From: a virus | Taxonomy: Duplodnaviria > Caudoviricetes | Reading direction: 5' to 3' (one strand) | Virus record (IMG/VR): IMGVR_UViG_3300006805_000023 | Length of the DNA stretch: 64,000 nt | Part shown: positions 1 through 64,000 of the stretch, one piece after another | Position numbering within the stretch: position 1 is the stretch's first letter | Layout: each line of letters opens with the position of its first letter | Translations under genes and position numbers: made by a program | Notes under the pieces: model-generated | The model's database searches: none | What the model saw: the letters and a program-made list of their open reading frames with translations, nothing else | What the model was told of the DNA's origin: nothing

Positions 1-297
1 ACCACACCAGTTGTGCTCGTTGCGGTCGGCCTTGTCCACAAAGTCATCATGAGCACGGCGCATGGCCTTAACGGGGTCGCGCATCAACACCTCAACTCGC
101 ACGCAGTCGGCACGTTGCTCTGGCGTTACCAGTTCCTCTTTGAAGAGCTTGAAGTCGATGTGACTGCCGTTCTTCATGAACAACCTGACATCGGGCTGCT
201 TGATGACCGCAACGTTGGCGACGACGGCGTCTAGTTCGCCGGACCCCCAGTTGACGTCGCTAAACTTCAGTGATAGAGTCTCGTAGGTCTTCTTCAT
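1..297 (-). CDS. hypothetical protein, runs off the window edge
   Basis: Manually read open frame from ATG 297 (MKKTYETLSLKFSDVNWG...) to position 1; sigma70-like promoter upstream. Confidence 0.6.
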   Translation of the reverse strand, partial: MKKTYETLSLKFSDVNWGSGELDAVVANVAVIKQPDVRLFMKNGSHIDFKLFKEELVTPEQRADCVRVEVLMRDPVKAMRRAHDDFVDKADRNEHNWCG

Positions 298-319
298 AGA
301 TTGGATGAGCTGAGTTAGA

Positions 320-347
320 AATCTACGTATTTGACCAGTATGGTCAA
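320..347 (-). promoter_or_regulatory. sigma70-like promoter TTGACC-N16-TAGATT, overlapping the inverted repeat TTGACC-agtat-GGTCAA (331-347)
   Basis: Read directly; points at the ORF starting at 297. Confidence 0.5.
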
Positions 348-819
348 GATCACCCCCACCCTCCTCGAATCCAGGCTCCTGATTGAAGCGATCACCGGAG
401 AAAAGCTGTTCGACAGTCTTGCCTTTTCTTACGAGACCAGCCGTGGCGGCGGTGCCTTTGCACAGGAACTTAACGGCTTGAGTCCAAACGACACCCGAAT
501 GATCCTCGATTTCATGAAAGAGGCTGGGTATGACGTGAGGCTCCCAGAAACGGGTGCTACTCCGCACGCGATCAAACGCGCTATCACAACCGCTGTGGCG
601 TCCTCTTCTTCGTCCTCGTCCAGCTCAGCGAGCCGGTCCGAAGGTTTCGGCACTCACGAAGAGGACGAGGACGAGGAGGATGAGACCGGCGTCATCAAGG
701 ATGACGAGTCCGGCATCAGTGTCAGGCGCGAGCGCCCGATGAAAGACGACCCCGCTGCGAGCGAGCTGGCCCTTGCCAGAACTCTTGGACATCGCAGCGA
801 GACCGGCGAAGAGGACTAA
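340..819 (+). CDS. acidic Ser-rich hypothetical protein, candidate internal head protein
   Basis: ORF 331..819 with ATG at 340; TACGTAT at 324-330; LLES and LIEA motifs; poly-Ser and D/E tracts. Confidence 0.6.
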   Translation: MVKITPTLLESRLLIEAITGEKLFDSLAFSYETSRGGGAFAQELNGLSPNDTRMILDFMKEAGYDVRLPETGATPHAIKRAITTAVASSSSSSSSSASRSEGFGTHEEDEDEEDETGVIKDDESGISVRRERPMKDDPAASELALARTLGHRSETGEED

Positions 820-1262
820 GCTCCCGGCTTCTTGTCAGCACGATCCTTGGCGGCAGCATCAGAGTACTTGCCCTTGTAGCGCTTCTCCAACTTGGCTTTG
901 TTGTGCGCCTGGACGCTCGCATGAGTGTAACCGAAGTGGTTCATGAGACCCTGCAGGAAGAAGCTGATGTCGCCCAGCTCCTCCAGGATCGTCTCACCGA
1001 TCGTCGCGCCAGTCTGCTCACACATCACGGTGTCCAGTGGCTGGTTGTAGATGGTGTGCTTCTTGATGGCGTCGAGGAGTTCACCAGAGGCTTCTCCGGC
1101 GATGCCGAAGACCATGCGGATGAGGTTCACCTTGTCAGCCGTGAGGGTAGCCAAGATGGCCTCAGGCGGCTTGATCAGGTCGCCCACGAACTTGGCGTAG
1201 GGGATTGCATTGACGTCCAGTTCGGGAACTGGGGTTGCGGGTGCGGATGTGTTTTGGTCCAT
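816..1262 (-). CDS. MazG-like NTP pyrophosphohydrolase
   Basis: GIAGEASGELLDAIKKH...LEELGDI..F...N.AKLEKRY pattern typical of phage MazG-like proteins. Confidence 0.8.
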   Translation of the reverse strand: MDQNTSAPATPVPELDVNAIPYAKFVGDLIKPPEAILATLTADKVNLIRMVFGIAGEASGELLDAIKKHTIYNQPLDTVMCEQTGATIGETILEELGDISFFLQGLMNHFGYTHASVQAHNKAKLEKRYKGKYSDAAAKDRADKKPGA

Positions 1263-1274
1263 CCGCTCCAGAAA

Positions 1275-1631
1275 TCACGCGATCTTGATCACCAGACGGG
1301 CTTCGATGATGGTGATCCTGACTCCCTCTGGCTCCTCGTTCGTGCGAGCAATTCCGGTCATCAGGAATACACCTTCGTCAGTGCTGATAACAAGGTTGTG
1401 CTCCGGGCCAAACTCGATCCGATCGAAAAAGCGATCGGTCTCGTGCGTGCGACGCACAAAATACTTCGCCCCGAGAGCACGCTGGGTGACAGCTGGTTCA
1501 TCCTGGCCGTCGATCGGGATCGTATGGGGTGCGAATTCGGCCTCAATGTTGCCCATAGCTGTGCAGGAACCATTGTCCGCGACGAAGCCAAGGCGTTGAT
1601 AAGGAAGGGCCGGTTTGGTTGTGTTCTCCAT
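1275..1631 (-). CDS. hypothetical protein
   Basis: ORF tightly packed between neighbours; ATG at 1631. Confidence 0.6.
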   Translation of the reverse strand: MENTTKPALPYQRLGFVADNGSCTAMGNIEAEFAPHTIPIDGQDEPAVTQRALGAKYFVRRTHETDRFFDRIEFGPEHNLVISTDEGVFLMTGIARTNEEPEGVRITIIEARLVIKIA

Positions 1632-1643
1632 AACCACTAGAAA

Positions 1644-1859
1644 TCAGACAACGGCTGTGAGGCGTGCAACTGAAAACACTAGCTTGCCTTTGCTGCCTCC
1701 AAGGAGAGCGATCGGGTCACCAGCGTTGCAGCCAATGGAGGCTATGTTGTCGTGGGAGGGAACAGCAGGACGGGCCACCAAGACTTTGCGTCGCGGACCT
1801 TTGCCATCGACTTTGACGAGGGTTCCAACGAGGGACTTGAGAGGGGAGGGAGCGGTCAT
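1644..1859 (-). CDS. small hypothetical protein (71 aa)
   Basis: ATG at 1859, 5 nt downstream of a -10 box. Confidence 0.55.
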   Translation of the reverse strand: MTAPSPLKSLVGTLVKVDGKGPRRKVLVARPAVPSHDNIASIGCNAGDPIALLGGSKGKLVFSVARLTAVV

Positions 1860-1864
1860 TCCAA

Positions 1865-1893
1865 AAGCTAACACAGGAGCTGGTGCTTGTCAA
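1865..1893 (-). promoter_or_regulatory. sigma70-like promoter TTGACA-N17-TAGCTT
   Basis: Consensus -35, 17-nt spacer, near-consensus -10. Confidence 0.7.
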
Positions 1894-1916
1894 GCCCTCC
1901 CCGAGTTGGGGAGGGC
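1894..1916 (-). terminator. hairpin downstream of the sheath gene
   Basis: GCCCTCCCC / GGGGAGGGC 9-bp stem with 5-nt loop, about 20 nt after the sheath stop. Confidence 0.6.
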
Positions 1917-1934
1917 GGCCAGCCCTGATAAGCT

Positions 1935-4316
1935 CTAAGCCTGGACGGTGGAGCCCTGAACGTCGCGAGCGATGAACTGCTCGACGTCGGCACCGCTTGG
2001 CAGGAGCGTGAAGTCGATCTCGAACGCCTCGGCGGACTTGGTCGGAATCACGTACACCTTGGCTTTGGCAAGGTTCTGATTGCGGACGTCCGGTGTGTTG
2101 GTGTCGGCGTCGCACTTGAGCTGGAACCACTCGATAGCTTCCTGCTGCTTGCGCGTCCGGAAGGCAGGTTCCACGATGTTGAGCCAGTCTTCCCACATCG
2201 TCGGGCCGTTCTGTTCGAAGTTCAGACGGCGGGAAGCCTGACGGACGACTTTGATGAGGTCGAACATCATGCGGCGAACGTTGATGCGGTCCAGCGAGGA
2301 CGCGAAGCGCTGCAGAGTGCGCTGGCCGTAAACCACGACGCCGGTGTCGTTGAACGACGCGATGGCGTTGAGGGCGTTGCCGTTGCCGGGGCCGTACATC
2401 GCGTTGCGATCCTCTTCGGTGGTCGCGTATTCGACAGCCAGGGCGTTTGGCACCTGACCGCGCTGCTCACCAGCTGGGGCGGTCCAGACCTTGCCAACCG
2501 AGTCGTTGTAGGCGAAGACGCCGGGAACGAAGGTGGTAGGCGGCATCCAGAGGTTCTTCTTGGAGTAAGGGTCGTAAACCTTGACCCACGGCCAGTAAAG
2601 GGCGGCCATGTTGGTCGCGAAGGCAGTGTGAAGGCCGGTGTACTCGCCGGTGCCGTTGTGCCAGTCGATGACCTGCTGGAGCGACAGGCCGAATGGCGTG
2701 TCATAGATGCCGAAGCAATCGTAGCGCTTCAGAAGGATCTGAGTGACCTCGTCCAGAACGGCTGCCAGAGTAACTCCAGGAACCGCCAAGATGTTGATGT
2801 CATAGAGATCGACGCGGCGGAAGTGCTGCAGACCAGTGTAGGTGCTGTTCGAGATAGTGCCGATGTACTCGGCGCTCGAAGGATTGGAGCCGTTGTAGCC
2901 CTTGGCGTTGTCGAACACCTGCTGGGACGCCTGAGCGTTGTCGGAGGTGCGGATGGAAGTCTGAGCCCCCATCAAGAAGCGCGGGTTGTTGGGGTGACGA
3001 ACGCGATCGTAGGAGTTTATGGGCTGCTCACCATTGGCACCCAAGTAAGTCGCTGTGACGTATTGGGAGATTGGGTTGGCCTCAGTGCCGACCACTGTGT
3101 CCCAGAAGTTCGGGCTGGCGGGATCGTAGCCGATCACGTTGTCGAACACTTCAACCTGAACACCACGGAACAGGATGCGGACGCGCTTGGTAAGGACTCC
3201 GACTGGGCTCCAGGCGCTGGAGGTGGTCGTCACCGCCGTGCAACGGTAAACAACGCCGAAGCGGTGGCCGGTCGTGGACTCCACGAAGCCGGTTTCGGTT
3301 CCAGGAGTGATCGTGCCAGCGTAGCCGGACACCACAATCGAGGTGCCGTTCGGGATGGCCGTAACTGAGTAGTTGCCGTCGTAAACGGAAGTGCCGGACA
3401 CCTCAATGGTGTCGGCGACCTTGAACTCGGAGCTGTTGGAGACGTTCAGGACCAGACTGCCGGAGCTGTTGGCAACACTGGTGATCGTAGCAGCCGCTGA
3501 GTCGAAGTTAACACCACGAGTCTCGCCAACGCGCACGCCATTGGTGGAGTTGAGAGCGAGCAGATCGAATTTGGTGTCCTTCGAAGGCGCAGCTGGCATG
3601 ACGCCCTGCAGGGGGATACCCTGGCTGGTAATGACGTTGCCCTGAGCATCGAGGTTGGCGAACTGGCCACCGTCTTCGATCAGGACTTCAATGCCCTGGG
3701 AAGATCCGAAGTTGGCGAAGTCGCCAGGATAACGAGCGCGGAACGACAGCAACGGGGTGACCTGACCGTGATGACGGCTCATGACGAACACCTCAGCCGG
3801 AGCTGCGGCGGAGTCATCAGAAGAGTCGATGCGGACGTCGCTGGTGTCCGTGTAGATGTCGAGCAGCTTACTTGCGAAGGTGATGACGAGGCCGGTGATG
3901 TCCGTGATCTGCAGGTTCTGGCTGGTGACCCGGCCAGTCTGGGTGATCTTGACGAAGTCGCCAACGTTGAGGCCATGACCGGTCTGAACGTTGATCGAGA
4001 AGATGTCGCCAGAGGCCTCAGCCTCGCCCATGGAGTCAAACAGAGCGGTTTCCTCGGTGTACACCTTGGCAACGCGGCAGTACCACACCTTCTGACCACG
4101 GCGCAGGAAGTTGATCGCGGCGTGCGGACCGAAGGAGTTGGCAGAGGGCTCGCCAAAGACTCTCAAGAACTGATCAGGAGAGGTGAGCAGGGTGGGCTTG
4201 TTGAGGGGGCCGCGTGCTGCCACGCCGACAAGGGCGAAGATGGTCGTGGCCTGACCGGCGATGTAATCGCTAAAGTCGCGTTCGTTGATGTAAACTCCGG
4301 GGCTAAGGGGCGTCAT
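1935..4316 (-). CDS. contractile tail sheath protein
   Basis: N-terminal LSPGVYINERDFS; C-terminal W.APAG..RG, VVYGQRTL, LDRINVRR and PTKSAEAFEIDF sheath motifs. Confidence 0.95.
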   Translation of the reverse strand: MTPLSPGVYINERDFSDYIAGQATTIFALVGVAARGPLNKPTLLTSPDQFLRVFGEPSANSFGPHAAINFLRRGQKVWYCRVAKVYTEETALFDSMGEAEASGDIFSINVQTGHGLNVGDFVKITQTGRVTSQNLQITDITGLVITFASKLLDIYTDTSDVRIDSSDDSAAAPAEVFVMSRHHGQVTPLLSFRARYPGDFANFGSSQGIEVLIEDGGQFANLDAQGNVITSQGIPLQGVMPAAPSKDTKFDLLALNSTNGVRVGETRGVNFDSAAATITSVANSSGSLVLNVSNSSEFKVADTIEVSGTSVYDGNYSVTAIPNGTSIVVSGYAGTITPGTETGFVESTTGHRFGVVYRCTAVTTTSSAWSPVGVLTKRVRILFRGVQVEVFDNVIGYDPASPNFWDTVVGTEANPISQYVTATYLGANGEQPINSYDRVRHPNNPRFLMGAQTSIRTSDNAQASQQVFDNAKGYNGSNPSSAEYIGTISNSTYTGLQHFRRVDLYDINILAVPGVTLAAVLDEVTQILLKRYDCFGIYDTPFGLSLQQVIDWHNGTGEYTGLHTAFATNMAALYWPWVKVYDPYSKKNLWMPPTTFVPGVFAYNDSVGKVWTAPAGEQRGQVPNALAVEYATTEEDRNAMYGPGNGNALNAIASFNDTGVVVYGQRTLQRFASSLDRINVRRMMFDLIKVVRQASRRLNFEQNGPTMWEDWLNIVEPAFRTRKQQEAIEWFQLKCDADTNTPDVRNQNLAKAKVYVIPTKSAEAFEIDFTLLPSGADVEQFIARDVQGSTVQA

Positions 4317-4350
4317 GATGTGTTAGAAGGGGTCTTGGATAGGTAGGGAG

Positions 4351-4926
4351 CTAGCAGCGGATGGACCAAATGAAACTCAGCGAAAGGTCTGACGTCTTGA
4401 CGATAGGGACCAGAGCCTTGCGGGCAAATAGGCCGCCACCAGCAGTCCACAGCCCCATCTCACGCAAGGTGTAACCGTTGCACTCGTCGGGGCCGAGCAG
4501 ACACTCGAACCGAGTGACGAACGGTACCGGCCAGTCCACTGAAGTGATCGCCTTGCGGCGGTTCGTGCCGTCATACTTGATCTCGTTCTCACCACCGGCG
4601 GTTGCTCCAGGTTGAGGGGACAGGGTAGTGTCAGTGAAACGTGGAGCCTCGTCGTAGGTGCCCCAGCTCACGCTGGTAATCACCATGTTGGAAGTGCCGA
4701 GGTCCTTGCCGCCGATCAGATAAGCCAGAGCCTGCCTGCCGTTGTTGACCACCATGTTGCGCGACAGATCAAGCCTGCCGTCTTCAAAACGGGGAAGCTG
4801 ATGGCGTGCAAAGTCAGGGTCGGCGAAGGCCTGATACGGATCAACTACCGGATTACCGGAGCGGTCCAGGACCAGCAACGAAACGTCGCCGCGCACCTCG
4901 ACAGTGTCTGTCAGGAGGCTGCTCAC
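4351..4926 (-). CDS. tail collar/fibre-attachment-type structural protein
   Basis: NMVVNNGRQALA...ECNGYTLREMGL....LFAR....IVKT pattern of tail-collar fibre-like proteins; directly upstream of the sheath gene. Confidence 0.6.
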   Translation of the reverse strand: MSSLLTDTVEVRGDVSLLVLDRSGNPVVDPYQAFADPDFARHQLPRFEDGRLDLSRNMVVNNGRQALAYLIGGKDLGTSNMVITSVSWGTYDEAPRFTDTTLSPQPGATAGGENEIKYDGTNRRKAITSVDWPVPFVTRFECLLGPDECNGYTLREMGLWTAGGGLFARKALVPIVKTSDLSLSFIWSIRC

Positions 4927-4928
4927 GT

Positions 4929-5174
4929 TTAGAGGATTCCGGATGGGAGGGACATCAGCTGCTGGGAGGAGAGCTTCTTGCGGAGCTTCTTCTTGTCAGC
5001 TGGGCTCAGGATCAGGTTCAGACGCTTGAAGTCGTTGATGCGAAGCCCCTTGATGTCGTGGTCACTGGGAACGCAGCTGGTGGCAATGGTTTCAACCAGA
5101 CGATCAACACCCTCGTGAAAGGCGCGACGGTTGCTGATCCTCTTGGTGGTGGCTTTAGGGCGTGGGCGGCTCAT
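4929..5174 (-). CDS. small basic hypothetical protein
   Basis: First ORF of the sheath operon; TAAGTAT 7 nt upstream. Confidence 0.6.
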   Translation of the reverse strand: MSRPRPKATTKRISNRRAFHEGVDRLVETIATSCVPSDHDIKGLRINDFKRLNLILSPADKKKLRKKLSSQQLMSLPSGIL

Positions 5175-5223
5175 TAGAACTATACTTAGACCCCGACTTC
5201 GAACCGGCCTAGATATTGCCTAC
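5175..5223. promoter_or_regulatory. back-to-back pair of TANNTAT putative late promoters (5182-5188 minus, 5210-5216 plus)
   Basis: Each motif lies exactly 7 nt from the ATG of a divergent gene. Confidence 0.65.
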
Positions 5224-5946
5224 ATGGACCCCTCACAACTCCCTGCTGGGATCGGACAGCACTGGCAGGCCATCCTCAGCTGGATCTTTTTAGTCGCAGC
5301 CGTCATCACAGCCGTAGGCGTCGTTTACGCCAAATTCTTCAAACCAGTGGTCATAAAGAACTTTGTTAAGTATCTGATCACCCCGATCAAGAACCATGTG
5401 GCCGAGGTCAGAGAGAACAACCTCGCTGTCAGGGACATGGTGACGGTCGTTGGCGAGGTTAAGGACATCATTCCGAAACTCAAGCAGGTGTGTAAGATGG
5501 TGATGCCGAACCACGGCTCCTCGCTGCCGGACGGCCTCTCCAGGGTAGAGGCTCAGCTGCTTCAACTGGTGCACCAGATGAGCCAGTCCGAAGCAATTCA
5601 GGAGGCGTTGCTCCTAGATCACCCAAAGGCGGTGTTCATCTCCGACATGGAGAACCGCAACACCTTCGTGAACAAGAAGTACGCAGAGCTGATCCGGTGC
5701 GACCGCGAGGAGCTGTTGGAGCTGGGGTGGAGGACCTACCTGATGCCGAGCGAGCTGCTGGTGTACGACACGATCTGGAAAAGCGCCTTCCGTGAGAGCC
5801 GCGATTCGTTCTTCACTCTCAAGATGCGGACCAAGCGCGGCATGGACGCCGTGACGTTTTCGGTCAAGGTCAGTGTTCTGCGCAGTTCCAACGGGAAGCC
5901 GACAGGTCAGTTCATGGGGATCATGGACGAGGTGGCTGCGGCTTGA
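5224..5946 (+). CDS. membrane-anchored PAS-domain protein
   Basis: N-terminal hydrophobic helix (WQAILSWIFLVAAVITAVGVVYA), coiled coil with PNHGSSLPDGLSRVE, C-terminal PAS-like AVFISD.....FVN..Y......EELL..GW. Confidence 0.75.
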   Translation: MDPSQLPAGIGQHWQAILSWIFLVAAVITAVGVVYAKFFKPVVIKNFVKYLITPIKNHVAEVRENNLAVRDMVTVVGEVKDIIPKLKQVCKMVMPNHGSSLPDGLSRVEAQLLQLVHQMSQSEAIQEALLLDHPKAVFISDMENRNTFVNKKYAELIRCDREELLELGWRTYLMPSELLVYDTIWKSAFRESRDSFFTLKMRTKRGMDAVTFSVKVSVLRSSNGKPTGQFMGIMDEVAAA

Positions 5947-6523
5947 GCGATTCCAATAACTCCGCGAGCGAGCGCACGACCTTGTAGTTGAGCTTACGAT
6001 CTTTGCCGGTGCCGGTGATCCTGAACTTGTCCGGTGTCCAGGCGTTGCTGAAGAAGCTACGAGCGCCCTGACCGATCCGGACTAGCTGGACCAGAATCCC
6101 GTAACGTTGCAGCACCCACTTAAGGTTGATGTTGGCAAGCTGGGTCTTGTTGTGAGCATCAAAGCAGGGCTTGACCTCGATGATGGAGTCGGTGCCGGTG
6201 CGCCAGAAGGTAGGAGGCTCAGACACCTTGTCGGACAGATCAGCCGTCAGCAGCTTGGTAGCCGGTGAGTCCAGGTTCCACACCACTTTGAAGTCTGATG
6301 TGTACACGTGTGCCATGAACATCACCTTGCCAGCGAGCTTGAACTGCGGAGACAACTCCAGGGTAGGGGCGCGCTCGATCCGAGCGATGGCACCGATCCC
6401 AATCAGCTCCTCAAACATCCACCAAGCCCAGCGCTCCTCGTCAGAATCGAAGGTGAGTCCACCCTCTGGAACTGGCTTAGGCTTTGGCTTGGTTACTGGG
6501 AAAACTGGGCTGTCGTCGTTCAC
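5921..6523 (-). CDS. PD-(D/E)xK endonuclease, DUF1064-like
   Basis: FDSDEE...YTSDF...IIEVK motif order. Confidence 0.65.
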   Translation of the reverse strand: MNDDSPVFPVTKPKPKPVPEGGLTFDSDEERWAWWMFEELIGIGAIARIERAPTLELSPQFKLAGKVMFMAHVYTSDFKVVWNLDSPATKLLTADLSDKVSEPPTFWRTGTDSIIEVKPCFDAHNKTQLANINLKWVLQRYGILVQLVRIGQGARSFFSNAWTPDKFRITGTGKDRKLNYKVVRSLAELLESLKPQPPRP

Positions 6524-6827
6524 ACAGAATCAGGTTGAGGAGTGGCAGGGGGCGTGGCTTTCCGTCGTTGCCGGTTAGCGTGACAATATCGGGAGTGACC
6601 TCGGTGATCGTAAGCAGCTCGTTGAACAAAAACACGCGATCTCCCACCTTGTCGGGGAGGTGTAGGTGCCTGATCTTCAGGAGCATGCACATGGTCTTGA
6701 AGGCTAGCACATAGTTGCCGCGCTGAAGATCTGCAGAGGCGGTGCGCTTGGCGAGCTTCCAGGCTTGGTGGACGTCCCTGCATGGCTTCCCAGCTAGGAA
6801 CGCCACAGCGTCTAGGTTTTTGATCAT
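6477..6827 (-). CDS. hypothetical protein
   Basis: Start overlaps the stop of the upstream gene (ATGA coupling). Confidence 0.55.
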   Translation of the reverse strand: MIKNLDAVAFLAGKPCRDVHQAWKLAKRTASADLQRGNYVLAFKTMCMLLKIRHLHLPDKVGDRVFLFNELLTITEVTPDIVTLTGNDGKPRPLPLLNLILCERRQPSFPSNQAKA

Positions 6828-7867
6828 GAGTCGGAAACCAGACGGGCCACACGATCTCTGCCTCCTCCAAGTTTGATGGGGCGGTCTTCCAAGAGGCCGT
6901 CCTCAATGAAGCTGAGCACGTTCTCGACGTCCGATTCAACGATCGCTGGGCTGATCCCTGGAAGCTTCATCCCCACCTCGACCAGAGACTGCGAGTCCTT
7001 GACCAGAGCGTTGATGACGCCACCGGCGGCGGCAGCACGCTTCATCTGCTGGACCGTGGGGAACCTGACCGACATTCCGGCGAACACGTGCATGAGGTGT
7101 CGAGTGTTTTTGACCCCGATGATGTTGATGAGGTCTGGGATGAAAGAGAACTTGGCACCCAGACGCATAACGTCCCCCTCACTGAGCGGCGAAGCAAAAT
7201 GGTCGAGCAGCACGTTACGGACTGCTCCGGTGGTCCAGTCAACCAGAAACTTGGCCTCGTCGAGCCCGATCTCGTATCCGAGACGCAGAGTGTTGAGCAG
7301 GTTACGTCGGTAGTCAACCGAGCGCCCTTCTGAGTCCTTACCACGGGTCTCACCCCTGCGTTCGAGCACCGACACCAGAATCACCCTGATGGCTTCTTGG
7401 ATGTTGGGTTCAGTCCAGCGAGTCTCGATGGCTGAGAGGCATTTCGCGATCGCCTGGCTGTCATCGAGGCGATGGTGCTCAGAAGCGACTGAGCCAAGTA
7501 GGTCGATTGGAGTATCACCAAGATTTTGGAACCTACCACGATAGTTCGACTCGCGAGCCACTAAGCTGATGCAACCATGCTTGGTCGAGGTAGCCGCGTA
7601 GGTGTAGAACTTGCCATCACCGGGACGCCATTTGAGAGCCCAACGGTCGATCTGACTGTACAGATGGGACAGCAGGTCCTCAAACGGGACCGACTGACTG
7701 TAACGGCTTTTCCTGATGATGCTCGACATCAGGTTGGTGAGGTGATCGCAGATCCGGTGAAAGGTCGCAAAGTCGCGGTTGCGCTTAAACAGAAGGCACA
7801 GCTCCTCAACGGTCTCGTTCTCGAAGATCATTTTCTTGCTGGCTGTTGTCGGAACTCTCGGTATCAT
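6824..7867 (-). CDS. sigma-factor region 2-like protein with C-terminal Mor-like segment; candidate late transcription factor
   Basis: FEDLL...KWRPGDGKFYTYA resembles sigma70 region 2.2-2.3; PDLINIIGVKNTRHLMHVFAGMSVRFP resembles the Mor family motif. Confidence 0.55.
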   Translation of the reverse strand: MIPRVPTTASKKMIFENETVEELCLLFKRNRDFATFHRICDHLTNLMSSIIRKSRYSQSVPFEDLLSHLYSQIDRWALKWRPGDGKFYTYAATSTKHGCISLVARESNYRGRFQNLGDTPIDLLGSVASEHHRLDDSQAIAKCLSAIETRWTEPNIQEAIRVILVSVLERRGETRGKDSEGRSVDYRRNLLNTLRLGYEIGLDEAKFLVDWTTGAVRNVLLDHFASPLSEGDVMRLGAKFSFIPDLINIIGVKNTRHLMHVFAGMSVRFPTVQQMKRAAAAGGVINALVKDSQSLVEVGMKLPGISPAIVESDVENVLSFIEDGLLEDRPIKLGGGRDRVARLVSDS

Positions 7868-7958
7868 CGTGTCGTGGGAGAGAAACCCCCTGGCTGAAAG
7901 AAAGCAAGGGTGGCTTAAGAGATCGGTTCAGCCTGTACTGAGCGCTGACCTAGGCACC

Positions 7959-7987
7959 TTGACAAGATCGACGCCGCATGCGAGATT
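7959..7987 (+). promoter_or_regulatory. sigma70-like promoter TTGACA-N17-GAGATT with extended TG
   Basis: Consensus -35, weak -10, 10 nt before ATG 7998. Confidence 0.45.
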
Positions 7988-7997
7988 TGCCGACCAC

Positions 7998-8252
7998 ATG
8001 GAAAAGCTCATAGACGTTGCATTATTGATCCTGGCTGACCTCAACGTCGCCGGGGAAGCTGGACGCATAAAGACGCGGATACTGACACTAGTCAGTGGCA
8101 CCGGGGCGAACCTGGACGAAGTCCTCGATTCGTTGGTCAAACGCGAGTATATGACGATCGTGAAGGTGGCCGGTGCCAGAGCAATCGGCAACAAGCACTT
8201 CATCACGGAACTTGGTCAGAGAGCATTCGTGGAGGCTACCACCAAGCTGTGA
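7998..8252 (+). CDS. small winged-helix-like protein
   Basis: LDEVLDSLVKREY.......HFITELG wHTH wing pattern. Confidence 0.5.
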   Translation: MEKLIDVALLILADLNVAGEAGRIKTRILTLVSGTGANLDEVLDSLVKREYMTIVKVAGARAIGNKHFITELGQRAFVEATTKL

Positions 8253-8458
8253 ACCACGAGTGCCAGTACTGCGGGACGCTCGGAGATCACTCCTTGGCGA
8301 ACTGTCGTAACTGCGGGGCTCCTACCGCTGAAGCGGTCGTGGCAGCACCACCTCCCCAACGCTTCGCGGTAGCGAAAGGACTGCTCCAGGTGGTTCCCGG
8401 AGCAGTCCTCATATTGATCAATGGCTGGAAGCTGATCTCAGTTCTGGTCGGACTCTAA
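8249..8458 (+). CDS. zinc-ribbon protein
   Basis: CQYCG...CRNCGAP; GTGA coupling to the previous gene. Confidence 0.55.
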   Translation: MNHECQYCGTLGDHSLANCRNCGAPTAEAVVAAPPPQRFAVAKGLLQVVPGAVLILINGWKLISVLVGL

Positions 8459-9091
8459 GTCATCATCAGCACTGAGCCTTTTCATCCGCTCAAAGCTGCG
8501 GCGTTCCCCGGAAACGCCTGCGCCAGACTCGCCCGTGCCTCTGGTCACCACCATGGTGGCTCCAGCCTCGACCAGAGTGGTTTCGAGCCTGCTCACGAAC
8601 TCGCCGACGTCACCCACGGTGCGTTCGACCTCCTGCAGGTCGTCTTCTTCGTTGCGGGCCTGCTCCACGCCGGGGATCTCGTTGTCCACCTCCTTGATGA
8701 TGGCTGGCTGCTTGTGACGGATCTTGATCCCGGTACCCTTGAGCCATTTGCGCGGCATCGACTCGATCACTTCGGACAGCTTACCAAAGACGTGCTTCTT
8801 CTTGGAGTTCACGTTGGCCTCCCGCACCGCAGTCAGCAGCTTGTCGAGGACCATTGTGTGCGGGATCTCGCGGTCAAACTCAACGATGAGCGCCACGGAT
8901 TCCTCTGGACACGGCCCTTTAATGAACAGGATCATCGGGTCGAACTTCGGCGGCTTGATGGGCTCAGGCTTGGCGTCGTCCTCCTCCTGCTTGGCCTTCT
9001 TGAGGGCGTTTACGATGGCGAGCACTTTGTCGCGCTCCAGTTTGGCTTCAGTGTGAAGCAGTTCTTCGACTAGTTCAAGGTCAACTTGCAT
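8438..9091 (-). CDS. hypothetical protein
   Basis: 217-aa ORF directly downstream of the helicase. Confidence 0.7.
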   Translation of the reverse strand: MQVDLELVEELLHTEAKLERDKVLAIVNALKKAKQEEDDAKPEPIKPPKFDPMILFIKGPCPEESVALIVEFDREIPHTMVLDKLLTAVREANVNSKKKHVFGKLSEVIESMPRKWLKGTGIKIRHKQPAIIKEVDNEIPGVEQARNEEDDLQEVERTVGDVGEFVSRLETTLVEAGATMVVTRGTGESGAGVSGERRSFERMKRLSADDDLESDQN

Positions 9092-9111
9092 AGGACGGCT
9101 CAGAAAGCACG

Positions 9112-10830
9112 TTATGCTATCACGACTTTGTCAACCCGGCACCCGTTGTCCTTGAGATACTTGACGATGCGGCGTGAGTTTTTAGCCAAAGACATGTTGT
9201 GCAGGTCGATCGGCACGTGGACGGTCCCGTGGGTCTTGCCCTCTGCGATACGTCCCACGCGACCGTCTTGCTGGGTCAGAAGCTGCTCACCGGGCTGGCC
9301 GTCGAGCTTGATCAGGTGGTAGAGACCTGGAATGTCGATCCCCTCGCTGACTGACTGATAGATGGCGAGGAGACCGGACACCTTACCCTCGGCGAACTTC
9401 TTGAGTGCCTCTTGGTTCTCGCCGGAGGTGCGGTCGCCCGATACTACCCCGAACGACATCCCGGATTGCTGCAGCAGCCCAGTCAGACGGTCCACGTGGC
9501 GCAGCTTTGCCACGGTCATCAGCCAGGGTTCCCCTTTGGCTGATAAGGAGGCAGCCAGATCGACAGCCCACTGGTTGCGGGGCTTGTACTCCATGATGCC
9601 GATGTCGTGTGAGGTCTGATACACCAGACTGTTTTTAGTCATCTGCGACGGCTTGACTTGAGCCATCTTACCAGTGGCCTTGTCCTTCGCGTAAACACCG
9701 AACTTGGCCTTGTCCACCTTGGTCTTGCCCTTATCATCCGTCGTCGTGCACATCTGGCTGGCCTTCCCGTTCTCGTCGAGGCCGTGGTAGATCCCGTAGG
9801 TCCAGGAGTCGGCCCCGACCATCTTGAAGGCCGCCTTGACCCCGTCCCTGATGCTCGAGGGTAGGTTGGACGTGATCGCGGGCCAGGACTTCGCGGTGTA
9901 GGAGCAGACCACGACCGGGCAACGGCGCTCGACAGCTTCCGATTCAAGGAGGAGCGGTCCAAACTGGGCTTCGATGGTGTGCTCCTTCTGCTTGTTGCCA
10001 GCCTGAGTATACTGCAGCTTACCGGACAGGCCCCATAGAGAAGCCTCTGGGCATCGCTCGGAGGCCTTGGTCCATAGCCCAGAGGCTTGGTGATGTCCCT
10101 CGTCCACCACCACGTGAGTAACCTGAGCTAGGAACTCGTCACCCTCAAGGCAGTTCATTTCAGAGATCGTGTGCGGGGTCGCAATGACCACGTTGGCGTC
10201 AAGTTGCAGTTGAGAGTCACCTGCGATGCCCATACGGAGCAGTCCATCGGTGCCCTCGTCGAACCTCTTATAGGTCTGGTGCAGCAGATTGCGGTTCGGC
10301 ACTAGGACCAGAAACACGGCGTCGGACTGATGCTGCAGGTGGCAGGCCGATGCGTTGATCATGATCTCGGTCTTGCCGGAGCCGGTCTTGAACTGGATGG
10401 AGGCGAGACGCTGGCGCAGCAGCAGCTCGCATACCTCCTGTTGAGCCGGAGACAGTGTCTTCCCTTTCAGGAGCTGTTGGAAGGGCGAGGGGTCGCTGAC
10501 CTCAAGGTAGGGCCTTACGGCGTCCATGAGACCGGTCAGGAATGGGGCCTCGCTCTCGGCCAGTTTGCCGTAGAGGCCGAGGGGGCAGCCGTATACCCCA
10601 GGCCCGTTCCAGTCGCGGTCGATCGAACGCACGAAGCCGTCCCAGTCGCGATAGAAAGGATTCTTCGGGTGCTTACGCTTAAGAAAAAAGGCCTGCGGAT
10701 GCTTGATCCGGGTGGCGTGATGGATAGCTCGCCAGGCAATGTCGTTGCGGCAGTAAAAACGGATCTCCCGCCCAAATACTGAGATGTCCGGAAGGCCGAG
10801 GGTGCTAATTGACTGGAGGGCAGAACTCAT
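9112..10830 (-). CDS. superfamily 2 DNA helicase, UvsW-like
   Basis: TGSGKT (motif I), VVVDEGHH (II), GLSG (III), SEGIDIP (V), QQDGRVGR (VI). Confidence 0.9.
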   Translation of the reverse strand: MSSALQSISTLGLPDISVFGREIRFYCRNDIAWRAIHHATRIKHPQAFFLKRKHPKNPFYRDWDGFVRSIDRDWNGPGVYGCPLGLYGKLAESEAPFLTGLMDAVRPYLEVSDPSPFQQLLKGKTLSPAQQEVCELLLRQRLASIQFKTGSGKTEIMINASACHLQHQSDAVFLVLVPNRNLLHQTYKRFDEGTDGLLRMGIAGDSQLQLDANVVIATPHTISEMNCLEGDEFLAQVTHVVVDEGHHQASGLWTKASERCPEASLWGLSGKLQYTQAGNKQKEHTIEAQFGPLLLESEAVERRCPVVVCSYTAKSWPAITSNLPSSIRDGVKAAFKMVGADSWTYGIYHGLDENGKASQMCTTTDDKGKTKVDKAKFGVYAKDKATGKMAQVKPSQMTKNSLVYQTSHDIGIMEYKPRNQWAVDLAASLSAKGEPWLMTVAKLRHVDRLTGLLQQSGMSFGVVSGDRTSGENQEALKKFAEGKVSGLLAIYQSVSEGIDIPGLYHLIKLDGQPGEQLLTQQDGRVGRIAEGKTHGTVHVPIDLHNMSLAKNSRRIVKYLKDNGCRVDKVVIA

Positions 10831-10837
10831 TTAACTT
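10809..10837 (+). promoter_or_regulatory. sigma70-like promoter TTGACT-N17-TAACTT
   Basis: 8 nt upstream of ATG 10846. Confidence 0.6.
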
Positions 10838-10845
10838 CTTGTCCT

Positions 10846-11223
10846 ATGCAAGAAAACACGCCTACACCCACCGTCAAGCCAACCTCAACACTTGGATTCC
10901 TCCTGAGCCAGGACAACAACGCCACCCGCGAACGTCGCGTGCGGTCTCTGCTCAAGAACATCGCGACTGAACAGAGCACGCTCATCATCAACCTGGAGCG
11001 CGAAGAAAACGCCCTTCAGGCCAAGCTGGAGAGCCTGTCCGATCAGCTGGCACCGGACGACACCACGTCCCTCAAATTCGGCAAAGATGCCGACGGAAAG
11101 GACCTCGACTGCTCCAAGTGGGTGGCCGACGTTCAAGCCACCAAAGAAGCCATCGAGGAGGTCAAGTTCCGGCTTGAAATCGCTCGCGGAACCCTTCAGG
11201 AGTTCACCCAACAACAGGCATGA
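10846..11223 (+). CDS. coiled-coil hypothetical protein
   Basis: Heptad-rich 125-aa ORF behind a promoter. Confidence 0.7.
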   Translation: MQENTPTPTVKPTSTLGFLLSQDNNATRERRVRSLLKNIATEQSTLIINLEREENALQAKLESLSDQLAPDDTTSLKFGKDADGKDLDCSKWVADVQATKEAIEEVKFRLEIARGTLQEFTQQQA

Positions 11224-11837
11224 AGATCTTCTTGGTCCCGTCCAAACTTGCGTCCAGCAAGTTTCAGAACAAGATCGAGCTGCTTTACGACGTCCTGCGA
11301 ACACATCAGGCAGGAGTGAAGCATGCGGTGACAACCGCCAGCACGGACTCCGACTTCAATGAAGAACACGCGAGCGAGGCAAACCTCGTCGTGTTCGCCA
11401 TTACTAAGAGCACCGTGTGGCGTCATCGGGGGGACCCTGCCAACAGGGTTCGACCGCAGAATAAGCTGATCATCGGGCGTGGTGTTTACGACATCAACAG
11501 GATTGTGTGTGATAACATGAGCGACGACGAACTGGTTACGGAGGCCGTCGTGGTCTTCGTGGACGAGGAGTCTGATTCTCGTGCTCACTTCAACGCCTAT
11601 CGGATGCCACACACCAGAGACTTCAGACAGATGGGAAGCACCCGTCCGTCTGGCTTCACAAAGGACACGGACTGGAACCAGTTCGCTTGGTGCGACTGGG
11701 AACCCAACGAGATCGGCTTCCCAGCGCTCCTGCAATGGCAGTCGCCTGAGTATCGGAAGCGCAAAGGCACGGTACCGCCCAAGAAGACCAGGCTTGCAGT
11801 CGCCTGTCGCTACTTGAGGAAGGCCGGTCGGCGCTAA
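11220..11837 (+). CDS. hypothetical protein
   Basis: ATGA-coupled to the previous gene; followed by a terminator. Confidence 0.65.
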   Translation: MKIFLVPSKLASSKFQNKIELLYDVLRTHQAGVKHAVTTASTDSDFNEEHASEANLVVFAITKSTVWRHRGDPANRVRPQNKLIIGRGVYDINRIVCDNMSDDELVTEAVVVFVDEESDSRAHFNAYRMPHTRDFRQMGSTRPSGFTKDTDWNQFAWCDWEPNEIGFPALLQWQSPEYRKRKGTVPPKKTRLAVACRYLRKAGRR

Positions 11838-11857
11838 ACAACCAACCAGAAAATGCA

Positions 11858-11893
11858 GCAGGCCTGGGAGTGATCCCAGGCCTGCTCTCTTTT
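11858..11893 (+). terminator. intrinsic terminator between convergent genes
   Basis: GCAGGCCTGGGA-gtga-TCCCAGGCCTGC 12-bp stem followed by TCTCTTTT. Confidence 0.8.
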
Positions 11894-11935
11894 GTGGCGA
11901 GACGCCCCCACGGCTCTCATCTCACAAAGCTTGTG

Positions 11936-13003
11936 TCAGACGATCATGTTGCTCAAGTCCCCAAGAGCCACCGATGAGCCGGTCCGGTAGGACTCAACTT
12001 CCGTCTCTTGGGGGGCCACCTGAACCAAATGGCCGTCGAACCACTTGTCGATCCAGCCAATAGGGTTGGTCTTCTGTCCGAAAATAGCTGGCAGGCCGAT
12101 GCTCTGGAGGCGGAGGTCGGTGATGAACTTGTTGAAGCCGATCATGCGTGCTTCATCCAGGTTTGCAATTGGGCCTTCTGAGAAGAGGTACTTGGACCAT
12201 TCGATTTCCTCCTGAGCCGCCACCTCAAACATCTCGATGGCGAGCGGCTTGCACTCCTCCCAGACATCCATGAACCCCTCGCGTGGGTCGGTCCTCATAG
12301 CGTTGAGGATTGTCGAGGTGATCTCGACGTGCACGTTTTCGTCGCGGCAGATCTCACGGACGATTTTGGCGTTGCCTTCCATCTTGGCACGCGGTGGCTC
12401 AGCCAGGGCGAACGCGCAGGCAAAGGAGCCGTAGAAGCGGACGCCTTCGAGGATCTGAGTGCTCAGCAGGGTCAAAAGGATCTGCTTGCGCGGGTCGTCA
12501 CCCTCAAAGGCGATCAGGCGGTCGAACTCGGCTTTGACGGCGGCACCGCGCTTGATGATCTCCGGGTTTGTCAGGGCGTCGTCGAAGATCTTTCCAGCGT
12601 CCGGCGTGGCGTTCTGCAGCAGATAGGTGTAAGAGTAGCTGTGGAGGTTCTCGCAGAAGATCCAGTAGTTGAACGCTGCCTCCATTTCGGTCAGCGACAC
12701 GTAGGGCATCAGGGAACTCACACCACGCGTGATCACGGTGTCCATGGCGGTCTGATACTGCAGGTTCAGAGTGAACACGCGGCGTTCCTGTGGGTTCAGG
12801 CGCTCAAAATCGGGACGGTCCTTGGTGAGATCCATGCGCTCCGGACGCCAGAAGAAGTTCATCTGTTTCTTGAACAGCTCAAGAAACTCCGGGCGTTGGG
12901 GCCGATCATAACGGTGGAGACCCAGCGGGGCTCCCAAGAACATAGGTTGTCCGCTACAGTCGGTGGCTGTGTCATCGAATACGGTGCGTTTGGGAAGGAT
13001 CAT
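11936..13003 (-). CDS. nrdB: ribonucleotide reductase class Ia beta subunit
   Basis: FFWRPE, ENLHSYSY, EGVRFYGSFA and RDENVH di-iron ligand motifs. Confidence 0.95.
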   Translation of the reverse strand: MILPKRTVFDDTATDCSGQPMFLGAPLGLHRYDRPQRPEFLELFKKQMNFFWRPERMDLTKDRPDFERLNPQERRVFTLNLQYQTAMDTVITRGVSSLMPYVSLTEMEAAFNYWIFCENLHSYSYTYLLQNATPDAGKIFDDALTNPEIIKRGAAVKAEFDRLIAFEGDDPRKQILLTLLSTQILEGVRFYGSFACAFALAEPPRAKMEGNAKIVREICRDENVHVEITSTILNAMRTDPREGFMDVWEECKPLAIEMFEVAAQEEIEWSKYLFSEGPIANLDEARMIGFNKFITDLRLQSIGLPAIFGQKTNPIGWIDKWFDGHLVQVAPQETEVESYRTGSSVALGDLSNMIV

Positions 13004-13039
13004 GGATCGTGCGTTATAGTGGGATTGTTACGGGAGAAA

Positions 13040-16000
13040 TTAAAGGGTGCAGGCACCGCCTGCGCAGCCAGATTCTTCCAGGAATGGGGCCTGGGTGTCA
13101 ACGTGCTCGGAGACCGTCTGGCGGTCGTCATCGTCAGACACGATGTAGTAGAGAGACTTGCCGCCGATCCGGAAGAAAAACAGCTGTTCACGCAGAATCA
13201 GCTCCAGTGGGATCTTGCCGTCCGGGTAACGCTTGTATTGGTAGTACAGGTTCGTGGAGATCGACATGCACATGAACTTCTGAATCGCGGCGGCGATGCT
13301 GAGGTATCCAAAGTTGTCCTTCATCCCGAAGGCGTGCTGATAGACTCCGAGCGTCCCTTCTCTGGTCAGAACCTGAGGAACCAACACGCGGACCGGGCCA
13401 GACTTGGACTTTTTGAAGGTCACTTCGGAACGCACCGGGTCGATCCCGTTGGTGCTGTTCTGGACGACCGAAGACGACTCGCACGGCATCTGAGCCGACA
13501 GCGTGCAGTTGCGCAGGCCGTGCTTCTTGATGCGCTCACGCAGGCCTTCCCAATCCATCTTCAGAGGAACCGTCACGATTGTGTCCAGGTCCTTCTTGTA
13601 ATGGTCGATCGGCAGCAGGCCCTGAGCGTATTTAGTATCCCTGAAGCCGGGGGCTGCGCCCAGCTCTTCGGCCAGCTTGCAGGAGGCATCGAGCAGGTGC
13701 CACTGCACCATTTCCATGAGTTCGGCGACGCGGTTCGGGGCGTCCGGGTGGTCGTAAGTGAGGCCTTCGCGAGCCAGCCAGGCGGCGAGGTTGGTGAGGC
13801 CGACTCCGAGGGAGCGCCAGTACTTGCAGAACTGCTCGGCGGCAGGCACTGGGTAGCTCTGGTAGTCGATCAGGGTATCGAGGTGAGACACCGTGGTGTA
13901 GGCGATCCTGGAGATGTTGTCGGCGGTGATTTCGGTGGCGTTGAGAGCACTCAGGATGCACAAGCCAATCCAACCGGGGCCGTCGATGTGCTGAATTGGG
14001 ATCGTCGGGTGGGTGACCTCCATGCACTGTCCAGTTACAATGCCGTTCACAATGATCTGATGATTCTCGGGCTCGGTCAGACAGAAGGTTTCCTCCTCAC
14101 CAGCGTAGGTGATGCTCTCGACTTCCCTGAAGTAGAGGTTGTGGGAGTTGTTGCTGCCAGGGTGCGTCGCCAGCCACTCGCGGAGCGAAGCCATCTTGGA
14201 CTCCTGGCGAACCCCGATAAGGTCCGCAAACAGCACCAGATTATCTCGTGAGGAGATCATCAGACGCCAGGTGGCCTTGCCGTCATACTCGCGCATCCCG
14301 CCCTTGCCGTCTTTCATCAGGCGCTTGCCAGCCTTGACTCCAGGGTGGAGCGATGACATGATACCAAACTGGCTCAGCAAGACTTGCACCTCACGAAGGA
14401 GAGACTTGCTGACCTGAGCAATCGTGACGCTGGCAGAGGCACCATAACAGCCGATTGTAGCATCAGCGGTGTAGAGACCACGCAGGAAAGCCCCAACCGT
14501 GGTTTTCGTCCCACGCCAGATGCTAGCTGGAACGCGATGCTTGCTGCCGGGGGTGACACCATCCGCTAGCAACCTGCGCCCAAAGGGGAGGCTACGCGCA
14601 CTTGCCACCCAGTACCCGAAGGCCTCGTCGAAATGTTTGTTGCTAAACGAGTAATCGGGGACGAGTTCGGATGTTGGGGAACTGTCAGTGAACAGCTGCT
14701 TCAGGAGGCTGGAGAACACCGGCCCCAACTCATCGATTTCATCATCCCACAGCTTGATGATGCCGTGCTGACTGGTAGCGTTGCGGGTTGAAACAGAACC
14801 GTCTCCGATGAGGTGCCCAGCAAGCTCAGCGTAGGTGATGTCATCAAAGTCTCCGAAAAATTCAGTATTGGATACCCTGATGCGGCTGCCAGCTGCTAAC
14901 TCGAACAACCTAGCTCTGCCGCCATCATAAAGCTCGAATTCATGATGAGCTGTTGCCCTCACGGTGAGACCACCAGACAGTTTCAGGTCGAACACCTCAG
15001 ATGACTCAGAGGTCCTCACCACTGGTGTGGAGTTGGCCACCCCGTGCTGGTTGACCACGAAGGAACTGTTGAAGTCAGCACCAGAACCAAGTTCGTGGCA
15101 GCCTTGCTCCAGCCAGAGGTCGCGCATCGGGCGGTACCCGGAAGTGGTGAGCAGTTTGGTGTCACCACTGAGACAGAGGTTGGACATGCGGACCGGCAGC
15201 GAAAAGGAGGAGTGCGTGTTGCAGTTCTCGATGTGCAGGTAGTAGAGGCGGCCAGTCTCAAGGGTGACATCGAGCGAGAGGTTCACCAGCTCCTTGGCTG
15301 AGATCTTCTTGGTGGTCAGTCCGGGGCGACTCTCGCATTCAACGTAGAGGCGGTCGAAGTCCGGAGTCCCCCAAGCCTCATACAGGTCCTTCACCTCGTT
15401 AGGGTTGAACAACGTGATGTCCTGTCCTGCGATGGCGCGGAGGTAAAGCATCCGGTTGACCACGATGCAATAGTCCAGCTTGAACACCTTGCGGTCGTGG
15501 GAGCCACGGGTCGAGGACTTAGCGATCACCAGCGACTCCACCTCAAGGTGCCAGAACTGGAAGAAGACCGTGGCCGACGCCGAGCGCACCCCGTGCTGGC
15601 TGGTGGACTTGATGGTTGACTCGAACATCTTCAGGAACGGAATCACGCCGGTCGAGACGACCTCCCCAGACGCCACCGTGGAGTTCTGAGGGCGAATCCT
15701 GGAGATATTCAGGCCAAGACCAGCACGGGCTGCCCCATACTTCATCATGGCAAGGTTGGTGTGGCCGATGGAATCAAGCGTATCGTCCATTTCAGCCAGA
15801 GTGCAGCTGGCAAACTGCCGCAGCGGGGTCCTGAGACCAGCACGCACTGGAGTGGGCTGGGAGATCACTAGAGTGGACACGCCGTGATAGAGATCGCGGA
15901 CCAGCTGCATCCTGACCTCACGCGGCTTGACGGCGTAGAGGGCGAGGGCTGTGATCATGATAGCGAACTGCGGGGTCTCGTAATGGCACTCCGAAGCCCG

Positions 16001-16321
16001 GTCTTGCACCAGATACTTCTCCATCCACCACACGATAGCAGCATAGGTGTAGCCGAGGTCGCGGGTGTGGTCGATGGCCTGCTCGGCCTCGTCCAGCTCA
16101 GCTTCCGAGTAGAGGGCGAGAGCCTGATCGTAGCGATGGGCGCTCAGACCCTGGTGCAGGAAGTTCTTCAGAGAAGGTGCAATGGTTCCGTCCCCTCCCC
16201 ACACCTCTCGGCGCAGGGCAAGGTTCAGCAACAGGGACGCCTGATACTGGGTGTCTGGGTTTTCCGGCGAGATGGTATCTCCGGCAGATTTTGCGGCAAG
16301 CTTAAGTTCGTCGATGGTCAT
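13040..16321 (-). CDS. nrdA: ribonucleotide reductase class Ia alpha subunit with intein
   Basis: FASC, SNL-[intein]-CMEV, CILSALN, MPCESSS, C-terminal CAGGAC; ATG 16321 preferred over TTG 16354. Confidence 0.95.
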   Translation of the reverse strand: MTIDELKLAAKSAGDTISPENPDTQYQASLLLNLALRREVWGGDGTIAPSLKNFLHQGLSAHRYDQALALYSEAELDEAEQAIDHTRDLGYTYAAIVWWMEKYLVQDRASECHYETPQFAIMITALALYAVKPREVRMQLVRDLYHGVSTLVISQPTPVRAGLRTPLRQFASCTLAEMDDTLDSIGHTNLAMMKYGAARAGLGLNISRIRPQNSTVASGEVVSTGVIPFLKMFESTIKSTSQHGVRSASATVFFQFWHLEVESLVIAKSSTRGSHDRKVFKLDYCIVVNRMLYLRAIAGQDITLFNPNEVKDLYEAWGTPDFDRLYVECESRPGLTTKKISAKELVNLSLDVTLETGRLYYLHIENCNTHSSFSLPVRMSNLCLSGDTKLLTTSGYRPMRDLWLEQGCHELGSGADFNSSFVVNQHGVANSTPVVRTSESSEVFDLKLSGGLTVRATAHHEFELYDGGRARLFELAAGSRIRVSNTEFFGDFDDITYAELAGHLIGDGSVSTRNATSQHGIIKLWDDEIDELGPVFSSLLKQLFTDSSPTSELVPDYSFSNKHFDEAFGYWVASARSLPFGRRLLADGVTPGSKHRVPASIWRGTKTTVGAFLRGLYTADATIGCYGASASVTIAQVSKSLLREVQVLLSQFGIMSSLHPGVKAGKRLMKDGKGGMREYDGKATWRLMISSRDNLVLFADLIGVRQESKMASLREWLATHPGSNNSHNLYFREVESITYAGEEETFCLTEPENHQIIVNGIVTGQCMEVTHPTIPIQHIDGPGWIGLCILSALNATEITADNISRIAYTTVSHLDTLIDYQSYPVPAAEQFCKYWRSLGVGLTNLAAWLAREGLTYDHPDAPNRVAELMEMVQWHLLDASCKLAEELGAAPGFRDTKYAQGLLPIDHYKKDLDTIVTVPLKMDWEGLRERIKKHGLRNCTLSAQMPCESSSVVQNSTNGIDPVRSEVTFKKSKSGPVRVLVPQVLTREGTLGVYQHAFGMKDNFGYLSIAAAIQKFMCMSISTNLYYQYKRYPDGKIPLELILREQLFFFRIGGKSLYYIVSDDDDRQTVSEHVDTQAPFLEESGCAGGACTL
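14027..15175 (-). mobile_element. LAGLIDADG intein in NrdA (383 aa) ending in Gln
   Basis: Starts CLSGDTKLL; block B ATAHH; LAGHLIGDG and FLRGLYTADA; ends NGIVTGQ before the catalytic Cys. Confidence 0.92.
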
Positions 16322-16328
16322 GTGGGGA

Positions 16329-16589
16329 CTAGGCAGAAAGCCAGGAAAGGGCAAACTGAGTTAAAGTTACGTTAGCCCCTTCAATAACGACAAGACCGCA
16401 CTCTTTCAGCCACTCCACAGCGGGGGTGACTTGAGTGCTGCCATTATCTCGAATTGACTGGAGGAGCCGCCAGTCATCACCCGTGATCTCGACCAGATTG
16501 ACGTTGTCAGTGGCGGTCGTGATCATCCCAGTCTCGATCAGACGAGGCTCTTTAGTGCGTTGAGCAAGTTCTTCGCGAAGAGACAGCAT
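16329..16589 (-). CDS. hypothetical protein
   Basis: 86-aa ORF packed between baseplate and nrdA genes. Confidence 0.55.
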   Translation of the reverse strand: MLSLREELAQRTKEPRLIETGMITTATDNVNLVEITGDDWRLLQSIRDNGSTQVTPAVEWLKECGLVVIEGANVTLTQFALSWLSA

Positions 16590-16591
16590 GG

Positions 16592-17353
16592 CTAGTCGGT
16601 GTGGATGATGATGGGTGGGAGACCTTGCCAGGCCGGGTTGGTGTCCGGCAGGATGATGCGGTACCTCGGGTAGTACTGAGTGCCGTTCACCATACCGTCA
16701 GCTGTAGTGATCCTGAAGTACACGGGCTGGGTCGCGTAGGTGGCAAGGTCGATCCCGTTGGCAGGGAACGGAAGGTGAGCTCCCTGACCGTTACCAGACC
16801 ATGGATCGTAGTAGAACCAGCGCTCAATGGAGGCAGCTGTCAGCCTGCTCAAAACGACTGCCGAGTACTGGCTGTCGGTGGCGAGTTGCAGCTCGATGTG
16901 CGCCGTCCCAGTGCCACAATCAGGCAGCTGGATGATGAGGTTGAAAATCGTGGAATCAGCGACCGTGACGGGTGCTGCGACCCGGTTCGGAGTCTGGTAC
17001 TGAGGCGGTGTATAAGGGGCTGGGCTTGGCTGGCGAGCAGGCACCTGAGAGGAGTTGACGATGACACCGGCGGGGCGCACTTCGCCCCATGACCAGTCTG
17101 GAATGCGCAGACGATCTCCGACCCGTAGCGAGAATGGGTCTGTGATTGTGTTATAGTCGAGGACGACCCACCAGCGCTCCGTCGTCCCGTAGTAGCGATA
17201 CGAGATCAGCTCAGGCCGGTCGATGTCGCCCTGAGTGATCACGTGGAGCTTTTCGGCGACCTTGCCGTAGGCAGGCGGGTGCCATTCAGCATACGCCACC
17301 ACACCATCCTGACTGAACGTCGGAGTTTGGAGGAAGCGTGAATCGGGGATCAT
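16592..17353 (-). CDS. baseplate wedge protein with LysM-like fold (T4 gp53-like N-terminus)
   Basis: GDIDRPELISYRYYG....WWVVLDYNTITDPF.L..G..LRIP. Confidence 0.8.
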   Translation of the reverse strand: MIPDSRFLQTPTFSQDGVVAYAEWHPPAYGKVAEKLHVITQGDIDRPELISYRYYGTTERWWVVLDYNTITDPFSLRVGDRLRIPDWSWGEVRPAGVIVNSSQVPARQPSPAPYTPPQYQTPNRVAAPVTVADSTIFNLIIQLPDCGTGTAHIELQLATDSQYSAVVLSRLTAASIERWFYYDPWSGNGQGAHLPFPANGIDLATYATQPVYFRITTADGMVNGTQYYPRYRIILPDTNPAWQGLPPIIIHTD

Positions 17354-18390
17354 TAGGTGTCGGGGCTGTTTGACAGCGAGATTTCGGCTTCGAACACCTG
17401 CTCTGGAGCATTGGCAAGGCTGCTCTTGACTTTTACTTTGCGCCCGTTGGGGCCGGTCGTCACCACAGTAACTGATGAAATAGACACTCGCGGTTCTGGA
17501 GCCACGGCATCACTCGTGTAGGCTGCTGCAATCTGGTCGAGGAGCGGGGTGGCCTGCTCGAAGACTAACTCAGGCAGTCTGCTGCCGATCCAAGGGCGCA
17601 TCAGGCGCTCCCCGATCCTGGTTTCGAGCAACATTGTGATGCTGGATTGCACCAAATCGGTGTCGTAGATGGTCGGGAAGGCCCAGGAAGAGTCCGTGGC
17701 ACCCTCCAGGCTGCTCACTTGGGCGTAGGAGCGGCGACGCATCTCGACGTTGGCCGTGGCGACGTCGTAATCGTCTTGAGCCGGTATCGTCAGGGTGAAC
17801 TTACCCGCCCCCTGATCCTTGACGACACGGCCAAAAGTGACCTTACGGCCAGGCTGCCAGATCGTGACCTCGGTTCCAGGCTCAAGAGAGATACCACCAG
17901 CCAGAATGACGTCGAACGACCCGCTTGCCAGCCTCGACGCCAAGGTCGTGGTGGTTGATGGGTAGAGGGTCTGAGTGGAAGCTGAAGGAGTGGACAGCTT
18001 GAGGATTGGAAGACCCAGACCACCCCAGCGGCGTAACACTATCTGCCTCTCTGCCTGAGGCATGATTCGCAAGGCGGCCACATCGTTCGGGGACGCAGCC
18101 GAGAAGGTGCCAGACGAGTTAACGCACCGAATCCTGATGAAAAATTCACCCGGAGTGTCGTAGGTGTGCTGGTACGCGAAGTCCCTGCCGACCGGCAAAA
18201 AGTCGCCAGTATCGACCGACCCATCGCCCCAGTCCACGATGAACTTCACGTAGGGGTCGTCATCCAGTCCGGAGGATACGGCGGCGACCTGGACCGATGC
18301 GATCATGAGGTGGTCCAGAATCCAGCGACCGCCGGACTCACTGGCGTTGCCGACAAGCAGCCTGCGGTTGACCAGCTTAGGCGCTGCCAT
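17353..18390 (-). CDS. PKD/Ig-domain protein fused to a gp25-like baseplate wedge domain
   Basis: VDWGDG...HTY.TPG.F (PKD); LVQSSITMLLETRIGERLMRPWIGS.L..LVFE (gp25/GPW). Confidence 0.8.
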   Translation of the reverse strand: MAAPKLVNRRLLVGNASESGGRWILDHLMIASVQVAAVSSGLDDDPYVKFIVDWGDGSVDTGDFLPVGRDFAYQHTYDTPGEFFIRIRCVNSSGTFSAASPNDVAALRIMPQAERQIVLRRWGGLGLPILKLSTPSASTQTLYPSTTTTLASRLASGSFDVILAGGISLEPGTEVTIWQPGRKVTFGRVVKDQGAGKFTLTIPAQDDYDVATANVEMRRRSYAQVSSLEGATDSSWAFPTIYDTDLVQSSITMLLETRIGERLMRPWIGSRLPELVFEQATPLLDQIAAAYTSDAVAPEPRVSISSVTVVTTGPNGRKVKVKSSLANAPEQVFEAEISLSNSPDT

Positions 18391-20455
18391 GTCGCAGCCC
18401 CTTTCTCATTTTGACAGCTGGGTGGTTCTCAGCAAGAGACTTGGCCTCCGGCGGGGCTTCACCGGCGGCCTCGACCAGGTTGACTTCCAGTTCCCCACCC
18501 TTGGCGTAGGCCTCGACCAGCTTGGTTCGTGACTCGACCAGCTTGTCTGAGCCCGCAGTCCTGACAAGCGCTTTTGGGAGCGTCTCTGTGATGAGGGGCT
18601 CGCCGGTGTAGCTCTCGATCAGGCTGGTGCGTTTGGAGGTGTGCAGTTCGCTGATCGACTTGACTTCATTGATGATGCTCCTGACGAACTTGGCTCGGAG
18701 GAGCTTCTTGTCCTCGCTCTCCAGTGACTTCATCCTAGTGCTGAGGCCACGAATCAGGCTGTCCACCACCGACTGTTGTTTTGGAGTAGAGCGGCGGCGA
18801 CTTTCAAACAGGTTACCTGACTTCGCCCTAGCCCCAGACATAAGGGGAGCCTTCGGAGGAGCCCCATCAACCGGTTCAGCCTCGGAGCCGGAACCGTCTG
18901 GCATTTCGAGGTCGTCCATACCGTCTCCGGCCTCGTCCCCCATATCACCAAGGTCGTCCATCCCACCCATCCCGCCAAGGCCACCGCCTCCAGCGCCACC
19001 GGCGGAGTCCTGATCTGTGCCGAGAGCGCGGGCCACACTGGTGCCGAGCTTGGCGATGTCGATGAAATAGCGAGGCACCGAGAGGTACTCACGGAAAACA
19101 AGGTCGATGATCTCGCGGTTCGGGATCTCAAGCTGCTGGCACAACGTGGCGATTGTGTTGGCGAGGTTGGCCTGCTTCTCCAAGATAGCAACGTTGACCT
19201 CTTCCTCGATGGTCGAGATCCGGCTCATCTTGACCTTGATGTTGTAACGGGTCGGGTCCTTACCGGAAAGGGCGAGGTGGATCTGGCCCAGCCGGTAGAA
19301 GCCAGCCACTAGGATGCGCCGAATGTTGCGGACCATGCGGGCAAACCGGATGTCCTGACTGACCAACGAAGACGAGGCCAGACTGGAGCCTTCGTCGTCC
19401 TGACCCATATAGGTCTTGGGGATGCGAGCGCCACCGTAGAGCTGCTTGAGGAGCTGCTCAATGTCGGGGACGTCGGGGACGTCCTTGTCGCCGACCATGC
19501 TGGTGATCTCCGTCGTGTCGTCGTTGCCACGCTTTGGCAGGAACAACATCGACTCCAGGGCTGGAGGGTTGTAGCGTGACTCCATGTTCCCAGCCGACAG
19601 CATGACGTGCTGGTTGCGCAGCATGTGGGCGAACAGGTGAATCGACTCCATGGAGTCCGTGATGTCCTGCTCTTTGGTGTCGATGATGACGGCGTGCCGG
19701 GTAGGCATCGTGTGACGGCGGTAGAGCACCATCTGGTCGATGGACTGGTCGATCTTGCGCCACAGCGAGTAGAGCTTGTCCATGATCGCCACCCCATACT
19801 CGGTGTCGGACCGATACAGGCGGCGAAAGTGAATGAAGGACCACGGCGGAAAGATCTCCTTGTGGGAGGGGTAGAGGACATCCTCATCGCGAGGCTTCTG
19901 GCCGTCCCACAAAAACCCAATCAGACGGCGGGTGGTCTTGTCCCACAGACGCCGGACCGGCATCCGGGCTGAGTTGGCTGAGTCAGCACGTGGAATCCCG
20001 ACCAGTTGTTGAACCCCGTTGTCGTTGTACAGGATGCGTCGAAACTCGTTGCCAGTACCGGCGGCCCCCATGACAATGCTAGGCAGGTGCTCCTCGGAGT
20101 TGATCCGATCGAGCATTGCGTTGAGGTCCTTCTCGATCTCACCGTCGTCGCACTCATACCAGAGAGCGCGCCCCTTGTTGATGTCTGGCTGGCAGGTCTC
20201 CTCGGCGTACACCTCAAGCATTGGCCCGACCAGCTCAGAGTCGGACATCGCCAGCATGTCGCCATAGCGGGACTCTGGCGAGGCGTTGGAGTTCTGGCGC
20301 GCTAGGCCCTGGTCCTCATTGCCAGAACCGGCAATCTGGCTACCAACACCAGCCCTGCCCTTGACTTCATCCTTGGTAAGGTTAACGGGGGACGAGCTAT
20401 ACCAGCCAAACAGGCCTTGAAGCCCTGCCAGGATGCCTATCTTGGGAGTTTCCAT
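18377..20455 (-). CDS. portal protein (T4 gp20-like) with long C-terminal extension
   Basis: IHFRR...YG.AI.DK...LWRK......DQMVLYR, GDKDVPD..DIE....QLYGGARIPK, DIRFARMV..IR. Confidence 0.88.
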   Translation of the reverse strand: METPKIGILAGLQGLFGWYSSSPVNLTKDEVKGRAGVGSQIAGSGNEDQGLARQNSNASPESRYGDMLAMSDSELVGPMLEVYAEETCQPDINKGRALWYECDDGEIEKDLNAMLDRINSEEHLPSIVMGAAGTGNEFRRILYNDNGVQQLVGIPRADSANSARMPVRRLWDKTTRRLIGFLWDGQKPRDEDVLYPSHKEIFPPWSFIHFRRLYRSDTEYGVAIMDKLYSLWRKIDQSIDQMVLYRRHTMPTRHAVIIDTKEQDITDSMESIHLFAHMLRNQHVMLSAGNMESRYNPPALESMLFLPKRGNDDTTEITSMVGDKDVPDVPDIEQLLKQLYGGARIPKTYMGQDDEGSSLASSSLVSQDIRFARMVRNIRRILVAGFYRLGQIHLALSGKDPTRYNIKVKMSRISTIEEEVNVAILEKQANLANTIATLCQQLEIPNREIIDLVFREYLSVPRYFIDIAKLGTSVARALGTDQDSAGGAGGGGLGGMGGMDDLGDMGDEAGDGMDDLEMPDGSGSEAEPVDGAPPKAPLMSGARAKSGNLFESRRRSTPKQQSVVDSLIRGLSTRMKSLESEDKKLLRAKFVRSIINEVKSISELHTSKRTSLIESYTGEPLITETLPKALVRTAGSDKLVESRTKLVEAYAKGGELEVNLVEAAGEAPPEAKSLAENHPAVKMRKGLRHGSA

Positions 20456-20480
20456 CAGGAGTCAGTGCTGTAGAGAGGGG

Positions 20481-21086
20481 TTATTTGGCACGACGAGCTG
20501 TCACAGCCTCACGGTGGAGACGCATGAAGCTGCCACGACCGTAGCCAGCGGTGCGACATTCGGCCAGAGGGTTGCGGGCCTTAGGTTTCACGCTGGAAAG
20601 CTGCGGCTGCGGCGGCTCCTGAGGCTTCTCGATGGAACTTTTCCGGATGTCATCGGCCCGTGATTCAAGGTCGGCGTTCGGCAGATCAGCCACGGACTTG
20701 ATTCCAAGGAACTCAGCCAGCGGCTGGTCCCCGATCTCGTCCAGAAACATTGCGAAGGCCAGCTGGTTGGGCTCCCATTTGGCAACACCAAGCTGGCTGG
20801 ACTCGGTACCCTTGAACAGGGACATCAGGTCAGAGGTGAGACCCTGAGCATCCTTAGAATTGAGGTTGCCATCTTCACGGTACAGGTCGTACAACCTGAT
20901 GAAGATCTTGAGGGCCGTCTTGTTGGTCTTCAGGAAGTCCTTGAAACCAGACAGTTCGTCTGGCTCGGAGCTGGTAATGCTCGCCAGATCATCTTCTGGT
21001 TCAGGCGCTGCGGGTGTGTCCAGTTCAGAGCTGCCTGGAGCGTCAGCAGGCTCCAAGTCGTCGGTCAAGGTCTCGATTAGTCTCAT
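20481..21086 (-). CDS. hypothetical protein, candidate head protein
   Basis: TAGGTAT 7 nt upstream; N-terminal RLIET motif; directly upstream of the portal gene. Confidence 0.65.
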   Translation of the reverse strand: MRLIETLTDDLEPADAPGSSELDTPAAPEPEDDLASITSSEPDELSGFKDFLKTNKTALKIFIRLYDLYREDGNLNSKDAQGLTSDLMSLFKGTESSQLGVAKWEPNQLAFAMFLDEIGDQPLAEFLGIKSVADLPNADLESRADDIRKSSIEKPQEPPQPQLSSVKPKARNPLAECRTAGYGRGSFMRLHREAVTARRAK

Positions 21087-21101
21087 CGTGCTGATACCTA
21101 G

Positions 21102-22097
21102 TCAGTCATCCGCTGTCCTGTCGAGGCTCTGGCTGGACGCCACAAAACCGGCCATGAGATCATTCAAGTCAGGACCGTGGCGAGTAGCCGGAGGACGCTT
21201 CGGAGCATCTTCCTCCTCTGACTCTTCTGACTTCCACCAGTAAGCAGGTAGCACCTCAAGGTCTTGCTTGACTGCGTAGTCGCCTACCAGCTTGCGCAGA
21301 CGCCGGTCCCGGTCGGCCAGCGATACCGAGGAGGCCACGATGATGGCTCCGTTGACCTTCTCTGCGAACTCAACGTTGTTACTGACCAGCTGGAAGTGCA
21401 TATCCTCCTTGATGACCGTCCCGATCTTGTGTTGCTGCAGCCAGCCGTAGGTGGCCTCTTCGATCGCAGTAGCAGCGGCCTCAAACAACAGCTCACGCAG
21501 TGGTTTGGAGGAGGCAAGACGAGCCTTTTCGTAAGAAAGGACCTCCATGATCGGTTTGGGGCGCAGCATGGCCGACAGACATGGCGCGGTGCCTTCCGTC
21601 CAGGTCTCGTGAATGCTGGAGTAACCCTTGAAACGGCCTAGGTTAACCGAAGCGATCATCCACCACACTGAGGGCTTCATGGCCGCCGGGTCGGGAGGTC
21701 CGTAGCTCAGAGCACCCTCCAGCCACTGCACCTCACCGGACAAGATGTCCGACCGCATCATCCCAGCGAAGGTCTCGTGCGACGACCCGGCGTTGATGAT
21801 GAACCTGAGCTTGTCGCGCCATGTAGTCAGGTACTCCAGGCTCGACTCGGCGACCAAGTAGGAGTTGGCGAAGAATGGCGCTCGTGGTGGCTTGTTGAGT
21901 CCGCTCCCGGTGCGCAGCAGGTAGGCTGCCACTTGGTCTTCCAGGAACTCCTTGGCCGGTCCGAAGAAGGGCTCCAGTTTCTCGATCTCGATGAGGACCT
22001 CATCAGACGGCATCCACCCTCCATCGGTTGGAGGAACCCCAACTACACGGGTATATTGCTTAGTGAGTATTTCGCGTGCCTGGATGGCGATCATCAT
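21102..22097 (-). CDS. hypothetical protein
   Basis: Long ORF in the portal operon (TTG 22115 or ATG 22097). Confidence 0.65.
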   Translation of the reverse strand: MMIAIQAREILTKQYTRVVGVPPTDGGWMPSDEVLIEIEKLEPFFGPAKEFLEDQVAAYLLRTGSGLNKPPRAPFFANSYLVAESSLEYLTTWRDKLRFIINAGSSHETFAGMMRSDILSGEVQWLEGALSYGPPDPAAMKPSVWWMIASVNLGRFKGYSSIHETWTEGTAPCLSAMLRPKPIMEVLSYEKARLASSKPLRELLFEAAATAIEEATYGWLQQHKIGTVIKEDMHFQLVSNNVEFAEKVNGAIIVASSVSLADRDRRLRKLVGDYAVKQDLEVLPAYWWKSEESEEEDAPKRPPATRHGPDLNDLMAGFVASSQSLDRTADD

Positions 22098-22121
22098 GTC
22101 AGAACTAGAAACCAAGTCTGA

Positions 22122-22343
22122 CTAGTGATCACCGGGCGGAGCCACCATGGTGAGCTTGCCAACCACGGTGACCTTGATAATCTCCCTGAGCGACGGGTGC
22201 CGATCGCGGGCTGCCCTCCTGGCATTGGCCTCAGCAGCCGCTAGGTTTGGAGCAGAGCCCTCCCAGCGCCATAGCGTCTTGAACAGACCCCCTCTGGTGA
22301 GGTTGTCGAACCCTAGTTCAAGATCTGCCAAGTACTCGGCCAT
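22122..22343 (-). CDS. small hypothetical protein
   Basis: TAAGTAT 5 nt upstream of the ATG. Confidence 0.55.
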   Translation of the reverse strand: MAEYLADLELGFDNLTRGGLFKTLWRWEGSAPNLAAAEANARRAARDRHPSLREIIKVTVVGKLTMVAPPGDH

Positions 22344-22759
22344 ATCTCATACTTAGTGTGGCCGTCGAACGTGGAGCCGATACTGGTTCTACGTGTGCGC
22401 GCACGCGCTCGCTGGCCGCGCTGGCTCGCGTGCGCGATTCCCTCTTAAACGTGATTTCTGTTATAGCTTTAGCTTTGAAACGGAGTGAACAAGAAGATGA
22501 TGGTAGAACAGAAGATCACCTCTCTCCCCCTCCACGGCCCACGGAGTGGGGCGGAAACCCAACTTGTTGGGTTGTTAAGAAGGGACATAACCTTAAAAAG
22601 TAAACGCGAGCGCGAGCGGCCCGCTGGCTGGCTCCGGCATGTGACTCGCCTAGCGGCGAGGACGGCCCCCACTCCGTGGGGCCGGGTGGCGGTTGGATGG
22701 AGACGATGCAATGTGGCAGCAGGCTGCACTGTTTGGTTTTCTTGGCTGGTCCCCACACC
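22344..22759. other. largest non-coding gap, with inverted repeats; candidate replication origin or structured RNA
   Basis: Divergence point between the portal operon and DNA polymerase; 14-bp inverted repeat, several hairpins, AT-rich patches. Confidence 0.4.
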
Positions 22760-25627
22760 ATGAGCAAAGTCCTAAAGCAGCCCGTTATGTCCGGGCCTGA
22801 GCATCCACCATCCGAGGAGCATCCGGCCTGCATTAAGTGCGCCTTGTTCAAGACTGCCGAGACCCCGTTCTGGGACTCCTTCTACGAGCAGGACGGCAAG
22901 ATCAAGATGGGGATGCCCGATTACCCGGTGAACGGTGGCTGGGTGATGGTAGTCGGCGACGGGATCTCCAAGGAAATGGACGAGGAGGAGAAGCCGACCG
23001 ACCTTAGCGTGCTGATCAAGCACCTACGGAGCATGGGTCTCAACAACCGCGTTGTCTATGTGCCAGGCACGCTCTGTGTGGCCCCGGACGGTACCGAGGG
23101 ACGCAAACGCAACCTCAAGAAGCCAGAGATCAGCCGCTGCTTCGGTCACCATATCCGGTGGCGGGTGGACTACCTGAAGAACATCGGCCTGTGTGGGCTG
23201 ATTGCCGCCGGTCCCGTGGCGTCCTATAGTCTGCTGGGCCACATGGACTCCAAGCAGTGGGGGCAGCGCAAGCCCTACGTCCACGACCACGACATCCCGG
23301 TGATCGGGACGATTGACGTGGAGGCGACTCTGGTTGCTCCGACCAAGCGCCCCCTGCTGATTACGCAGCTCCAGTTTGCTGTGGACTCCTTGGAAGGGCG
23401 CATCGCAGCTACTGACCGTCACCAGGTCGCCTACACAGTGGCGTGGTCTCCTGAAGAGTTCGATGCTTGGTTTGAAGGTCTGGACCTGCGCAAGCCGCTA
23501 ATGTGGGACGTGGAATCCAGTGGGGTCAAGCCCTTCGCAGCTGGTTACCGTCTGGGCGTGTTTTCCTTCTACCACCCGTCCCGCGACAAGGTTCTGATCG
23601 TGGCGACTCCGGACTACAAGCATGCTCACGACAAGTATTCAGACTGGGTGGATGCTGCCCTGGAACGCTTGGAACAGGGCTCCGAAGAGGATGTGCCGTG
23701 CAACAGTTTCGACCAGCAGTGGCGCAAGATGGAGCCAAAGGTCAAGAAGGTGATCGAGGCTGAGGAGTACAAGAAGCTGGGTCACAATCAGCAGTTCGAT
23801 GATGTGTCGGTGTATGCCAGGTACCGCTGGCAGATGGGCGGCTACTTCAACGACACGATGATCATGAACTACCTGTTGACGCCGGACGAAAAGCGCAACG
23901 GTTTGGAGGCTCTGGTCCAGAAGTGGTATCCGGAGGCCGACGGTTACTGGGACGCTCTGGACGAATATAAGAGCCAGTACAACCCAGAGTCTTACATGGA
24001 GATTCCGTGGGACGTCTTGGTGCCTTACGCGGCCTACGACACCTGGGTGCTGTGGCCGGTGTTCATGGCGATCCTCAACGAGTTCAAGAGGCTGGATGAC
24101 GAAGAGTATGGCGGCCTGTTCGTGAGGCGCACCGAGGGTGGAGTGATCCAGCCCACCTACTCGCTCCTTGAGTATGCGATGTTTGGCCGGAAGATTCACC
24201 AACGGATGTGCACCGAGCTGGAGAAGACCGGAGCACCGATCGACACCGAGCTGCTGCCACGCATTTACGACGAGTACAACAGGCAGCGTGATGCTTTGGC
24301 CGTCAAGCTCAACTCCCATCAGGACGTCGTAGCCTTCTGCTCCGAGGTCCTAGGACCACAGGCCAAGAAGGGAACCCCGAACTTCAAGCTGTGGAAGGCA
24401 GGCGAGATCCCAGAGCTCAACTGGGGCTCGCCGGTCCAGCTCAAGACCTTCTTCCTTGACTACCTCGGAATGAGCACTGACCGCCGGACCAAGACCGGCG
24501 GTGTCAGCCTGGATGAAACGGCCCTGCTGGGTATGATGACGGAGCACGAGATCGTCAAGATCCTGCTGGACTGGCGCGGAGCCGACAAGTTCGTGACCTC
24601 CTTCCTCGATCCGCTCATCGAAAAGCGCGTGCTGTGGCCGGACGGACTCACCCACGCCTCCTTCAGGCCGTCCGGCACCGAGACCAGCCGTCTCGCAGTG
24701 TCCAGCCCGAACGTCCAGGCCATCCCGCGTGACGGCTTGGTCAAGAAGCTCTACTGCCCACGCGACCGTGCCAAGGGCTGGCTGGTGACACGCGATTATT
24801 CAGGCCTCGAAGTCCGCGTGATGGCTTGTATGGCGTCCGATGAATCGCTGATTCACACCTTCATGACGGGTGGTGACCCCCACTTCAACACGCAGCGCCA
24901 CTTCTTCCACGACAAAGCTGACAAGAAGAATAAGACCCAGCGCTCGATTTGCAAGCAGGCCCTGTTCGGGCGAATTTACGGCCAGACCGCCAAGGGTCTG
25001 TATGAACTACTGCTCGGAAACGGTGTGATGAACCCCGACACCGGCCTCCCGATCACTATGGAGGAAGCCGAGGCCTTCAACCAGATGCTGGACGACGCCT
25101 ATCCGGCCATCGCCAGCTGGGTCAACGCCTCTCACCGCTTCTCGATCGCTACCAAATACGTGGCGTCGCCCTTCGGATTCGTCCGCCCTCTGGACGCCCT
25201 GCAGGACCACGCCACCTTCCTGACCCGGAAGCGTGAAAAGGGTTGCTGGGACAATCAGCGCTTCCGCAAGCTCTCCAGCGCTATCTCGAAGGACCTCAGG
25301 CGTGCTCAGAACTGTGTGGATGCTGAGACCGAGTGTCTTACTGCCGAAGGCTGGAAAACCTATGATAAGCTGGCAGCCGGTGAGCTAATCATGACGAAAA
25401 ACCCGGATACCGGAATCCTGGAGTGGCACCCGATCCTGAAGATGAACGTCTTCGAGGAATCGTCCACGCCGGTATGGGAAGTCGAGACCAACGCCTTCTC
25501 GGCCTGCGTTACCCCGAACCACCGCTGGCTGGTGACGACCCGCAAGCGTGGCGGCAAGGGTAAGCCAACCCAGTATGTCGATGAAATCTTGACGATGGAG
25601 CAGATGGTAGCCTCGAAGGGCTTCTAG
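22760..25627 (+). CDS. polA: family A DNA polymerase, N-terminal part (UDG-like domain, 3'-5' exonuclease, motifs A and B, N-terminal intein part)
   Basis: CIKC..., WDVESSG (ExoI), GHNQQFD (ExoII), YAAYD (ExoIII), RDYSGLEVR (motif A), KQALFGRIYG (motif B); ends at TAG 25625-25627. Confidence 0.93.
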   Translation: MSKVLKQPVMSGPEHPPSEEHPACIKCALFKTAETPFWDSFYEQDGKIKMGMPDYPVNGGWVMVVGDGISKEMDEEEKPTDLSVLIKHLRSMGLNNRVVYVPGTLCVAPDGTEGRKRNLKKPEISRCFGHHIRWRVDYLKNIGLCGLIAAGPVASYSLLGHMDSKQWGQRKPYVHDHDIPVIGTIDVEATLVAPTKRPLLITQLQFAVDSLEGRIAATDRHQVAYTVAWSPEEFDAWFEGLDLRKPLMWDVESSGVKPFAAGYRLGVFSFYHPSRDKVLIVATPDYKHAHDKYSDWVDAALERLEQGSEEDVPCNSFDQQWRKMEPKVKKVIEAEEYKKLGHNQQFDDVSVYARYRWQMGGYFNDTMIMNYLLTPDEKRNGLEALVQKWYPEADGYWDALDEYKSQYNPESYMEIPWDVLVPYAAYDTWVLWPVFMAILNEFKRLDDEEYGGLFVRRTEGGVIQPTYSLLEYAMFGRKIHQRMCTELEKTGAPIDTELLPRIYDEYNRQRDALAVKLNSHQDVVAFCSEVLGPQAKKGTPNFKLWKAGEIPELNWGSPVQLKTFFLDYLGMSTDRRTKTGGVSLDETALLGMMTEHEIVKILLDWRGADKFVTSFLDPLIEKRVLWPDGLTHASFRPSGTETSRLAVSSPNVQAIPRDGLVKKLYCPRDRAKGWLVTRDYSGLEVRVMACMASDESLIHTFMTGGDPHFNTQRHFFHDKADKKNKTQRSICKQALFGRIYGQTAKGLYELLLGNGVMNPDTGLPITMEEAEAFNQMLDDAYPAIASWVNASHRFSIATKYVASPFGFVRPLDALQDHATFLTRKREKGCWDNQRFRKLSSAISKDLRRAQNCVDAETECLTAEGWKTYDKLAAGELIMTKNPDTGILEWHPILKMNVFEESSTPVWEVETNAFSACVTPNHRWLVTTRKRGGKGKPTQYVDEILTMEQMVASKGF

Positions 25628-26314
25628 TCTCTGCACCGGACTGGCGAGTGGGAAGGTGCAGACGCCCCTTATTCAGACCGGTTCCTGCAGCTCATCGGGT
25701 GGTATGTGACCGACTCCAGCATCAAGCGTGGAGTGGATGGGAGGTCTTCTACAATTGAAGTCGGTCAGGACTCTTCCAAAAAAGACAACTGCGAGCAGAT
25801 TCGAAGCATCCTTGGCGACTGGGCTATCAGCGAACGCCCGGAAGGGACTTTCTTGCGCTGGCGTGTGAATGTTGCTATCTCAGAGGAGGTCATCAGGCTG
25901 CTACCGCGCCGGAAGCTCACCAACGAGTTCATCAGGTCACTCTCGCAGTTTCAAGCAAGACTCGTGATGAGTGAAATGCTCAAAGGAGATGGCAGCCGTG
26001 GGCGTGTCCTCTATGCTGAGGACCAGGAGGAGGTTGACTTATTTCAGACTCTGGCTTTCATAGCTGGCATCGCCACCAACGCTGGTTGGCGTGACATGTC
26101 GAAGTACCCGCCACGTGCCAGCAAAAAGCTTAAGCGTCCGATCATTTCGAAGAAGGGTGGCTACTGGGAAGTTTCGGTTCTCAGCCGTAAGACAGCGCAG
26201 GTCCTGAAGCCACAGGTCAAGATTATCGACGACAAGCGCTTGGTGTGGTGCCCGACCGTGCAGAACAGCACCTGGGTGGCCCGTCGCAAGGGCTGCGTTT
26301 ACGTGACAGGGAAC
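25313..26314 (+). mobile_element. intein in PolA interrupted by one in-frame TAG
   Basis: RRAQN|CVDAETE (block A), VTPNHRW (B), LIGWYVTDS and MLKGDG (LAGLIDADG-like), VWCPTV...VYVTGN|TAIQS (F/G). Confidence 0.9.
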
Positions 26315-26791
26315 ACCGCGATCCAGTCGGCTGCCGGAGACCTCACGGTGTTCGCTGGTTGGCAGATCCGCAACGTCATGAAGGACGTTGGGCTGGACTC
26401 CGAGATCGTCAACATCGTTCACGATGATATTTGGATCAACGTCAACAGCGATGATCAGGTGCCGATGACCACCGCTGTGATGCGTCAGGTCATGGACAAC
26501 TCACCGGACTGGCTCCCCGACATGCTCCCAGGCTATGACCCGTCTTGGATCACGGTGCCGATCATCGGCGAGTGCGACGTCGGGATCAACGCCAAGGACG
26601 CCTTTGGCGCTAAAGAACCTGATTGGGGCGTGGCCGACTCCCGTCTGAAGCTCAAGGTGCCAGGCGTCGTCATCAACAAGATCAACGGGCGCGACCTTGC
26701 GACGGAATGCGAGCCAGACTACGTCGATTTCTTGGATAACTCAGATCTTCTCAGGTCAGTACTCAACGTACAACGTAGCCAGTTCAATTAA
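25706..26791 (+). CDS. polA: family A DNA polymerase, C-terminal part (C-terminal intein part plus motif C), same frame as the N-part
   Basis: 25706-22760 is divisible by 3; contains TAIQSAAGD and IVHDD; the frame is open from 25628. Confidence 0.9.
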   Translation: MTDSSIKRGVDGRSSTIEVGQDSSKKDNCEQIRSILGDWAISERPEGTFLRWRVNVAISEEVIRLLPRRKLTNEFIRSLSQFQARLVMSEMLKGDGSRGRVLYAEDQEEVDLFQTLAFIAGIATNAGWRDMSKYPPRASKKLKRPIISKKGGYWEVSVLSRKTAQVLKPQVKIIDDKRLVWCPTVQNSTWVARRKGCVYVTGNTAIQSAAGDLTVFAGWQIRNVMKDVGLDSEIVNIVHDDIWINVNSDDQVPMTTAVMRQVMDNSPDWLPDMLPGYDPSWITVPIIGECDVGINAKDAFGAKEPDWGVADSRLKLKVPGVVINKINGRDLATECEPDYVDFLDNSDLLRSVLNVQRSQFN

Positions 26792-26803
26792 ACACCCTCT
26801 CTC

Positions 26804-27019
26804 ATGTACTTTCGCCGCATCAAGGAAGCCCTTCTCCTCACCTACTTCGCCACCAACTCAACCGGTAACTTTGTAGCTGCTCTCAAGAAGCTCGACGAAC
26901 GAAACGAGGCATCCTGGCAGGTCGCCACCGGCACTGATCGCAGCCCAGTCATCCGAGAGGAAGGACTCACCATGGAACAGGCCTTCGAGGCCGCTGAGCG
27001 TATCGAAGTCATGGGATAA
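26804..27019 (+). CDS. small hypothetical protein
   Basis: 71-aa ORF directly after the polymerase. Confidence 0.6.
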   Translation: MYFRRIKEALLLTYFATNSTGNFVAALKKLDERNEASWQVATGTDRSPVIREEGLTMEQAFEAAERIEVMG

Positions 27020-27020
27020 C

Positions 27021-27049
27021 TTGACAGGAGCGCGCTCCTGTTGTATGTT
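27021..27049 (+). promoter_or_regulatory. sigma70-like promoter TTGACA-N17-TATGTT containing an 18-bp perfect palindrome
   Basis: ACAGGAGCGCGCTCCTGT at 27024-27041. Confidence 0.8.
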
Positions 27050-27078
27050 ATCTAGTCGTTTCCCACCACACTCCCCCT

Positions 27079-27750
27079 ATGTCAAAACCAACGCCCGCAT
27101 CCGCCCTGTCAGCCTTCGCCAAGAAGGAACCTGCCAAGAAAGTCACCACCCTCACTCTCGATGAGGTCGAGCTGCACAAGCAGGTCCTCGAATACGCCAA
27201 GGCTAAGAAGGCTATGGACGAAGCCGAAGCCGCCCTCAAGAAGTTCAAGCCGGAACTGCGCGACGCCGCCTTGGCGCTCTACGCTGATCACAACGTCGCT
27301 ACCAGTGTTTTCGCTGGCAATGTGGCCTTGCAGTCGCCGTTCGCCGACCTGCGCGTCAACTTCAACAACGGCTACCGGTCCGCTCTGACCAACGAGGCGA
27401 TCGCAGACGCCGAGGCCGCCATCGGCAAGCCTCTCAAGCAGCTGTTCACGACCGCCACGACCACTCTGGTGGACTTCGACAAGCTCCCCAAGGAGCTGCG
27501 CGCCAAGTTCGAGGAAGAGTTCCTGCACCTGTTTGAGAAGTATGACGCCGTCGGAGCCGTCACTCTCAAGTCGGTCAACACCGTCGTGGAAGACTTCAAT
27601 CAGAAGGTGCTCAAGGTCCTCACCGCTGACGAGATCGTGGTGCTCGACCAGTCCCTGCCGATCCCAGCCACCTTCACGGTGACCCGCCTGGAGTCCCCCG
27701 AATTCATCACCGCAGCTCTCCTGAAGCTGCAACAGGGGGCTCAGGCATGA
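27079..27750 (+). CDS. hypothetical protein
   Basis: 223-aa ORF with strongly biased codon usage; coupled to the ligase gene. Confidence 0.75.
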   Translation: MSKPTPASALSAFAKKEPAKKVTTLTLDEVELHKQVLEYAKAKKAMDEAEAALKKFKPELRDAALALYADHNVATSVFAGNVALQSPFADLRVNFNNGYRSALTNEAIADAEAAIGKPLKQLFTTATTTLVDFDKLPKELRAKFEEEFLHLFEKYDAVGAVTLKSVNTVVEDFNQKVLKVLTADEIVVLDQSLPIPATFTVTRLESPEFITAALLKLQQGAQA

Positions 27751-29771
27751 GCCCATACTCCTCCCCAACACCAGTTGCGAACGTGTCGGCCTTGGTCGAT
27801 GAGATCGAGATCACGAAGCTCACCGAGGAACTCGAAGCGGCAGCCGCAGCCTACTACAAGGATGGCAGCTCCACGATGACCGACGCAGAGTTCGACCTCA
27901 AAGTCGAAGAGCTGCGCGAGCGCGACCCCGAAAGCGACTTCCTGAAGAAGGTCGGCGCTCCTCCGAGCAGCAACCTCCCTAAGATCGCCCACAAACTCCC
28001 AATGCTGAGCCTCAACAAGGCGACCACGCAGAAGGACTTGAAGGACTGGATCGCCCGCCTCCCAGGCCACTGCCCGGATGAAGATGGCGTCGCGGTTCAG
28101 TTCAAGATGGATGGTGCCTCGGTGGAGCTGTTCTATGACAAAGGCATGCTCGTCCATGGCTCTACCCGTGGCGACGGCGTGACCGGCGAAGATGTCACGG
28201 TTGCGGTTCGCAAGGCTGTTGGCGTCCCCGTCAAAGTCTTGTTCACCGGGCCTCTCTGGGTGCGCGGTGAAGTCACCCTGCCAATCTCCAAATGGGCTGA
28301 GGTCGATCCTGAAATGAAGACCAACCCACGTAACGTCGGGACTGGCATCCTCAGTCGTGAGGATGGGTCGGATGCTGAGAAGCTACGTTTCACAGCATTC
28401 TCTTGCAACGGCAAGGAGATCGACACCCTTAACCACCTTCTTGAAAGCGACGTCCTAGCGTTCCTCAACCTGCAGGGATTCCATATTGCTGAGACCGCGT
28501 TCGTGAAGCTCGATCTGGAAGCCATCGAGCGCGCCATCGAACACATCCGTGAGCGTCGCCCGACCCTTGAATACGCGATCGACGGAGCCGTCATCAAGTT
28601 CAACAGTCTGCAGGCGCAGCACGCCCTCGGAGTGTCGAGCGGACGCCCCAAAGGCCAGATCGCCTTCAAATGGCCATCCGACACCATCGAGACCGTTCTG
28701 ACCGGCGTCACCCTTACAGTAGGCCACACCGGCTACATCGCCCCGACGGCCCAGCTTGCTCCGGTGCAGCTTATGGGCGTGACGGTCCAAAACGCCCTGC
28801 TCAACAACTGGGACGAGATCGCCCGCCTCGGAGTTGCCATCGGTGACACCGTGCTGGTCGAACGCTCTGGCGAAATCATCCCGAAGATCATCGGAGTCAT
28901 CAAGCGCCCTGAGAACCGTCATCCCATCCTGGAGCCTACTAGCTGCCCAGAATGTGGCGGCCCATGCGCACGCTCCACCAGCACTACTGGCGAGTCCGGC
29001 GTCCTGACGGTCTGCCTGAGCAACGACTGCCCATCACGCCTCCGTGGTGTGGTCAAGCGTTGGGTCAAGTCCCTCGATATCTTGGGGATTGGCGACGACG
29101 TTCTTGACTCGATGTTCAAGAGCGGACTGGTGCGAGACCGCATCAGCCTCTACACGGTGCGTCTGGATGATCTGTCAGCCATCCGGGTCGGCAACGGCGT
29201 CCTCGGCCTCAAACGTGCTGATTCAATCATGCATGAGATCAAAAAGACTCATGGTGCGCTGAGCATCAGCCAGTTCATCGGCTCGCTCGGCGCTCCTTAT
29301 CTCGGCGTCCGTAAGGCAGCTATCATGCAGGGACTCGCTAAGGGTGAGCTCAACAAGCTCTCTGACTGGGTCGGTGGCAAGCTGCTCGAAATCGGGTCAC
29401 GGGTCCAGGCCGGTGGCACCGCACCAGTGATGCACGCCTTCTTCCAACGCAATCTGGAAGAGATCAACCGCCTCGCCGTGGTCTGCCTGAAGGCTGAGAG
29501 CGACTTCGTGGAACCTGCTCCTGAGCTTGCCTCGCTGCCGGAGGGTAAGAAGCGCCACACGTTCCTGCTCACCGGTAAGTTCGACCAGAAGAAGTCCCAC
29601 TACCACGACCTCATCACCGCTGCCGGTCACCTCTTCGAAGAGGACTTCAAAGCCGGAGTCACCCACCTCGTGCAGGCTGATCCGGAGTCCGCCAGCGCAA
29701 AAACCAAGAAGGCTCAAAAGGCTGGCATCCCAGTGATCGGGATTGACAATCTGATGTCCTTGATTTCGTAA
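27747..29771 (+). CDS. ligA: NAD-dependent DNA ligase
   Basis: AYY..G...MTDAEFD, KMDG adenylation motif, STRGDG..GEDVT, NPRN, DGAVIK, C4 zinc finger, C-terminal BRCT. Confidence 0.95.
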   Translation: MSPYSSPTPVANVSALVDEIEITKLTEELEAAAAAYYKDGSSTMTDAEFDLKVEELRERDPESDFLKKVGAPPSSNLPKIAHKLPMLSLNKATTQKDLKDWIARLPGHCPDEDGVAVQFKMDGASVELFYDKGMLVHGSTRGDGVTGEDVTVAVRKAVGVPVKVLFTGPLWVRGEVTLPISKWAEVDPEMKTNPRNVGTGILSREDGSDAEKLRFTAFSCNGKEIDTLNHLLESDVLAFLNLQGFHIAETAFVKLDLEAIERAIEHIRERRPTLEYAIDGAVIKFNSLQAQHALGVSSGRPKGQIAFKWPSDTIETVLTGVTLTVGHTGYIAPTAQLAPVQLMGVTVQNALLNNWDEIARLGVAIGDTVLVERSGEIIPKIIGVIKRPENRHPILEPTSCPECGGPCARSTSTTGESGVLTVCLSNDCPSRLRGVVKRWVKSLDILGIGDDVLDSMFKSGLVRDRISLYTVRLDDLSAIRVGNGVLGLKRADSIMHEIKKTHGALSISQFIGSLGAPYLGVRKAAIMQGLAKGELNKLSDWVGGKLLEIGSRVQAGGTAPVMHAFFQRNLEEINRLAVVCLKAESDFVEPAPELASLPEGKKRHTFLLTGKFDQKKSHYHDLITAAGHLFEEDFKAGVTHLVQADPESASAKTKKAQKAGIPVIGIDNLMSLIS

Positions 29772-29778
29772 AACCACT

Positions 29779-30690
29779 ATGTCGATCCTAAAAAGCCTCT
29801 TCGGAGGCTCATCCAAGCCGAAGCCAGTAGCCATCAAGCCAGAAGACCGTCTCAAGCGTGAGCTTGAGCGTGTCAACGCCGCACCCCCAGAAGGTGACGC
29901 CGAAATGAACGATCAGGAGCGCGCTCTGATGTGCTTCTCCGCCCAAGAGAAGCGTGAGATGTTCGAGGCCCGTTGCATCCTGCAGCTCCTCCCATCTATG
30001 AGCGTCACCGCGATCACTGAGGTGGTTCAGGTCATGGAGAGGGCTGGCAAGAAGGTCACCAAGCAATACGTCCATCAGGTCATCTACCCGAAAGACCCTG
30101 AGCGTCTGTTCGCTTCCCATAGCCCTGGGTACAAGAAGGTCTGGTGCACCTTCCGTGATGCCATCCACGACAAAATCCGGATGCCGAACGAACAGGAGCT
30201 GGCAGCGATCAGCGCCCTCAAGGAAGCACCAGTCACTCGTCGTGAGATCCTCAAGGAGATCAAGCTCTCGGAGCCTGCTGCCAAGAAGATCAGCGAGGCC
30301 TGCGCGATGCGTGACGCTTACCGGGCGACCGTAACAGCCATTGCTCAGCTGCGCGATGGTCGCGAGGTCCTGCTGCTCGGTGTCAACGCTTCCAGGCTGA
30401 AGTGGATCAAGGTCAAGCTGCGCAAGCTCGGCATCAAGTACTCACTCCGGAAGGATGACTCGGTTTATCCGAACCGCTGCTTGATCACGCCATCGACCAT
30501 CCCGGTCAAGGACGAGGTGTTCTCGGTTGAGAAGTGGCTGGCGGAGAGCATCGGCGTTGGTATCCGGTCAGTCGGTGCCGATCCGCTGATGCGCCCCAAC
30601 CTTGTAGGTCCGAAGGCCGAGGAGACCCTGTTCGGGAAGACCTTCAAGGTCTATCACGTGCTCGGCAACGCGAAGTGCGCGCAGGTATAG
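29779..30690 (+). CDS. hypothetical protein
   Basis: 303-aa ORF following the ligase. Confidence 0.7.
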   Translation: MSILKSLFGGSSKPKPVAIKPEDRLKRELERVNAAPPEGDAEMNDQERALMCFSAQEKREMFEARCILQLLPSMSVTAITEVVQVMERAGKKVTKQYVHQVIYPKDPERLFASHSPGYKKVWCTFRDAIHDKIRMPNEQELAAISALKEAPVTRREILKEIKLSEPAAKKISEACAMRDAYRATVTAIAQLRDGREVLLLGVNASRLKWIKVKLRKLGIKYSLRKDDSVYPNRCLITPSTIPVKDEVFSVEKWLAESIGVGIRSVGADPLMRPNLVGPKAEETLFGKTFKVYHVLGNAKCAQV

Positions 30691-31706
30691 CACCCCTTTT
30701 TGACCTCGTGTACCCTGACGACCGCGATGACATTCGCGGCCTCAGGGTAAAACTTTTGGTCCATGGTGATTCTGACAGGCATCTTCACACCACAGTTGGC
30801 ATCACCGAACAAGTTCACGACCACGTAACTGCGACGCCATGAAGCAAATGAGTTGCTAGTAGAGGCAAAGACCTTCAGAGCCTCTTGCTTTAGGCAAGCA
30901 CGAACCTCACGTGATTTCGACTCTGATAGTGGGGTACGACCGCGCTCTTCCCCTGCAGCGAGGCCACCGGGGGAGGTCAGGAGTTCGAGCTTTTCGGGGT
31001 CAAATCCGAGGGACGTCTCTTCACCGCCTCCCTCCGCAAATGACAGCGTGGCCGACCCTTCTACCGAGTCAACTACCTGATCATAGTCTGGTCGTATGCT
31101 GTCACGCACGGTTCGCGGCGTGCAAAATGACACCTCGTCCCCATTGGACGAGAACAGGCAATAGCCGCCCTCACCGCGTGAATTCACAGCCCTCTTCGTC
31201 AGGTGCCTTCTGATGAACTCGTGAGCAGACCAGCCTGGACAATGCAAGATCCTGAACTCGTCCGGGGTTTGAGTAGTCTCGATGGTACCAGGCGTCATCC
31301 CTGACTCCTGAATGACGCGGGAAGCTGTCTCCGATACCTCGCCTTCGTAGTGTTTCATCAAGGACGACGCCAGCATGACGGCTCGCTTTTCGATCGTCAC
31401 GAACTCAAACCGCATCGTGGTCTTGCGCCTTCTGATCCGCGATCCGATCACGATGTGACGTTGTGTAGGCAGGGTGACGGATAGCGCCGTGTCCTTGATC
31501 GAAAACTCGATCTCCCCACCGGCTTTGATCAGCTGCGAGTAGTTGGCGAGCCAGGCTTCCGACTGCTGCCCCATCGGTTTGCTCACGTGCCACGCCATCG
31601 ACCAGTCCCCATCAGCCCGGTCCACGAACCTGAGAGACTCAAACGAGTCGCTGAGTGCGTCATCCTTGTAACGCACACACCAGGAGGTCTTTTGTTGGAA
31701 TGCCAT
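30654..31706 (-). CDS. putative baseplate hub / tail protein
   Basis: Layout resembles hub proteins (..S.TA..V....G....IE.T..., W.A.EFI..HL.KRA, Y.LF); TAATG-coupled in a structural operon. Confidence 0.45.
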   Translation of the reverse strand: MAFQQKTSWCVRYKDDALSDSFESLRFVDRADGDWSMAWHVSKPMGQQSEAWLANYSQLIKAGGEIEFSIKDTALSVTLPTQRHIVIGSRIRRRKTTMRFEFVTIEKRAVMLASSLMKHYEGEVSETASRVIQESGMTPGTIETTQTPDEFRILHCPGWSAHEFIRRHLTKRAVNSRGEGGYCLFSSNGDEVSFCTPRTVRDSIRPDYDQVVDSVEGSATLSFAEGGGEETSLGFDPEKLELLTSPGGLAAGEERGRTPLSESKSREVRACLKQEALKVFASTSNSFASWRRSYVVVNLFGDANCGVKMPVRITMDQKFYPEAANVIAVVRVHEVKKGCYTCAHFALPST

Positions 31707-32593
31707 TAGGACGAGCTAGACGACGAAGAAGAGCTGTTGACCGACGAAGAGGACGAAGAGGACGAGGAGGAACTGTTGACCGAGCTGCTGGAGCTGGACG
31801 AACTGTTGCGCGACGAGGATGATGAAGAGGAACTGTTGACCGAGCTGCTGGAGCTGGACGAGCTGTTGACCGACGAGGATGAGGACGAGCTGGAGTTGGA
31901 AGAGTTGGACGAACGAGAGGACGCGGAGCTGGCTGAGGACTCCGAGGAATAAAGCTCTGCGATGCTATCGAGGTGTGGCACCGCGATGGCCCAGGCCGAC
32001 ACGATGATCGAATTCGAGTTTGGGTTGATCAACCGGATGTCGTACTCATCCTCAGCGTCCAGAGTGAACGGAGGAAGCGACATGTCCTGGTTCATGAACT
32101 TAGGAGCCTCGGTGAGGTCAACGATGGCGTTGGTGCCGAGGTTGTACAGGACTACCCTGGCTGTGGACACCGTGGCGTCACTCGATGAGGAGGACGAGGA
32201 TGACCCCTCGGGGTCAATGAGGTGCAGGCTTAGGCCGACGCCGACGTAGCCCCAGCGCGAGATCCCAGCAACCGGGTTGATCCGGCCAAGGGAGATCCAG
32301 TCGCCGCCCGGAAGGCGCAACGACGGCATGTTGTAGGTGACTCCCCCACGGTTCCCCAAAAAGGAGATCACGGAGCGCAGGCCGATCTCAAGGACCAAGT
32401 CCCGCCTGAACAGATCTCCTTCAACCCTTTGGCGCGTGTAGGCATTGACCGGGTCTTCACCGGCGGTGACCTGCAGGGCAGCGTTCGGGTTGTTGTAGGG
32501 GTCGCCAACCAAGGGGTTGACGCGTGACCAATAGCTGAGCCACAGGGCTGGTGCGTTGGTGTCGAGACGGTCGATGGGTACGGGAGAGGGCAT
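31706..32593 (-). CDS. putative virion protein with C-terminal poly-serine tail
   Basis: TACTTAT 5 nt upstream; last roughly 78 residues are almost all Ser. Confidence 0.7.
   Translation of the reverse strand: MPSPVPIDRLDTNAPALWLSYWSRVNPLVGDPYNNPNAALQVTAGEDPVNAYTRQRVEGDLFRRDLVLEIGLRSVISFLGNRGGVTYNMPSLRLPGGDWISLGRINPVAGISRWGYVGVGLSLHLIDPEGSSSSSSSSDATVSTARVVLYNLGTNAIVDLTEAPKFMNQDMSLPPFTLDAEDEYDIRLINPNSNSIIVSAWAIAVPHLDSIAELYSSESSASSASSRSSNSSNSSSSSSSSVNSSSSSSSSVNSSSSSSSSRNSSSSSSSSVNSSSSSSSSSSSVNSSSSSSSSS
31709..31950 (-). repeat. imperfect tandem repeat encoding Ser(7-10)-Val/Arg-Asn units
   Basis: 35-nt exact duplicate at 31767-31801 and 31827-31861 (60-nt period). Confidence 0.85.
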
Positions 32594-32636
32594 GCTTTAT
32601 AAGTAGTTATCGGTTCTCTCTAGGAGAACACACCCA

Positions 32637-33038
32637 ATGAAACTGCTATCCCTACTCGCCCTCGCTGTCATGTGCCTGACGTTCAACACGTCTTGCGCTA
32701 CCAAACCCGACTCCGCCAGCCTGATCAGCGCGCTCACCCCCGCTACCATCGTCGTTGTCGCCAAGAAGCCGTCCTTGGTCGCCCCTCTCAAAGAGGTGGT
32801 CGCCACGGTTCAAAAGGTGACTGCCTCCGGTACCGTCACCCCTGCAGACCTCATCGCCAACTTCACCGGAGTTCAGCGCAAGTATCCTGAGCTTCTCGTG
32901 GTGATCGAGCTGGTCGGAGCCGCCTACCAGGTTGCTTACACGCCCGATGCCAACAACCTTGCCACGCTTGCCGCGATTGCCTCAGCCATCCAGAAGGGCC
33001 TGCCGCCTGACCCGGAGCCAGTCATACCGGCTCAGTAA
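32637..33038 (+). CDS. predicted lipoprotein
   Basis: MKLLSLLALAVMCLTFNTS-C signal peptide with lipobox-like Cys; AGGAG upstream. Confidence 0.65.
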   Translation: MKLLSLLALAVMCLTFNTSCATKPDSASLISALTPATIVVVAKKPSLVAPLKEVVATVQKVTASGTVTPADLIANFTGVQRKYPELLVVIELVGAAYQVAYTPDANNLATLAAIASAIQKGLPPDPEPVIPAQ

Positions 33039-33064
33039 GCGATCGTTCCAGTTTGAAGTCTGTC

Positions 33065-33093
33065 AAGGGGGAGTTTCACGACTCCCCCTTTTT
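33065..33093 (+). terminator. intrinsic terminator
   Basis: AAGGGGGAGT-ttcacg-ACTCCCCCTT followed by a T-run. Confidence 0.85.
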
Positions 33094-33129
33094 GTGTCTA
33101 TGTGATTTCTGAGTGGTTGCCACACCTCC

Positions 33130-36100
33130 ATGGTTCAACCCCCAGACAAGCATCACGACCTCCGCACTTACCTCCTAGACCAGGGTATCGAGGAAGCCAA
33201 GTACTGCTCTCCTGAAGAGCTGGAGCTGCTCGACACGATGCTCCACGAGATGGCTGAGGACGGCAACAGTTCCACCTACGACAGAATGATCGAGGAGGAC
33301 TATTCGCGACCTCCTCCAGACATCCAGGAGTTTGTGGAGAGCAACCAGTACCTTGGTGAGGTGTGCCGAGGCACCGACGAGGCTCCCGGCTTGTTTCCGA
33401 AGTGGCGCGAGGTGCTCTACGAGATGTTCGACGGCTCGTCCAAGTATAAGCAGCTGATTCTGGCTGGTGGGATCGGTCTGGGCAAGTCGGAAATAGCTGG
33501 AACTCCTATTCCCGTTGACGGTAAGGGCACGGTCCCGATCGAAAAAGTGCAGGTCGGTGATGTGGTACGTGGCTTGTCTGGGCTGCGCAAGGTCACAGCC
33601 ACCCACGATGAGGGTGAGCTAGAGACCCTCAGGATTAGGACCAGGCTCAACCACCAGATTGAGTGCGGCTACGAGCGCCACAGGCTCCTAGTAATGGATT
33701 GCGCCGCTCTTACCGAAAAGTGGCAGTTTGTAAACTCGTTTGCTGGGGGCGAGGTAGTCTTGCTTTATCCAGGCAACACCTTCGGCCCTAACGAATTATC
33801 TGATCTTGACGCTTTCCTCCTCGGTCTTCAAATAGCTGAAGGTGTGCGCCAGAAGAAGGTCCGTAGGTGCTTTTATTTGTCGGTGCACCGGGATGAAGCT
33901 ATCTTCTTAACCGAGACCTTCCATTTCATACACAAAGTGCCGTCTCATGCGAGACCGAACAGCAATCTGCTAAGGGTTGACAGGTACTCAGACCTACACC
34001 GTGAGGTATCACACCAACTCTGCATCGACAAAGTAGTGCCTGACTTCATCAAAGGAGCCACTCGGCGCACTATCTGCCAGTTCCTGCGTGGTTGTTTCAG
34101 CGGAGACGGGACGGCCTTTGCGCAGAGTGTCGGATACTCGACCGCGAGCAGGCAGCTTGCGGTCGATATTCAGGAGCTACTTCTGCGTCTCGGCATGCTG
34201 ACCCGATTTGAGGAGCGTGACAGCTACAACGCTGCCAGCGGCAGGCAGGGTGCTGGCTCCAATCAGCTCTGGTTACACGGCGAAGTTTCCAAGGCGCGCT
34301 TTGTCGCAGAAATCGGCTTCTTTTACCCAGAGAAGCAAGCTGCGGCTATCCTCGCGCTTAACGGGGACAGCCGCCACAACGAGCACAAGTACGGCTTCAA
34401 GATCCCACGTGCCACCGTCGATGTCCTGATCTCGCAGCAGCCTCCCGGAACAACCGGGAAGAAACACCCTGACTACGAAAAATCGCCGAGGCGTCTGCTC
34501 AAGCGGTTGCGTTCCCAGAAGTGTACTACCAGGCTCCTACGGGAGGTCCTGGCAGCTGGTGGTGTGCTCCCGAAGCTGCTCCAGCAAGTTGCCATGGGCG
34601 AGGTCTTTTTCGACCAAATCGAGTCAGTGGAACGAAACCGGGCTCACTGTTACGACTTATCTGTCGAAACGGTCGAAGACCCGTCGTTCATCTCGGCTGG
34701 CTTTATGAGCCACAACAGCTTCATTGGCTCCATCGTGGTCCTCTACAAGCTGTGCTGTGCCTTGTGCCTGCGTCACCCGCTGTCCTACTACGGGATGTCC
34801 AAGGTGACGTCCATCAACTTCAGCTACTTCTCGATCACGCAGGCCCAGGTCAAGGGTGGTACCTTCGCGGACACCATCAACATGCTAACGGAGTCCCCGT
34901 TCTTCACGGAGAACATCAAGAATCCGAGCAGCTCCCGCAAGTACTCCAGCCGCAGCATCGGGTTTAGCCGAAACCTGCGCATTGAAGCTGGTTCCCGAAT
35001 CTACGAAGCCCTCGGTCGTAACACTCTAGTGGCTCTGGTCGATGAAATCAACTTTCGACTGGAGCGCGACGCAGCCGTGGCGGCAGCCGATTTGTTCAAC
35101 GCCATTGAAAAGCGCTATAAGTCCCGTTTCCGTCACACCAAGGATGGCATGATCATCCTGATCTCATCCGCGAAGGCCGAGAACGACTTCTTGTCCTCCC
35201 ACATCCGCAAGTCCCGCCACGACCCCACGGTCAAGATCTGCGAGTTTCCATGGTGGGAGGTGGTCGGACCGTGCCGCATGAAGTACTCAGGCCAAAAATT
35301 CTGGGTGGACATCGGGGACAACATCAGCCCAGCCGCGATCCTGCAGCCAGGCCAGGAGAAGAACCTCGCAGCCAGCCGCCTCATCCACGTGCCAGAAGAG
35401 CACCGGGAAGACTTCGAGGGAGCTGGCGGGATCGACCGTGCCATCCGCGACGTCGCCGGTGTAGCTACGGGACGTGTTGCCAAGCTGTTCCCGAACATGA
35501 TGCCGCTCATCAACTGCATCCGGGACGGCCTGCACAACCCGTTCAAGGCCGACGTTCTACCATTGTCTCTGACCTCCCTGCACCAGTTGGCCGACTGCCT
35601 CAAAACCGGCGGTCACGGCAACCAGGCAGGGGAGCAGCTGGTGCAGTTCAGGCATGGCAAGCTGCAGCCTCTACGTCACCCGACGATGCCACGCTTCCTG
35701 CACATCGACATCAGCTCGGGCGCTCAGGACAACTGCGGGATTGCAATGGTCCACCCGTTTGCCACTTCTAAGGTCGAGCGCACCTCGATGCACAACCAGA
35801 TGCGCGAAATGCTGGTGCAGCCTCTGATTGAGATCGACTTCGCGATCGGGCTCAAGCGTGAGACTCCGTCGGACCCGCTCGACTTCGGCAAGATCCGAGC
35901 TTTCATCCTGTGGCTGCGCGCCTGCGGCTTCGACATTCGAAGGATCACCTGCGACTTGCGCTCCATGTCTCAGGAAATGCGCAACATCCTCACCAAGATG
36001 GGGTTCAGGGCCGAGTACCTGTCGTGCGACAAGACCAAGGCACCCTATGAGTCGCTCCGGATCGCGGTCTTGGAAGGACGCCTCCACACCGGAGATCTGC

Positions 36101-36411
36101 CCTGCTTCTTGATGGAGATGTCCAATCTGGAGGACACTGAGGACAAGGTTGACCATCCCGCCAACTTCACGGTTGAATGGAAGCCAGCGATACCGTTCGG
36201 GATGGTCCTAGGTGGTCCGGCATCTAAGGACATCGCGGACGCCGTGGCAGGTGCCTGTTACAACTGCGTGACCGACGTCGAGGGCATGGTCGGTCTCAGC
36301 CTCCCGGATTCTCACACCGAGTACATGGAGAAGCTGCTCACAGCCTTCCCCAACCCGCTCAAAGACACCTTCGAGCTTCCGCATGAGTCAGACATCCAGG
36401 TGTTTGACTAG
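33130..36411 (+). CDS. terL: terminase large subunit with intein
   Basis: Walker A GGIGLGK|S, Walker B ALVDE, nuclease HIDIS....D, KDIADAVAG. Confidence 0.9.
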   Translation: MVQPPDKHHDLRTYLLDQGIEEAKYCSPEELELLDTMLHEMAEDGNSSTYDRMIEEDYSRPPPDIQEFVESNQYLGEVCRGTDEAPGLFPKWREVLYEMFDGSSKYKQLILAGGIGLGKSEIAGTPIPVDGKGTVPIEKVQVGDVVRGLSGLRKVTATHDEGELETLRIRTRLNHQIECGYERHRLLVMDCAALTEKWQFVNSFAGGEVVLLYPGNTFGPNELSDLDAFLLGLQIAEGVRQKKVRRCFYLSVHRDEAIFLTETFHFIHKVPSHARPNSNLLRVDRYSDLHREVSHQLCIDKVVPDFIKGATRRTICQFLRGCFSGDGTAFAQSVGYSTASRQLAVDIQELLLRLGMLTRFEERDSYNAASGRQGAGSNQLWLHGEVSKARFVAEIGFFYPEKQAAAILALNGDSRHNEHKYGFKIPRATVDVLISQQPPGTTGKKHPDYEKSPRRLLKRLRSQKCTTRLLREVLAAGGVLPKLLQQVAMGEVFFDQIESVERNRAHCYDLSVETVEDPSFISAGFMSHNSFIGSIVVLYKLCCALCLRHPLSYYGMSKVTSINFSYFSITQAQVKGGTFADTINMLTESPFFTENIKNPSSSRKYSSRSIGFSRNLRIEAGSRIYEALGRNTLVALVDEINFRLERDAAVAAADLFNAIEKRYKSRFRHTKDGMIILISSAKAENDFLSSHIRKSRHDPTVKICEFPWWEVVGPCRMKYSGQKFWVDIGDNISPAAILQPGQEKNLAASRLIHVPEEHREDFEGAGGIDRAIRDVAGVATGRVAKLFPNMMPLINCIRDGLHNPFKADVLPLSLTSLHQLADCLKTGGHGNQAGEQLVQFRHGKLQPLRHPTMPRFLHIDISSGAQDNCGIAMVHPFATSKVERTSMHNQMREMLVQPLIEIDFAIGLKRETPSDPLDFGKIRAFILWLRACGFDIRRITCDLRSMSQEMRNILTKMGFRAEYLSCDKTKAPYESLRIAVLEGRLHTGDLPCFLMEMSNLEDTEDKVDHPANFTVEWKPAIPFGMVLGGPASKDIADAVAGACYNCVTDVEGMVGLSLPDSHTEYMEKLLTAFPNPLKDTFELPHESDIQVFD
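33487..34716 (+). mobile_element. LAGLIDADG intein (410 aa) in the TerL Walker A motif, Ser1
   Basis: GK|SEIAGTPI...FLLGLQIAEG...FLRGCFSGDG...CYDLSV...FMSHN|SF. Confidence 0.88.
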
Positions 36412-36415
36412 GAAG

Positions 36416-36444
36416 TTGACCATCAGCCCGTCCACCAGTAAAGT
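36416..36444 (+). promoter_or_regulatory. sigma70-like promoter TTGACC-N17-TAAAGT
   Basis: 7 nt upstream of ATG 36452 (leaderless geometry). Confidence 0.65.
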
Positions 36445-36451
36445 TCCTGAC

Positions 36452-36745
36452 ATGGAGCCAGACCTAGACCACATCGCTGCGATCACGGAGCCAATCCTAG
36501 TAAAGGTCGTGTCGGTCGTAGCCGAGCAGTACCGCCTTGTCCTAAACGACATCCCGAAGCCACGCGTCAGGGAACTACAGCGCATGATCAGTCGCGCCGT
36601 GGCTGATAAGGACCTACTAGGGGCGGTGAACAACTCCACAACTGCTGCCATGGGCCTGGACGAGAACCTGATCGAGATGAAGCTCTACGGCATTGTGACG
36701 ACCACAATGCGCCGGTTTGTGATGAGGTTCTACATCAGCCAGTGA
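36452..36745 (+). CDS. hypothetical protein
   Basis: ATG directly behind the promoter. Confidence 0.6.
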   Translation: MEPDLDHIAAITEPILVKVVSVVAEQYRLVLNDIPKPRVRELQRMISRAVADKDLLGAVNNSTTAAMGLDENLIEMKLYGIVTTTMRRFVMRFYISQ

Positions 36746-36760
36746 TTTCTTGGCTCGACT

Positions 36761-37531
36761 ATGGATATTCTGCTGCTCGACGGGGACAACGTCTTCAGGC
36801 GTTTTTGGCACGCCAACCCACACACTGCGACAAGTAGCTGGCGCGGCCTGCTCGAAGGCTACCAGCGGCGTCTGTCGGTGCCGAAGTGCCATGTTGTCGT
36901 GGTGTTCGACGGAGAGGATACCAGAGACCACGGCGTTGAGGGCTACAAGGCTCAGCGTAAGGAGCCAGACCCGCAGATGGTGCAGGACATGCTCGAAGCC
37001 GAGCAGATTGCCAGGCCGTTTGCGCGAGTGATCAAGCAGGACGGCACTGAGGGAGACCAGGTTATGGCTGGTGTTGTCAGCTGGGCTCGCAAGAATGGTC
37101 ACAAGGTCTGGCTGGTGTCGTCCGACAAGGACATGTTGCAGCTCGTCACCGATAAGGACCCACCTGTGGTGGTGATCAGGCCGTCGATCGGTGGCTATCA
37201 GCACTATGCGGAAGCCACTGTGAACCGCTTCTTTGGGGTTAGGCCGGACCAAATCGCCTCATTCCTCACTTTGGTTGGCGACTCATCAGACAACCTCAAG
37301 GGAGTCAAGGGGATTGGCAGCAAAGGGGCTGAGTACCTGTTGTCCAAGTTCCGCAATCTGGCAGACATCTACTCCAGGCTTGATCAGGTCGATATCAAGT
37401 ACCGGCTCCTTCTGGAGGCTGCTCAAGATCTAGTGATCCCCACCTACAGGCTGGTGAAGCTGTCCCACCCCGACATCCCAATCGACACCCGGATACCGGT
37501 CGCTAAGAACCGGCTGTTTCGTCACGGTTGA
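36761..37531 (+). CDS. 5'-3' exonuclease / flap endonuclease (T4 RNase H, T5 D15-like)
   Basis: LLLDG, VVFDG, YKAQR, EGDQ, SSDKD..QL, LVGDSSDNLKGVKGIG.K.A. Confidence 0.9.
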   Translation: MDILLLDGDNVFRRFWHANPHTATSSWRGLLEGYQRRLSVPKCHVVVVFDGEDTRDHGVEGYKAQRKEPDPQMVQDMLEAEQIARPFARVIKQDGTEGDQVMAGVVSWARKNGHKVWLVSSDKDMLQLVTDKDPPVVVIRPSIGGYQHYAEATVNRFFGVRPDQIASFLTLVGDSSDNLKGVKGIGSKGAEYLLSKFRNLADIYSRLDQVDIKYRLLLEAAQDLVIPTYRLVKLSHPDIPIDTRIPVAKNRLFRHG

Positions 37532-38679
37532 TAGAACGGGTAGTCACAGGCGCGCTTGATCTTACGCCGACGCTCCGGCTTGCTGACTTGTGCAGCTTCT
37601 TGGTCGTAGGTGGCCTTATCGCTCTGCACTGTTACGTCGCCCTTTTTCTTGTCAAGGTGCAACAGACGCTTGGGGTTCAGCACAATATCCTGCTCGCTCT
37701 CGATCAGGACGTCCTTTTTGGAGGAGATCTCGATGTTCTCCACCGAGAACAGCTTGAGCTTCTTGTTCTTGCGGTCGAGCAGCACCGTCTGGTCGCCGTC
37801 TTTAGTGAACAGGAACACGCGCTGCTGAGTCTCGTTCACCGACACCCCGTAACCGTCCGGGGTTTGCATAGACACCTTGCCGGTCGCGTCATCCAAGACG
37901 ATCCTCTTACCGCCTGGAGTCCAGGCCTCGATGGAACCGGCGTCCACCACTCGAAGGAGGGCTCCCCGTGGCGAGGCAATCTCACACACGTTCCCGATGT
38001 CGTCAACCGTGATTTGCCAGTTACCGAAGGTATAGAGCTGCACTGCCAAATAGTCAGGGTCGGAGCTGAACGTGATGCCGCGTGCCTTGGCGGTTCCCTT
38101 TTTGGTTTGCTCCCCAATGGCAGCCTCCAAGGAGATCACGCCGCGTTCTGTGTTGAGCCAGAAGAAGTTGTCGTGGATGTCAGCCAGCACCAGGCGCTCG
38201 CGGTCCTTGCGGTCGTCCAGCTCCAGGCGTTTCTGCAGGGGCGACACCAGCACGAAGTTGTCCGGGGCGTCCTCGTCGCCACCGTCTGAATCGGACTCGC
38301 TCTTCAGATCGCCGTCCGACCGCTTCTTACCAAACAGGCTGGTCGGCCAGAACCGGTGCTTGTTGGCTCCCTTGCCGTCGATCATCGTGTCGGTGCCGGG
38401 GGCAGCTCCGAAGTACACCGGATACTCGTGATCACCGTCTTGGAACTCCACCCAGACGTCGGTGCCAACGACAGGCACCCACACCATACCGTGCTTCTTG
38501 CCGCACTCCTTACGGGGTTGCGCCCACGGCAGCTTTTTGACCGGCGTATCCTGAGAGTGGATGCCATGGACTCTCACCCTCACACGGTACAAACGTTTAG
38601 GGTCCACCCTGGCTTCGACGCGTGCCCGGTAGAGGCCGTGATAGATGCCAGCCGAGTCTGGCTGTTCGAGAAACTTCAT
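37522..38679 (-). CDS. baseplate central spike, gp5/VgrG-like OB fold plus beta-helix
   Basis: DP...RVRVRV..IH......LPWA...WVP.VG..VWVEF.DGD..YPV..G; C-terminal beta repeats. Confidence 0.85.
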   Translation of the reverse strand: MKFLEQPDSAGIYHGLYRARVEARVDPKRLYRVRVRVHGIHSQDTPVKKLPWAQPRKECGKKHGMVWVPVVGTDVWVEFQDGDHEYPVYFGAAPGTDTMIDGKGANKHRFWPTSLFGKKRSDGDLKSESDSDGGDEDAPDNFVLVSPLQKRLELDDRKDRERLVLADIHDNFFWLNTERGVISLEAAIGEQTKKGTAKARGITFSSDPDYLAVQLYTFGNWQITVDDIGNVCEIASPRGALLRVVDAGSIEAWTPGGKRIVLDDATGKVSMQTPDGYGVSVNETQQRVFLFTKDGDQTVLLDRKNKKLKLFSVENIEISSKKDVLIESEQDIVLNPKRLLHLDKKKGDVTVQSDKATYDQEAAQVSKPERRRKIKRACDYPFYQP

Positions 38680-38744
38680 CCGTGCGATACTTAGGGTTGG
38701 GAGGTGGGGTTGACGACGGCCAAAATCCGTGGAAGGTTACCTGC

Positions 38745-39125
38745 ATGCAAAAAACCCAACTCAAGCAATCTCCTGTTCTCAAGCCTGCGACTCACCTCTC
38801 ACACGTGCTGGCTTGGCGCGGCACTCCGGACCGTTTCAACTTCGGCTACGCTCAAGGTGCCACGATCACATGGTCCGCAGTTAAGGGCGTCTGGGAGTTC
38901 AACTCCTACCTCAACGGTGAGAAGGCTCGTGTCTCCTACATCGAAAAGGGCGACTTCGTGTGGGAGGCCAACACGCCTCCGAACTACTTCAAGGTGGTCA
39001 ATGCGTCCAACACCATTGGCCATATGAGAAGCCTCTACGCTGAGGACGGCAAGGTCTCGAAGTGGGATGGCGAGAAGCTGGTCCCGTCCACCCTTGCGGA
39101 ACTGCTCAAGGGTACTGAGCGTTAG
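38745..39125 (+). CDS. hypothetical protein
   Basis: ATG 38745, weak TTGACG-N17-AAGGTT upstream. Confidence 0.55.
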   Translation: MQKTQLKQSPVLKPATHLSHVLAWRGTPDRFNFGYAQGATITWSAVKGVWEFNSYLNGEKARVSYIEKGDFVWEANTPPNYFKVVNASNTIGHMRSLYAEDGKVSKWDGEKLVPSTLAELLKGTER

Positions 39126-39216
39126 TCTGTTGCGTTGCGTTCTTGTTCTTCCTAGCCAAGTAAAAACCAAGCACAAGACCAAGTAAAACGCAAGCAACAA
39201 GACAAACACCAAGCCC

Positions 39217-40344
39217 ATGAGTTCATTCCTTAAGACTGCTATCAAGACCTCGAAGCCGAAATCCAGCGACCGCTACAAGCTTCCAGACGATAAGAAAGAC
39301 CACATCGTCCGCATCATCCCCTTCGCCGAAGGGTGCTGGTCGTTCAAAATCATCCAGCACTGGGCTCCCGACCCGACCGGCGAAAGCCAGTTCGACAAGA
39401 GCTACATCTGCCCCCGCGACCAGCCCAAGGCTTACCTCCTGAAAGAGGGCCAAGACGAGCTTCCAACTTTCAACAAGGAGTGTCCCTTCGAGCTGCGCAT
39501 CGACGAGGCCGTCGGCGAAATGGAAGGGCTCGGCGGCAAGTCCGACGAAGCCTCCAAGAAGCGCCTCCGTTTCCTGCGCTCCCTGGAATGGGCTCTCAAA
39601 GGTCAGGAGTCCTACTACATGCAGATCCTGGACCGCGAAGACCCGTCTGGTGTCCGCGACTTCTACGCGCAGCCGAAGCTGCATGACGCCATCCTCTCCG
39701 CCTACACGGACTACGCCATTGAGGCGACCGGCGTGACGGACCGCGATGCTCTGATGGAACTCAGCGACGACGAGATCCCTGACCTGTTCGATGTCCTTAA
39801 GGGACATGATATCCTGTTGCGCAAAACCCCCAAATCCACTGGTCAGGGCCACGTGTTCCACGCGCAGATCGTTGTTGCTGAGTCTCCTCTCGCCAAGACC
39901 CCAGCCGAAGTTCGCCTGCTGCAAAAGCAGCTCAAGGACCCGGTTGCCATGGTCAAGGCGCAGATCGAGGAGCAGTCCTCCGACATCGACGCAGCTCTGG
40001 AAGCAGCCGAACAGCGCGTCAAGCTCAAGCAGAACTCCAGCAAGCCCATCAAGGGCGCTGAGGTCTCCGACGATGCCCTGTTCGAAGGCCGTGGCAAGCC
40101 CGGTGGTGCTGGTCCAGCATCCCGTCCGGCCCCACGCCAGAATCGTCGCAACACCGACGACGATCTCCCGCACCTCGACCCGGTTGATAACGGCTCCGAC
40201 GCCCCTGATTTCAACGCTGGCGATGCCGACGACGACGAAGCACAGTTCACTCAGCAGGCTCCGGTCACGCCGAAGTCTACCAGTGCCTCACGCCGTCCTG
40301 GCTCCAGGATCGCCGACCAGCTCGCCGATCTCGACGCCGAGTAA
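39217..40344 (+). CDS. single-stranded DNA-binding protein, gp32-like
   Basis: VRIIP....QHW...YICP...CPF; acidic C-terminus; directly upstream of the recombinase. Confidence 0.7.
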   Translation: MSSFLKTAIKTSKPKSSDRYKLPDDKKDHIVRIIPFAEGCWSFKIIQHWAPDPTGESQFDKSYICPRDQPKAYLLKEGQDELPTFNKECPFELRIDEAVGEMEGLGGKSDEASKKRLRFLRSLEWALKGQESYYMQILDREDPSGVRDFYAQPKLHDAILSAYTDYAIEATGVTDRDALMELSDDEIPDLFDVLKGHDILLRKTPKSTGQGHVFHAQIVVAESPLAKTPAEVRLLQKQLKDPVAMVKAQIEEQSSDIDAALEAAEQRVKLKQNSSKPIKGAEVSDDALFEGRGKPGGAGPASRPAPRQNRRNTDDDLPHLDPVDNGSDAPDFNAGDADDDEAQFTQQAPVTPKSTSASRRPGSRIADQLADLDAE

Positions 40345-40382
40345 TCCAGGACCTCCAACCCACATACTAACAGGAGATCCAT

Positions 40383-41621
40383 ATGGGAGACGAAAATGAT
40401 GGCGCGGTGACAGTTATCCCCCCGAAGGGGCCGCAGCAAAAGCGTGAAATGGTCGTCAAAAAGAAGACGGCACCGGACCTTGACCTCGATAGCCTGCTCA
40501 CCACAGCATGCAAGGGCAAGACCGGCGAGGACGAATCGTTCAGTGCTGTTACGATGATCGACCTGATGGCTACGCCTGAGGTCTTCGGTACCGGCATCGA
40601 ACAGCTGGACCGGATGCTCGGTGGCGGTTTTCATTGGGGTCGCATGGCGGAGTTGTTCGGACCCAACAAGTCCGGCAAGACAGAGCTGGCCCGGTTTATC
40701 TCGGCGTCGATTCTGGAAGCCGACCCCGATGTCGAGGTCTGGTATTTCGATCAGGAGTTTGCCCTCAATCCGGCGATCCTCCACAAGTATCCGTCATTGA
40801 GTCTGCGCAACGCCGCTGGTAAGCTGCGTTTCCGCCCGATCTCAGTGTCGAGTCTTGAGGAGTACTTCAAGCTGATGTACAAGGCCCTGCGCATGCTCGG
40901 CACCATCAACGAGAAGGCCATCAAAGAAGGCACTCCAACCAAGAAGATCGTGTTCGTCCTCGACTCGGTGCCAGCCCTCAAGGCCAACGCATCGGTTGAG
41001 AACGAGGAATTCGAGAAAAGCTCCCTGTTGCCGGAGCCCCGCATCTGGTCGGACCAGACCTCCAAACTGCGGCAGTACCTGGCACACGTCGGAGCCTTCG
41101 CGATCATGGTCAACCAGATCCGTGACAAGCCAGGCACCCCGTCTTACGTCGATCCGGAGAGCCCAGGCGGTCAGGCCCTCAAATTCTACGCCGACTACCG
41201 CCTTTACCTGCGGACGTCGAGCAAGTTCAGTTTCTCCAAGGGACGCTCAGTCCCGACCCGGAAGCGCAGTTCGGGCTTCTTCTCCAAAATCACGGTTCGC
41301 AAGAACAAGACCGGTCTTCCCGACCGCGAAATGGAGATGGTCATCACGTTCACGGACGCTCTCGGCAAGAAGTCGGGGATCTCGCCGGAGTGGACCCTGT
41401 TCTACTCGCTGCTGGATGCCAAGATCATCAAGTCCGCCGGTGGCAAGTTCAGGATCGCTGGTCTTGAGGAGGGCTTCACCCGCCTTGACTGGGTCAACCT
41501 CTGCGACGACCTGCTCAAGGTGGATGGCTCGGCGCTCCGGGTCGCCCTCGACACTTGGGTCGAGCGTCAGCTGTCCAACGACTCTGGAAGCGCCGGTGGC
41601 GGCGAGGAAGAAGACGAGTAA
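40383..41621 (+). CDS. RecA/UvsX-like recombinase
   Basis: TG...LD..LGGG...G...ELFGPNKSGKT, VLDSV, VNQIR, GG.ALKFYA..R. Confidence 0.92.
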   Translation: MGDENDGAVTVIPPKGPQQKREMVVKKKTAPDLDLDSLLTTACKGKTGEDESFSAVTMIDLMATPEVFGTGIEQLDRMLGGGFHWGRMAELFGPNKSGKTELARFISASILEADPDVEVWYFDQEFALNPAILHKYPSLSLRNAAGKLRFRPISVSSLEEYFKLMYKALRMLGTINEKAIKEGTPTKKIVFVLDSVPALKANASVENEEFEKSSLLPEPRIWSDQTSKLRQYLAHVGAFAIMVNQIRDKPGTPSYVDPESPGGQALKFYADYRLYLRTSSKFSFSKGRSVPTRKRSSGFFSKITVRKNKTGLPDREMEMVITFTDALGKKSGISPEWTLFYSLLDAKIIKSAGGKFRIAGLEEGFTRLDWVNLCDDLLKVDGSALRVALDTWVERQLSNDSGSAGGGEEEDE

Positions 41622-41629
41622 CTGTTACC

Positions 41630-44600
41630 ATGAGTGATCCTTGGAACTGGTGCAACCCGCCGTCAGTTCCTTCCCTTGGGGAAGGGTGTCCACCTTGTTC
41701 AGGAACGGACGTCCTTCTAACCGCCAAGTATCAGCGTGACAACGCTAGCGGGTGGGGCTCAGGCCCCTCACGTTGCCTCTACCGGCTGATCTCAGCCCTC
41801 TGGCAACGCTACCACGTCCTAGGGCAAGCCAAGCCCGACTTCATCGAGAACGGGATCAGTTTCAAGGCTGGCTCCGAACTCTTCTTGAAGACCGTGGCAC
41901 TTAGAAACGGCTACGGTGAACAGCTGGCTCAGGTTCACCAGCGCATTTTGGAGGTTGGCCTGAGTTTCGCCAACCTCGATGGCACCCAGGTTACTCGACA
42001 GGACATGCTCGGATGGGGCGTCAAGGAGTCGCCCCCAAGCTACCCGGACGACTGCACGGGAGCCCTACGGGCGCTATGGAACCTGCGCTACCGCAAGGCA
42101 ACCGCCTTGCAGGTCTCTGGCGTCTTCAAATACTGCCCGTTTGATCGGAAGGGCATGGTCTCGCTCCAATGGAAGGTGCCGAGCTACATCAACTGCCGCA
42201 GGCTCGTGAATCCGCGACTGGTGTCGGCGTCGGCCACCCAAGGAACCATCACACTGTCCGGAGACGACAACTCGTTTATCCAGGTGCTGTACCGGCTCGA
42301 CCGGCCCGCCAACGCCTTTGTGCGTCAGATCAATGGAATCACACGCGTCACCCAGACCACGGGTCGCTACCTGCGCGCTTACGCCCCCAACCATTTCGAC
42401 GAGCGCCTGTATGTGGAGCGCTCTGAGCTGTCTTTCGCTACCGATGAATCAGGCAGTCTGGAGCAACAGCTTCTCACAGCCAGGCACTACATCGGGCCAC
42501 AGGCAGCCGTTACAGGGTGGAACGAGTCTCATTCCTCGGATGAGATCTCCTCCGAGGACCTCGTGCTGGCTGGGACCGACCCGGCCTTAGGCGTCCACAT
42601 CTACCCAGGGCTGAACGTCCTGATGGCTCCAGTCGATCAAGCCTATTCTGGGTTTGCGTGGCGGTTGGAGGGGAACGTAATCAAGAGGCTGGGAGAACCA
42701 GCTGACGTTACTCGGAACGTCAAGGAGGTGCCGTGGAACCGGTTGTTGTTCATGACTGACAACTCTGGGAACATGGACTTCTCGGATTTCACAAAGCCTG
42801 AATACAACGGCAAGCCCTGGAACGATCTGGACCTGATGGAGGCGGTGTTCTCCAGCTCGAACGAGCCCTTCATGACCATCGGAGGCCTCACTTACACGAA
42901 CCGAGGATCGGTGCCGTGGATGGTGCCTGGAGTCGATCAGGTGGACTTCGTGGTAGAGGGTGTGACGGTTGAGATCCCGTTTGATCAAGACGATGCCATA
43001 GGTGACGTCCCGGCGTTCGAAACTGGATTCTGGGCTCAACCGCGTCTGGTCATTATCCAGCGCTCCCCCACGGTGCGCGGATCGCTTCGAGCATGCTTTA
43101 CCGCGCCGGTTTACGAGGGCGACTCGCCGGACCCGTTGTCATGGACCGCCCGTGTTATCTGCAAGGACTCTCCGTTCAACCAGCAGGTGCAGCAAGTTGG
43201 CGGTGGAGTGCTGGTCAGCGACCTCACCTGTTTTAGCTTCGCCCTACCAGGGTTCCTGTCGGATGGCTCATTGCGGGCTGGCACCCTCAAGCTGGAGGTG
43301 CTGTTTTCGAACGGGCGCTCGTTGTCCGACTTTGTTCAGGTGTGCTCCCTCATTCCAGGCGGGGCGTTCGACCTGCCAAGCTCCAGCTCCAGCCATTCCT
43401 CGGAGTCATCACAACCGATCCCGCCGTGTCAAGAGGAGTTCGTGCGCCGGATGGTCGGTTACGAGTTTCTGAATTCAGACGCGATCGGACCTTTTGCCGA
43501 CGTTCCCCCGCCAGTCCGTGTCGTGAATGGCTCGATTCACGGGGAGGATGGCGGTGCCTTGGAGGCGTATGGGCTCGTCAACTGCCCCAGCTTCATTTTC
43601 AAGCCGCAGCGGTCTAACTGGGACTCGCGTTGGCAGCTCGCCATCTTTCACTCGTTCATCTTCCTTCGGCCAGACTTTGACGCTAGGACCTTGCCGATCG
43701 TAGGGGAGGTCAATGAGCCAGGGCCAGACCCAGGAAACCCATCCCTAGGATTCTCGTCCGTGCATTGGGACATCGAGTTTTCCAACGAGACAGGCACGTA
43801 TGGGTTCATTGACTGGGAAAAACGTCGCGGTTTCCCTTATCCAGGCGGGAGAGTGTTCTTCCAAGACTGGGAGGGTGCCAGTAACCTTTACACGAACTGG
43901 AGACTGGGAAGGACACCGGTTGTTTATCACACCACCTATTGGCCTCTTAACCTAGTGACTGAGGCTCAGATAGCTCCACTCGCCTTTTACGACGCCATGT
44001 GCGTTGACTTGGAGATCACCGATGCTGTGCCAGCCATGCCAGTGTACAACACTGATCCGTTGCTTGTCGGAGAACTGTACGCAGCCTGGAGAACCTACAA
44101 CGCAAATCCAGGGCCTTACACTGTGTACAGCCCAGTGATAGTTGACGGTCACACCCGGTCCAGGTATGACGGCCTCACTCAGGCCGGTAGAGCAGCGCGC
44201 AACTTTATCCGGGACGTGCTGGGCTTCGACATGGGCAACCTGGACTTCGGAGACGGCTTTCCAAATGGAGTCCTTGGAAACTGGTTTGCATCTGCTGTCA
44301 TCATGTGCTCTGGTAGGACGCATCCGCGCCTAGTGCAGGTTCTGGGTAACGAGGAGTTTTCGTCTGATGAACGCGAGTCATCGGGAGGCCCGGACGAGCG
44401 TTCATCAAGCTCATCGTCCAGTCAGAGCAACGCCAGTTCCTCCTCCAGCTCTCAGAGTGTCGAGTGTACCAACCAGCCGTTGGCCCCGAATCTGAGCATC
44501 TTCAACTGGATGCTCTATGAGATCACCGATCCAGTGAGAGCAAGCTGGGACCCGCGCTGGAGCCTGCATGTGGTGCACCGTCTCACGCTCAGCTCGACCG

Positions 44601-45919
44601 ACCCGACGTTCAACCCGATCGAGTGGGGCGAGAGGATCGTGGACGAAAAGCCGAACATGCACTACCAGTATGACGGACCCGGAAACGGTCTCTATCTGGC
44701 GTGGTATGCTTCGTTCCCGCTTGAGGCTGGCACCGTGCAGACTGCCGCCCTGTCGGCGTCCCGGTCTCTATTTGATCCGCAGGCACCACCGGTCCCACAA
44801 GGCAGCCCTGGACCTAATGGCCTATACGAATCGTACATCATTCAGGATGCCAGCGAGGCAGACTTCAAGTCCTTCTTCCTTGGCCTTGGAGTTGACATCG
44901 ACAACATCGACCTCAGTGGTGGCGTCGCCTCGTTGATGTGGGAGGCCTACAGCGAGGTCACTCTGGCATGTCCTGGCTGGTCTCCCTCGCTGCCGTCCGG
45001 AAGCGTTGCCCTGCAGACCTCGTCGAGTTCTTCCCTCAGCGTCCCAGAGACATCATCGTACAGCTCGGAAAGCTCTGCATCATCTGGCAGCTCTCTATCC
45101 GAGGCAAGCTCGTCATCATCGTCCAGCTCACAATCCGAGCTTAGCTCAAGCTCTTCGTCCTCCAAAAGCTCCCCCACATCAGACAGCTCGATATCCGAGT
45201 TGAGCTCGGCGTCGTCCAGTTCCTCCAGTTCCTCCTCGTCCCACAGCTCCTTGTCGGAAATCAGCTCAGCCAGCTCCCTGTCCTCCCTAAGCTCGTTGTC
45301 TGAGGCAAGCTCATCAAGTTCGTCCTCGAACTCCAGCTCCTCCTCCTCGAACTCCTCTTCGTCAAGCTCCACGGTGTGCGCCAACCAAACCCTGGCAGCG
45401 GTGTCCTCCCCCAACGGACATGCATTCAGGCATGATATCACCAACCCAGCTCTGGTTGACTGGCACCCAAGCTGGAAGTTGTCGCCGGTGTTCCTGTTTA
45501 AGTTCTCTGGGTCCTTCACCAACGCAAGCAGCGTTGTGACCTCCTACAACTGGGCATCGCGCATTCCTGGGTCTCCGCCGACCGGGTGGTCGTTTGTAGT
45601 GGTTGAAGGTGAGTTGTTCGCGACTTGGTCACGCCTGCTGACTCCGGACTTTAGCCAGACCTACCAGACGGCGGCCTTAGCCACCGTGGACGCCATGTTT
45701 GCGGCCTTGATTTCCGGATCTTCTGGATCGGATGGCAACGGCGGCTTCACGAAGTATCAGTGGGCTGCCAGTTCCACCGGAGCAAGCCGACTCGACTTCG
45801 TCACGAACACTATGGGGTTGAGCATGTCTGGTCTGAGTGGGTCAGCTCCAGGGACTTGGTTCAACGACTACAACTTCCCGGTGACGTTGTGGACCTCAAC
45901 CAACCGCTTCACCTGTTAA
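41630..45919 (+). CDS. large modular virion protein with poly-serine linkers
   Basis: 1429 aa; three related C-terminal domains, each preceded by a Ser tract. Confidence 0.7.
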   Translation: MSDPWNWCNPPSVPSLGEGCPPCSGTDVLLTAKYQRDNASGWGSGPSRCLYRLISALWQRYHVLGQAKPDFIENGISFKAGSELFLKTVALRNGYGEQLAQVHQRILEVGLSFANLDGTQVTRQDMLGWGVKESPPSYPDDCTGALRALWNLRYRKATALQVSGVFKYCPFDRKGMVSLQWKVPSYINCRRLVNPRLVSASATQGTITLSGDDNSFIQVLYRLDRPANAFVRQINGITRVTQTTGRYLRAYAPNHFDERLYVERSELSFATDESGSLEQQLLTARHYIGPQAAVTGWNESHSSDEISSEDLVLAGTDPALGVHIYPGLNVLMAPVDQAYSGFAWRLEGNVIKRLGEPADVTRNVKEVPWNRLLFMTDNSGNMDFSDFTKPEYNGKPWNDLDLMEAVFSSSNEPFMTIGGLTYTNRGSVPWMVPGVDQVDFVVEGVTVEIPFDQDDAIGDVPAFETGFWAQPRLVIIQRSPTVRGSLRACFTAPVYEGDSPDPLSWTARVICKDSPFNQQVQQVGGGVLVSDLTCFSFALPGFLSDGSLRAGTLKLEVLFSNGRSLSDFVQVCSLIPGGAFDLPSSSSSHSSESSQPIPPCQEEFVRRMVGYEFLNSDAIGPFADVPPPVRVVNGSIHGEDGGALEAYGLVNCPSFIFKPQRSNWDSRWQLAIFHSFIFLRPDFDARTLPIVGEVNEPGPDPGNPSLGFSSVHWDIEFSNETGTYGFIDWEKRRGFPYPGGRVFFQDWEGASNLYTNWRLGRTPVVYHTTYWPLNLVTEAQIAPLAFYDAMCVDLEITDAVPAMPVYNTDPLLVGELYAAWRTYNANPGPYTVYSPVIVDGHTRSRYDGLTQAGRAARNFIRDVLGFDMGNLDFGDGFPNGVLGNWFASAVIMCSGRTHPRLVQVLGNEEFSSDERESSGGPDERSSSSSSSQSNASSSSSSQSVECTNQPLAPNLSIFNWMLYEITDPVRASWDPRWSLHVVHRLTLSSTDPTFNPIEWGERIVDEKPNMHYQYDGPGNGLYLAWYASFPLEAGTVQTAALSASRSLFDPQAPPVPQGSPGPNGLYESYIIQDASEADFKSFFLGLGVDIDNIDLSGGVASLMWEAYSEVTLACPGWSPSLPSGSVALQTSSSSSLSVPETSSYSSESSASSGSSLSEASSSSSSSSQSELSSSSSSSKSSPTSDSSISELSSASSSSSSSSSSHSSLSEISSASSLSSLSSLSEASSSSSSSNSSSSSSNSSSSSSTVCANQTLAAVSSPNGHAFRHDITNPALVDWHPSWKLSPVFLFKFSGSFTNASSVVTSYNWASRIPGSPPTGWSFVVVEGELFATWSRLLTPDFSQTYQTAALATVDAMFAALISGSSGSDGNGGFTKYQWAASSTGASRLDFVTNTMGLSMSGLSGSAPGTWFNDYNFPVTLWTSTNRFTC

Positions 45920-48003
45920 GTGACGACCGGCCCCAGCTGAGAAGCCGACAGGTACTCCGTCATCAGTGAGTTGGTCTTCTCGATGCCAGAGAGAATGCGC
46001 TCAAGCAGAGTTTCCGACCTAAACTGCGAGGTGTTCGGTGAGCTGGCCTGGCTCTTGTCGTCCTGGCCCTTCCCTGGGTTGATGCCACGCTGCTTGACTT
46101 GCTGCTTGATCGCCATGGAGTCCTTCATGACTTGCTTGACTTCCATCTCCAGGCGCTGAGCCTCAGAAAACCGAGTTTCTGCTTCTCTGAGAGCTGCAGC
46201 ACTGTCTGAGGCCTGCGAAATCGCACGCTCCAGCAGGATCACCTGACCGACAGGGTTCTTTACGCCCTCCCAAACACTGCCGAGCACGCCCCTCCCCTTA
46301 GCACCGGCGATCTCCTGATCCTTCTGCTGGCCGGATTGCAGCGCCGTCGAAATGCCACCGATCGTGTACCCAGCGAGAACGGCCAGAGGGCCAGCGGCCC
46401 GCATCATTCCGCCAGCAGCAGCCGCACCACCAGTCGCGGCTGCCCCTCCAGTAGCGCCTCCAAGACCCATCAGGCTAGGCAACAGACGGCCAAGACCGCC
46501 AGCGCCTACCAGCTTAGACAACAACAGGGTGCCGCCAGCTATGGCTGCCCCTCCACCCAGATTACTTCCTATCCCGCCAACCGTCCTTGCAGTGTCTTGC
46601 AGGTCGGACCGCGAGACGTCCATCCCGATACTGTTACCGAGCTTAACCAGACGCTCCGCCATACCATCCCAGAAGGTGTTGATCTTAGCTCCGTACTGTT
46701 CGACGGCCTCACCCATGGTGCGCGTCGAGTCAAAAAACTCACGCATTTTGACCTCGCTCTTTCCGAGGTACGGATCAACGATCGACTTCCCGTCGCTGCG
46801 ATTCTCACTAAGGGCTCCCACGCGGGACGAGGCGTCCTTCATGGAGGCGTACTTTGAGATGTCCATGTCGAGCAGCTTAAGCCACTGCGAGGCCAGCTCC
46901 TGCGACCCGTAGAACCGATCTGACTGGTTCTGATTGTCGAACTGCAACTTGCCTGACTGGTTCTTACGGTACTCCTCCAGGCTGAATTGTGGGGCTTGCC
47001 TCTTCAGCATGTCCTCGACCAGAGTAGCAAGTTGCTCAGAGGCCTTTAGGTCGTTGTTCTTGGAGCGAGCCTGAAGGTTGTGAGCTGCGACCGGGTCAAT
47101 GCCGAGGACCGCAGCCGTCATAGCGTTGTCCTGCATTCCGTGGGCTCCCTCACGTGCCATCAGGTTGCCTGCATACTTCTTGAAATCGAAGCTGGCCCGT
47201 TCCATCAGGCCAGCCGTCGTGATGAGACGCTGAGCGTAAGAGAAGCGATCTTTCTTATCTTGCCTGTTGATCTCTTCGAGGTTGTTGGTCAGAACCGCAA
47301 ACGCCTTGTCACCATTGAGGCCGAACTCACTGGCTGCTTGGGCTATGGTGTTGAACAGCTTCTCGGTGGTGCCCTCATCGAACTGAAGGTCAGACAGAGC
47401 TGTCTTGAACATGGCCGCAGTCGAGGAGTCACTCATCCCAGACATGCGCTGCGACACCAAGGCAGCGTGTTCGAGGCGAGTGGCTTCCTGAGTCAGCCTG
47501 TTACGCGTGTTTGAGGCGTCGGCCAGCACATCCTCAAAGAAGCCACGTCCCATCTCGCGCACTCGGTCGCTGTGGTCCATCATGTTCCTACCGGCGGCCT
47601 TGTAGGCCGCGTCCATCCCGGCGATGATCTGAGACGCCCCCGACATCGACGTGCCGGTTAGAGCCTTAATAGCCTTTGCCTCGTCCTCAAGGGCCACCGC
47701 CCTCTGCTTGTACATTGTGAGGTTTTGCGTCGCTGCCGACATCCCACCCCTCAGCTGCTTTTGGATCTCATCATTCCAGGACACTGAGGTACGGATTATC
47801 TTGAGCAAGGAGTCAGTCAGCTTCCCAATGGCAGCTCTGGTCTTGCCGGTCCTCTCTTCATTATCCTCCAGTTCGTCGTTCAGCTCCCCCACTCCTCTGG
47901 CAGCATCGCGGCCATGACGAGCCAGAGGCGCGATGTTGTTACGAATGACCGGGGCGAGTGCCGCCAATTCGCGTCCTAGGTCTCCAATTTCAGTTACGAG
48001 CAT
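45916..48003 (-). CDS. tape-measure-like protein
   Basis: Helical Ala-rich N-terminus, Gly/Ala-rich hydrophobic patch; TACCTAT 4 nt upstream. Confidence 0.55.
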   Translation of the reverse strand: MLVTEIGDLGRELAALAPVIRNNIAPLARHGRDAARGVGELNDELEDNEERTGKTRAAIGKLTDSLLKIIRTSVSWNDEIQKQLRGGMSAATQNLTMYKQRAVALEDEAKAIKALTGTSMSGASQIIAGMDAAYKAAGRNMMDHSDRVREMGRGFFEDVLADASNTRNRLTQEATRLEHAALVSQRMSGMSDSSTAAMFKTALSDLQFDEGTTEKLFNTIAQAASEFGLNGDKAFAVLTNNLEEINRQDKKDRFSYAQRLITTAGLMERASFDFKKYAGNLMAREGAHGMQDNAMTAAVLGIDPVAAHNLQARSKNNDLKASEQLATLVEDMLKRQAPQFSLEEYRKNQSGKLQFDNQNQSDRFYGSQELASQWLKLLDMDISKYASMKDASSRVGALSENRSDGKSIVDPYLGKSEVKMREFFDSTRTMGEAVEQYGAKINTFWDGMAERLVKLGNSIGMDVSRSDLQDTARTVGGIGSNLGGGAAIAGGTLLLSKLVGAGGLGRLLPSLMGLGGATGGAAATGGAAAAGGMMRAAGPLAVLAGYTIGGISTALQSGQQKDQEIAGAKGRGVLGSVWEGVKNPVGQVILLERAISQASDSAAALREAETRFSEAQRLEMEVKQVMKDSMAIKQQVKQRGINPGKGQDDKSQASSPNTSQFRSETLLERILSGIEKTNSLMTEYLSASQLGPVVT

Positions 48004-48054
48004 CGTTATAGGTAATGGGTGCTGGATCTCCCCGTGGTGTTTTTATTGGAAGCG

Positions 48055-49542
48055 ATGAGCGATCTTACCAGTTTCACCCTCTTCAACACCCTGCAGCAGG
48101 GACTCGGCATCACCTTCTATATCGACTGGGAGTTGCACACGTTCATGCTCGGCAGTCTGGAAACTTCAACGTTCCAGGCCAGCCTGCTCCACCCAGATAC
48201 TGAAGCCTTGATCGAGAAGGGGTACCTGAGAAACGTCAAACCGATCGCTGACCAGATCGCCCCGCCGCAGCCTAAGCTGTCTCCGCTGGTGTGGGGAGGC
48301 GACTGGAAGCCAGGAGTCTGGAAGCGCGGCACTATGGTGCGTCACAACGGCGTGCTGTGGATTGCCAATCAAGACAACAGCACGGTGCCGTCCGTCATGG
48401 ACCAAACATGGGCACCAAGCGCCGGAGCCGGTGATGCAGCTGCTCACGCGGCAAGAATGGACAACCCACACGCCGTCACGGCTGACCAGACCGGCTCCAT
48501 CCAGACCAAGTCCCGTGGCGTTCCGGGTGGCGTGGCCCCGCTCGATCAGGGCGGGAAGATCGCCGCGTCTTTGCTCCCCGACCTGCTGCAGATCGCAGCC
48601 ATCCTGGAGACCTACCAACTCAGGCACCAACACAACACAGACAAGGGGCTCGATCTCGGCGGTGCCTACGAGGTGCTGGCGTCGGAGATCAAGCAACACC
48701 TTAACGACCGGACCACCAACCCGCACGCCGTCACACTATTGCAGCTCGGAGGCGTGGCAAGCACCCTCCTCGGAACTCCTGGCGGTGTGGCTACCCTCAA
48801 CGGATCTGGAAAGCTCACCGCGTCGCAGTTCCCAACGATGCGTCTGACCGATGTGTTTCTGGTTGATAGCATCGCCCAGCGCGACGCCTTGGCCTCCTCG
48901 CTCGGAGTGGGTGACACCGTGGTTGTTAAGTCCCCATACGGTGTTTACTTGTGGAACGGGGCGTCCTTCTCGACCATGACTGCTGGCATCAACGTGGTGT
49001 CGGTTAATGGTCGCACCGGCGTGATGATTGAGCTCACCTCAGACGACATGCCTGAGGGTGGAGCCAACCTTTATTTCACGAACGACAGGGTCGCGGCCTC
49101 GCCAGTCGTGGCAGCGCTCACCGCCAAAGCTCATGATCGCAACAAGGATTCGTTTCTTGATTATGGAGGCCCTACCCAAGTGTCGTCGTCCTCCCTGTAC
49201 GACCACTTGCGTTCCCAAAGCAACCCGCACCACGTCACCGCTGATCAGGCCGGAGCCCTCCCTAAGGTGATCGGATTTCGCGAGCTGAATGGCGACTATC
49301 AGGTAAACAACACTGACCTAGGCATGTGTTTGCGGTTTGTGGCCGGAGCCACGATCACCTTCGCCGCCGATCTGCAGGTCGGATTCCAGGTTACCGTCGC
49401 GTCAGTTAATGGTGCCACGTTGACCCTGCAGGACGCTGGTCTTGTTTCACGTGGAACACGTTTGAACCAGACCATGGCTGCGGCCTTCGTGTACAAGCCC
49501 GAGGCTGGAATACTGGAGGCTGTTGGGGACTTCTCGGCGTGA
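48055..49542 (+). CDS. tail fibre-like protein
   Basis: Three H...NPH.VT..Q repeats, GVA.L...GK, VVSVNGRTG, CBM5/12-like W....MVRHNGVLW. Confidence 0.75.
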   Translation: MSDLTSFTLFNTLQQGLGITFYIDWELHTFMLGSLETSTFQASLLHPDTEALIEKGYLRNVKPIADQIAPPQPKLSPLVWGGDWKPGVWKRGTMVRHNGVLWIANQDNSTVPSVMDQTWAPSAGAGDAAAHAARMDNPHAVTADQTGSIQTKSRGVPGGVAPLDQGGKIAASLLPDLLQIAAILETYQLRHQHNTDKGLDLGGAYEVLASEIKQHLNDRTTNPHAVTLLQLGGVASTLLGTPGGVATLNGSGKLTASQFPTMRLTDVFLVDSIAQRDALASSLGVGDTVVVKSPYGVYLWNGASFSTMTAGINVVSVNGRTGVMIELTSDDMPEGGANLYFTNDRVAASPVVAALTAKAHDRNKDSFLDYGGPTQVSSSSLYDHLRSQSNPHHVTADQAGALPKVIGFRELNGDYQVNNTDLGMCLRFVAGATITFAADLQVGFQVTVASVNGATLTLQDAGLVSRGTRLNQTMAAAFVYKPEAGILEAVGDFSA

Positions 49543-49558
49543 TTTCTTGGTGGTTCCT

Positions 49559-49960
49559 ATGGAAATCTCCGCCTCAAACCGCCTCATCCAGCCACCCGAC
49601 ATCATCATCCCAGTCGGCAACGGCATCATCGTTAAAGACACTCAGCTGTTCTGCATCGGGAACACCTCAGCTGGTGGTATCGAAATCCCGGACGCCGCTG
49701 GCGACAAGAAATACGGCATCGGCGAAGTCGTCGCGGTCGGTCCTCGTTGCGTCGAAGTCCAGGAAGGTGATTGTGTCGTGTTCCAGATCGCCTCTGGTGC
49801 TGGCATGGACCCAATCCCGAACGGCACCAGCTACCCGACCCGCTTCAAGCTGGTCGAGACCAGCCTCTGCATCGTGTGCCGCATCCCGAAGACCAAGGTC
49901 GATGCTGAAAAGGCCAAGAAGGCCGCTGAAGCCGAAGCAGCTGCAACCGCAGCCAAGTAA
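49559..49960 (+). CDS. GroES-like co-chaperonin 1
   Basis: IIVK...TSAGGIEIPD......GEVVAVGP....VQEGDCVVF. Confidence 0.8.
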   Translation: MEISASNRLIQPPDIIIPVGNGIIVKDTQLFCIGNTSAGGIEIPDAAGDKKYGIGEVVAVGPRCVEVQEGDCVVFQIASGAGMDPIPNGTSYPTRFKLVETSLCIVCRIPKTKVDAEKAKKAAEAEAAATAAK

Positions 49961-49987
49961 GGCACGCAACACGACCACCTCTCCCAC

Positions 49988-50464
49988 ATGAAGAAAATCC
50001 GCCCTCCACGTCGCTACCCAGTCATCACTGAACTTAACGGGGTCGCACCGACTCCCGACACGATTCTGGTGGCCGACACGGACAAGTTTTGCCTTGATCT
50101 GGGGGAGGAGGGTATCATGCTGCCAAACGCCCTGCGCACCGACTACGACCGCACCTTTGACATCGGTGTTGTCACTTCGGTTGGTTCAGGCATCGACGAC
50201 CTCAAACCGGGCGACGTCATCACATACCGAACATACGCAGCTTACCGGCTCCCCAACGGCCTGTTCCCGCCGTTCATGTTCAAGATCGACTACTACGCGG
50301 TGATCTGCAAGCTCGGCGAAGATCCTGATTACCTCGCCGAGGCACTCGCTGTCGAAAAACAAGAACTTGAGGCTCCTCCCGATGCCAAAAAAGAACCAGA
50401 GTCCCTCCTCATCCTCCCAGGTCAGGAAGGGTACCACCGCCCCACCGGCAAGATCGTCATCTGA
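49988..50464 (+). CDS. GroES-like co-chaperonin 2
   Basis: P.PD.ILV...EEGIMLP...GVVTSVG.....LKPGDVI.Y. Confidence 0.7.
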   Translation: MKKIRPPRRYPVITELNGVAPTPDTILVADTDKFCLDLGEEGIMLPNALRTDYDRTFDIGVVTSVGSGIDDLKPGDVITYRTYAAYRLPNGLFPPFMFKIDYYAVICKLGEDPDYLAEALAVEKQELEAPPDAKKEPESLLILPGQEGYHRPTGKIVI

Positions 50465-50762
50465 TCCGGATCTGACCAAACGCTGGTTGCAGCTTGCTTG
50501 GCGCGACGGAGCATTCCTGAGGCTTGAGCTTCAACAGCAGCTTCTCCTGATGCTGGAGATCGACGGCCCGTCACACAACGTGACGGTGCGCAATCAAGCC
50601 CTGCAGCTCGCGTGGGACAATGGCGTGTTCCTGAAACGTGAGTTCGTTCTTCAACGAGGAGTCCTTGAATACCTCGTAAGGGCAGAACTTGACAAACGTC
50701 AGGAACCTGCTATGTTGGACGCGCCTCAAGAGAACACTAAGCACAGGAAACCAAGTAAATAG
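50382..50762 (+). CDS. hypothetical protein with internal duplication, start uncertain
   Basis: LQLAWRDGAFL and LQLAWDNGVFL repeats; the nearest upstream ATG overlaps GroES-2. Confidence 0.35.
   Translation: MPKKNQSPSSSSQVRKGTTAPPARSSSDPDLTKRWLQLAWRDGAFLRLELQQQLLLMLEIDGPSHNVTVRNQALQLAWDNGVFLKREFVLQRGVLEYLVRAELDKRQEPAMLDAPQENTKHRKPSK
50689..50716 (+). promoter_or_regulatory. sigma70-like promoter TTGACA-N16-TATGTT with extended TG
   Basis: Upstream of the AAA ATPase gene. Confidence 0.6.
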
Positions 50763-50779
50763 CTATTTAGCCACCCCGA

Positions 50780-52627
50780 ATGAACATCACAATCGACTCC
50801 AACCTTCTCAAAGAGCTTGAAAAAGCTGGGATCAAGCACCCGCTGGTGCGGCCAGACACTGACCGTTATTCGAGCGCCGCCACATTCTCCCTCTACTCTG
50901 TGTCCCCCACTTTCCGGGAGAAGCTGCAGAAGCATCTGGCGCGCAACGCGGAAAGCTCTCGTGAGCACAACAAGCTGCTCCAGAAGATCTCCCAGTTTGA
51001 GAAGGTCTGCAAGAGCCCTCGCACCTTCAAGGCCAAGCGCCTGGACGCTCTAGAGGCAGCGCTGACCGGAATCATCATGGAATCTGGCAAGAACCGTTTC
51101 TTGTGGGACCGTGACAACGGCCTCCCGTGGCTGGTGACCGGAGTCAACTACAAGCCATGCGAACGTGACTGCCCAGCTACTGTCACCGTCAGCATGGTAG
51201 CGACCCGTTGCGGTGAAAACGCCAGCCGGTCCATCGTTTACCACCAGTCCGACATCACGGACGTGCCTGATGCGATCGTCCCAAACAAGAAGACCGCCTT
51301 GGAAATCCTCGATGAGGACGAGGACGAGGAAGGCGACATCACGCTGGTCGGCGTGCCGATCCCACAGAGCGTCCATGGCATGCTCTACGCCAAGGGTTTC
51401 ATCATGGAGACGCCGGAGCTGGTGGAGGCCTATGAAGAGCGCATGGCGCGCTGGCGTGTGGTTTACAAGGCCTCCTATGAACAGTTCCTGTTCAAGACCG
51501 AGGACTTCAGCAGCGACACCCTGGACGTCGATGACGACCGTTGGGACTGGGACTGGAAGAAGAAACAGAAGGGCATCAGCCAGGGCGTGTTCCGGGTTGT
51601 CAACGACGTACCATTCTTCAAGTCCAGGAACAAGGCCATCGTCGAGTATAAGGCCATCCCATCGCTGGCTCGCACGGTGGATGAAACGTCCACCGAAGAG
51701 TTTGATTTGGACGAGGTCGCCAATTTCCGGATTCCAGTCCACCCCTACGTTTACGTGTTCAATCTGGAGACCCACAAGCACTCGTGGGTGCTGGCCGAGC
51801 AGATGTTCGAGTACAAGTACAACAAGCATCTGGTCGAGAAACTGATCTTACCAGAGCGCTTCAAGAAGTTGGTCAACATCCTCGCTACCAACACCGACAT
51901 TCTGAGCGCTGACATTGTGGCTGGCAAGTCCGCTGGCACGATCATCATGGCGACCGGCGAGCCCGGTCTGGGCAAATCTCTGACCGCTGAGGCCACCGCT
52001 GAGGCCAAGGGCTCCATCCTTTACAAGGTGCAGTCCGATCAGCTCGGCACTGAGCCAGAGAAGATGGAGGAGCACTTCAAAGTGATCTTCGCCCGTGCTG
52101 AGCGCTGGAAGGCAGTGCTGCTGATCGACGAGTGCGACATCTATGTTCATGAGCGTGGCACCGACATTCAGCAGAACGCCATCGTGGGGACCATCCTGCG
52201 CACCTTCGAGTATTTCAACGGCCTGATGTTCCTGACGACCAACCGCGACGTCATCATTGACGACGCCGTGATTTCACGCTGCGCTGCGGTGATCCGCTAC
52301 GAGTACCCGACGGACGAGGACGCCCACAAGCTGTTCAGCATCTTTGCCGATCTGTTCGAAATGGCGCTGCCTGACAACACTCTGGCAGAGTTCCGCAAGC
52401 AGCACCCACGGCTGTCTGGGCGCTCCATCAAAAACGTGCTGCGCCTCACGGCCCGTCGCGGCGTCAAGCTGGCCACCCTGGAGGATCTGCTGCTGTCCAA
52501 GGAGTTCGTGCCATCTGGAGGCCTCGGGCAAACGCAGATCCCGCTGACCAACACGGAACTGCTCGAATTGGTCATGCAGCGTCCAGGCCTGCTGGACCTC
52601 CTGCGCCAGTGCACCAAAACGAAATGA
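50780..52627 (+). CDS. AAA+ ATPase
   Basis: GEPGLGKS, LLIDECD, FLTTNR, D.AVISR. Confidence 0.9.
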   Translation: MNITIDSNLLKELEKAGIKHPLVRPDTDRYSSAATFSLYSVSPTFREKLQKHLARNAESSREHNKLLQKISQFEKVCKSPRTFKAKRLDALEAALTGIIMESGKNRFLWDRDNGLPWLVTGVNYKPCERDCPATVTVSMVATRCGENASRSIVYHQSDITDVPDAIVPNKKTALEILDEDEDEEGDITLVGVPIPQSVHGMLYAKGFIMETPELVEAYEERMARWRVVYKASYEQFLFKTEDFSSDTLDVDDDRWDWDWKKKQKGISQGVFRVVNDVPFFKSRNKAIVEYKAIPSLARTVDETSTEEFDLDEVANFRIPVHPYVYVFNLETHKHSWVLAEQMFEYKYNKHLVEKLILPERFKKLVNILATNTDILSADIVAGKSAGTIIMATGEPGLGKSLTAEATAEAKGSILYKVQSDQLGTEPEKMEEHFKVIFARAERWKAVLLIDECDIYVHERGTDIQQNAIVGTILRTFEYFNGLMFLTTNRDVIIDDAVISRCAAVIRYEYPTDEDAHKLFSIFADLFEMALPDNTLAEFRKQHPRLSGRSIKNVLRLTARRGVKLATLEDLLLSKEFVPSGGLGQTQIPLTNTELLELVMQRPGLLDLLRQCTKTK

Positions 52628-53397
52628 ACCCACACTTCTGCGCCGATACTCATCTGGGTCACGCCAACGTGATCAAGCATGATCCGCGCCCATTCGAGAA
52701 CATCCAGCACCACGACCGCGTGGTGCTGGACTCGTTTCGGGCTCTGCCGACTGGCAATGAGCTGTGGGTGCTCGGTGACGTCGCCTTTACAAAGCAGGCT
52801 ATGGAGGACTTCTTCGCAGCCACGTCGCACCTGCAGGTATTCCTGATCCGTGGCAACCACGACGATGCCCTCGCCTGGAAGCAACGAGCCAAGTTTCACG
52901 CAGCCTACGAGTCCCACTATGTTAAGCGCCAGCTCGGCGAGGAGACGATCAAGTTGTATCTGTCCCATTACTCTCACCGTACATGGCGCAACTCCTGCCA
53001 CGGCTCCTACCACCTGTTTGGGCATTCCCACGGGGCGTTGGAGTCGGTCGGGCGCTCGATGGACGTCGGGATCAACTGCCTCAACTACGCCCCGATCTCG
53101 CTACTCGCGGTGCACGAACGCCTTGCAACGATCGAGCCTGAAAGCCACCACGCCAAGCAGCGCGTCAGCCACCGCTTCGTCTCCCGGATGGAGAAGGAGC
53201 TGCTCGCCAACGAAGAGCGCAAGGGCGACTGGAAGGCCTGGGAACCCAACCCAGGTGAGGCCCTGGGTGAGCTGTCCGACCACGTCGGCAAGCTCAAGGC
53301 GGCGGTCGCCGAGGGCGACAAGGCCCGCGTCTCCGAGTTTACCGCCGACGTTGCCAATCTCTCGATGATGATCGACGCCCAAAGCGGGCTCCCTTGA
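52624..53397 (+). CDS. calcineurin-like metallophosphoesterase with C-terminal MazG-like helical domain
   Basis: DTHLGH, LGD, GNHD, GHSH; C-terminal M...L.AN..KG.W...E....ADVANLSMMI. Confidence 0.8.
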   Translation: MNPHFCADTHLGHANVIKHDPRPFENIQHHDRVVLDSFRALPTGNELWVLGDVAFTKQAMEDFFAATSHLQVFLIRGNHDDALAWKQRAKFHAAYESHYVKRQLGEETIKLYLSHYSHRTWRNSCHGSYHLFGHSHGALESVGRSMDVGINCLNYAPISLLAVHERLATIEPESHHAKQRVSHRFVSRMEKELLANEERKGDWKAWEPNPGEALGELSDHVGKLKAAVAEGDKARVSEFTADVANLSMMIDAQSGLP

Positions 53398-53419
53398 CAC
53401 TCCAAGCACCCACACGCCC

Positions 53420-54100
53420 ATGAGCACCACCACGACTCCAACGCCCCACGGGGCAATCATAGCAATCGAAGGCCTGGAGGGTGTTGGGAAATCCACTCAA
53501 GTCGTCTTGCTGGCTGATGCCTTGATGCGCCTCGGCTACGACGTCAAGACGCCACGGGAGCCAGGCGGGACGGGTTTTGGCGAGGAGGTGCGTCGCATTC
53601 TGAAGAATGGGGAGTACAAGCCGGTGCCGAAGGCCGAGCTGCTCATGTTCGAGGCCAGCCGTGCTCAGTTGATCGAGTCCATGCAGGACCATTTGGAAAA
53701 GGGTGGCATCCTGATCATGGACCGGTTCATCTGGTCCACCCTAGCCTACCAAGGAGCTGGCCGTGGCCTCGATTCTGTGGATATCAGGTTCCTCAATTCC
53801 TTCGCGACGTCCGGCGTGCATCCTGACTTGGTGGTGGTGCTCGACCTCACGGTTGCGGAATCGCGTGGCCGGTTGTTCAAGCGGAACGACATCACGGACA
53901 ACTTCGAGTCCCTTGCAGATCCGTTCTTCGAGCGTGCCAGAAACTGCTTCATCGAACTGTGCGCCGAGCACTCCGGGCGCTCCATCTTGCTCGACGCCAG
54001 GCAAGAGGTGCCGGTCATCCACACGCGTATTCTGGAAAAGACAGTGTCGATGCTATCGGCCAAAGGAGTCGTCCCGTCCTCTTCCTCCTGCCAGGCCTGA
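53420..54100 (+). CDS. tmk: thymidylate kinase
   Basis: IEGLEGVGKSTQ, REPGG, DRF..ST.AYQG.GRG, PDL...LD. Confidence 0.93.
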   Translation: MSTTTTPTPHGAIIAIEGLEGVGKSTQVVLLADALMRLGYDVKTPREPGGTGFGEEVRRILKNGEYKPVPKAELLMFEASRAQLIESMQDHLEKGGILIMDRFIWSTLAYQGAGRGLDSVDIRFLNSFATSGVHPDLVVVLDLTVAESRGRLFKRNDITDNFESLADPFFERARNCFIELCAEHSGRSILLDARQEVPVIHTRILEKTVSMLSAKGVVPSSSSCQA

Positions 54101-55057
54101 TCACCCGACTGGCGTAACTGCCTGCTTGTTGTAGAGGATCATATGCCTCACACCGCTCTGAAGCGGATCTGTCACGTAAGCGTCGTAAAACTTCGCCATG
54201 TTGGCAACGAACGCGTCTGGACTGCTCTTGTAAAAGTCAGCTGATACGCTCTGGACAGCTTCAGCCATCCCCTGCCTGAACACCACGTCGATGAACGCTT
54301 TTAGGCCGCGCTTGACGTTGCCCTCGCCGTCAGCGTCCCAGTCCCACATCGTCTCTCCGACGTCAGGGGCAGCCATGACGAGAGCGCTCGTGATCCGTGC
54401 GCTAAATCTGGTCTTGTCGGAAAGAACTCGGGCACCTGGGTTGAGCCTGAACTGGTTGAGCTTGCCGTAGTAAGAGGCGTCCTCACGGTTGCTCGTCAGA
54501 TACCACCCAGGACCACGTTGATGATAGGCCTGCGACTGCCCGTCTGTGTCGGTGTTGCCAAACACTCCAGGAACATCGGTGCCACGGTACCACGGGATGC
54601 TGCTTGGGTCGAAGGCCTCAGTCAGCAAGGACTCCGCGAGAATGTCGGCCCGTTTGACCGGCGTGATCTGGACGTCGTCGGCCTCGAACACCACGCCTGG
54701 AATCTTGGTCCAGGAATAGCCGCTGCCGCGTTCGTACACGTGCGGAGGGATGTCAACCTCGAAGGCCTCACGATCGTCGTAGGCGTACAGGTAAGCGTGG
54801 TCGTCTCCGTCCTGCCCTCCCTCGGTGGTGTCGATCCCAGCGTGGGCTAGGATGCTGGCGATTTCAGACGCGATCTCGTCGCAGGCCCCGCCACCGCCGA
54901 ACTCCTCGTCCATCCCGTCTTCGTCTTGGTTCCAGGCGTCGTATACCGCTTGGGCCGCCTTCGCCATCGCCGGTGTCAGTTGTCTGATCCGGTCGTGCAA
55001 ACTAGACTGCTGGGCTCCTTGGTGGATTTCGAGCAGGGTGCGGCGAATGCTTGTCAT
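54101..55057 (-). CDS. transglutaminase-like plus ADP-ribosyltransferase-like protein
   Basis: GACDEIA...HAYL...EVD; WYRGT...G.GWYLTS....A..YG; TAGATAT 12 nt upstream of ATG 55057. Confidence 0.6.
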   Translation of the reverse strand: MTSIRRTLLEIHQGAQQSSLHDRIRQLTPAMAKAAQAVYDAWNQDEDGMDEEFGGGGACDEIASEIASILAHAGIDTTEGGQDGDDHAYLYAYDDREAFEVDIPPHVYERGSGYSWTKIPGVVFEADDVQITPVKRADILAESLLTEAFDPSSIPWYRGTDVPGVFGNTDTDGQSQAYHQRGPGWYLTSNREDASYYGKLNQFRLNPGARVLSDKTRFSARITSALVMAAPDVGETMWDWDADGEGNVKRGLKAFIDVVFRQGMAEAVQSVSADFYKSSPDAFVANMAKFYDAYVTDPLQSGVRHMILYNKQAVTPVG

Positions 55058-55079
55058 AAGGGATTTCTGATATCTAGCC

Positions 55080-56396
55080 TTGAAGTGCTCATCCTGCAAC
55101 TCCCCGTCTAAGTCGCACAAGTCTGGCAAGTGCTCCGACTGTCGCCGTGATGGTTTCAAGGAAAGGTCACTGGCGATCTGGGACGACGCGGACGCCAAGG
55201 CTGCATGGGCAAAGTCGTGTACCTTCAAGCCGCGCTCAGCGCTGAACCAGCAGGTCGAGACTCTTCTAACCCGGCTCAATATTCACTACATCACCGAACA
55301 CGTCATCGGGCCATGGTCATTCGACGTGTTTATCCCGCACTGTGGCCTCCTGATCGAGTGCCAGGGCGAGTATTGGCACACGGTGTCCCGCAAGGAGCGC
55401 GCCGACCGGGCCAAGGCCACTTACGTGGAGTCGTACACCAAGCTGCGACTCCTGGAGGTGTGGGAGGTCGAGTTTTACAAGCAGGGGAGGCTGGAGTACC
55501 TGGTCAAGCGCGCCCTCGGACTCCTGGAAGTGCCTCCGCAGAGCAGCGTTGACTTCACGAAGCTCGACTGCCGGGTGGTTGATCGCCGCGACGCCAGCCA
55601 GCTTTACGGATCATCCCATTACCTTGGATCGTGCCGTGGCCGCTGGCACTTTGGTCTTTATCTGGGCGACCTTTTGATTGGCGCTTGTTCGTTCGGTCAG
55701 TTTCAGCGTAACGAGCAGACCCTCAAATACGAAGGAGCGTCGGAGCTTACCCGGTTCTGCATCGATTCGGCTTATCAAGTCAAGAACCTGGGGTCGTGGT
55801 TCCTATCACGCTCCCTCAAGCTCATCGGGGGTACCGTCGTAACCTATGCGGACCGCACCCAGGGGCATGACGGAGCGCTGTACAAAGCCACTAACTTCAC
55901 ATTCAGTCACGAGGTACCAAGCGATTACCACTACGTCGATCCGGGTGGTTGGGTGTTGCATAAAAAGACTGTCTGGAACCGGTCGGTGTCCATGAAGATG
56001 ACCGAGGCCGAGTATGCAGCTAAGCATGAGTTGTCGAAGAAATGGGGAGCTGCCAAGCTGTGCTTCATCTTCACGGGGACGCCTGCCCGGACGCACAAGA
56101 ACAAACCGCCAGTGCTGCAGCCGCGCAAGGTAGTCAGCGAGGTTGTCGGGAAGGTGGCTCAGCCCGTCCTTGATGTTGCCTTGATTCAGCAACTCAAGCT
56201 CGGCGGGACCTCTGCGGGAGCCCTGGCAACTCAGTTTAGCGTGTCCAGGGCTATGATCTTCCACACTGTGAAGCTTAGGCTCGTTGACTGTCACGAACAC
56301 GGTAAGCTCTGGTCCAAGAAGGACTCCTGCCCGAAATGCCGTGCTGTCCAGGGCTCTAAGGCTGGTGGTAAATGGGTCAAGGACGCGATGTCTTGA
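55080..56396 (+). CDS. zinc finger / Vsr-like endonuclease / Mom-like GNAT / HTH fusion
   Basis: CxxC..CxxC; FDVFIP...IECQGEYWH...DRAK; SHYLG...ELTRF...NLGSWFLSRSL...TYAD..QGH.G.LYKATNF; C-terminal HTH and CxxH/CxxC; TTG start. Confidence 0.75.
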   Translation: MKCSSCNSPSKSHKSGKCSDCRRDGFKERSLAIWDDADAKAAWAKSCTFKPRSALNQQVETLLTRLNIHYITEHVIGPWSFDVFIPHCGLLIECQGEYWHTVSRKERADRAKATYVESYTKLRLLEVWEVEFYKQGRLEYLVKRALGLLEVPPQSSVDFTKLDCRVVDRRDASQLYGSSHYLGSCRGRWHFGLYLGDLLIGACSFGQFQRNEQTLKYEGASELTRFCIDSAYQVKNLGSWFLSRSLKLIGGTVVTYADRTQGHDGALYKATNFTFSHEVPSDYHYVDPGGWVLHKKTVWNRSVSMKMTEAEYAAKHELSKKWGAAKLCFIFTGTPARTHKNKPPVLQPRKVVSEVVGKVAQPVLDVALIQQLKLGGTSAGALATQFSVSRAMIFHTVKLRLVDCHEHGKLWSKKDSCPKCRAVQGSKAGGKWVKDAMS

Positions 56397-56403
56397 TACA
56401 GAT

Positions 56404-56437
56404 GAGCCGGAGGTGCTCCCGAATTCACCTCCGGCTC
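56404..56437. terminator. hairpin between convergent capsid and Vsr-Mom genes
   Basis: GAGCCGGAGGTG / CACCTCCGGCTC 12-bp stem. Confidence 0.7.
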
Positions 56438-56504
56438 GCTGCTTATGGCCCTTGGGACCGATCCAACCTAGTTAAGTCGGTCCCATGGGAATGTGTTTCA
56501 CGGC

Positions 56505-57932
56505 TTAGCTGCCGAAGCTGGTCGGCATGTTGCTGATGCGGACCGTCGAGTAGTACTTGTTGTTGATCATCGCCTTGCCGTAGCTGGAGGCGAAACCGCG
56601 ACGGCTCATGAAGTCGTCCAGCTCGACCGTTGGGGTCGTGAAGAGCAACAGCCAAGGAGCGAAGACGTAGCCCGTGCGGACGAATTCGTTGCCCTTGTAG
56701 CCGACGAGGGTTTCGGTGACGGGGTAACGGGTGTCGCCGTAGAGGTCGAGACGACCCAGCTTGCCCATTTCGTGCGCACCTTCGATCTCGGCGTCGTCGT
56801 TCTTCGCTTCGAAACCAGCGAGGGTCTCGACGATGTTGGAAGCCTGCTGGCCGAGCAGAGCCCAGTTCGCACGAGCACGGTTGGTGCCACGGGCGATGAA
56901 GCTGGAAGCACCGACGAGGGCGTCGATGAAGGACAGCTTGTGTTCCTGGAAGCTGATGTAGCTGCCGGTCGGGATGTTCGCGGACCAGTTGAAGGTACCA
57001 GCGCCAGCCTGCTTGCGGACGTCTTCGATCAGCTGACGGTCCACTTCCCAGTGGAGGTGATTGGTCACCGCTGGAGCCAGCATCGACTCAGCGTTCACCT
57101 TGTGGAGAGCGTCGAGAGCCATTGCGGCCTCACGGGTCCAGCGAGCGCGCAGCTTGCGGGTTTCCGCACGGATCGGGCGGCTCTGGAGCTCAAGGTCCAC
57201 CTGCTGGGACTCAGGGTTGAGTTCCTGGTGGTAGTTGTAGCTCACTTCGACCGCCGTGCCATCAACTGGCAGGCCGACGTCAGAGATCGACACTTCACCG
57301 GTCGCGTAATCGACGGAGCCTTTGGCAACCGAAGCCACGTTGTACATGATGCCGTCGCCGCCATCACGATAGACCGCCGTGTCGGCGACCAGCTGCAGGG
57401 TGCCGGGGATCAGAGGGGTGTAGGCCAGGCTGCCGGAGGTGGCAGAGCTGGACACCGCACCGAGCATTTCGGAGGTGACGCGGTCGCCGGAGTCCGTGTA
57501 ACGGTCAGCGTGGCCGGTCAGCGCATCCCAGATCTTGGAGCCGCGAGGGGTGTTGCCCTTGTCCTTGCCGGTCACGAAGTTCGCGAAGAAGATCAGACCG
57601 GTTGGGCCGTCGAGTGGCTGCACCGTGAAGAGCTTCTGGGCGATCAGGTTTTCCGACATGATCGAGATCATCGGCATGGCGTACTTGTCCCAAGTGCCAA
57701 TGTTGGTGCTCGTGGTGTTTTCCACCATGCCGTTGTTGATGGCATTGCGGTAGTTTTCGAGCATGTTGGCAGCGAAAGCCTTGGTGTAGTCGTCAGGAAG
57801 GCCATCGACCATTTCCTTCCAGCCCTTGGCTTCCATGATGTTGCCTTTGGAACCGACGCCCATGGGGGTTTCGGCGAGTTTGATGCCTCGAACGAGAGTC
57901 TCGACGAGTTTGGAGTTGTCAACGTGTGTCAT
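56505..57932 (-). CDS. major capsid protein (T4 gp23-like)
   Basis: VQPLDGPTGLIF, I.AETRKLRARWT.EAA..L.A.H..NAE..L, GY.FAPW, GFASSYG. Confidence 0.95.
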   Translation of the reverse strand: MTHVDNSKLVETLVRGIKLAETPMGVGSKGNIMEAKGWKEMVDGLPDDYTKAFAANMLENYRNAINNGMVENTTSTNIGTWDKYAMPMISIMSENLIAQKLFTVQPLDGPTGLIFFANFVTGKDKGNTPRGSKIWDALTGHADRYTDSGDRVTSEMLGAVSSSATSGSLAYTPLIPGTLQLVADTAVYRDGGDGIMYNVASVAKGSVDYATGEVSISDVGLPVDGTAVEVSYNYHQELNPESQQVDLELQSRPIRAETRKLRARWTREAAMALDALHKVNAESMLAPAVTNHLHWEVDRQLIEDVRKQAGAGTFNWSANIPTGSYISFQEHKLSFIDALVGASSFIARGTNRARANWALLGQQASNIVETLAGFEAKNDDAEIEGAHEMGKLGRLDLYGDTRYPVTETLVGYKGNEFVRTGYVFAPWLLLFTTPTVELDDFMSRRGFASSYGKAMINNKYYSTVRISNMPTSFGS

Positions 57933-57977
57933 TGCAGTGGGTAGCGTTTAGCTTGGGTGGGTGGTGAGTGCTTGGGG

Positions 57978-59888
57978 TTACTTCTTCTTGGGCTGAGCGC
58001 GACGAAGGGAACCGAGGAGACTGACCGACTCATTCAAGTCCTCAGCCGGAGGGGCAGGAGGAGCAGGAGGAGCCGGAGGGGTACCACCGGGTTTCGGGGC
58101 GCTCTCATTGAGCTTGGAAGCGGCGGCTTTGACAATGCGGTCCGAAGCTTCTTCAAGCTTGGTGTAGACCTTGATGCCCTCAAGTTCAGCCTTGTTGGCT
58201 TCGTAGAGTTCGGGCTTGATCTGCTTGAACAGCTGACGGCCCATCTCGGTCATGTCCTTGTTGTACTTCGTCGCGAGCTTCCGAGCGGCCTGTTCGTACA
58301 GGTCACCACCTTCACCGCGTTTGCCACGGTTACTTTCCTTGAGAGTCTTGTGTTCCTGGATCAGCGTTTCCGTGGCGGCGTTGAGGCGCTTGGTGCGGTT
58401 TTCGTTGATCTGCAGACGGCGCTGGAGCTTGGCGATGCCACGCTTGGCCTCGGGGAGGGTCGCAGGCTCGGGGATTTCTTCGAACGGCTCCTCACCGCCA
58501 GCTGCGTCATAATCGACGGGATCGGTGGCGACGCCGTCGGCGTTGGCTTCGAGTTCGTCGGCGAGTGCCAGAGCGGCTTCAGCGTCCACGCCACCTTCAG
58601 CGGAGGTGCGGAGCATGTCGGCGGCCTTGATCAGGAGGTCCGCAGTGGCGGAGCCTTCTTCGTTGCCTTCGTCTTCACCGCCAGGGGCAGGAGGAGCAGG
58701 AGGAGCGCCAGCGCCGGGGGCGGGAGGAGCAGGAGGGGCCGGAGGGGCGTCTTCTTCGTTCTCGTCGAGGCGGGTCGCGAAAGCGGTGAGGCGAGCGTTG
58801 GCGTCTTCGATGATGAGTTTGACATCCGGGTCTTCACGCATCAGGGCAGCAGCCTTGACGCGCATGGTGTCGATGGACTCAAGAAGCGCAGCCTTGTCGG
58901 AGGTCCTGAGTTTGGTGAAGTCCGTCTGGGCAAGACGGATGGCGTTGGTTTTAAGCTCGCGGGCTTCGATGAGTTTGCTCATTTCGGTGGTATTTTGCGT
59001 TGGTGTTGGGGCGGAGATTGGGGCGGGAACTGGTGCAGGAGGCGTCGGAGCGGTCTCGACGATCTTCTCTTTCGGTTTGAGAGCTGCGGCAGCTTCAGTG
59101 ATGCATCCCAGAGCGCTGGAGACTGAATCGAAGGTGCCGAAGTTGAGGGCGTCGTTGCCAGCGAACTTGAGCTTCCCGTCCTGACCTTCGATCAGAGAGA
59201 GTTTGCCGAACGCGCTGGAGACGACCGATACCAGAGTGCGGTTGATCGCGGATTCCTGGATGTCTTCTTCTGGACTTGGAAGGGTTGGAGCACGACCGGC
59301 GGCAACTTCCTGAATGTTCCTTGGGATGGCGCGCTGCACGGATGGCGTGAAGACCACGTCCCACGTTTCGAGCATGAAGTCCTCGTTGACGTCCAGGAAA
59401 CCTTCGGCCTGAGTGGTGGTGCCTGAGCCACGGCTGGAGACACCCCAGCGGACACGGGCTTCGATGAGGGACCGCAAGAGGTTACCCTGCGGCGTCGGCA
59501 GGACCTCAAGGGTGCCAAGGATGTCGCCTTCGCGCAGTTCACCCTTCGATTCGGCAATTTCAGACTCGGTGGCAAGCCAGACCTTGGTTACGACGTGGGA
59601 GGCCTCAGCCATCCTGGTCATACCGTCTTCTGGGTGCTCGATCATCCCAAGGACACCGCGCTCGGCGAGCATCTTGGAGAAGTCACTGCCGGGGGCAAGG
59701 TTCTTCTCCCAGAGCTTCTTGCCGTAGCGGCGACCGTTGAGGTTGGTCTCCACATGGTTTTGAAACACGCCAGTCGCCTGGAAAGTGGTGCGACCGGCTG
59801 CTTCGTGCAGCTGAATCGGGCCGTATTGACGGAAGCCGCTCTTTGAGAGGGACTCCTGTACTGTCTGCCATTCACTGAGTTTAATCAT
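57978..59888 (-). CDS. prohead protease (gp21-like) fused to scaffold/core region
   Basis: GVFQ....N.NGRRY, LG..EHP, ASH, TP.G..L..L....V.WGVSSRGSG, TWDVVFTPS; acidic, Pro-rich C-terminal half; TAGGTAT 7 nt upstream. Confidence 0.88.
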   Translation of the reverse strand: MIKLSEWQTVQESLSKSGFRQYGPIQLHEAAGRTTFQATGVFQNHVETNLNGRRYGKKLWEKNLAPGSDFSKMLAERGVLGMIEHPEDGMTRMAEASHVVTKVWLATESEIAESKGELREGDILGTLEVLPTPQGNLLRSLIEARVRWGVSSRGSGTTTQAEGFLDVNEDFMLETWDVVFTPSVQRAIPRNIQEVAAGRAPTLPSPEEDIQESAINRTLVSVVSSAFGKLSLIEGQDGKLKFAGNDALNFGTFDSVSSALGCITEAAAALKPKEKIVETAPTPPAPVPAPISAPTPTQNTTEMSKLIEARELKTNAIRLAQTDFTKLRTSDKAALLESIDTMRVKAAALMREDPDVKLIIEDANARLTAFATRLDENEEDAPPAPPAPPAPGAGAPPAPPAPGGEDEGNEEGSATADLLIKAADMLRTSAEGGVDAEAALALADELEANADGVATDPVDYDAAGGEEPFEEIPEPATLPEAKRGIAKLQRRLQINENRTKRLNAATETLIQEHKTLKESNRGKRGEGGDLYEQAARKLATKYNKDMTEMGRQLFKQIKPELYEANKAELEGIKVYTKLEEASDRIVKAAASKLNESAPKPGGTPPAPPAPPAPPAEDLNESVSLLGSLRRAQPKKK

Positions 59889-59950
59889 TGCTCGGATACC
59901 TATGACGCCCTGACCGGAGACTCGCTCTGAGTGCAACCTGATGCGCTCCG

Positions 59951-60364
59951 TTAAGCCTCGTCTGTACTGACCGGCAATGGGCGCATCGGAGACGGCGCAA
60001 CGCGTCCGGCTAACACGGACTTAGGCATGACAACTGGAGGGGCGTCTGGGAAGCCCGGTTCCAACTTGACGTAGGCCTGGCTGAAGTTCCAGATGTGTTG
60101 AAGCGACTTCTCGGCACGCTCTTTAGTAACACCGAACCTAGCCAGCTTCTGCAGCACCTGAGGGTCGTCCCCCATGATCGAGACCGTCTGACCACCATTC
60201 CACATCACCCTGAACATGGGCGACATTGGACGGCGTGTCAGTAGCACGTAACCAGGGTTTGGAACCTTCGGCACCCCGAACGGCACCTTGTAGTACTCCC
60301 GCTCTGGCAAGTCCAGAGTGTGACGCATCAGGGCGTCCTGCAGGAGATAATTCTTGAATGGCAT
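59951..60364 (-). CDS. hypothetical protein
   Basis: 137-aa ORF in the head operon. Confidence 0.6.
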   Translation of the reverse strand: MPFKNYLLQDALMRHTLDLPEREYYKVPFGVPKVPNPGYVLLTRRPMSPMFRVMWNGGQTVSIMGDDPQVLQKLARFGVTKERAEKSLQHIWNFSQAYVKLEPGFPDAPPVVMPKSVLAGRVAPSPMRPLPVSTDEA

Positions 60365-60373
60365 AGCCGTAGG

Positions 60374-60997
60374 CTAGTTGAACATTGACGCCAGCAAGTC
60401 CTCAAGAGCTTGCTTGGTCGAGGACTCCGTGACCTGGACTCCCCCAAACAGCCACGTGCCAGCAGCTGCCTTGAAATCGTCCATCATAGCCCCGCTGTAC
60501 ACCGACAGCAGCGGAGTCAGGCTGAACGGCCTCTTGCCAGACACGAAGTCGGCGGTTGACGGGTGCTCAGCCAAGGGGACGCCGTGGGCGTAGCCGCCGG
60601 ACTTCACGAGAGCGTTGGTAATGTGGATGGCGACCAGACGCGAGACGGCGTCGGAAAACTTCTGATAGACAACTCGGAGCGGAACACCAGAGTTGATGTG
60701 GTGCTCGATTTGTTCGATCGTGCGAGCCCGTGGAGTAACGAGCTTGTGCTGCCAAGTCAGACGGCTGCGCGGAGTCATCCGGTCCCAATAGGCCTCAAGG
60801 AATGACTGCGTGACCAAATAATGGGAGTCCTCGCCCTTGTCGAGGCACTCCTGAGCGATGTACACGACGTTCTCGACCTTGTCGTAGTAGCTGAACCTGC
60901 CGTTGATTCCGGGCGAGATCTTGTGCGGCGATGAGAACAGGTCGCTGGCTTTGATGTGGGAACGCAGCATCCCCATATAAGTGTTGAGGTCAGACAT
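60374..60997 (-). CDS. hypothetical protein
   Basis: ATG 60997 overlaps the stop of the upstream gene. Confidence 0.6.
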   Translation of the reverse strand: MSDLNTYMGMLRSHIKASDLFSSPHKISPGINGRFSYYDKVENVVYIAQECLDKGEDSHYLVTQSFLEAYWDRMTPRSRLTWQHKLVTPRARTIEQIEHHINSGVPLRVVYQKFSDAVSRLVAIHITNALVKSGGYAHGVPLAEHPSTADFVSGKRPFSLTPLLSVYSGAMMDDFKAAAGTWLFGGVQVTESSTKQALEDLLASMFN

Positions 60998-61817
60998 AAC
61001 GGGGAGGAGTTGGAGGGGACGGTGGCCTTGGTCCGGTCGAGGTGCTGGGTTGAGTTCCAGGCGGTGCTGGCTTGCCGTCTGGCTGGTCGGACCCGATCTC
61101 CTTGGTCGGGACATCTTCGGTCCCCTGATCTGGATGATCGGGGTCAATGACCGTGGTCCTAGTGGCGTCAGACTTCACGACCTGTCGCCTTCTAGTGTTG
61201 CCGTTCTGGACTGTGATGACCGGCTCCCCCGGCTTCGGCGGTGGGTTGGTTTCGAACAGGGCCGACATCAGCCTTGGCCCAGCCTGAACGGAGTCCCTCA
61301 AGCCCAGCTTCGACGCGAGGCCCTGAACCTCACTAGGAGGCTGCTCTTCTTCCTTGCCTTTGCTTGGGGCTGCATCTTTCGAGGGGCTGGCTGTGTCTTC
61401 ATTGTCGTCGCCTTCTGGTGGAGCATCTGGGACTTCTTCTGAGTCGGGAATTTGGACGCGCAGGCGCTGCAGACCCTCGAGGGTCTGTCGCATGTACTTG
61501 GAAAGCTCCGTGTCAGCGCTTCCCAGGATGTCCTGAATCTTGGCGACCAGTCCTGGGATCTGCTGCGAGGGGTCAGTCTGGGGGTCCGGCTTGAACTGAT
61601 GCATGGCACCCACCAGAGCTTCGATAAGCAGCTTCTCTTCGCTCTCTGCCGGGAGAGCACTGCTTGACAGGGCGCGTTCGTTCAGGAACTGGGTGGCGGT
61701 AAGCCACACGTCGCTGTACGACTTGTAAGCGTCATTTTCAAGCAGGATGGCGTGCAGCCTGCTCGTGCCGCTGCTTGCCCCCTTCGTTTCACTCAACAGG
61801 CACCTAAGGAGTCTCAT
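60990..61817 (-). CDS. hypothetical protein, candidate internal head protein
   Basis: TAGTTAT 5 nt upstream; LLSET, LLEN, LNER and LIEA motifs. Confidence 0.65.
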   Translation of the reverse strand: MRLLRCLLSETKGASSGTSRLHAILLENDAYKSYSDVWLTATQFLNERALSSSALPAESEEKLLIEALVGAMHQFKPDPQTDPSQQIPGLVAKIQDILGSADTELSKYMRQTLEGLQRLRVQIPDSEEVPDAPPEGDDNEDTASPSKDAAPSKGKEEEQPPSEVQGLASKLGLRDSVQAGPRLMSALFETNPPPKPGEPVITVQNGNTRRRQVVKSDATRTTVIDPDHPDQGTEDVPTKEIGSDQPDGKPAPPGTQPSTSTGPRPPSPPTPPRYV

Positions 61818-61834
61818 TGGTGATAACTAGGGGA

Positions 61835-62293
61835 TCACACTGGTGGGTGGCTTGGATAGTCGAACGGCGGGGTTTCGTCGTTGATCGTGCCGACCTTCGG
61901 ATCGGTCGGATGTAGGAACACACTGAATGCAACGGAGGCCGCCCCGCGAACCATCAAAGAGGTGACGCCATCGTTACCGGCCACGCCTGCGGCCAGGAAC
62001 TCGATGTCGGTGAACCAGTCGTCGAAGGAGACCGTGACGGACTGCTGCGGAACGACGGTGTTGATCTGGGAACTGCCGACCTTGACGCCGTCCTTCATGG
62101 AACGCAGAGTGAGTTCCACCGGCTTACGCCCGACGTTGGTCAGGTGAATCTCTGCCTTGATGCGTGGCACAGGCGTTGCTAGGGTAACACCGTTGCGGGT
62201 CAGCCCCTGCAACACGCTGTTGCCGTCTTGGGTCAGTCGAAGGAACACGCCTTCACCGGTCAAAGTCTGTAGCTGAGGAAGTGGGCTGGTCAT
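61835..62293 (-). CDS. putative beta-rich structural protein
   Basis: TAGCTAT 5 nt upstream; alternating hydrophobic beta-strand pattern. Confidence 0.55.
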   Translation of the reverse strand: MTSPLPQLQTLTGEGVFLRLTQDGNSVLQGLTRNGVTLATPVPRIKAEIHLTNVGRKPVELTLRSMKDGVKVGSSQINTVVPQQSVTVSFDDWFTDIEFLAAGVAGNDGVTSLMVRGAASVAFSVFLHPTDPKVGTINDETPPFDYPSHPPV

Positions 62294-62332
62294 CCCGAAT
62301 AGCTACGACGAGGTTGGTTTTGCGGGGGGGAC

Positions 62333-62360
62333 TTGACAGGCGCTCCGGATGTGCTAAGTT
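62333..62360 (+). promoter_or_regulatory. sigma70-like promoter TTGACA-N16-TAAGTT with extended TG
   Basis: Upstream of ATG 62396. Confidence 0.65.
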
Positions 62361-62395
62361 TCACCCGTCCGCTTAAACAGCACTCCCATCACACT

Positions 62396-63103
62396 ATGAT
62401 CACTGCCATCTCAATCGCCCCGACCTCCACCCCAGCCCCGACCCTCCCACCGGCTGACCTCACCATTGAGCTCTACCGGGCCGAACTCTCCAGAGACTTG
62501 GCCCTCATCGCCGAGTTCAACGGCGAGAGCGACAGCAAGCTGCGTCGCGAAATCGCCTCCAGCAACAGCCGTCGCTCCCACCTCATCATGGCACGCACCG
62601 CGATCCGCAAGTGGACTGAGAACGAGGCCCCGGCGATCCTGAAAGGCGACGTTCACATCAAGATGATCGGCGGCAAGGAAGTCGTCGATCCCTACGTCAA
62701 GCTGTCCAAGGACCTCAACCTGGACTCCCGTTTCTTCCAGATTCCGTCGGCCATCAAGGCACCGAAGGTCAAGGGGGTGACGGAGGCGCAGACCGCTGCC
62801 AGCAACATCCAGGCACGCTTCCGCAAGCTGCGCGAGGTCTCTTGCATGGACTGGCACTTCAAGCTGGAATGGATCACCGACATGACCCTGCGCATCCGCA
62901 TCGCCAAGCTGATCTGGTGGGACATGGCGAATACTCTCAAGAACCAGAACTGCGTTCTTACGGAACTGGTGAACGCTCCTATCACAACCGCTCAGGTTAT
63001 GGCCTACACGGAGGAGCAGGTCGCCTTCGAATTGTGGCGTCTGGGCTGGCCTGCAACTATGGCAGCCGACCGCGCCTTCCACGCCCAAAAACCACAGAAA
63101 TGA
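62396..63103 (+). CDS. hypothetical protein
   Basis: Strong codon bias; behind a promoter. Confidence 0.7.
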   Translation: MITAISIAPTSTPAPTLPPADLTIELYRAELSRDLALIAEFNGESDSKLRREIASSNSRRSHLIMARTAIRKWTENEAPAILKGDVHIKMIGGKEVVDPYVKLSKDLNLDSRFFQIPSAIKAPKVKGVTEAQTAASNIQARFRKLREVSCMDWHFKLEWITDMTLRIRIAKLIWWDMANTLKNQNCVLTELVNAPITTAQVMAYTEEQVAFELWRLGWPATMAADRAFHAQKPQK

Positions 63104-63492
63104 GAGCACCTGAAGACTCCTACCCTCTTGAGCCCGTGCCGGACGCAGAGCTTGACGACATCATCGGGCGCTTCTATCTGAAGAGGGAGGAGTTTGCGGC
63201 AGCGTTCGAGCTGTCCAAGCTCGCTGTCGCCCTCGGAGTGAACGACCGTTGTCCGTGCGGCTCTGGTCGTAAGGTCAAGAAGTGTCACGGCGGGCTCCAC
63301 GCCGAGAAGATCGAGACCCGGTTCCGCCGGTCAGAGGCAGCTCTGCGCACTTCTCCCTACGACTGGCTCAGCGCGGTTGACCCTCAGAACTACCCACCAT
63401 CTTGGCAACTCAGTCACAGCGCTACGCGGGGGTTGCTTGCCATGTCAGCCATGGCTGCCTGGAGCATGGGAGGAGGCCGCGCCCGTTGGTAG
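63100..63492 (+). CDS. SEC-C motif protein
   Basis: NDRCPCGSGRKVKKCHG; ATGA coupling. Confidence 0.7.
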   Translation: MRAPEDSYPLEPVPDAELDDIIGRFYLKREEFAAAFELSKLAVALGVNDRCPCGSGRKVKKCHGGLHAEKIETRFRRSEAALRTSPYDWLSAVDPQNYPPSWQLSHSATRGLLAMSAMAAWSMGGGRARW

Positions 63493-63930
63493 TCAGGCCG
63501 CCAGTTTGTGAGCTTGACTGCGTTCCCATCTTGGGTTGAACGGCATCCCCTCAGACTCAGCCCTGCGCTCCATGGCGTCATTGTTCAAGATCCGCTGCAG
63601 CATTTCTTGGCGGCAATGTTCCAGAAACACGCTCTTGACCTTTTCCGGGCTCCCCCTCAAACACCTCACCACTGCTTTGTTGCGCATCCAATGCCAGTCC
63701 ACCAACACTCCCGGCAAACTGTGACGGGTGGCGATCACTGCCTGCTCAGTTCTCCCCTTGTCAATCGGACTGAGGCAAACGAACTCACCTTCGCGCATCA
63801 CCTCTTGATTGCAATGCTGCAGGTCGTCGCCGATCGTCACTGACCAGCCGGTAGTCCGCAAAACCTCAGGGAGTTCTGCAGCAAATAGTTCTTCAACAGG
63901 GTCTTCGTGTGGGGTCGAGTATTCTGACAT
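63493..63930 (-). CDS. hypothetical protein
   Basis: 145-aa ORF abutting its convergent neighbour. Confidence 0.55.
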   Translation of the reverse strand: MSEYSTPHEDPVEELFAAELPEVLRTTGWSVTIGDDLQHCNQEVMREGEFVCLSPIDKGRTEQAVIATRHSLPGVLVDWHWMRNKAVVRCLRGSPEKVKSVFLEHCRQEMLQRILNNDAMERRAESEGMPFNPRWERSQAHKLAA

Positions 63931-64000
63931 GATAATAACTTACCCAGAAATCGGGGAGCCCCCTGATCAGTCGGTGAAACCGCCTTGTCATTCAGCACTT

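What the first reader, a model, noticed from the sequence alone, without database searches (positions are those of the whole stretch)
324..62305. Phage-specific TANNTAT element marks starts of structural (late) operons
Seen: an exact TANNTAT heptamer, often preceded by C, sits just upstream of the first gene of structural units. Sites (strand, gap to ATG in nt): 324(+,9), 4339(-,22; sheath), 5182(-,7), 5210(+,7), 21094(-,7), 22349(-,5), 32599(-,5), 32604(+,26), 38687(-,7; spike), 48008(-,4; tape measure), 55070(-,12), 59896(-,7; protease-capsid), 61823(-,5), 62299(-,5). No shared -35 was evident by eye at the sites inspected, and genes with TTGACA promoters lack the motif. It does not fit the sigma70 TAnnnT spacing. 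Known: T4 late promoters are also a -10-only element read by a phage sigma. Inference: this is a late promoter, and gaps of 4-9 nt imply leaderless or near-leaderless late mRNAs.
Basis: partly seen in the sequence, partly recalled or inferred. Interest (0 to 1): 0.85.

Follow-up and report, generated by a model that had tools for sequence, protein, structure and literature searches.

The report
Phage late-type promoter motif TANNTAT
A seven-base signal, TANNTAT, sits a few bases before the start codons of the particle-building genes of an uncultured 218-kb T4-like phage and its relatives; it is most likely a phage-specific promoter without a -35 box that starts mRNAs at or next to the ATG, a new version of a known phage strategy.

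Summary
All 14 sites exist with the stated gaps. A 15th site (50760, +) heads an AAA+ gene. Of 18 exact TANNTAT copies on both strands, 15 lie 4-26 nt before the ATG of a real gene. Among 1023 patterns of the same shape it ranks first (p 2.5e-13). Inside genes it is avoided on both strands (1 copy against about 13 expected). No -35 or other upstream element is conserved. The five fixed bases persist at orthologous genes in relatives (MCP identity 52-87%, GC 47-60%), while the NN, the flanks and the gap change. In those relatives, canonical TTGACA-N17-TAnnnT promoters sit 5-6 nt before ATGs, the same geometry. I therefore read TANNTAT as a -10-only promoter giving leaderless or near-leaderless mRNAs. 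It probably depends on a phage sigma-like protein; one is encoded in the window (6824-7831, sigma region-2 fold, Z 10.2). "Late" timing, the transcription start sites and the reader protein are inferred; no RNA data exist. No gp55-family hit was found among the window's proteins, and the motif differs from TATAAATA. Other windows of this genome carry the same motif in earlier notes of this scan, and the scan has reported similar leaderless late promoters in other phages. This is a new variant of a known kind.

The parts
324..330 (+). TACGTAT, 9 nt before ATG 340 (gene 340-819, acidic and poly-Ser, unknown function)
   Evidence: orthologous site TACTTAT with gap 9 in L008
4339..4345 (-). TACCTAT, 22 nt before ATG 4316 of the tail sheath gene (1935-4316)
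   Evidence: ortholog TATCTAT with gap 23 in L008
5182..5188 (-). TAAGTAT, 7 nt before ATG 5174 (81-aa gene heading the unit 4929-5174, 4351-4926, sheath)
   Evidence: conserved in L008 with gap 6
5210..5216 (+). TAGATAT, 7 nt before ATG 5224 (gene 5224-5946); divergent partner of the 5182 site, 21 nt away
   Evidence: conserved in L008 with gap 5
21094..21100 (-). TAGGTAT, 7 nt before ATG 21086 (201-aa gene followed by portal 18377-20455 and baseplate wedge genes)
22349..22355 (-). TAAGTAT, 5 nt before ATG 22343 (73-aa gene, first of the minus-strand unit)
22101..22107 (-). One-mismatch variant TAGTTCT, 3 nt before ATG 22097 (gene 21102-22097)
32599..32605 (-). TACTTAT, 5 nt before ATG 32593 (gene 31706-32593)
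32604..32610 (+). TAGTTAT, 26 nt before ATG 32637 (gene 32637-33038); it overlaps the 32599 site in the divergent orientation, and a short inverted repeat lies in the leader
38687..38693 (-). TAAGTAT, 7 nt before ATG 38679 of the baseplate hub/spike gene (37522-38679)
41619..41625 (+). One-mismatch variant TAACTGT, 4 nt before ATG 41630 (1429-aa protein); its TAA is the stop codon of the UvsX-like gene
48008..48014 (-). TACCTAT, 4 nt before ATG 48003 (695-aa protein, no family hit)
50760..50766 (+).
   Evidence: also present in L001
55070..55076 (-). TAGATAT, 12 nt before ATG 55057 (gene 54101-55057)
59896..59902 (-). TAGGTAT, 7 nt before ATG 59888 of the prohead protease gene, which is followed by the major capsid gene 56505-57932
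   Evidence: protease orthologs carry TAACTAT-5-ATG (L002) and TAGTTAT-6-ATG (L004)
61823..61829 (-). TAGTTAT, 5 nt before ATG 61817 (gene 60990-61817)
62299..62305 (-). TAGCTAT, 5 nt before ATG 62293 (gene 61835-62293)
6824..7831 (-). Gene for a 335-aa sigma-like protein (sigma region-2 fold at the N-terminus); candidate reader of the motif (inferred)
   Evidence: Pfam Sigma70_r2, E 5.6e-4, below the cut-off. AF2 model residues 6-101 superpose on sigmaE region 2 bound to -10 DNA: Z 10.2, rmsd 2.5 A, 92 of 94 residues, and all 50 top chains are sigma factors. The family is confined to this phage clade.

Best explanation
TANNTAT is the core, and probably the whole, of a phage-specific promoter class with no -35 element. 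It occupies the place of a -10 element, so RNA polymerase starts about 5-8 nt downstream. That is at the A of the ATG or 1-2 nt before it at most sites, giving leaderless mRNAs. At five sites it would leave a leader of about 3-20 nt without a Shine-Dalgarno sequence. The class drives the virion modules (sheath, baseplate hub, portal/wedge unit, protease-capsid) and is therefore probably late.

The host core polymerase is probably redirected to it by a phage-encoded, highly diverged sigma-like protein. The candidates are the 335-aa protein encoded at 6824-7831 and a 195-aa ECF-like protein behind the primase. The 195-aa protein was seen here only in the close relative L010; an earlier unchecked note places a 194-aa counterpart about 19.7 kb before the window.

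Shown: the placement, the statistics, the absence of upstream conservation, the avoidance on both strands, the conservation in relatives, and the sigma-like folds. Inferred: promoter function, start sites, late timing, and which protein reads the motif.
For: Placement:
- 15 of 18 copies precede gene starts.
- The pattern ranks first of 1023, p 2.5e-13; permuted controls give 0-2 hits each.

DNA-level signal:
- It is depleted inside genes on the sense strand (1 against 7.5) and on the antisense strand (0 against 5.3).
- Divergent pairs occur at 5182/5210 and 32599/32604, each motif facing its own ATG.

Architecture:
- No conserved position lies upstream except S at -1, and the gap has its mode at 4-7 nt.
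- In the window all 15 sites are followed by ATG, never GTG or TTG, as leaderless translation requires by established knowledge. In relatives a few sites precede GTG (L006 1811, L010 13693).
- The gaps hold no Shine-Dalgarno sequence.

Conservation:
- The motif is kept before protease, sheath and other orthologs in L002, L004, L006 and L008-L010, while NN, flanks and gap change.

Same geometry as true promoters:
- In the relatives, TTGACA-N17-TATAAT, TATTGT or TATGTT lies 5-6 nt before the ATG.

Candidate readers:
- Sigma region-2 fold in the 335-aa protein.
- ECF-like two-domain fold in the 195-aa protein of L010.
- No RNA polymerase gene was detected in the window.

Precedents:
- T4 late promoters are a lone TATA box one helical turn from the start site, with no -35 element (PMC2988020, PMC7892883).
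- Thermus phage Lalka27a late promoters carry a special -10 (TAGGGT) and no -35 (bioRxiv 10.64898/2026.04.20.719267).
- A -10 motif next to ORFs drives leaderless genes in Deinococcus (PMC12340547).
Against: - No transcript data exist. No RNA run holds this phage.
- Position 6 is A where sigma70-type -10 elements need T(-7). The recognition chemistry is therefore unknown.
- The 4-7 nt gap is also the classic Shine-Dalgarno-to-AUG distance.
- Several sites lie between co-directional genes with no detectable terminator.
- Five sites have gaps of 9-26 nt, so they are not leaderless.
- One non-structural AAA+ ATPase gene carries the motif, and many downstream genes have no known function. 'Late/structural' is therefore only partly tested.
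- The sigma-like proteins are not linked to the motif by any direct evidence, and their sequence signals are weak (Pfam below cut-off; no PDB sequence hit).
- Relatives L003, L011, L012 and L013 do not use the motif.
Confidence: 0.7

Rival explanations
1. TANNTAT is read on the mRNA as a translation-initiation signal that replaces the Shine-Dalgarno sequence. It would be bound by the ribosome or by a phage protein 4-7 nt before the AUG.
For: The gap of 4-7 nt equals the usual SD-to-AUG spacing. The phage has almost no SD sequences. Some sites lie between co-directional genes, where an internal ribosome entry signal would be useful.
Against: - The motif is avoided on the antisense strand of genes as strongly as on the sense strand (0 against 5.3 expected, P 0.002). 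An mRNA signal does not predict this.
- The two central bases are free, which is unlike a base-pairing motif.
- By established knowledge of the conserved 3' end of 16S rRNA, nothing there is complementary to UAnnUAU.
- Most genes of the phage, including the capsid gene, start without the motif.
- Canonical -10 hexamers occupy the same position before ATGs in relatives.
Confidence: 0.08
2. The motif is a -10-only promoter read by the host's own housekeeping or an alternative sigma factor, with no phage factor. Deinococcus-Thermus works this way: a lone -10 motif next to an ORF is sufficient.
For: A lone TANNNT next to ORFs acts as a promoter for leaderless genes in Deinococcus (PMC12340547). 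The phage clade already uses host-type TTGACA/TAnnnT promoters placed for leaderless starts.
Against: - None of the 15 sites contains TAnnnT in the aligned register, because position 6 is always A. Only 1 of 15 fits in the shifted register.
- The strict TAT and the distinct set of genes argue for a separate specificity.
- The clade encodes two sigma-like proteins.
- The host is unknown, so its alternative sigma factors cannot be checked.
Confidence: 0.12
3. The motif is the promoter of a phage-encoded RNA polymerase, single-subunit or of the non-canonical multisubunit type found in jumbo phages.
For: This is a roughly 218-kb jumbo phage. Only 64 kb of it, plus about 30 kb of a close relative, were inspected. 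Several large proteins have no family hit (for example 41630-45919).
Against: No polymerase-like PHROG or Pfam hit was found in the window. Notes on other windows of the genome mention no polymerase gene. Host-type early promoters and sigma-like genes point to use of the host core enzyme.
Confidence: 0.05
4. The motif is an operator for a DNA-binding regulator (repressor or activator), and the real promoter lies elsewhere.
For: A short, strictly conserved DNA word at gene starts could also be a regulator site.
Against: Many intergenic gaps holding the motif are only 15-45 nt long and hold no other promoter-like sequence. The motif is asymmetric and oriented with its gene. Its distance to the ATG is fixed like that of a -10 element.
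Confidence: 0.05

Closest known systems
Bacteriophage T4 late promoters (TATAAATA read by gp55 with gp33 and the gp45 clamp)
   Same: - A single AT-rich box at the -10 position and no -35 conservation.
- Either polarity along the genome.
- It heads virion genes of a phage with T4-type capsid, portal, protease and sheath proteins (PMC2988020, PMC7892883).
- T1, A2, A6 and T7 of TATAAAT coincide with TANNTAT.
   Different: - The consensus differs: 7 bp with two free positions, and T rather than A at position 5.
- There is no AT-rich melting segment downstream.
- The mRNAs would be leaderless, whereas T4 late mRNAs carry SD leaders.
- No gp55 or gp33 family hit was found in the window; the sigma-like proteins found resemble ECF or group 3 sigma factors by fold.
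- Clamp dependence is unknown.
Late promoters of Thermus phages (Lalka27a TAGGGT class; phiYS40 leaderless middle/late transcripts)
   Same: A phage-specific -10 variant without -35, a high density of late promoters in front of collinear genes, divergent late promoter pairs, and starts 6 nt downstream of the -10 element (bioRxiv 10.64898/2026.04.20.719267). That phiYS40 middle and late transcripts are leaderless is from my own knowledge of Sevostyanova et al. 2007; it is cited in PMC12340547 but I did not read it here.
   Different: Lalka's element still fits TAnnnT and has a conserved C at -25. TANNTAT does not fit TAnnnT and has no upstream partner. The phage lineage is different, and there are no transcript data here.
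-10 motif adjacent to ORFs in Deinococcus-Thermus (host leaderless genes)
   Same: A -10 element a few bp before the start codon acts as a sufficient promoter and gives leaderless mRNA (PMC12340547).
   Different: That motif is TANNNT read by RpoD. Here the motif has A at the position of T(-7) and marks a phage gene class.

Membership tests
T4-type late transcription system | Promoter is a lone -10-position box with no conserved -35 | tested here: met
   No position from -45 to -1 exceeds 0.25 bit over 39 aligned sites. The position relative to the ATG equals that of the -10 hexamers of leaderless early promoters in relatives. Start sites themselves were not mapped.
T4-type late transcription system | Consensus TATAAATA (or the close variants seen in T4-like phages) | tested here: not met
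   All 15 sites read TANNTAT. Position 5 is T, not A, and positions 3-4 are free.
T4-type late transcription system | gp55-family sigma and gp33 co-activator encoded by the phage | tested here: inconclusive
   No PHROG or Pfam hit to gp55 or gp33 among about 60 window proteins. Two diverged sigma-like proteins exist. They gave no sequence hit to any PDB chain, and gp55 is not among their top 50 structural matches. About 150 kb of the genome was not available.
T4-type late transcription system | Activation by the sliding clamp loaded on replicating DNA | not testable with these tools
   This needs biochemistry or genetics.
Sigma70-type -10 hexamer (TAnnnT) leaderless promoters | T at -12, A at -11 and T at -7 within a hexamer | tested here: not met
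   Position 6 of the motif is A at all 15 sites. The shifted register TATnnT fits 1 of 15.
Sigma70-type -10 hexamer (TAnnnT) leaderless promoters | -10 element ends 5-7 nt before the first base of the start codon | tested here: met
   Over 39 sites the gap is 4-7 nt at 26 of them. Canonical promoters in relatives have gaps of 5-6 nt.
Shine-Dalgarno-type ribosome binding site | Complementarity to the 3' end of 16S rRNA, and selection on the sense strand only | tested here: not met
   The central NN is free. Antisense depletion equals sense depletion. The lack of complementarity to the conserved anti-SD region rests on established knowledge; the host rRNA is unknown.
Sigma70 family (for the 335-aa protein at 6824-7831) | Region 2 fold that binds core polymerase and the -10 element | tested here: met
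   Z 10.2, rmsd 2.5 A, 92 of 94 residues against sigmaE region 2 in complex with -10 DNA. All 50 best chains are sigma factors. Pfam Sigma70_r2 scores 20.1 bits, below the cut-off of 24.

The most novel reading that the evidence does not exclude
This T4-like jumbo-phage clade runs an almost wholly SD-less, largely leaderless three-tier transcription programme:
- host-type TTGACA-N17-TAnnnT promoters;
- a GTGATTTCT class that includes the sigma-like gene itself;
- the TANNTAT class for virion genes.

In this reading two diverged phage sigma-like proteins replace the gp55/gp33 system. If the genome really carries 2-aminoadenine, as an earlier unchecked note on a PurZ-like gene suggests, the late factor would have evolved to read a -10 element whose 'A's are modified bases.
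Probability: 0.2. Interest if true: 0.75.

Novelty: new variant of a known kind. Interest (0 to 1): 0.5.

Why it matters
- It gives a simple, testable rule for finding the virion-gene transcription units of an uncultured jumbo-phage clade and for correcting their start codons. Several ORF-track starts are wrong, for example the protease, which starts at 59888 and not 59936, and the gene that starts at 5224 and not 5131.
- It shows a T4-like phage with no gp55-family hit in the 64 kb examined and a different late-promoter word, so late-promoter recognition in this lineage has diverged or been replaced.
- It offers two small sigma-like proteins with a defined candidate DNA target for biochemical work on -10 recognition where A, not T, sits at -7.
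- It adds a case of leaderless expression of very abundant structural proteins.

Tried and rejected
- RNA evidence: two run searches found only DNA runs from wastewater and one doubtful 'RNA' run. That run's contigs touch the stretch in one 210-nt piece, so no start sites could be read.
- Close relatives: DNA and capsid-protein searches of the phage collection found only distant relatives, at most 32% identity. IMG/VR gave nothing.
- The whole genome is not held, and the records behind the loci could not be searched.
- Host inference: distant relatives are binned with Thermoplasmatales, Ignavibacteriaceae and Planctomycetota MAGs. This is inconsistent, so no host is named.
- Profile searches of both sigma-like families against PDB sequences gave nothing useful. 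Pfam and PHROGs gave nothing for the 195-aa protein.
- Terminator scan: only one convincing intergenic terminator (about 33067-33093); the rest is noise inside genes. Unit boundaries could therefore not be set this way.
- A strict 'structural versus enzyme' contingency test was dropped, because too many motif-headed genes have no known function.
- The literature search for the word TAnnTAT found no phage promoter.

Full report
WHAT THE WINDOW IS. The window is part of a contig of about 218 kb from a wastewater metagenome, with 58% GC. It encodes T4-type virion proteins:
- gp23-like major capsid protein, 56505-57932
- gp21-like prohead protease, 57978-59888
- portal, 18377-20455
- tail sheath, 1935-4316
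- baseplate wedge and hub

These are mixed with replication and nucleotide-metabolism genes: family-A DNA polymerase, NAD-dependent ligase, UvsX-like recombinase, helicase, NrdA/NrdB, thymidylate kinase and MazG. No isolated phage is close; the best capsid match is 32% identity, to Bacillus phage SP-15.

THE OBSERVATION. All 14 reported heptamers exist, with the stated strands and gaps.
- The window holds 18 exact copies of TANNTAT on both strands.
- 15 of them lie 4-26 nt upstream of the ATG of a gene with coding-type composition.
- Two copies are only the reverse reading of true sites.
- One copy lies inside a gene (5367).

The total count is barely above chance: 18 against 10.2 +/- 3.6. The placement is far from chance.
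- 13 of 18 copies are followed within 13 nt by an ATG that opens at least 60 codons. The nine same-composition permutations of the pattern give 0-2 of 8-29 each.
- Among all 1023 patterns of the form XX..XXX, TA..TAT ranks first with p 2.5e-13; the next has p 3.6e-5.
- One-mismatch variants head two further genes, at 41619 and 22101.

A DNA SIGNAL, NOT AN mRNA SIGNAL. I corrected a few gene starts and compared gene interiors (59 kb) with 1000 shuffles of synonymous codons within each gene.
- Observed: 1 sense and 0 antisense copies.
- Expected: 7.5 and 5.3.
- P 0.001 and 0.002; no shuffle had so few in total.

Selection against the word on the antisense strand is what one expects of a short, self-sufficient promoter that would fire wherever it occurs. 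A ribosome-binding signal does not predict it. The two divergent pairs (5182/5210 and 32599/32604), each motif facing its own ATG, point the same way.

ARCHITECTURE. I aligned 39 sites from the window and its relatives.
- There is no information upstream of the motif (below 0.25 bit at every position from -45 to -1), apart from a preference for C or G at -1.
- The two central positions are free.
- The gap to the start codon peaks at 4-7 nt, at 26 of the 39 sites.
- The gaps are too short for, and do not contain, a Shine-Dalgarno sequence.
- All 15 window sites precede ATG.

CONSERVATION. Capsid homologs led to related contigs.
- The motif again sits 4-7 nt before start codons in L002 (capsid 87% identical, 52% GC), in L008-L010 (a 138-kb contig of NCBI assembly GCA_040384165.1), in L004 (52%, 47% GC) and in L006 (54%, 60% GC).
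- The enrichment over the permuted controls is clear: 5/11 against 5/121, 4/6 against 1/42, 9/35 against 13/397, and 4/7 against 1/60.
- At orthologous genes the five fixed bases stay while the rest drifts. Protease: TAGGTAT-7, TAACTAT-5, TAGTTAT-6. Sheath: TACCTAT-22 against TATCTAT-23. The divergent pair at 5182/5210 keeps both motifs, with gaps of 7/7 against 6/5.
- More distant relatives (L003, L011-L013) do not show the usage, so the signal is specific to a sub-clade.

THE SAME GEOMETRY AS TRUE PROMOTERS. In the relatives, textbook promoters such as TTGACA-N17-TATAAT, TATTGT or TATGTT lie 5-6 nt before ATGs. Weaker examples occur in the window. The clade therefore already makes leaderless mRNAs from host-type promoters, and TANNTAT occupies the place of their -10 hexamer. 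It does not fit TAnnnT: position 6 is A at all 15 sites. A different specificity determinant is therefore needed.

WHO MIGHT READ IT.
- The 335-aa product of 6824-7831(-) has a sub-threshold Pfam Sigma70_r2 match (E 5.6e-4). Its family is confined to this phage clade.
- An AlphaFold model of it has N-terminal residues 6-101 that superpose on sigmaE region 2 bound to -10 DNA: Z 10.2, rmsd 2.5 A, 92 of 94 residues. All 50 best chains are sigma factors.
This is a 195-aa protein coupled to the primase gene (L010:3679-4266). It has no HMM hit. Its model (pLDDT 83) resembles two-domain ECF-type sigma factors (Z about 8, and all top rows are sigma factors). On its own this is weak for a helical protein.
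- No gp55, gp33 or RNA polymerase family was detected in the window.
- Which factor reads TANNTAT is inference.

GENE CLASS.
- The motif heads the sheath unit, the portal/wedge unit, the hub gene and the protease-capsid unit.
- No replication or nucleotide-metabolism gene is directly preceded by it.
- An AAA+ ATPase gene and several genes of unknown function are.
- 'Late' is inferred from this bias alone.
- No public RNA run holds the phage.

COMPARISON WITH WHAT IS KNOWN.
- T4 late promoters are a lone 8-bp TATA box one helical turn from the start site, without a -35 element and with either polarity. They are read by gp55 (PMC2988020, PMC7892883).
- Thermus phage Lalka27a late promoters have a special -10 (TAGGGT) and no -35.
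- In Deinococcus, a -10 motif next to ORFs drives leaderless genes.
- TANNTAT works like these but is not a member of the T4 system by the tests possible here.
- The word TAnnTAT is not described as a phage promoter in the searchable literature.
- Earlier notes of this scan record the same motif in other windows of this genome, and follow-up reports describe analogous leaderless late promoters in other phage families.

VERDICT. The claims about late timing and about the reader protein are less certain. This is a new variant of a known kind, of moderate interest.

Noticed in passing
window 1270-1278(-), 1639-1647(-), 22451-22459(+), 33102-33110(+), 36742-36750(+), 49539-49547(+), 63946-63952(-), 55062-55068(+), 317-323(-); also L002 4262, L006 14566(-), L008 8750 and 16296, L010 8910, L014 about 7410 and 9985: A second conserved motif, (G)TGATTTCT, lies 7-19 nt (37 nt at one site) before the starts of a different set of genes: MazG, exonuclease, a GroES-like gene, the intein-bearing terminase-like gene and the DNA polymerase region. 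In L014 it precedes the sigma-like gene itself. Its TGA is often the stop codon of the upstream gene. ATTTCT and GATTTCT are the most enriched upstream words after TAAGTA. It may be a middle-class promoter or an intercistronic signal. It remains unexplained.
   Followed up: partly
window-wide, e.g. upstream of 57932(-), 27079(+), 49988(+), 53420(+): Genes without either motif have C/A-rich leaders with no G (CACCCA, CCCACC) and no Shine-Dalgarno sequence. This includes the major capsid gene and its orthologs in all relatives. It suggests SD-independent translation in the unknown host.
   Followed up: partly
window 27021-27049(+), 62333-62360(+), 1865-1893(-), 10809-10837(+): Host-type TTGACA-N16/17-TAnnnT promoters occur here. 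Two are placed 5-8 nt before an ATG (1893-, 10809+). In relatives most of them are leaderless.
   Followed up: partly
window 13040-16354(-) and 33130-36411(+): The NrdA-like protein matches its family in two blocks (residues 19-395 and 755-1081), with an insert of about 360 aa between them. The 1093-aa terminase-like protein carries a LAGLIDADG/intein-splicing signal. Both probably contain inteins.
   Followed up: no
window 33067-33093(+): This is the only clear intrinsic terminator in an intergenic region: a GC stem followed by TTTTT, downstream of 32637-33038. It is followed directly by a GTGATTTCT motif and the terminase-like gene.
   Followed up: no
window 5131/5224, 59936/59888, 41555/41630, 22115/22097, 62333: The longest-ORF starts are probably wrong at these genes. 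The motif-adjacent ATGs are conserved in relatives, and the TTG at 62333 is the -35 box of a promoter.
   Followed up: partly
   Followed up: no

What the first reader, a model, noticed from the sequence alone, without database searches (positions are those of the whole stretch)
5224..5946. Late-expressed membrane-anchored PAS sensor without an output domain
Seen: one TM helix, a coiled coil with an N(H/G)GSSL.D motif, then a C-terminal PAS fold and nothing else. It is transcribed divergently from the sheath operon behind a TANNTAT site. The TM plus NGGSSL-type motif recalls holin-like proteins of other phages (from memory, not verified). Inference: a signal-responsive holin or lysis-timing regulator that links redox, energy state or a ligand to lysis, or a decoy for host PAS kinases.
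Basis: partly seen in the sequence, partly recalled or inferred. Interest (0 to 1): 0.7.

Follow-up and report, generated by a model that had tools for sequence, protein, structure and literature searches.

The report
Phage lysis-type membrane protein with PAS sensor
A large uncultured T4-like phage makes a late, membrane-anchored protein whose front half matches small membrane proteins from the lysis gene clusters of other phages and whose back half is a PAS sensor domain, so it may let the phage tie the moment of host-cell bursting to an internal cell signal, although no member has been tested.

Summary
Window 5224-5946(+) encodes a 240-aa protein under purifying selection (dN/dS about 0.1). 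It has one N-terminal TM helix (predicted N-out/C-in), a long helix, an invariant loop motif P-N-x-G-x-S-x-x-D-x-x-x-R-x-E, a C-terminal PAS fold (Z 16.1, rmsd 2.0 A) and no output domain. A CTAGATAT box lies 7 nt before the ATG, the same box type as before the sheath and baseplate-hub genes.

New here: the TM-plus-motif module is homologous (hhalign 97%, E 6e-11) to stand-alone 90-185-aa membrane proteins (phrog_9869; they also hit phrog_15431, labelled "holin"). In four of the five actinophages inspected these sit directly beside or one gene from the endolysin, with a multi-TM holin close by.

About 15 metagenomic clusters share the full TM-motif-PAS architecture. In five of the seven relatives outside the T4-like clade whose surroundings I read, the gene lies next to or one gene from a peptidoglycan-hydrolase or PG-binding gene. 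Two of these are SAR-type lysozymes, and no other membrane protein was found among their neighbours.

The target itself is not next to a lysis gene, as is usual for T4-like genomes.

Best reading (about 0.5): a holin-type or holin-partner lysis-timing protein whose cytoplasmic PAS domain modulates triggering. No paper describing this was found. Function and ligand are untested.

The parts
5209..5216 (+). CTAGATAT box, 7 nt upstream of the ATG: a late-type promoter-like element (CTANNTAT class).
   Evidence: There are 10 copies in the window against 3.2 expected, and 0 of 100 shuffles reach 10. All 10 lie 0-22 nt upstream of an ORF start, including the sheath and the baseplate hub. The box and its 7-nt spacing are kept in L004 and L005 and in the L001/L002 alignment. 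Promoter activity itself is inferred.
5182..5189 (-). Divergent CTAAGTAT box, 7 nt before the ATG (5174) of the 81-aa minus-strand gene. Together with 5209-5216 it forms a back-to-back pair in a 49-bp intergenic gap.
5224..5946 (+). Coding sequence of the 240-aa protein (P0001).
   Evidence: dN/dS about 0.1; 6 close and about 8 distant relatives.
5269..5337 (+). Single transmembrane helix (residues about 16-38), predicted N-out/C-in.
   Evidence: Hydropathy peak 2.59. The flank before it has no K/R and the flank after it has four. It is helical in both models. The topology is predicted, not measured.
5338..5502 (+). Cytoplasmic helical spacer (residues 39-93).
   Evidence: AlphaFold2 gives one continuous helix at 10-93 with pLDDT 60-77. 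It aligns with the spacer of the actinophage stand-alone proteins.
5506..5550 (+). Signature loop motif P95-N-H-G-S-S-L-P-D-G-L-S-R-V-E109 (family consensus PNxGxSxxDxxxRxE).
   Evidence: P95, N96, G98, D103, R107 and E109 are invariant in 13 PAS-fused members. The same motif occurs in the 5 actinophage proteins. It is the highest-scoring part of the hhalign match and of the phrog_9869 hits.
5605..5937 (+). PAS domain (residues about 128-238), the last domain of the protein.

Best explanation
The gene encodes a late membrane protein that takes part in controlling host lysis. It is either a one-TMD, N-out/C-in holin-type protein or the obligate partner or regulator of a holin or SAR endolysin.

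The N-terminal module (TM helix, cytoplasmic helix, PNxGxSxxDxxxRxE loop) is the ancestral lysis-cassette unit. It occurs alone in many actinophages and prophages. In this family a cytoplasmic PAS domain has been fused behind it.

The inferred mechanism is that the PAS domain changes the oligomerisation or triggering threshold of the membrane module. It would do so either by binding a cytoplasmic ligand or cofactor that reports the cell's state, or by PAS-PAS association. Lysis timing would then depend on a signal from inside the cell. Known parallels are the large soluble regulatory domains of the T4 holin T (periplasmic) and the phiKZ holin gp142 (cytoplasmic).

Shown here: the architecture, the PAS fold, homology of the module, lysis-gene neighbourhood in relatives, and a late-type promoter box.

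Inferred: membrane topology, any lysis activity, and any sensing by the PAS domain.
For: 1. Homology of the N-terminal module. The profile of 13 PAS-fused proteins against 5 actinophage proteins gives hhalign probability 97.1%, E 6e-11, over 87 columns from the TM helix to the motif. Distant PAS-fused members hit phrog_9869 directly (P0013 E 3.9e-8; P0015 N-terminal part E 1e-4 over profile positions 7-93 of 98). The actinophage proteins are phrog_9869 (down to E 2e-32) and also hit phrog_15431, labelled holin.

2. Where the stand-alone homologues sit.
- Thermobifida P1312_040 overlaps the start of the amidase endolysin.
- Streptomyces TurkishDelight has endolysin, holin, then gp37.
- Arthrobacter Sonali gp22 lies directly before lysin A.
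- Streptomyces mu1/6 has endolysin gp50, holin gp51, then gp52.
- The metagenomic P0025 lies three genes after a Peptidase_M23 gene, with a 2-TM protein between.

3. Where the PAS-fused relatives sit.
- P0015 overlaps by 4 bp a lysozyme with an N-terminal hydrophobic SAR-like segment. That lysozyme's best PDB matches are chains 3hde and 3hdf, which from memory are the phage 21 SAR endolysin.
- P0023 lies one gene before another such lysozyme.
- P0014 lies 18 bp after a CHAP endolysin.
- P0009 lies between a tail protein and a PG_binding_1 protein that hits endolysin PHROGs.
- P0013 is followed by a fragment matching the PG-binding domain of SltB3.
- In L012, L015, L022 and L026 no other membrane protein except the endolysin's own hydrophobic N-terminus lies in the cassette, so the PAS protein occupies the holin slot.

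4. Late-type promoter box shared with the sheath and baseplate-hub genes. Holin genes are late genes.

5. Published precedents. One-TMD N-out/C-in proteins in actinophage lysis cassettes are needed for normal lysis (LysF1b, PMC13056207; Gordonia survey, PMC9671378). The phiKZ holin gp142 has a large cytoplasmic regulatory domain (PMC12894885).

6. T4-type genomes scatter their lysis genes (established knowledge for T4 e, t, rI, rIII). The lack of an endolysin neighbour here is therefore not informative.
Against: - In the target phage and its four syntenic relatives the neighbours are the sheath, a DUF1064-like gene, a sigma-region-2-like gene, a helicase and ribonucleotide reductase. No lysis gene lies within about 8 kb, and tblastn with 13 lysins found none in the 64-kb window.
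- The target's own hit to phrog_9869 is weak (E 0.13). The link rests on profile-profile comparison and intermediate sequences.
- I found no experiment on any phrog_9869 or PAS-fused member. The PHROG label 'holin' is an annotation, not a test.
- No significant similarity was found to the tested one-TMD lysis proteins LysF1b (Girr gp35) or Mu releasin gp25.
- P0010 and P0012 have ambiguous surroundings (a serine hydrolase plus a lipoprotein; a weak GH75 hit).
- The neighbourhood sample is small, with 7 PAS-fused contexts read outside the T4-like clade.
- No cofactor signature was recognised. The LOV flavin-binding cysteine position holds an invariant Trp.
Confidence: 0.5

Rival explanations
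1. Host-signalling interference. The protein is a membrane-tethered PAS-only protein that pairs with the PAS domains of host membrane sensor kinases or chemoreceptors and blocks or hijacks them late in infection. The shared N-terminal module would be only a membrane anchor.
For: The PAS fold is genuine and closest to sensor-kinase, LOV and NifL-type PAS domains. PAS domains commonly form homo- and heterodimers (established knowledge). There is no output domain. The TM, helix, PAS order resembles the sensor part of kinases such as ArcB.
Against: There is no sequence similarity to the ArcB sensor module (hhalign E 0.18 over 15 columns) or to any particular host kinase. The idea does not explain the invariant PNxGxSxxDxxxRxE motif shared with PAS-less lysis-cassette proteins. 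It does not explain why relatives lie next to endolysins. Late expression is an odd time for host takeover.
Confidence: 0.12
2. Membrane scaffold for late virion assembly or another late membrane function such as superinfection exclusion. The protein would be placed beside the tail genes because it acts with them, and the PAS domain would be a protein-binding module.
For: Synteny beside the sheath operon is conserved in five phages. The gene shares the late-type promoter box, back to back with the 81-aa, 191-aa and sheath genes. In several relatives the gene lies at the tail-to-lysis boundary (a tail protein upstream in L022; an adaptor upstream in L012).
Against: In small phages the end of the tail module is exactly where lysis cassettes sit, so that position also fits lysis. 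The module's homologues lie beside endolysin and holin, not inside tail operons. No structural-protein family hit was found.
Confidence: 0.13
3. Antiholin or releasin-type accessory rather than the hole-former. The protein does not make holes. It holds a separate holin or a membrane-tethered SAR endolysin in check, or releases it, with the PAS domain setting the switch. This is a sub-case of the lysis reading, listed separately because the mechanism differs.
For: In actinophages the stand-alone homologue always accompanies a separate multi-TM holin. Two PAS-fused relatives pair with SAR-type lysozymes, which is the setting in which Mu uses a one-TMD N-out/C-in releasin (as described in PMC13056207). 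The TM helix is plainly hydrophobic, with few polar residues.
Against: There is no detectable homology to Mu gp25 (hhalign E 0.0021, probability 13.6%). In L012, L015, L022 and L026 no second membrane protein that could be the real holin was seen near the endolysin, although the contigs are short.
Confidence: 0.25

Closest known systems
phrog_9869 / phrog_15431 proteins of actinophage lysis cassettes (for example Streptomyces phage mu1/6 gp52, TurkishDelight gp37, Arthrobacter phage Sonali gp22, Thermobifida phage P1312_040)
   Same: They share an N-terminal single TM helix, a cytoplasmic helical spacer and the PNxGxSxxDxxxRxE motif. Homology is supported by hhalign at 97.1%, E 6e-11. The family is large, with at least 828 clusters at E of 1e-5 or better, mostly in Streptomyces and other actinobacterial genomes.
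   Different: They are 90-185 aa, end soon after the motif and have no PAS domain. Most carry an extra (A/P)RPGVPxRPGV repeat that the target lacks. They sit beside the endolysin and a multi-TM holin, which the target does not. Sources name all of them hypothetical or membrane protein, and one is mis-named 'sensory protein kinase CreC'. I found no experimental test.
LysF1b of cluster F1 mycobacteriophages (Girr gp35, NBJ gp33; PMC13056207) and the one-TM N-out/C-in proteins of Gordonia phage lysis cassettes (PMC9671378)
   Same: They have one N-terminal TMD, predicted N-out/C-in topology and an extended helical cytoplasmic tail, and they lie in a lysis cassette. LysF1b is genetically required for normal lysis timing and plaque size.
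   Different: No significant sequence relation was found (hhalign E 0.058 and 0.3). They have no PAS domain, and their tails are highly charged.
phiKZ gp142, class IIIB holin (PMC12894885), and the T4 holin T (class III)
   Same: Both are single-TMD lysis proteins of large myoviruses. A large soluble domain receives the regulatory input: cytoplasmic in gp142, where it binds the regulator gp143, and periplasmic in T, where it binds RI.
   Different: Both are N-in/C-out, the opposite of the topology predicted here. There is no sequence similarity (no Phage_holin_T hit even at E of 10). Neither regulatory domain is described as a PAS fold in the papers read.
Mu releasin gp25 (DUF2730)
   Same: It is a 99-aa one-TMD N-out/C-in protein that acts on a SAR endolysin. 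Two PAS-fused relatives are paired with SAR-type lysozymes.
   Different: The hhalign result is not significant (probability 13.6%). It has no PNxGxS loop and no PAS domain.
Short PAS/LOV proteins and the PAS sensor modules of membrane histidine kinases (for example RsLOV 4hia, PpSB1-LOV 8q5e, NifL PAS 2gj3)
   Same: The fold matches at Z 14-16 and rmsd 2.0-3.4 A, including an N-terminal helix leading into the PAS core. Like short LOV proteins, the target has no effector domain.
   Different: Sequence identity is 12-20%. The flavin-binding cysteine position of LOV domains holds an invariant Trp. The target is membrane-anchored and phage-encoded.

Membership tests
PAS domain superfamily | Five-stranded antiparallel sheet with the order strand-strand-helices-strand-strand-strand, superposable on solved PAS domains. 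| tested here: met
   The model has strands at 136-140, 146-149, 195-202, 209-220 and 226-237 with helices between, at pLDDT 80-94. Z is 16.1 with rmsd 2.0 A over 109 residues to 8px4, and 728 chains reach Z of 8 or more, with every listed row a PAS or LOV domain.
PAS domain superfamily | Score above the Pfam gathering threshold for a PAS family. | tested here: not met
   For the target, PAS_4 scores 16.8 bits against 23.1 and PAS scores 14.5 against 22.6. The feature is met by homologous family members: P0013 39.2, P0014 37.7, P0015 31.6 and P0010 31.6 bits. The target is therefore a divergent member by transitivity and by fold.
LOV / flavin-binding PAS | Conserved cysteine in the GxNCRFLQ motif and flavin-contacting Asn/Gln residues. 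| tested here: not met
   In the HMMER alignment to phy3 LOV (1g28), family residue W169 (invariant) stands opposite the LOV cysteine. No other cofactor signature was recognised, and the ligand is unknown.
phrog_9869-type lysis-cassette membrane proteins | N-terminal TM helix, helical spacer and PNxGxSxxDxxxRxE motif, alignable as one unit. | tested here: met
   hhalign of A4 against A5 gives probability 97.1%, E 6e-11, over 87 columns. The motif residues are invariant. The direct HMM hit of the target alone is weak (E 0.13), whereas relatives reach E 3.9e-8.
phrog_9869-type lysis-cassette membrane proteins | Gene placed beside an endolysin and/or a holin. | tested here: not met
   For the target and its four syntenic relatives no lysis gene lies within about 8 kb. 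The feature is met in PAS-fused relatives P0009, P0013, P0014, P0015 and P0023.
Holin (functional class) | At least one TMD and late expression. | tested here: inconclusive
   One TMD is present. Late timing is inferred only from the CTANNTAT box shared with the sheath and baseplate hub.
Holin (functional class) | Timed lethal membrane permeabilisation that releases or activates the endolysin and can be triggered early by energy poisons. | not testable with these tools
   This needs complementation and uncoupler experiments.
T4 gpt class III holin (Pfam Phage_holin_T) | Sequence membership, and N-in/C-out topology with a periplasmic globular domain. | tested here: not met
   No hit appears in the Pfam scan even at E of 10. 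The positive-inside rule predicts the opposite topology.
Mu releasin (DUF2730) and LysF1b | Detectable sequence homology. | tested here: inconclusive
   hhalign gives E 0.0021 at probability 13.6% (Mu gp25 against A5) and E 0.058-0.3 for the other pairs. Single sequences were used on one side, so distant homology is not excluded.
Sensor histidine kinase or other PAS-output proteins | A HisKA/HATPase, GGDEF, MCP or DNA-binding output domain after the PAS domain. | tested here: not met
   The protein ends at residue 240, directly after the last PAS strand. Pfam lists only PAS families.

The most novel reading that the evidence does not exclude
This is a PAS-gated holin (or SAR-endolysin releaser). 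The phage's lysis clock would carry its own cytoplasmic sensor domain, so that hole formation depends on a metabolite, the redox state or a cofactor inside the infected cell and not only on holin concentration and membrane potential. It would be a new class of one-TMD N-out/C-in holins. It would occur from podovirus-like phages with SAR lysozymes up to 218-kb T4-like phages, and would have arisen by fusing a PAS domain to a widespread but uncharacterised lysis-cassette protein.
Probability: 0.3. Interest if true: 0.85.

Novelty: new variant of a known kind. Interest (0 to 1): 0.7.

Why it matters
Known holin clocks are set by holin amount, by membrane potential and, in a few cases, by dedicated phage proteins (T4 RI and RIII, phiKZ gp143). 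A lysis-cassette membrane protein carrying a PAS domain, the commonest bacterial small-molecule and redox sensor fold, would be a direct route for host physiology to set lysis time. The idea is testable with standard lambda-S complementation and uncoupler assays, with and without the PAS domain.

The work also gives a first functional lead for a large family (at least 828 clusters) of actinobacterial phage and prophage hypothetical proteins that share the PNxGxSxxDxxxRxE motif. It provides natural test pairs as well: P0015 or P0023 with their adjacent SAR-type lysozymes.

A full-text search for holin, PAS domain and phage lysis together found one paper, and from its title it is unrelated (not read).

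Tried and rejected
- **Homodimer prediction.** The cytoplasmic part (residues 40-240, two copies) gave no verdict, score 0.00. This is not evidence either way.
- **ArcB-like sensor module.** TM, leucine zipper and PAS with redox cysteines was considered because C90 and C159 are invariant in the close clade. hhalign against ArcB 1-300 found nothing (E 0.18, 15 columns), and the two cysteines are not conserved in the wider family. Dropped.
- **HAMP domain for the helix-loop-helix.** There is no Pfam hit. Not pursued.
- **LOV or flavin sensor.** The cysteine position is Trp. Rejected as a LOV domain.
- **GenBank phages.** There is no nucleotide or protein match to the target or to P0012 and P0015. 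The PAS-fused form was found only in metagenomic contigs.
- **GTDB genomes and IMG/VR.** Pattern scans found no relative.
- **Whole-genome search for the phage's endolysin or a T-type holin.** This was not possible because no genome is held for the window or for L001. tblastn of 13 lysins against the window and the syntenic loci found nothing.
- **ESM Atlas search of residues 1-130.** Only generic helical matches, TM below 0.5.
- **P0011.** This 568-aa repeat protein from the profile search is a low-complexity helical repeat, not a relative.

Full report
**1. What is in the sequence**

Window 5224-5946(+) is an open frame of 240 codons. It lies on the plus strand between minus-strand genes.
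- On one side are the tail sheath (1935-4316, matching annotated sheath genes), a 191-aa gene (phrog_5417) and an 81-aa gene.
- On the other side are a DUF1064-like gene, a 116-aa gene, a 347-aa protein with a weak sigma-70 region-2 hit, and a helicase.

According to earlier notes of this scan, the genome is a 218-kb T4-like phage from wastewater (not checked here). It has no nucleotide match among 50,697 GenBank phage records.

Six relatives at 40-77% identity exist in metagenome assemblies. Three of them (L001, L002, L005) keep the same gene order over 16 kb. dN/dS is 0.07-0.15, so this is a real, constrained gene.

**2. Start and promoter-like box**

The 49-bp gap between the 81-aa gene and the target holds two CTANNTAT boxes back to back. 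Each lies 7 nt before its ATG.
- The window has 10 such boxes against 3.2 expected, and none of 100 shuffles reaches 10.
- All 10 lie 0-22 nt upstream of an ORF start. These ORFs include the sheath and a gp5-like baseplate hub.
- The box, the 7-nt spacing and the ATG are kept before the relatives in L005 (62% identity) and L004 (40% identity).
- No Shine-Dalgarno sequence is visible between box and ATG.

Late expression is therefore a reasonable inference, but it is not measured.

**3. Anatomy of the protein**

- Residues 16-38 form a strongly hydrophobic helix. There is no basic residue before it and four after it, which predicts N-out/C-in. Two relatives carry an extra N-terminal hydrophobic segment, which would still leave the C-terminus inside.
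- AlphaFold2 with a 13-sequence alignment gives a helix at 10-93, a loop at 94-99, a helix at 100-131 and then a compact domain with pLDDT 80-94.
- That domain is a PAS fold. VIA-align gives Z 16.1 and rmsd 2.0 A over 109 residues to 8px4, and Z 14-15 to RsLOV, NifL, Brucella LOV-HK and ARNT PAS-B. Foldseek finds PAS and LOV entries throughout the top of its list.
- The target's own Pfam PAS scores are below threshold, but homologous family members pass.
- The LOV cysteine position is an invariant Trp, and no cofactor signature was recognised.
- The protein stops right after the last strand, so there is no output domain.

**4. The motif leads to a lysis family**

A profile of the region between the TM helix and the PAS domain was searched against 1.84 billion representative proteins. 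It returned only a handful of hits. Apart from P0003 (already known) and one repeat protein (P0011), they are 220-235-aa proteins with the same architecture. Their motif reads LPNGGSS(L/I/M)xDxxxR(I/L)E.

In the 13-member alignment P95, N96, G98, D103, R107 and E109 are invariant. The N-terminal parts of these proteins hit phrog_9869, a 98-position family of unknown function.

tblastn with such an N-terminal part, and then with its first hit, found five actinophage proteins of 91-184 aa. Each has a TM helix, a spacer and the motif HE(L/V)xPNxGxS(L/I)(R/K)DAV, and stops soon after it.

Profile-profile comparison of the two sets gives probability 97.1%, E 6e-11, over 87 columns running from the TM helix to the motif. 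The actinophage proteins score up to E 2e-32 on phrog_9869 and also hit phrog_15431, which PHROGs labels holin.

**5. Gene neighbourhoods**

Stand-alone homologues:
- P1312_040 overlaps the start of the amidase endolysin.
- TurkishDelight has endolysin, holin, then gp37.
- Sonali gp22 lies directly before lysin A, with a 3-TM protein after it.
- mu1/6 has endolysin gp50, holin gp51, then gp52.
- The metagenomic P0025 follows a Peptidase_M23 gene, a 2-TM protein and a 59-aa gene.
- The Glutamicibacter phage gene follows a minor tail protein. Two genes on lie an unannotated 288-aa protein and a 2-TM protein.

PAS-fused relatives outside the T4-like clade:
- P0015 (18 contigs) overlaps by 4 bp a Phage_lysozyme gene. 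That protein begins with a hydrophobic, Gly/Ala-rich segment. Its best PDB matches are 3hde and 3hdf, which from memory are the phage 21 SAR endolysin, and RrrD.
- P0023 is followed by a HAD_PNKP-like gene and then another lysozyme with such a segment.
- P0014 lies 18 bp after a CHAP protein that also hits endolysin PHROGs.
- P0009 lies between a tail protein and a PG_binding_1 protein with many endolysin PHROG hits.
- P0013 is followed by a fragment matching the PG-binding domain of SltB3 (E 7e-4).
- P0010 (serine hydrolase, then a lipoprotein) and P0012 (a 1-TM protein, a 76-aa protein and a weak GH75 hit) are ambiguous.

In L012, L015, L022 and L026 I found no other small membrane protein near the endolysin, so the PAS protein occupies the usual holin position. 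These contigs are short and the sample is small. This is a pattern, not a statistic.

**6. The target's own context**

No lysis gene lies within about 8 kb in any of the five syntenic phages. tblastn with 13 lysins of different types found nothing in the 64-kb window. The rest of the genome could not be searched. T4 itself scatters e, t, rI, rIII and the spanin genes (established knowledge), so the absence carries little weight. It does mean that the lysis role of this particular gene rests on homology alone.

**7. Comparison with what is known**

- Pollenz and co-workers describe one-TMD N-out/C-in proteins in actinophage lysis cassettes. They show genetically that LysF1b is needed for efficient lysis and for uncoupler-triggered lysis (PMC13056207, PMC9671378).
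- The Young laboratory showed that the phiKZ holin gp142 has one TMD and a large cytoplasmic domain that binds a regulator (PMC12894885).
- The protein studied here shares the logic of these systems: a single TMD plus a soluble regulatory domain.
- It has no detectable sequence relation to LysF1b, to Mu releasin or to T4 T.
- The stand-alone motif family is large, with at least 828 clusters, almost all named hypothetical and mostly from Streptomyces and relatives. I found no test of any member.
- A full-text search for holin, PAS domain and phage lysis together returned one paper, unrelated by its title (not read).
- BFVD holds a few PAS-domain proteins of uncultured phages of 170-205 aa that may be related. 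They were not followed up.

**8. Verdict**

The most likely function (about 0.5) is control of lysis, either as a holin-type protein or as a holin or SAR-endolysin partner, with a cytoplasmic PAS domain as the regulatory input.

Whether it forms holes, what the PAS domain binds, and the role of the invariant loop are all unknown. The rivals are host-signalling interference and a late membrane scaffold. Neither explains the shared motif or the endolysin neighbours.

I rate it a new variant of a known kind, namely phage lysis-timing membrane proteins with soluble regulatory domains. It is directly testable by standard assays.

Noticed in passing
window 5175-5223 and nine other sites (323, 4339, 5182, 21094, 22349, 32599, 38687, 55070, 61823): CTANNTAT boxes lie 5-7 nt (22 nt for the sheath) before start codons with no visible Shine-Dalgarno sequence between. 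If the box is a -10-like late promoter element, these late mRNAs would be leaderless or nearly so. Two boxes lie back to back in the 49-bp gap upstream of the target.
   Followed up: partly
window 8249-8458 (+): A 69-aa protein has an N-terminal CxxC...CxxC zinc-ribbon-like part and a C-terminal TM helix. Genes of 67 aa occupy the same position in L002 and L005. Function unknown.
   Followed up: no
window 6824-7867 (-): A 347-aa protein has a sub-threshold Sigma70_r2 hit (E 5.6e-4, 20.1 bits against a cut-off of 24) and lies three genes from the target.
   Followed up: partly
window 5921-6523 (-): A DUF1064-like 200-aa gene (24.3 bits against a cut-off of 24.7) converges on the target, and the two 3' ends overlap by 26 nt.
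   Followed up: no
L006 4683-5126 (Thermobifida phage P1312, P1312_040): This gene is annotated 'sensory protein kinase CreC' in GenBank. It is in fact a 147-aa one-TM protein of phrog_9869 that overlaps the start of the amidase endolysin, so the name is probably wrong.
   Followed up: yes
L012 6693-7247 and L026 1356-1889: The lysozymes beside the PAS-fused relatives have hydrophobic Gly/Ala-rich N-termini, like SAR endolysins, and no separate pinholin-like gene was seen nearby.
   Followed up: partly
L018 1142-2004: Downstream of P0010 lie a 215-aa Ser_hydrolase-type protein (22.6 bits against a cut-off of 22) and a 73-aa protein with a lipobox-like LTSC. These may be an esterase-type lysin plus a spanin-like lipoprotein.
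   Followed up: no
actinophage proteins P0016-P0018 and P0020 (alignment A5): A conserved D(D/Q)WxGxP(A/P)RPGVPxRPGV(M/I)ER proline-rich repeat lies between the TM helix and the motif. It is absent from the PAS-fused family.
   Followed up: no
BFVD hits A0A6J5QVN9, A0A6J5NY05, R9ZZL0 (Cellulophaga phage phi19:1), S0A2B2: Phage proteins of 170-240 aa align structurally over helix plus PAS (Foldseek E 1e-9 to 2e-4). They may be further helix-PAS phage proteins. Their sequences and gene contexts were not examined.
   Followed up: no

Follow-up and report, generated by a model that had tools for sequence, protein, structure and literature searches.

The family A DNA polymerase gene (polA) of a jumbo phage, located in the 64,000-nucleotide stretch of DNA analysed here (the window), contains an intein whose reading frame is interrupted by a single TAG codon. 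Most probably, the intein is an ordinary one, contiguous and spliced in cis, and the TAG stems from a private C-to-A change that is an artefact or else a nonsense allele of recent origin. As to the origin of this change, we lean towards an error in the consensus or in base calling; a very recent and simply defective nonsense allele is the less probable origin, though a possible one. Neither an evolved split intein nor a programmed recoding site is supported by the evidence presented below.

The polA gene and its intein

Re-reading of the sequence confirmed that polA is one frame from 22760 to 26791, broken solely by the TAG at 25625-25627 (Table 1). The source annotation presents it as two genes, P0001 (955 aa) and P0094 (361 aa, beginning at GTG 25706). 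According to Pfam, the N-extein spans the 3'-5' exonuclease domain and the greater part of the polymerase domain of family A, and it can be aligned to its end with the intein-less orthologues P0002-P0005 (1000-1021 aa, 73-84% identity). The C-extein aligns with the C-termini of the same orthologues and matches Pfam DNA_pol_A at positions 276-360. In P0002-P0005 the motif ...RR(A/S/G)QN is joined straight to T(S/P)IQS..., and the window carries 334 additional codons at that point; these keep the frame, interrupt a host motif that is conserved, and are missing from the close orthologues. Motif C (VHDD) was found 3' of the TAG, as originally described. The original prediction had placed the intein region at 25313-26791; the first Cys is indeed at 25313, whereas the intein ends at 26314 and 26791 is the end of polA.

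Table 1. Features of the polA gene and its intein (positions in the window)
Feature	Position	Strand	Description
polA, whole gene	22760-26791	+	Family A DNA polymerase of jumbo phage; stop TAA
polA N-extein, 851 codons	22760..25312	+	Ends ...RRAQN; Pfam DNA_pol_A_exo1 and DNA_pol_A
Full-length intein, 334 codons	25313..26314	+	Hint and LAGLIDADG homing endonuclease; Cys1...Gly-Asn334, then Thr+1
Block A	25313-25342	+	CVDAETECLT
Block B	25511-25528	+	TPNHRW
TAG, intein codon 105	25625..25627	+	Differing base 25626: A in the window, C (TCG, Ser) elsewhere
26 open codons past the TAG	25628..25705	+	Ordinary intein sequence; gapless alignment to homologous inteins
First LAGLIDADG motif	25691-25717	+	LIGWYVTDS
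GTG, intein codon 132 (Val)	25706..25708	+	Within LAGLIDADG helix 1; start chosen by the ORF caller, 361-aa product
Second LAGLIDADG motif	25973..25993	+	EMLKGDG, with invariant Asp-Gly (42-intein alignment)
C-terminal splicing blocks F and G	26243..26314	+	VWCPTV (F), ...VYVTGN (G)
polA C-extein, 158 codons and TAA	26315..26791	+	Starts TAIQSAAGD; motif C VHDD at 26417

The intein presents the splicing signature of an N-terminal Cys, a block B Thr-x-x-His, a C-terminal Asn and a Thr as the residue after the intein. In an alignment of 42 inteins (A2), C1, T67, H70 and N334 show no or almost no variation, and the same holds for D226 and G227 of the endonuclease motif; W312, C313, R325 and G333 are invariant together with N334. 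The penultimate His of block G is absent, and Gly333 occupies this position in all 42 aligned family members. Inteins without a penultimate His exist, so that Gly333 is no bar to membership in class 1. The TAG aside, the catalytic and splicing motifs are intact.

A model of the intein built from the single sequence had a pLDDT of 36 and was replaced by an alignment-based AF2 model (pLDDT 94.1, pTM 0.91), in which both a Hint fold and a LAGLIDADG fold are present. Foldseek matched this model to VMA inteins and PI-SceI with E values of 1e-11 to 1e-13, and I-DmoI to its endonuclease part. The VIA Z scores were 20-24 against full-length inteins (TliVMA, PI-PfuI and PI-SceI, with 283-300 residues aligned) and 15-18 against mini and split inteins (16.7 for NpuDnaE).

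Searches of Pfam models and PDB sequences with the intein gave no match, while phmmer returned 4895 representative hits. Among the best 150 of these 4895 homologues, almost all were matched contiguously across residues 1-334; the few exceptions had two or more matched stretches or were shorter proteins. The one fragment-like hit inspected, P0243, looked like a natural C-half beginning at intein residue 102 and turned out to be a contig-edge gene call whose frame is open upstream. An allelic intein in the PolA of the gut phage MT121960.1 occupies the identical insertion site and aligns without a break over the stop site. The intein of the window is a member of a large family of LAGLIDADG inteins that are contiguous.

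The TAG codon and the stretch that follows it

As originally described, the TAG lies 104 codons into the intein, 3' of blocks A and B and 5' of the first LAGLIDADG motif, and the 26 codons past it are open, the first ATG, GTG or TTG being the GTG at 25706. This open stretch takes in the HRTG motif conserved in the family (25634-25645), and LAGLIDADG helix 1 begins within it. The AF2 model has a strand at residues 105-108 and a helix at 122-134. The TAG coincides with the first residue of a conserved beta-strand, which by its position and conservation probably belongs to the Hint fold. The residue at this alignment column is variable among the 42 inteins (S, A, R, K or H). Because the GTG lies inside the first LAGLIDADG helix, 27 residues (105-131) would be absent from both products. 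It is preceded by no start-like context; the real starts of neighbouring genes have C/A-rich upstream regions, and all 18 of those genes start at ATG. The RNA 3' of the TAG showed no unusual structure compared with shuffled sequences (z = -0.29).

The use of TAG elsewhere in the window was also analysed. TAG ends 5 of the 18 called neighbouring genes and is, as the original prediction held, a normal terminator in this phage. No in-frame TAG was found in any other recognised gene of the 64-kb window. Two same-frame TAG codons were considered and rejected: the one at 57942 is in ORFs that run antisense to the genes for the major head protein and the protease, and the one at 60374 falls between neighbouring genes, an ATG following 9 nt further on. 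No tRNA was found in the window; one related viral record also has none, a result that carries no information as this record is 55% complete.

Comparison with other assemblies and strains

The ENA contig ERZ27275068 k141_133944, from another public assembly of this phage, is identical to positions 12760-36791 of the window (24,032 bp) save at 25626, where it has C and not A. It encodes P0093, an uninterrupted 1343-aa precursor with Ser at residue 956, and the frame through the intein is therefore open in this contig (TCG) and broken at codon 105 in the window. Over the 38,862 bp compared (window 12760-51621) there are three base differences and no indels. In the ENA version all three coincide with CpG sites, which make up 15.7% of positions (p about 0.004), and they are of three different substitution types, which hints at a base-calling error. 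Besides the TAG, the two assemblies differ at one synonymous and two missense sites; they may therefore be two real genotypes, in which case the TAG would be a true allele and not an error.

A third, slightly different strain, represented by an independent Logan contig of wastewater run X1 with other differences nearby, also has C at 25626; this run is the one that covers the position among the Logan contigs examined. For a 61-nt stretch in which every 31-mer includes the TAG base, no run was listed. The exact locus, with TAG or with TCG, was not found in scans of IMG/VR and JGI metagenomes. Near-identical and translated searches of a phage collection gave no close relative, the best polymerase identity being 28%. 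The state of the codon in relatives had been proposed as a check of the original prediction, and the TAG is not kept: both the near-identical assembly and the third strain carry TCG.

Origin of the TAG and alternative explanations

Of the three explanations that accompanied the original prediction, an assembly error or defective variant is the one that fits these results, with TCG in the near-identical assembly and in the third strain and an intein that is otherwise intact. The intein sits in the conserved RRAQN|T(A/S)IQSAAGD segment of the jumbo phage family A polymerase, and the working form of the gene would be the uninterrupted 1343-aa precursor encoded by the near-identical assembly. Self-excision would proceed via Cys1, the block B Thr/His, terminal Asn334 and Thr+1, a chemistry suggested by the conserved residues, and would yield the 1009-aa polymerase and a free endonuclease. 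The latter would be expected to cleave DNA site-specifically, and polA alleles without an intein, which the closest relatives have, might serve as its homing targets. The TAG itself would have arisen by a single-base C-to-A change at a CpG, turning TCG (Ser) into TAG.

Another explanation is that the TAG is a real allele from which the full-length precursor is still made, by means of a putative amber-suppressor tRNA of the phage. The variable column at the TAG speaks for it, since almost any inserted residue should be tolerated at codon 105, and so do the other differences between the assemblies, which may be real genotypes. We nevertheless regard it as unlikely: there is no tRNA inside the 64-kb window, TAG terminates nearby genes, the recognised genes of the window hold no second in-frame TAG, and the RNA after the stop is not unusually structured. 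Moreover, the TAG is missing from the near-identical genome and from the third strain, and is therefore not a conserved programmed site. Of the two forms that suppression could take, an unprogrammed buffering of a nonsense mutation and a gate on polymerase supply, the second is the less likely. In particular, the programmed readthrough put forward in the original prediction fails on conservation and on TAG usage: recoding would be recognised by in-frame TAG in several genes, by avoidance of TAG as a terminator and by conservation of the site, and none of these signs was observed.

The same break could be read as a split intein in its nascent state: the 955-aa N-product would associate with a C-product begun at GTG 25706, and trans-splicing would give the 1009-aa polymerase. 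The position is suggestive, near the canonical split region, past block B and ahead of the endonuclease; the Hint domain is similar to those of the NpuDnaE and gp41-1 split inteins, and natural split inteins with N-parts of about this size do occur in phage replication genes (PMC2677866). Against this, an intact allele exists one base away in a near-identical genome, which leaves no time for adaptation. Together the halves would probably lack part of the splicing domain, as residues 105-131, with the predicted strand, the HRTG motif and the larger part of LAGLIDADG helix 1, fall between the TAG and the GTG. Nor does the locus offer two genes that could be translated independently, each from a start signal of its own: no ATG is available, and the sequence 5' of the GTG is unlike that before real starts. 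The endonuclease remains fused in frame with the rest of the intein, whereas in fractured genes it is free-standing (PMC2677866). Finally, the split state is not conserved in relatives: the near-identical genome and the third strain carry TCG, and no natural split at the stop site was seen among the listed homologues examined. With no start signal, residues 105-131 lost and the endonuclease fused in frame, the nascent split intein has no supporting sign and we consider it very improbable. Taking both routes together, a true high-frequency TAG allele whose polymerase is still produced, whether by trans-splicing of the 955-aa and downstream products or through the phage's own amber-suppressor tRNA, appears quite unlikely. 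If it did exist, trans-splicing would make it a split intein caught one mutation past fracture, and under suppression a jumbo phage with the standard code would be buffering a nonsense allele of an essential gene by a suppressor that it encodes itself.

Significance

We present the private change in a cis-splicing intein as a caution and not as a discovery: an in-frame stop in a metagenomic contig resembled a split intein, and a near-identical assembly has a sense codon in its place. The location of all the assembly differences at CpG cytosines may point to modified DNA in this phage or to a systematic kind of error in its data. If the TAG allele were real and abundant, it would serve as a natural test case for buffering by a suppressor tRNA, or for how the fracture of an intein begins. 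The PolA intein family is itself of modest interest, as it is very large (thousands of representatives), has a Gly-Asn ending and is missed by current Pfam models and PDB sequence searches.

Comparison with known systems

As in the TAG-recoded phages (code 15), an in-frame TAG is present in an essential phage gene of the window. Recoded phages have many in-frame TAGs, and TAG is avoided as a terminator in their recoded genes (bioRxiv 10.1101/2021.08.26.457843, PMC7886860). In contrast, in the window TAG ends 5 of 18 genes, and one in-frame TAG was found in 64 kb.

The likeness to split inteins and fractured genes (PMC2677866; cyanobacterial DnaE; gp41-1) is that a phage replication gene is broken past the N-terminal splicing subdomain. 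In fractured genes, two genes are translated independently of each other and the endonuclease stands free between them (Dassa et al. 2009, PMC2677866), and such arrangements recur at multiple loci, 26 having been described (PMC2677866). The window, on the other hand, has a lone stop inside a conserved strand, a fused endonuclease, no start signal and an intact allele in a near-identical genome.

The PI-SceI, PI-PfuI and TliVMA/PhoVMA inteins have in common with the window intein the two-domain build of Hint and LAGLIDADG endonuclease, at a sequence identity of 9-16% between the solved inteins and that of the window. Bifunctional LAGLIDADG inteins likewise have Cys1, the block B Thr/His, a terminal Asn and a nucleophilic +1 residue, and interrupt replication enzymes within a conserved catalytic stretch; the window intein differs from them in ending in Gly-Asn and not in His-Asn, and in its one in-frame TAG. 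Further close counterparts are the allelic PolA intein of the gut phage DP SC_2_H4_2017 (MT121960.1) and the PolA inteins of the metagenomic proteins P0095-P0097. Unlike that of the window, these are uninterrupted ORFs, in diverged host polymerases. Identity to the window intein is 50-57% for the inteins of P0095-P0097, and MT121960.1 is 30% identical over the intein and the flanking polymerase; all of them share with the window both the insertion point (..QN|C..TGN|T/S) and the motifs.

The polA gene and its intein

In translation, polA (22760-26791) is one frame of 1343 codons whose sole break is the TAG at 25625-25627. Upstream of this codon, the gene encodes the 3'-5' exonuclease domain together with the larger part of the family A polymerase domain; the remainder of the polymerase domain, motif C included, is encoded downstream of it. 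The four closest polymerases in a collection of 5.8 billion proteins (P0002-P0005; 1000-1021 aa, 73-84% identity) have no insert and read ...RR(A/S/G)QN, then directly T(S/P)IQSAAGD. Exactly between QN and T, the polA of the window carries 334 extra codons, with Cys as first residue and Gly-Asn as last residues before Thr; polA minus this insert amounts to 1009 aa. The original prediction was right in all its sequence-level statements, such as those on the single frame, the motif C beyond the stop and the intein start at 25313, and wrong only in the intein end, which is located at 26314 and not at 26791.

The insert gave no Pfam match at E <= 1 and no PDB sequence match. A phmmer search of 1.84 billion representatives, in turn, returned 4895 matches at E <= 0.001 and 172 at E <= 1e-30, and among the matches listed almost all were contiguous over intein residues 1-334, within larger proteins. 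The nearest of those listed (P0095-P0097, 50-57% identity) are metagenomic PolA proteins that belong to the same clade and carry the intein at the identical site, and the PolA of gut phage MT121960.1 has an allelic intein that aligns without gaps across the TAG position. All 42 aligned inteins end in Thr-Gly-Asn, the usual penultimate His being absent. An AlphaFold2 model built from this alignment (pLDDT 94.1, pTM 0.91) matched the full-length endonuclease-bearing inteins TliVMA, PI-PfuI and PI-SceI with Z of 20-24, and its splicing domain matched NpuDnaE, gp41-1 and other mini or split inteins with Z of 15-18. Judging from these fold matches and the family motifs, the insert is a canonical bifunctional intein with intact splicing and endonuclease motifs. 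LAGLIDADG inteins in phage PolA are of a kind already known; this one belongs to a large family missed by current domain models. More distant PolA relatives (P0006 and P0095) carry a second, different Hint-type intein elsewhere, after ...TSRLS(T/A), and P0095 holds both, giving a 1908-aa precursor. The phage itself is intein-rich, with two further intein-type inserts in the window.

Features of the polA locus, its intein family, other intein-type inserts of the window and differences from the ENA contig
Feature	Position	Strand	Description
955-aa polA product	from ATG 22760	+	ORF list; source annotation P0001
361-aa ORF	from GTG 25706	+	ORF list; source annotation P0094
Block A			CxDxETExLT; 42-member intein alignment
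Block B			TPxHRW; 42-member intein alignment
Conserved segment			IHRTGxY; 42-member intein alignment
LAGLIDADG motifs			two; 42-member intein alignment
Block F			VWCP; 42-member intein alignment
Block G			...YITGN, invariant Gly where penultimate His is usual; 42-member intein alignment
Ribonucleotide reductase large subunit, 1093 aa	13040-16321	-	matches Intein_splicing and LAGLIDADG_3; frame uninterrupted
Second 1093-aa protein	33130-36411	+	matches LAGLIDADG_3; frame uninterrupted
Mismatch	25626		TAG (window) vs TCG (ENA)
Mismatch	41259		Arg vs Gly, RecA-like protein
Mismatch	47860		synonymous
Fourth difference	codon 4161-4163		tail sheath protein Arg52 (AGA, window) vs Ser; protein level only

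Position of the stop and of the downstream GTG

Intein codon 105, the TAG, opens a predicted strand (105-108), just ahead of the conserved HRTG motif. In the model, intein residues 122-134 form LAGLIDADG helix 1; the GTG at 25706 falls within it, as the codon of Val132. Termination at the TAG with restart at this GTG would leave residues 105-131 in neither product. The 26 codons after the TAG, which had been described as coding-like, are indeed open, and they are nothing but normal intein sequence. The start codon is ATG in all 18 genes neighbouring polA (within 13040-36745), with upstream regions that lack a Shine-Dalgarno sequence and are, in many of the 18, C/A-rich (e.g. CCCCACACC and CCACACCTCC). 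The GTG lacks the C/A-rich upstream context of these neighbouring starts.

The same codon in other genomes

An uninterrupted 1343-aa counterpart, P0093, member of the same 90% cluster, has Ser at the TAG codon. Its gene sits on a 185.6-kb ENA contig (ERZ27275068 k141_133944), which over 24,032 bp (window 12760-36791) presents a single mismatch, at 25626, where the window has A and the contig has C. When the comparison was extended with a second stretch of this contig to 38,862 bp, three mismatches in total and zero indels were observed. Position 25626 is also C in a Logan contig of 468 nt, obtained from a wastewater run and covering 25248-25715; this contig comes from another strain, since it presents further differences from the window. 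For a 61-nt stretch with the TAG base in every 31-mer, no run was listed among the served runs; as many runs are outside that set, the evidence from this absence is weak. Hence the TAG is not conserved in relatives; from the comparison with the ENA contig and the wastewater strain, TCG is the ancestral and common state and the TAG is private to the window's assembly.

Origin of the TAG

A private TAG, with a sense codon in a near-identical assembly, supports the proposal of an assembly error or defective variant. All three DNA-verified mismatches are at CpG positions of the ENA version (chance ~0.004 with 15.7% of positions in CpG, n=3 being small), which may reflect cytosine modification causing miscalls, or CpG hypermutability. 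Read on the cytosine strand, the substitutions are C to A, C to G and C to T. Because methyl-cytosine deamination would yield C to T only, such a variety of changes at a single dinucleotide is more suggestive of modification-linked miscalling, the main residual error in long-read assemblies. On the other side, the two assemblies may be two genuine genotypes, given that there are several mismatches and one is synonymous. We lean towards the TAG being an artefact. That it is a recent, defective nonsense allele is less likely; such an allele could persist only through co-infection with the intact genotype. The small remaining probability belongs to the rival readings. The observation is of low importance unless reads prove the TAG allele real and abundant.

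Programmed readthrough, also proposed originally, is disfavoured by the TCG of the near-identical genome, by the use of TAG as a terminator and by the recognised genes of the 64-kb window, where no other in-frame TAG was found. As had been stated, TAG is a normal stop in this phage, ending 5 of the 18 called genes near polA (TAA 9, TGA 4). RNA structure 3' of the TAG was not above shuffled controls (z = -0.29). A true TAG allele could be leaky if the phage had an active CUA-anticodon tRNA, and the codon is a variable position in the intein family; no tRNA genes were found within the 64-kb window. Any suppression would be buffering and not programming, since the near-identical genome has TCG. 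Two other candidate readthrough pairs were discarded. The + strand ORF pair at 56493-59126, linked through the in-frame TAG at 57942, is spurious, being antisense to genes at 56505-59936 (-), which encode the major head protein (phrog_138) and the head maturation protease (phrog_207). The same-frame pair at 60374 corresponds to two neighbouring genes; an ATG follows 9 nt after the stop.

Comparison with known systems

Recoded phages contain many in-frame TAGs and shun TAG as terminator, and the window presents neither condition. As regards the nascent split intein of the original prediction, the polA locus departs from fractured genes and natural split inteins in all three of their features, and this reading is left without support: those systems consist of two independently translated genes, their endonuclease is free-standing or lost, and their arrangements recur at multiple loci (PMC2677866).
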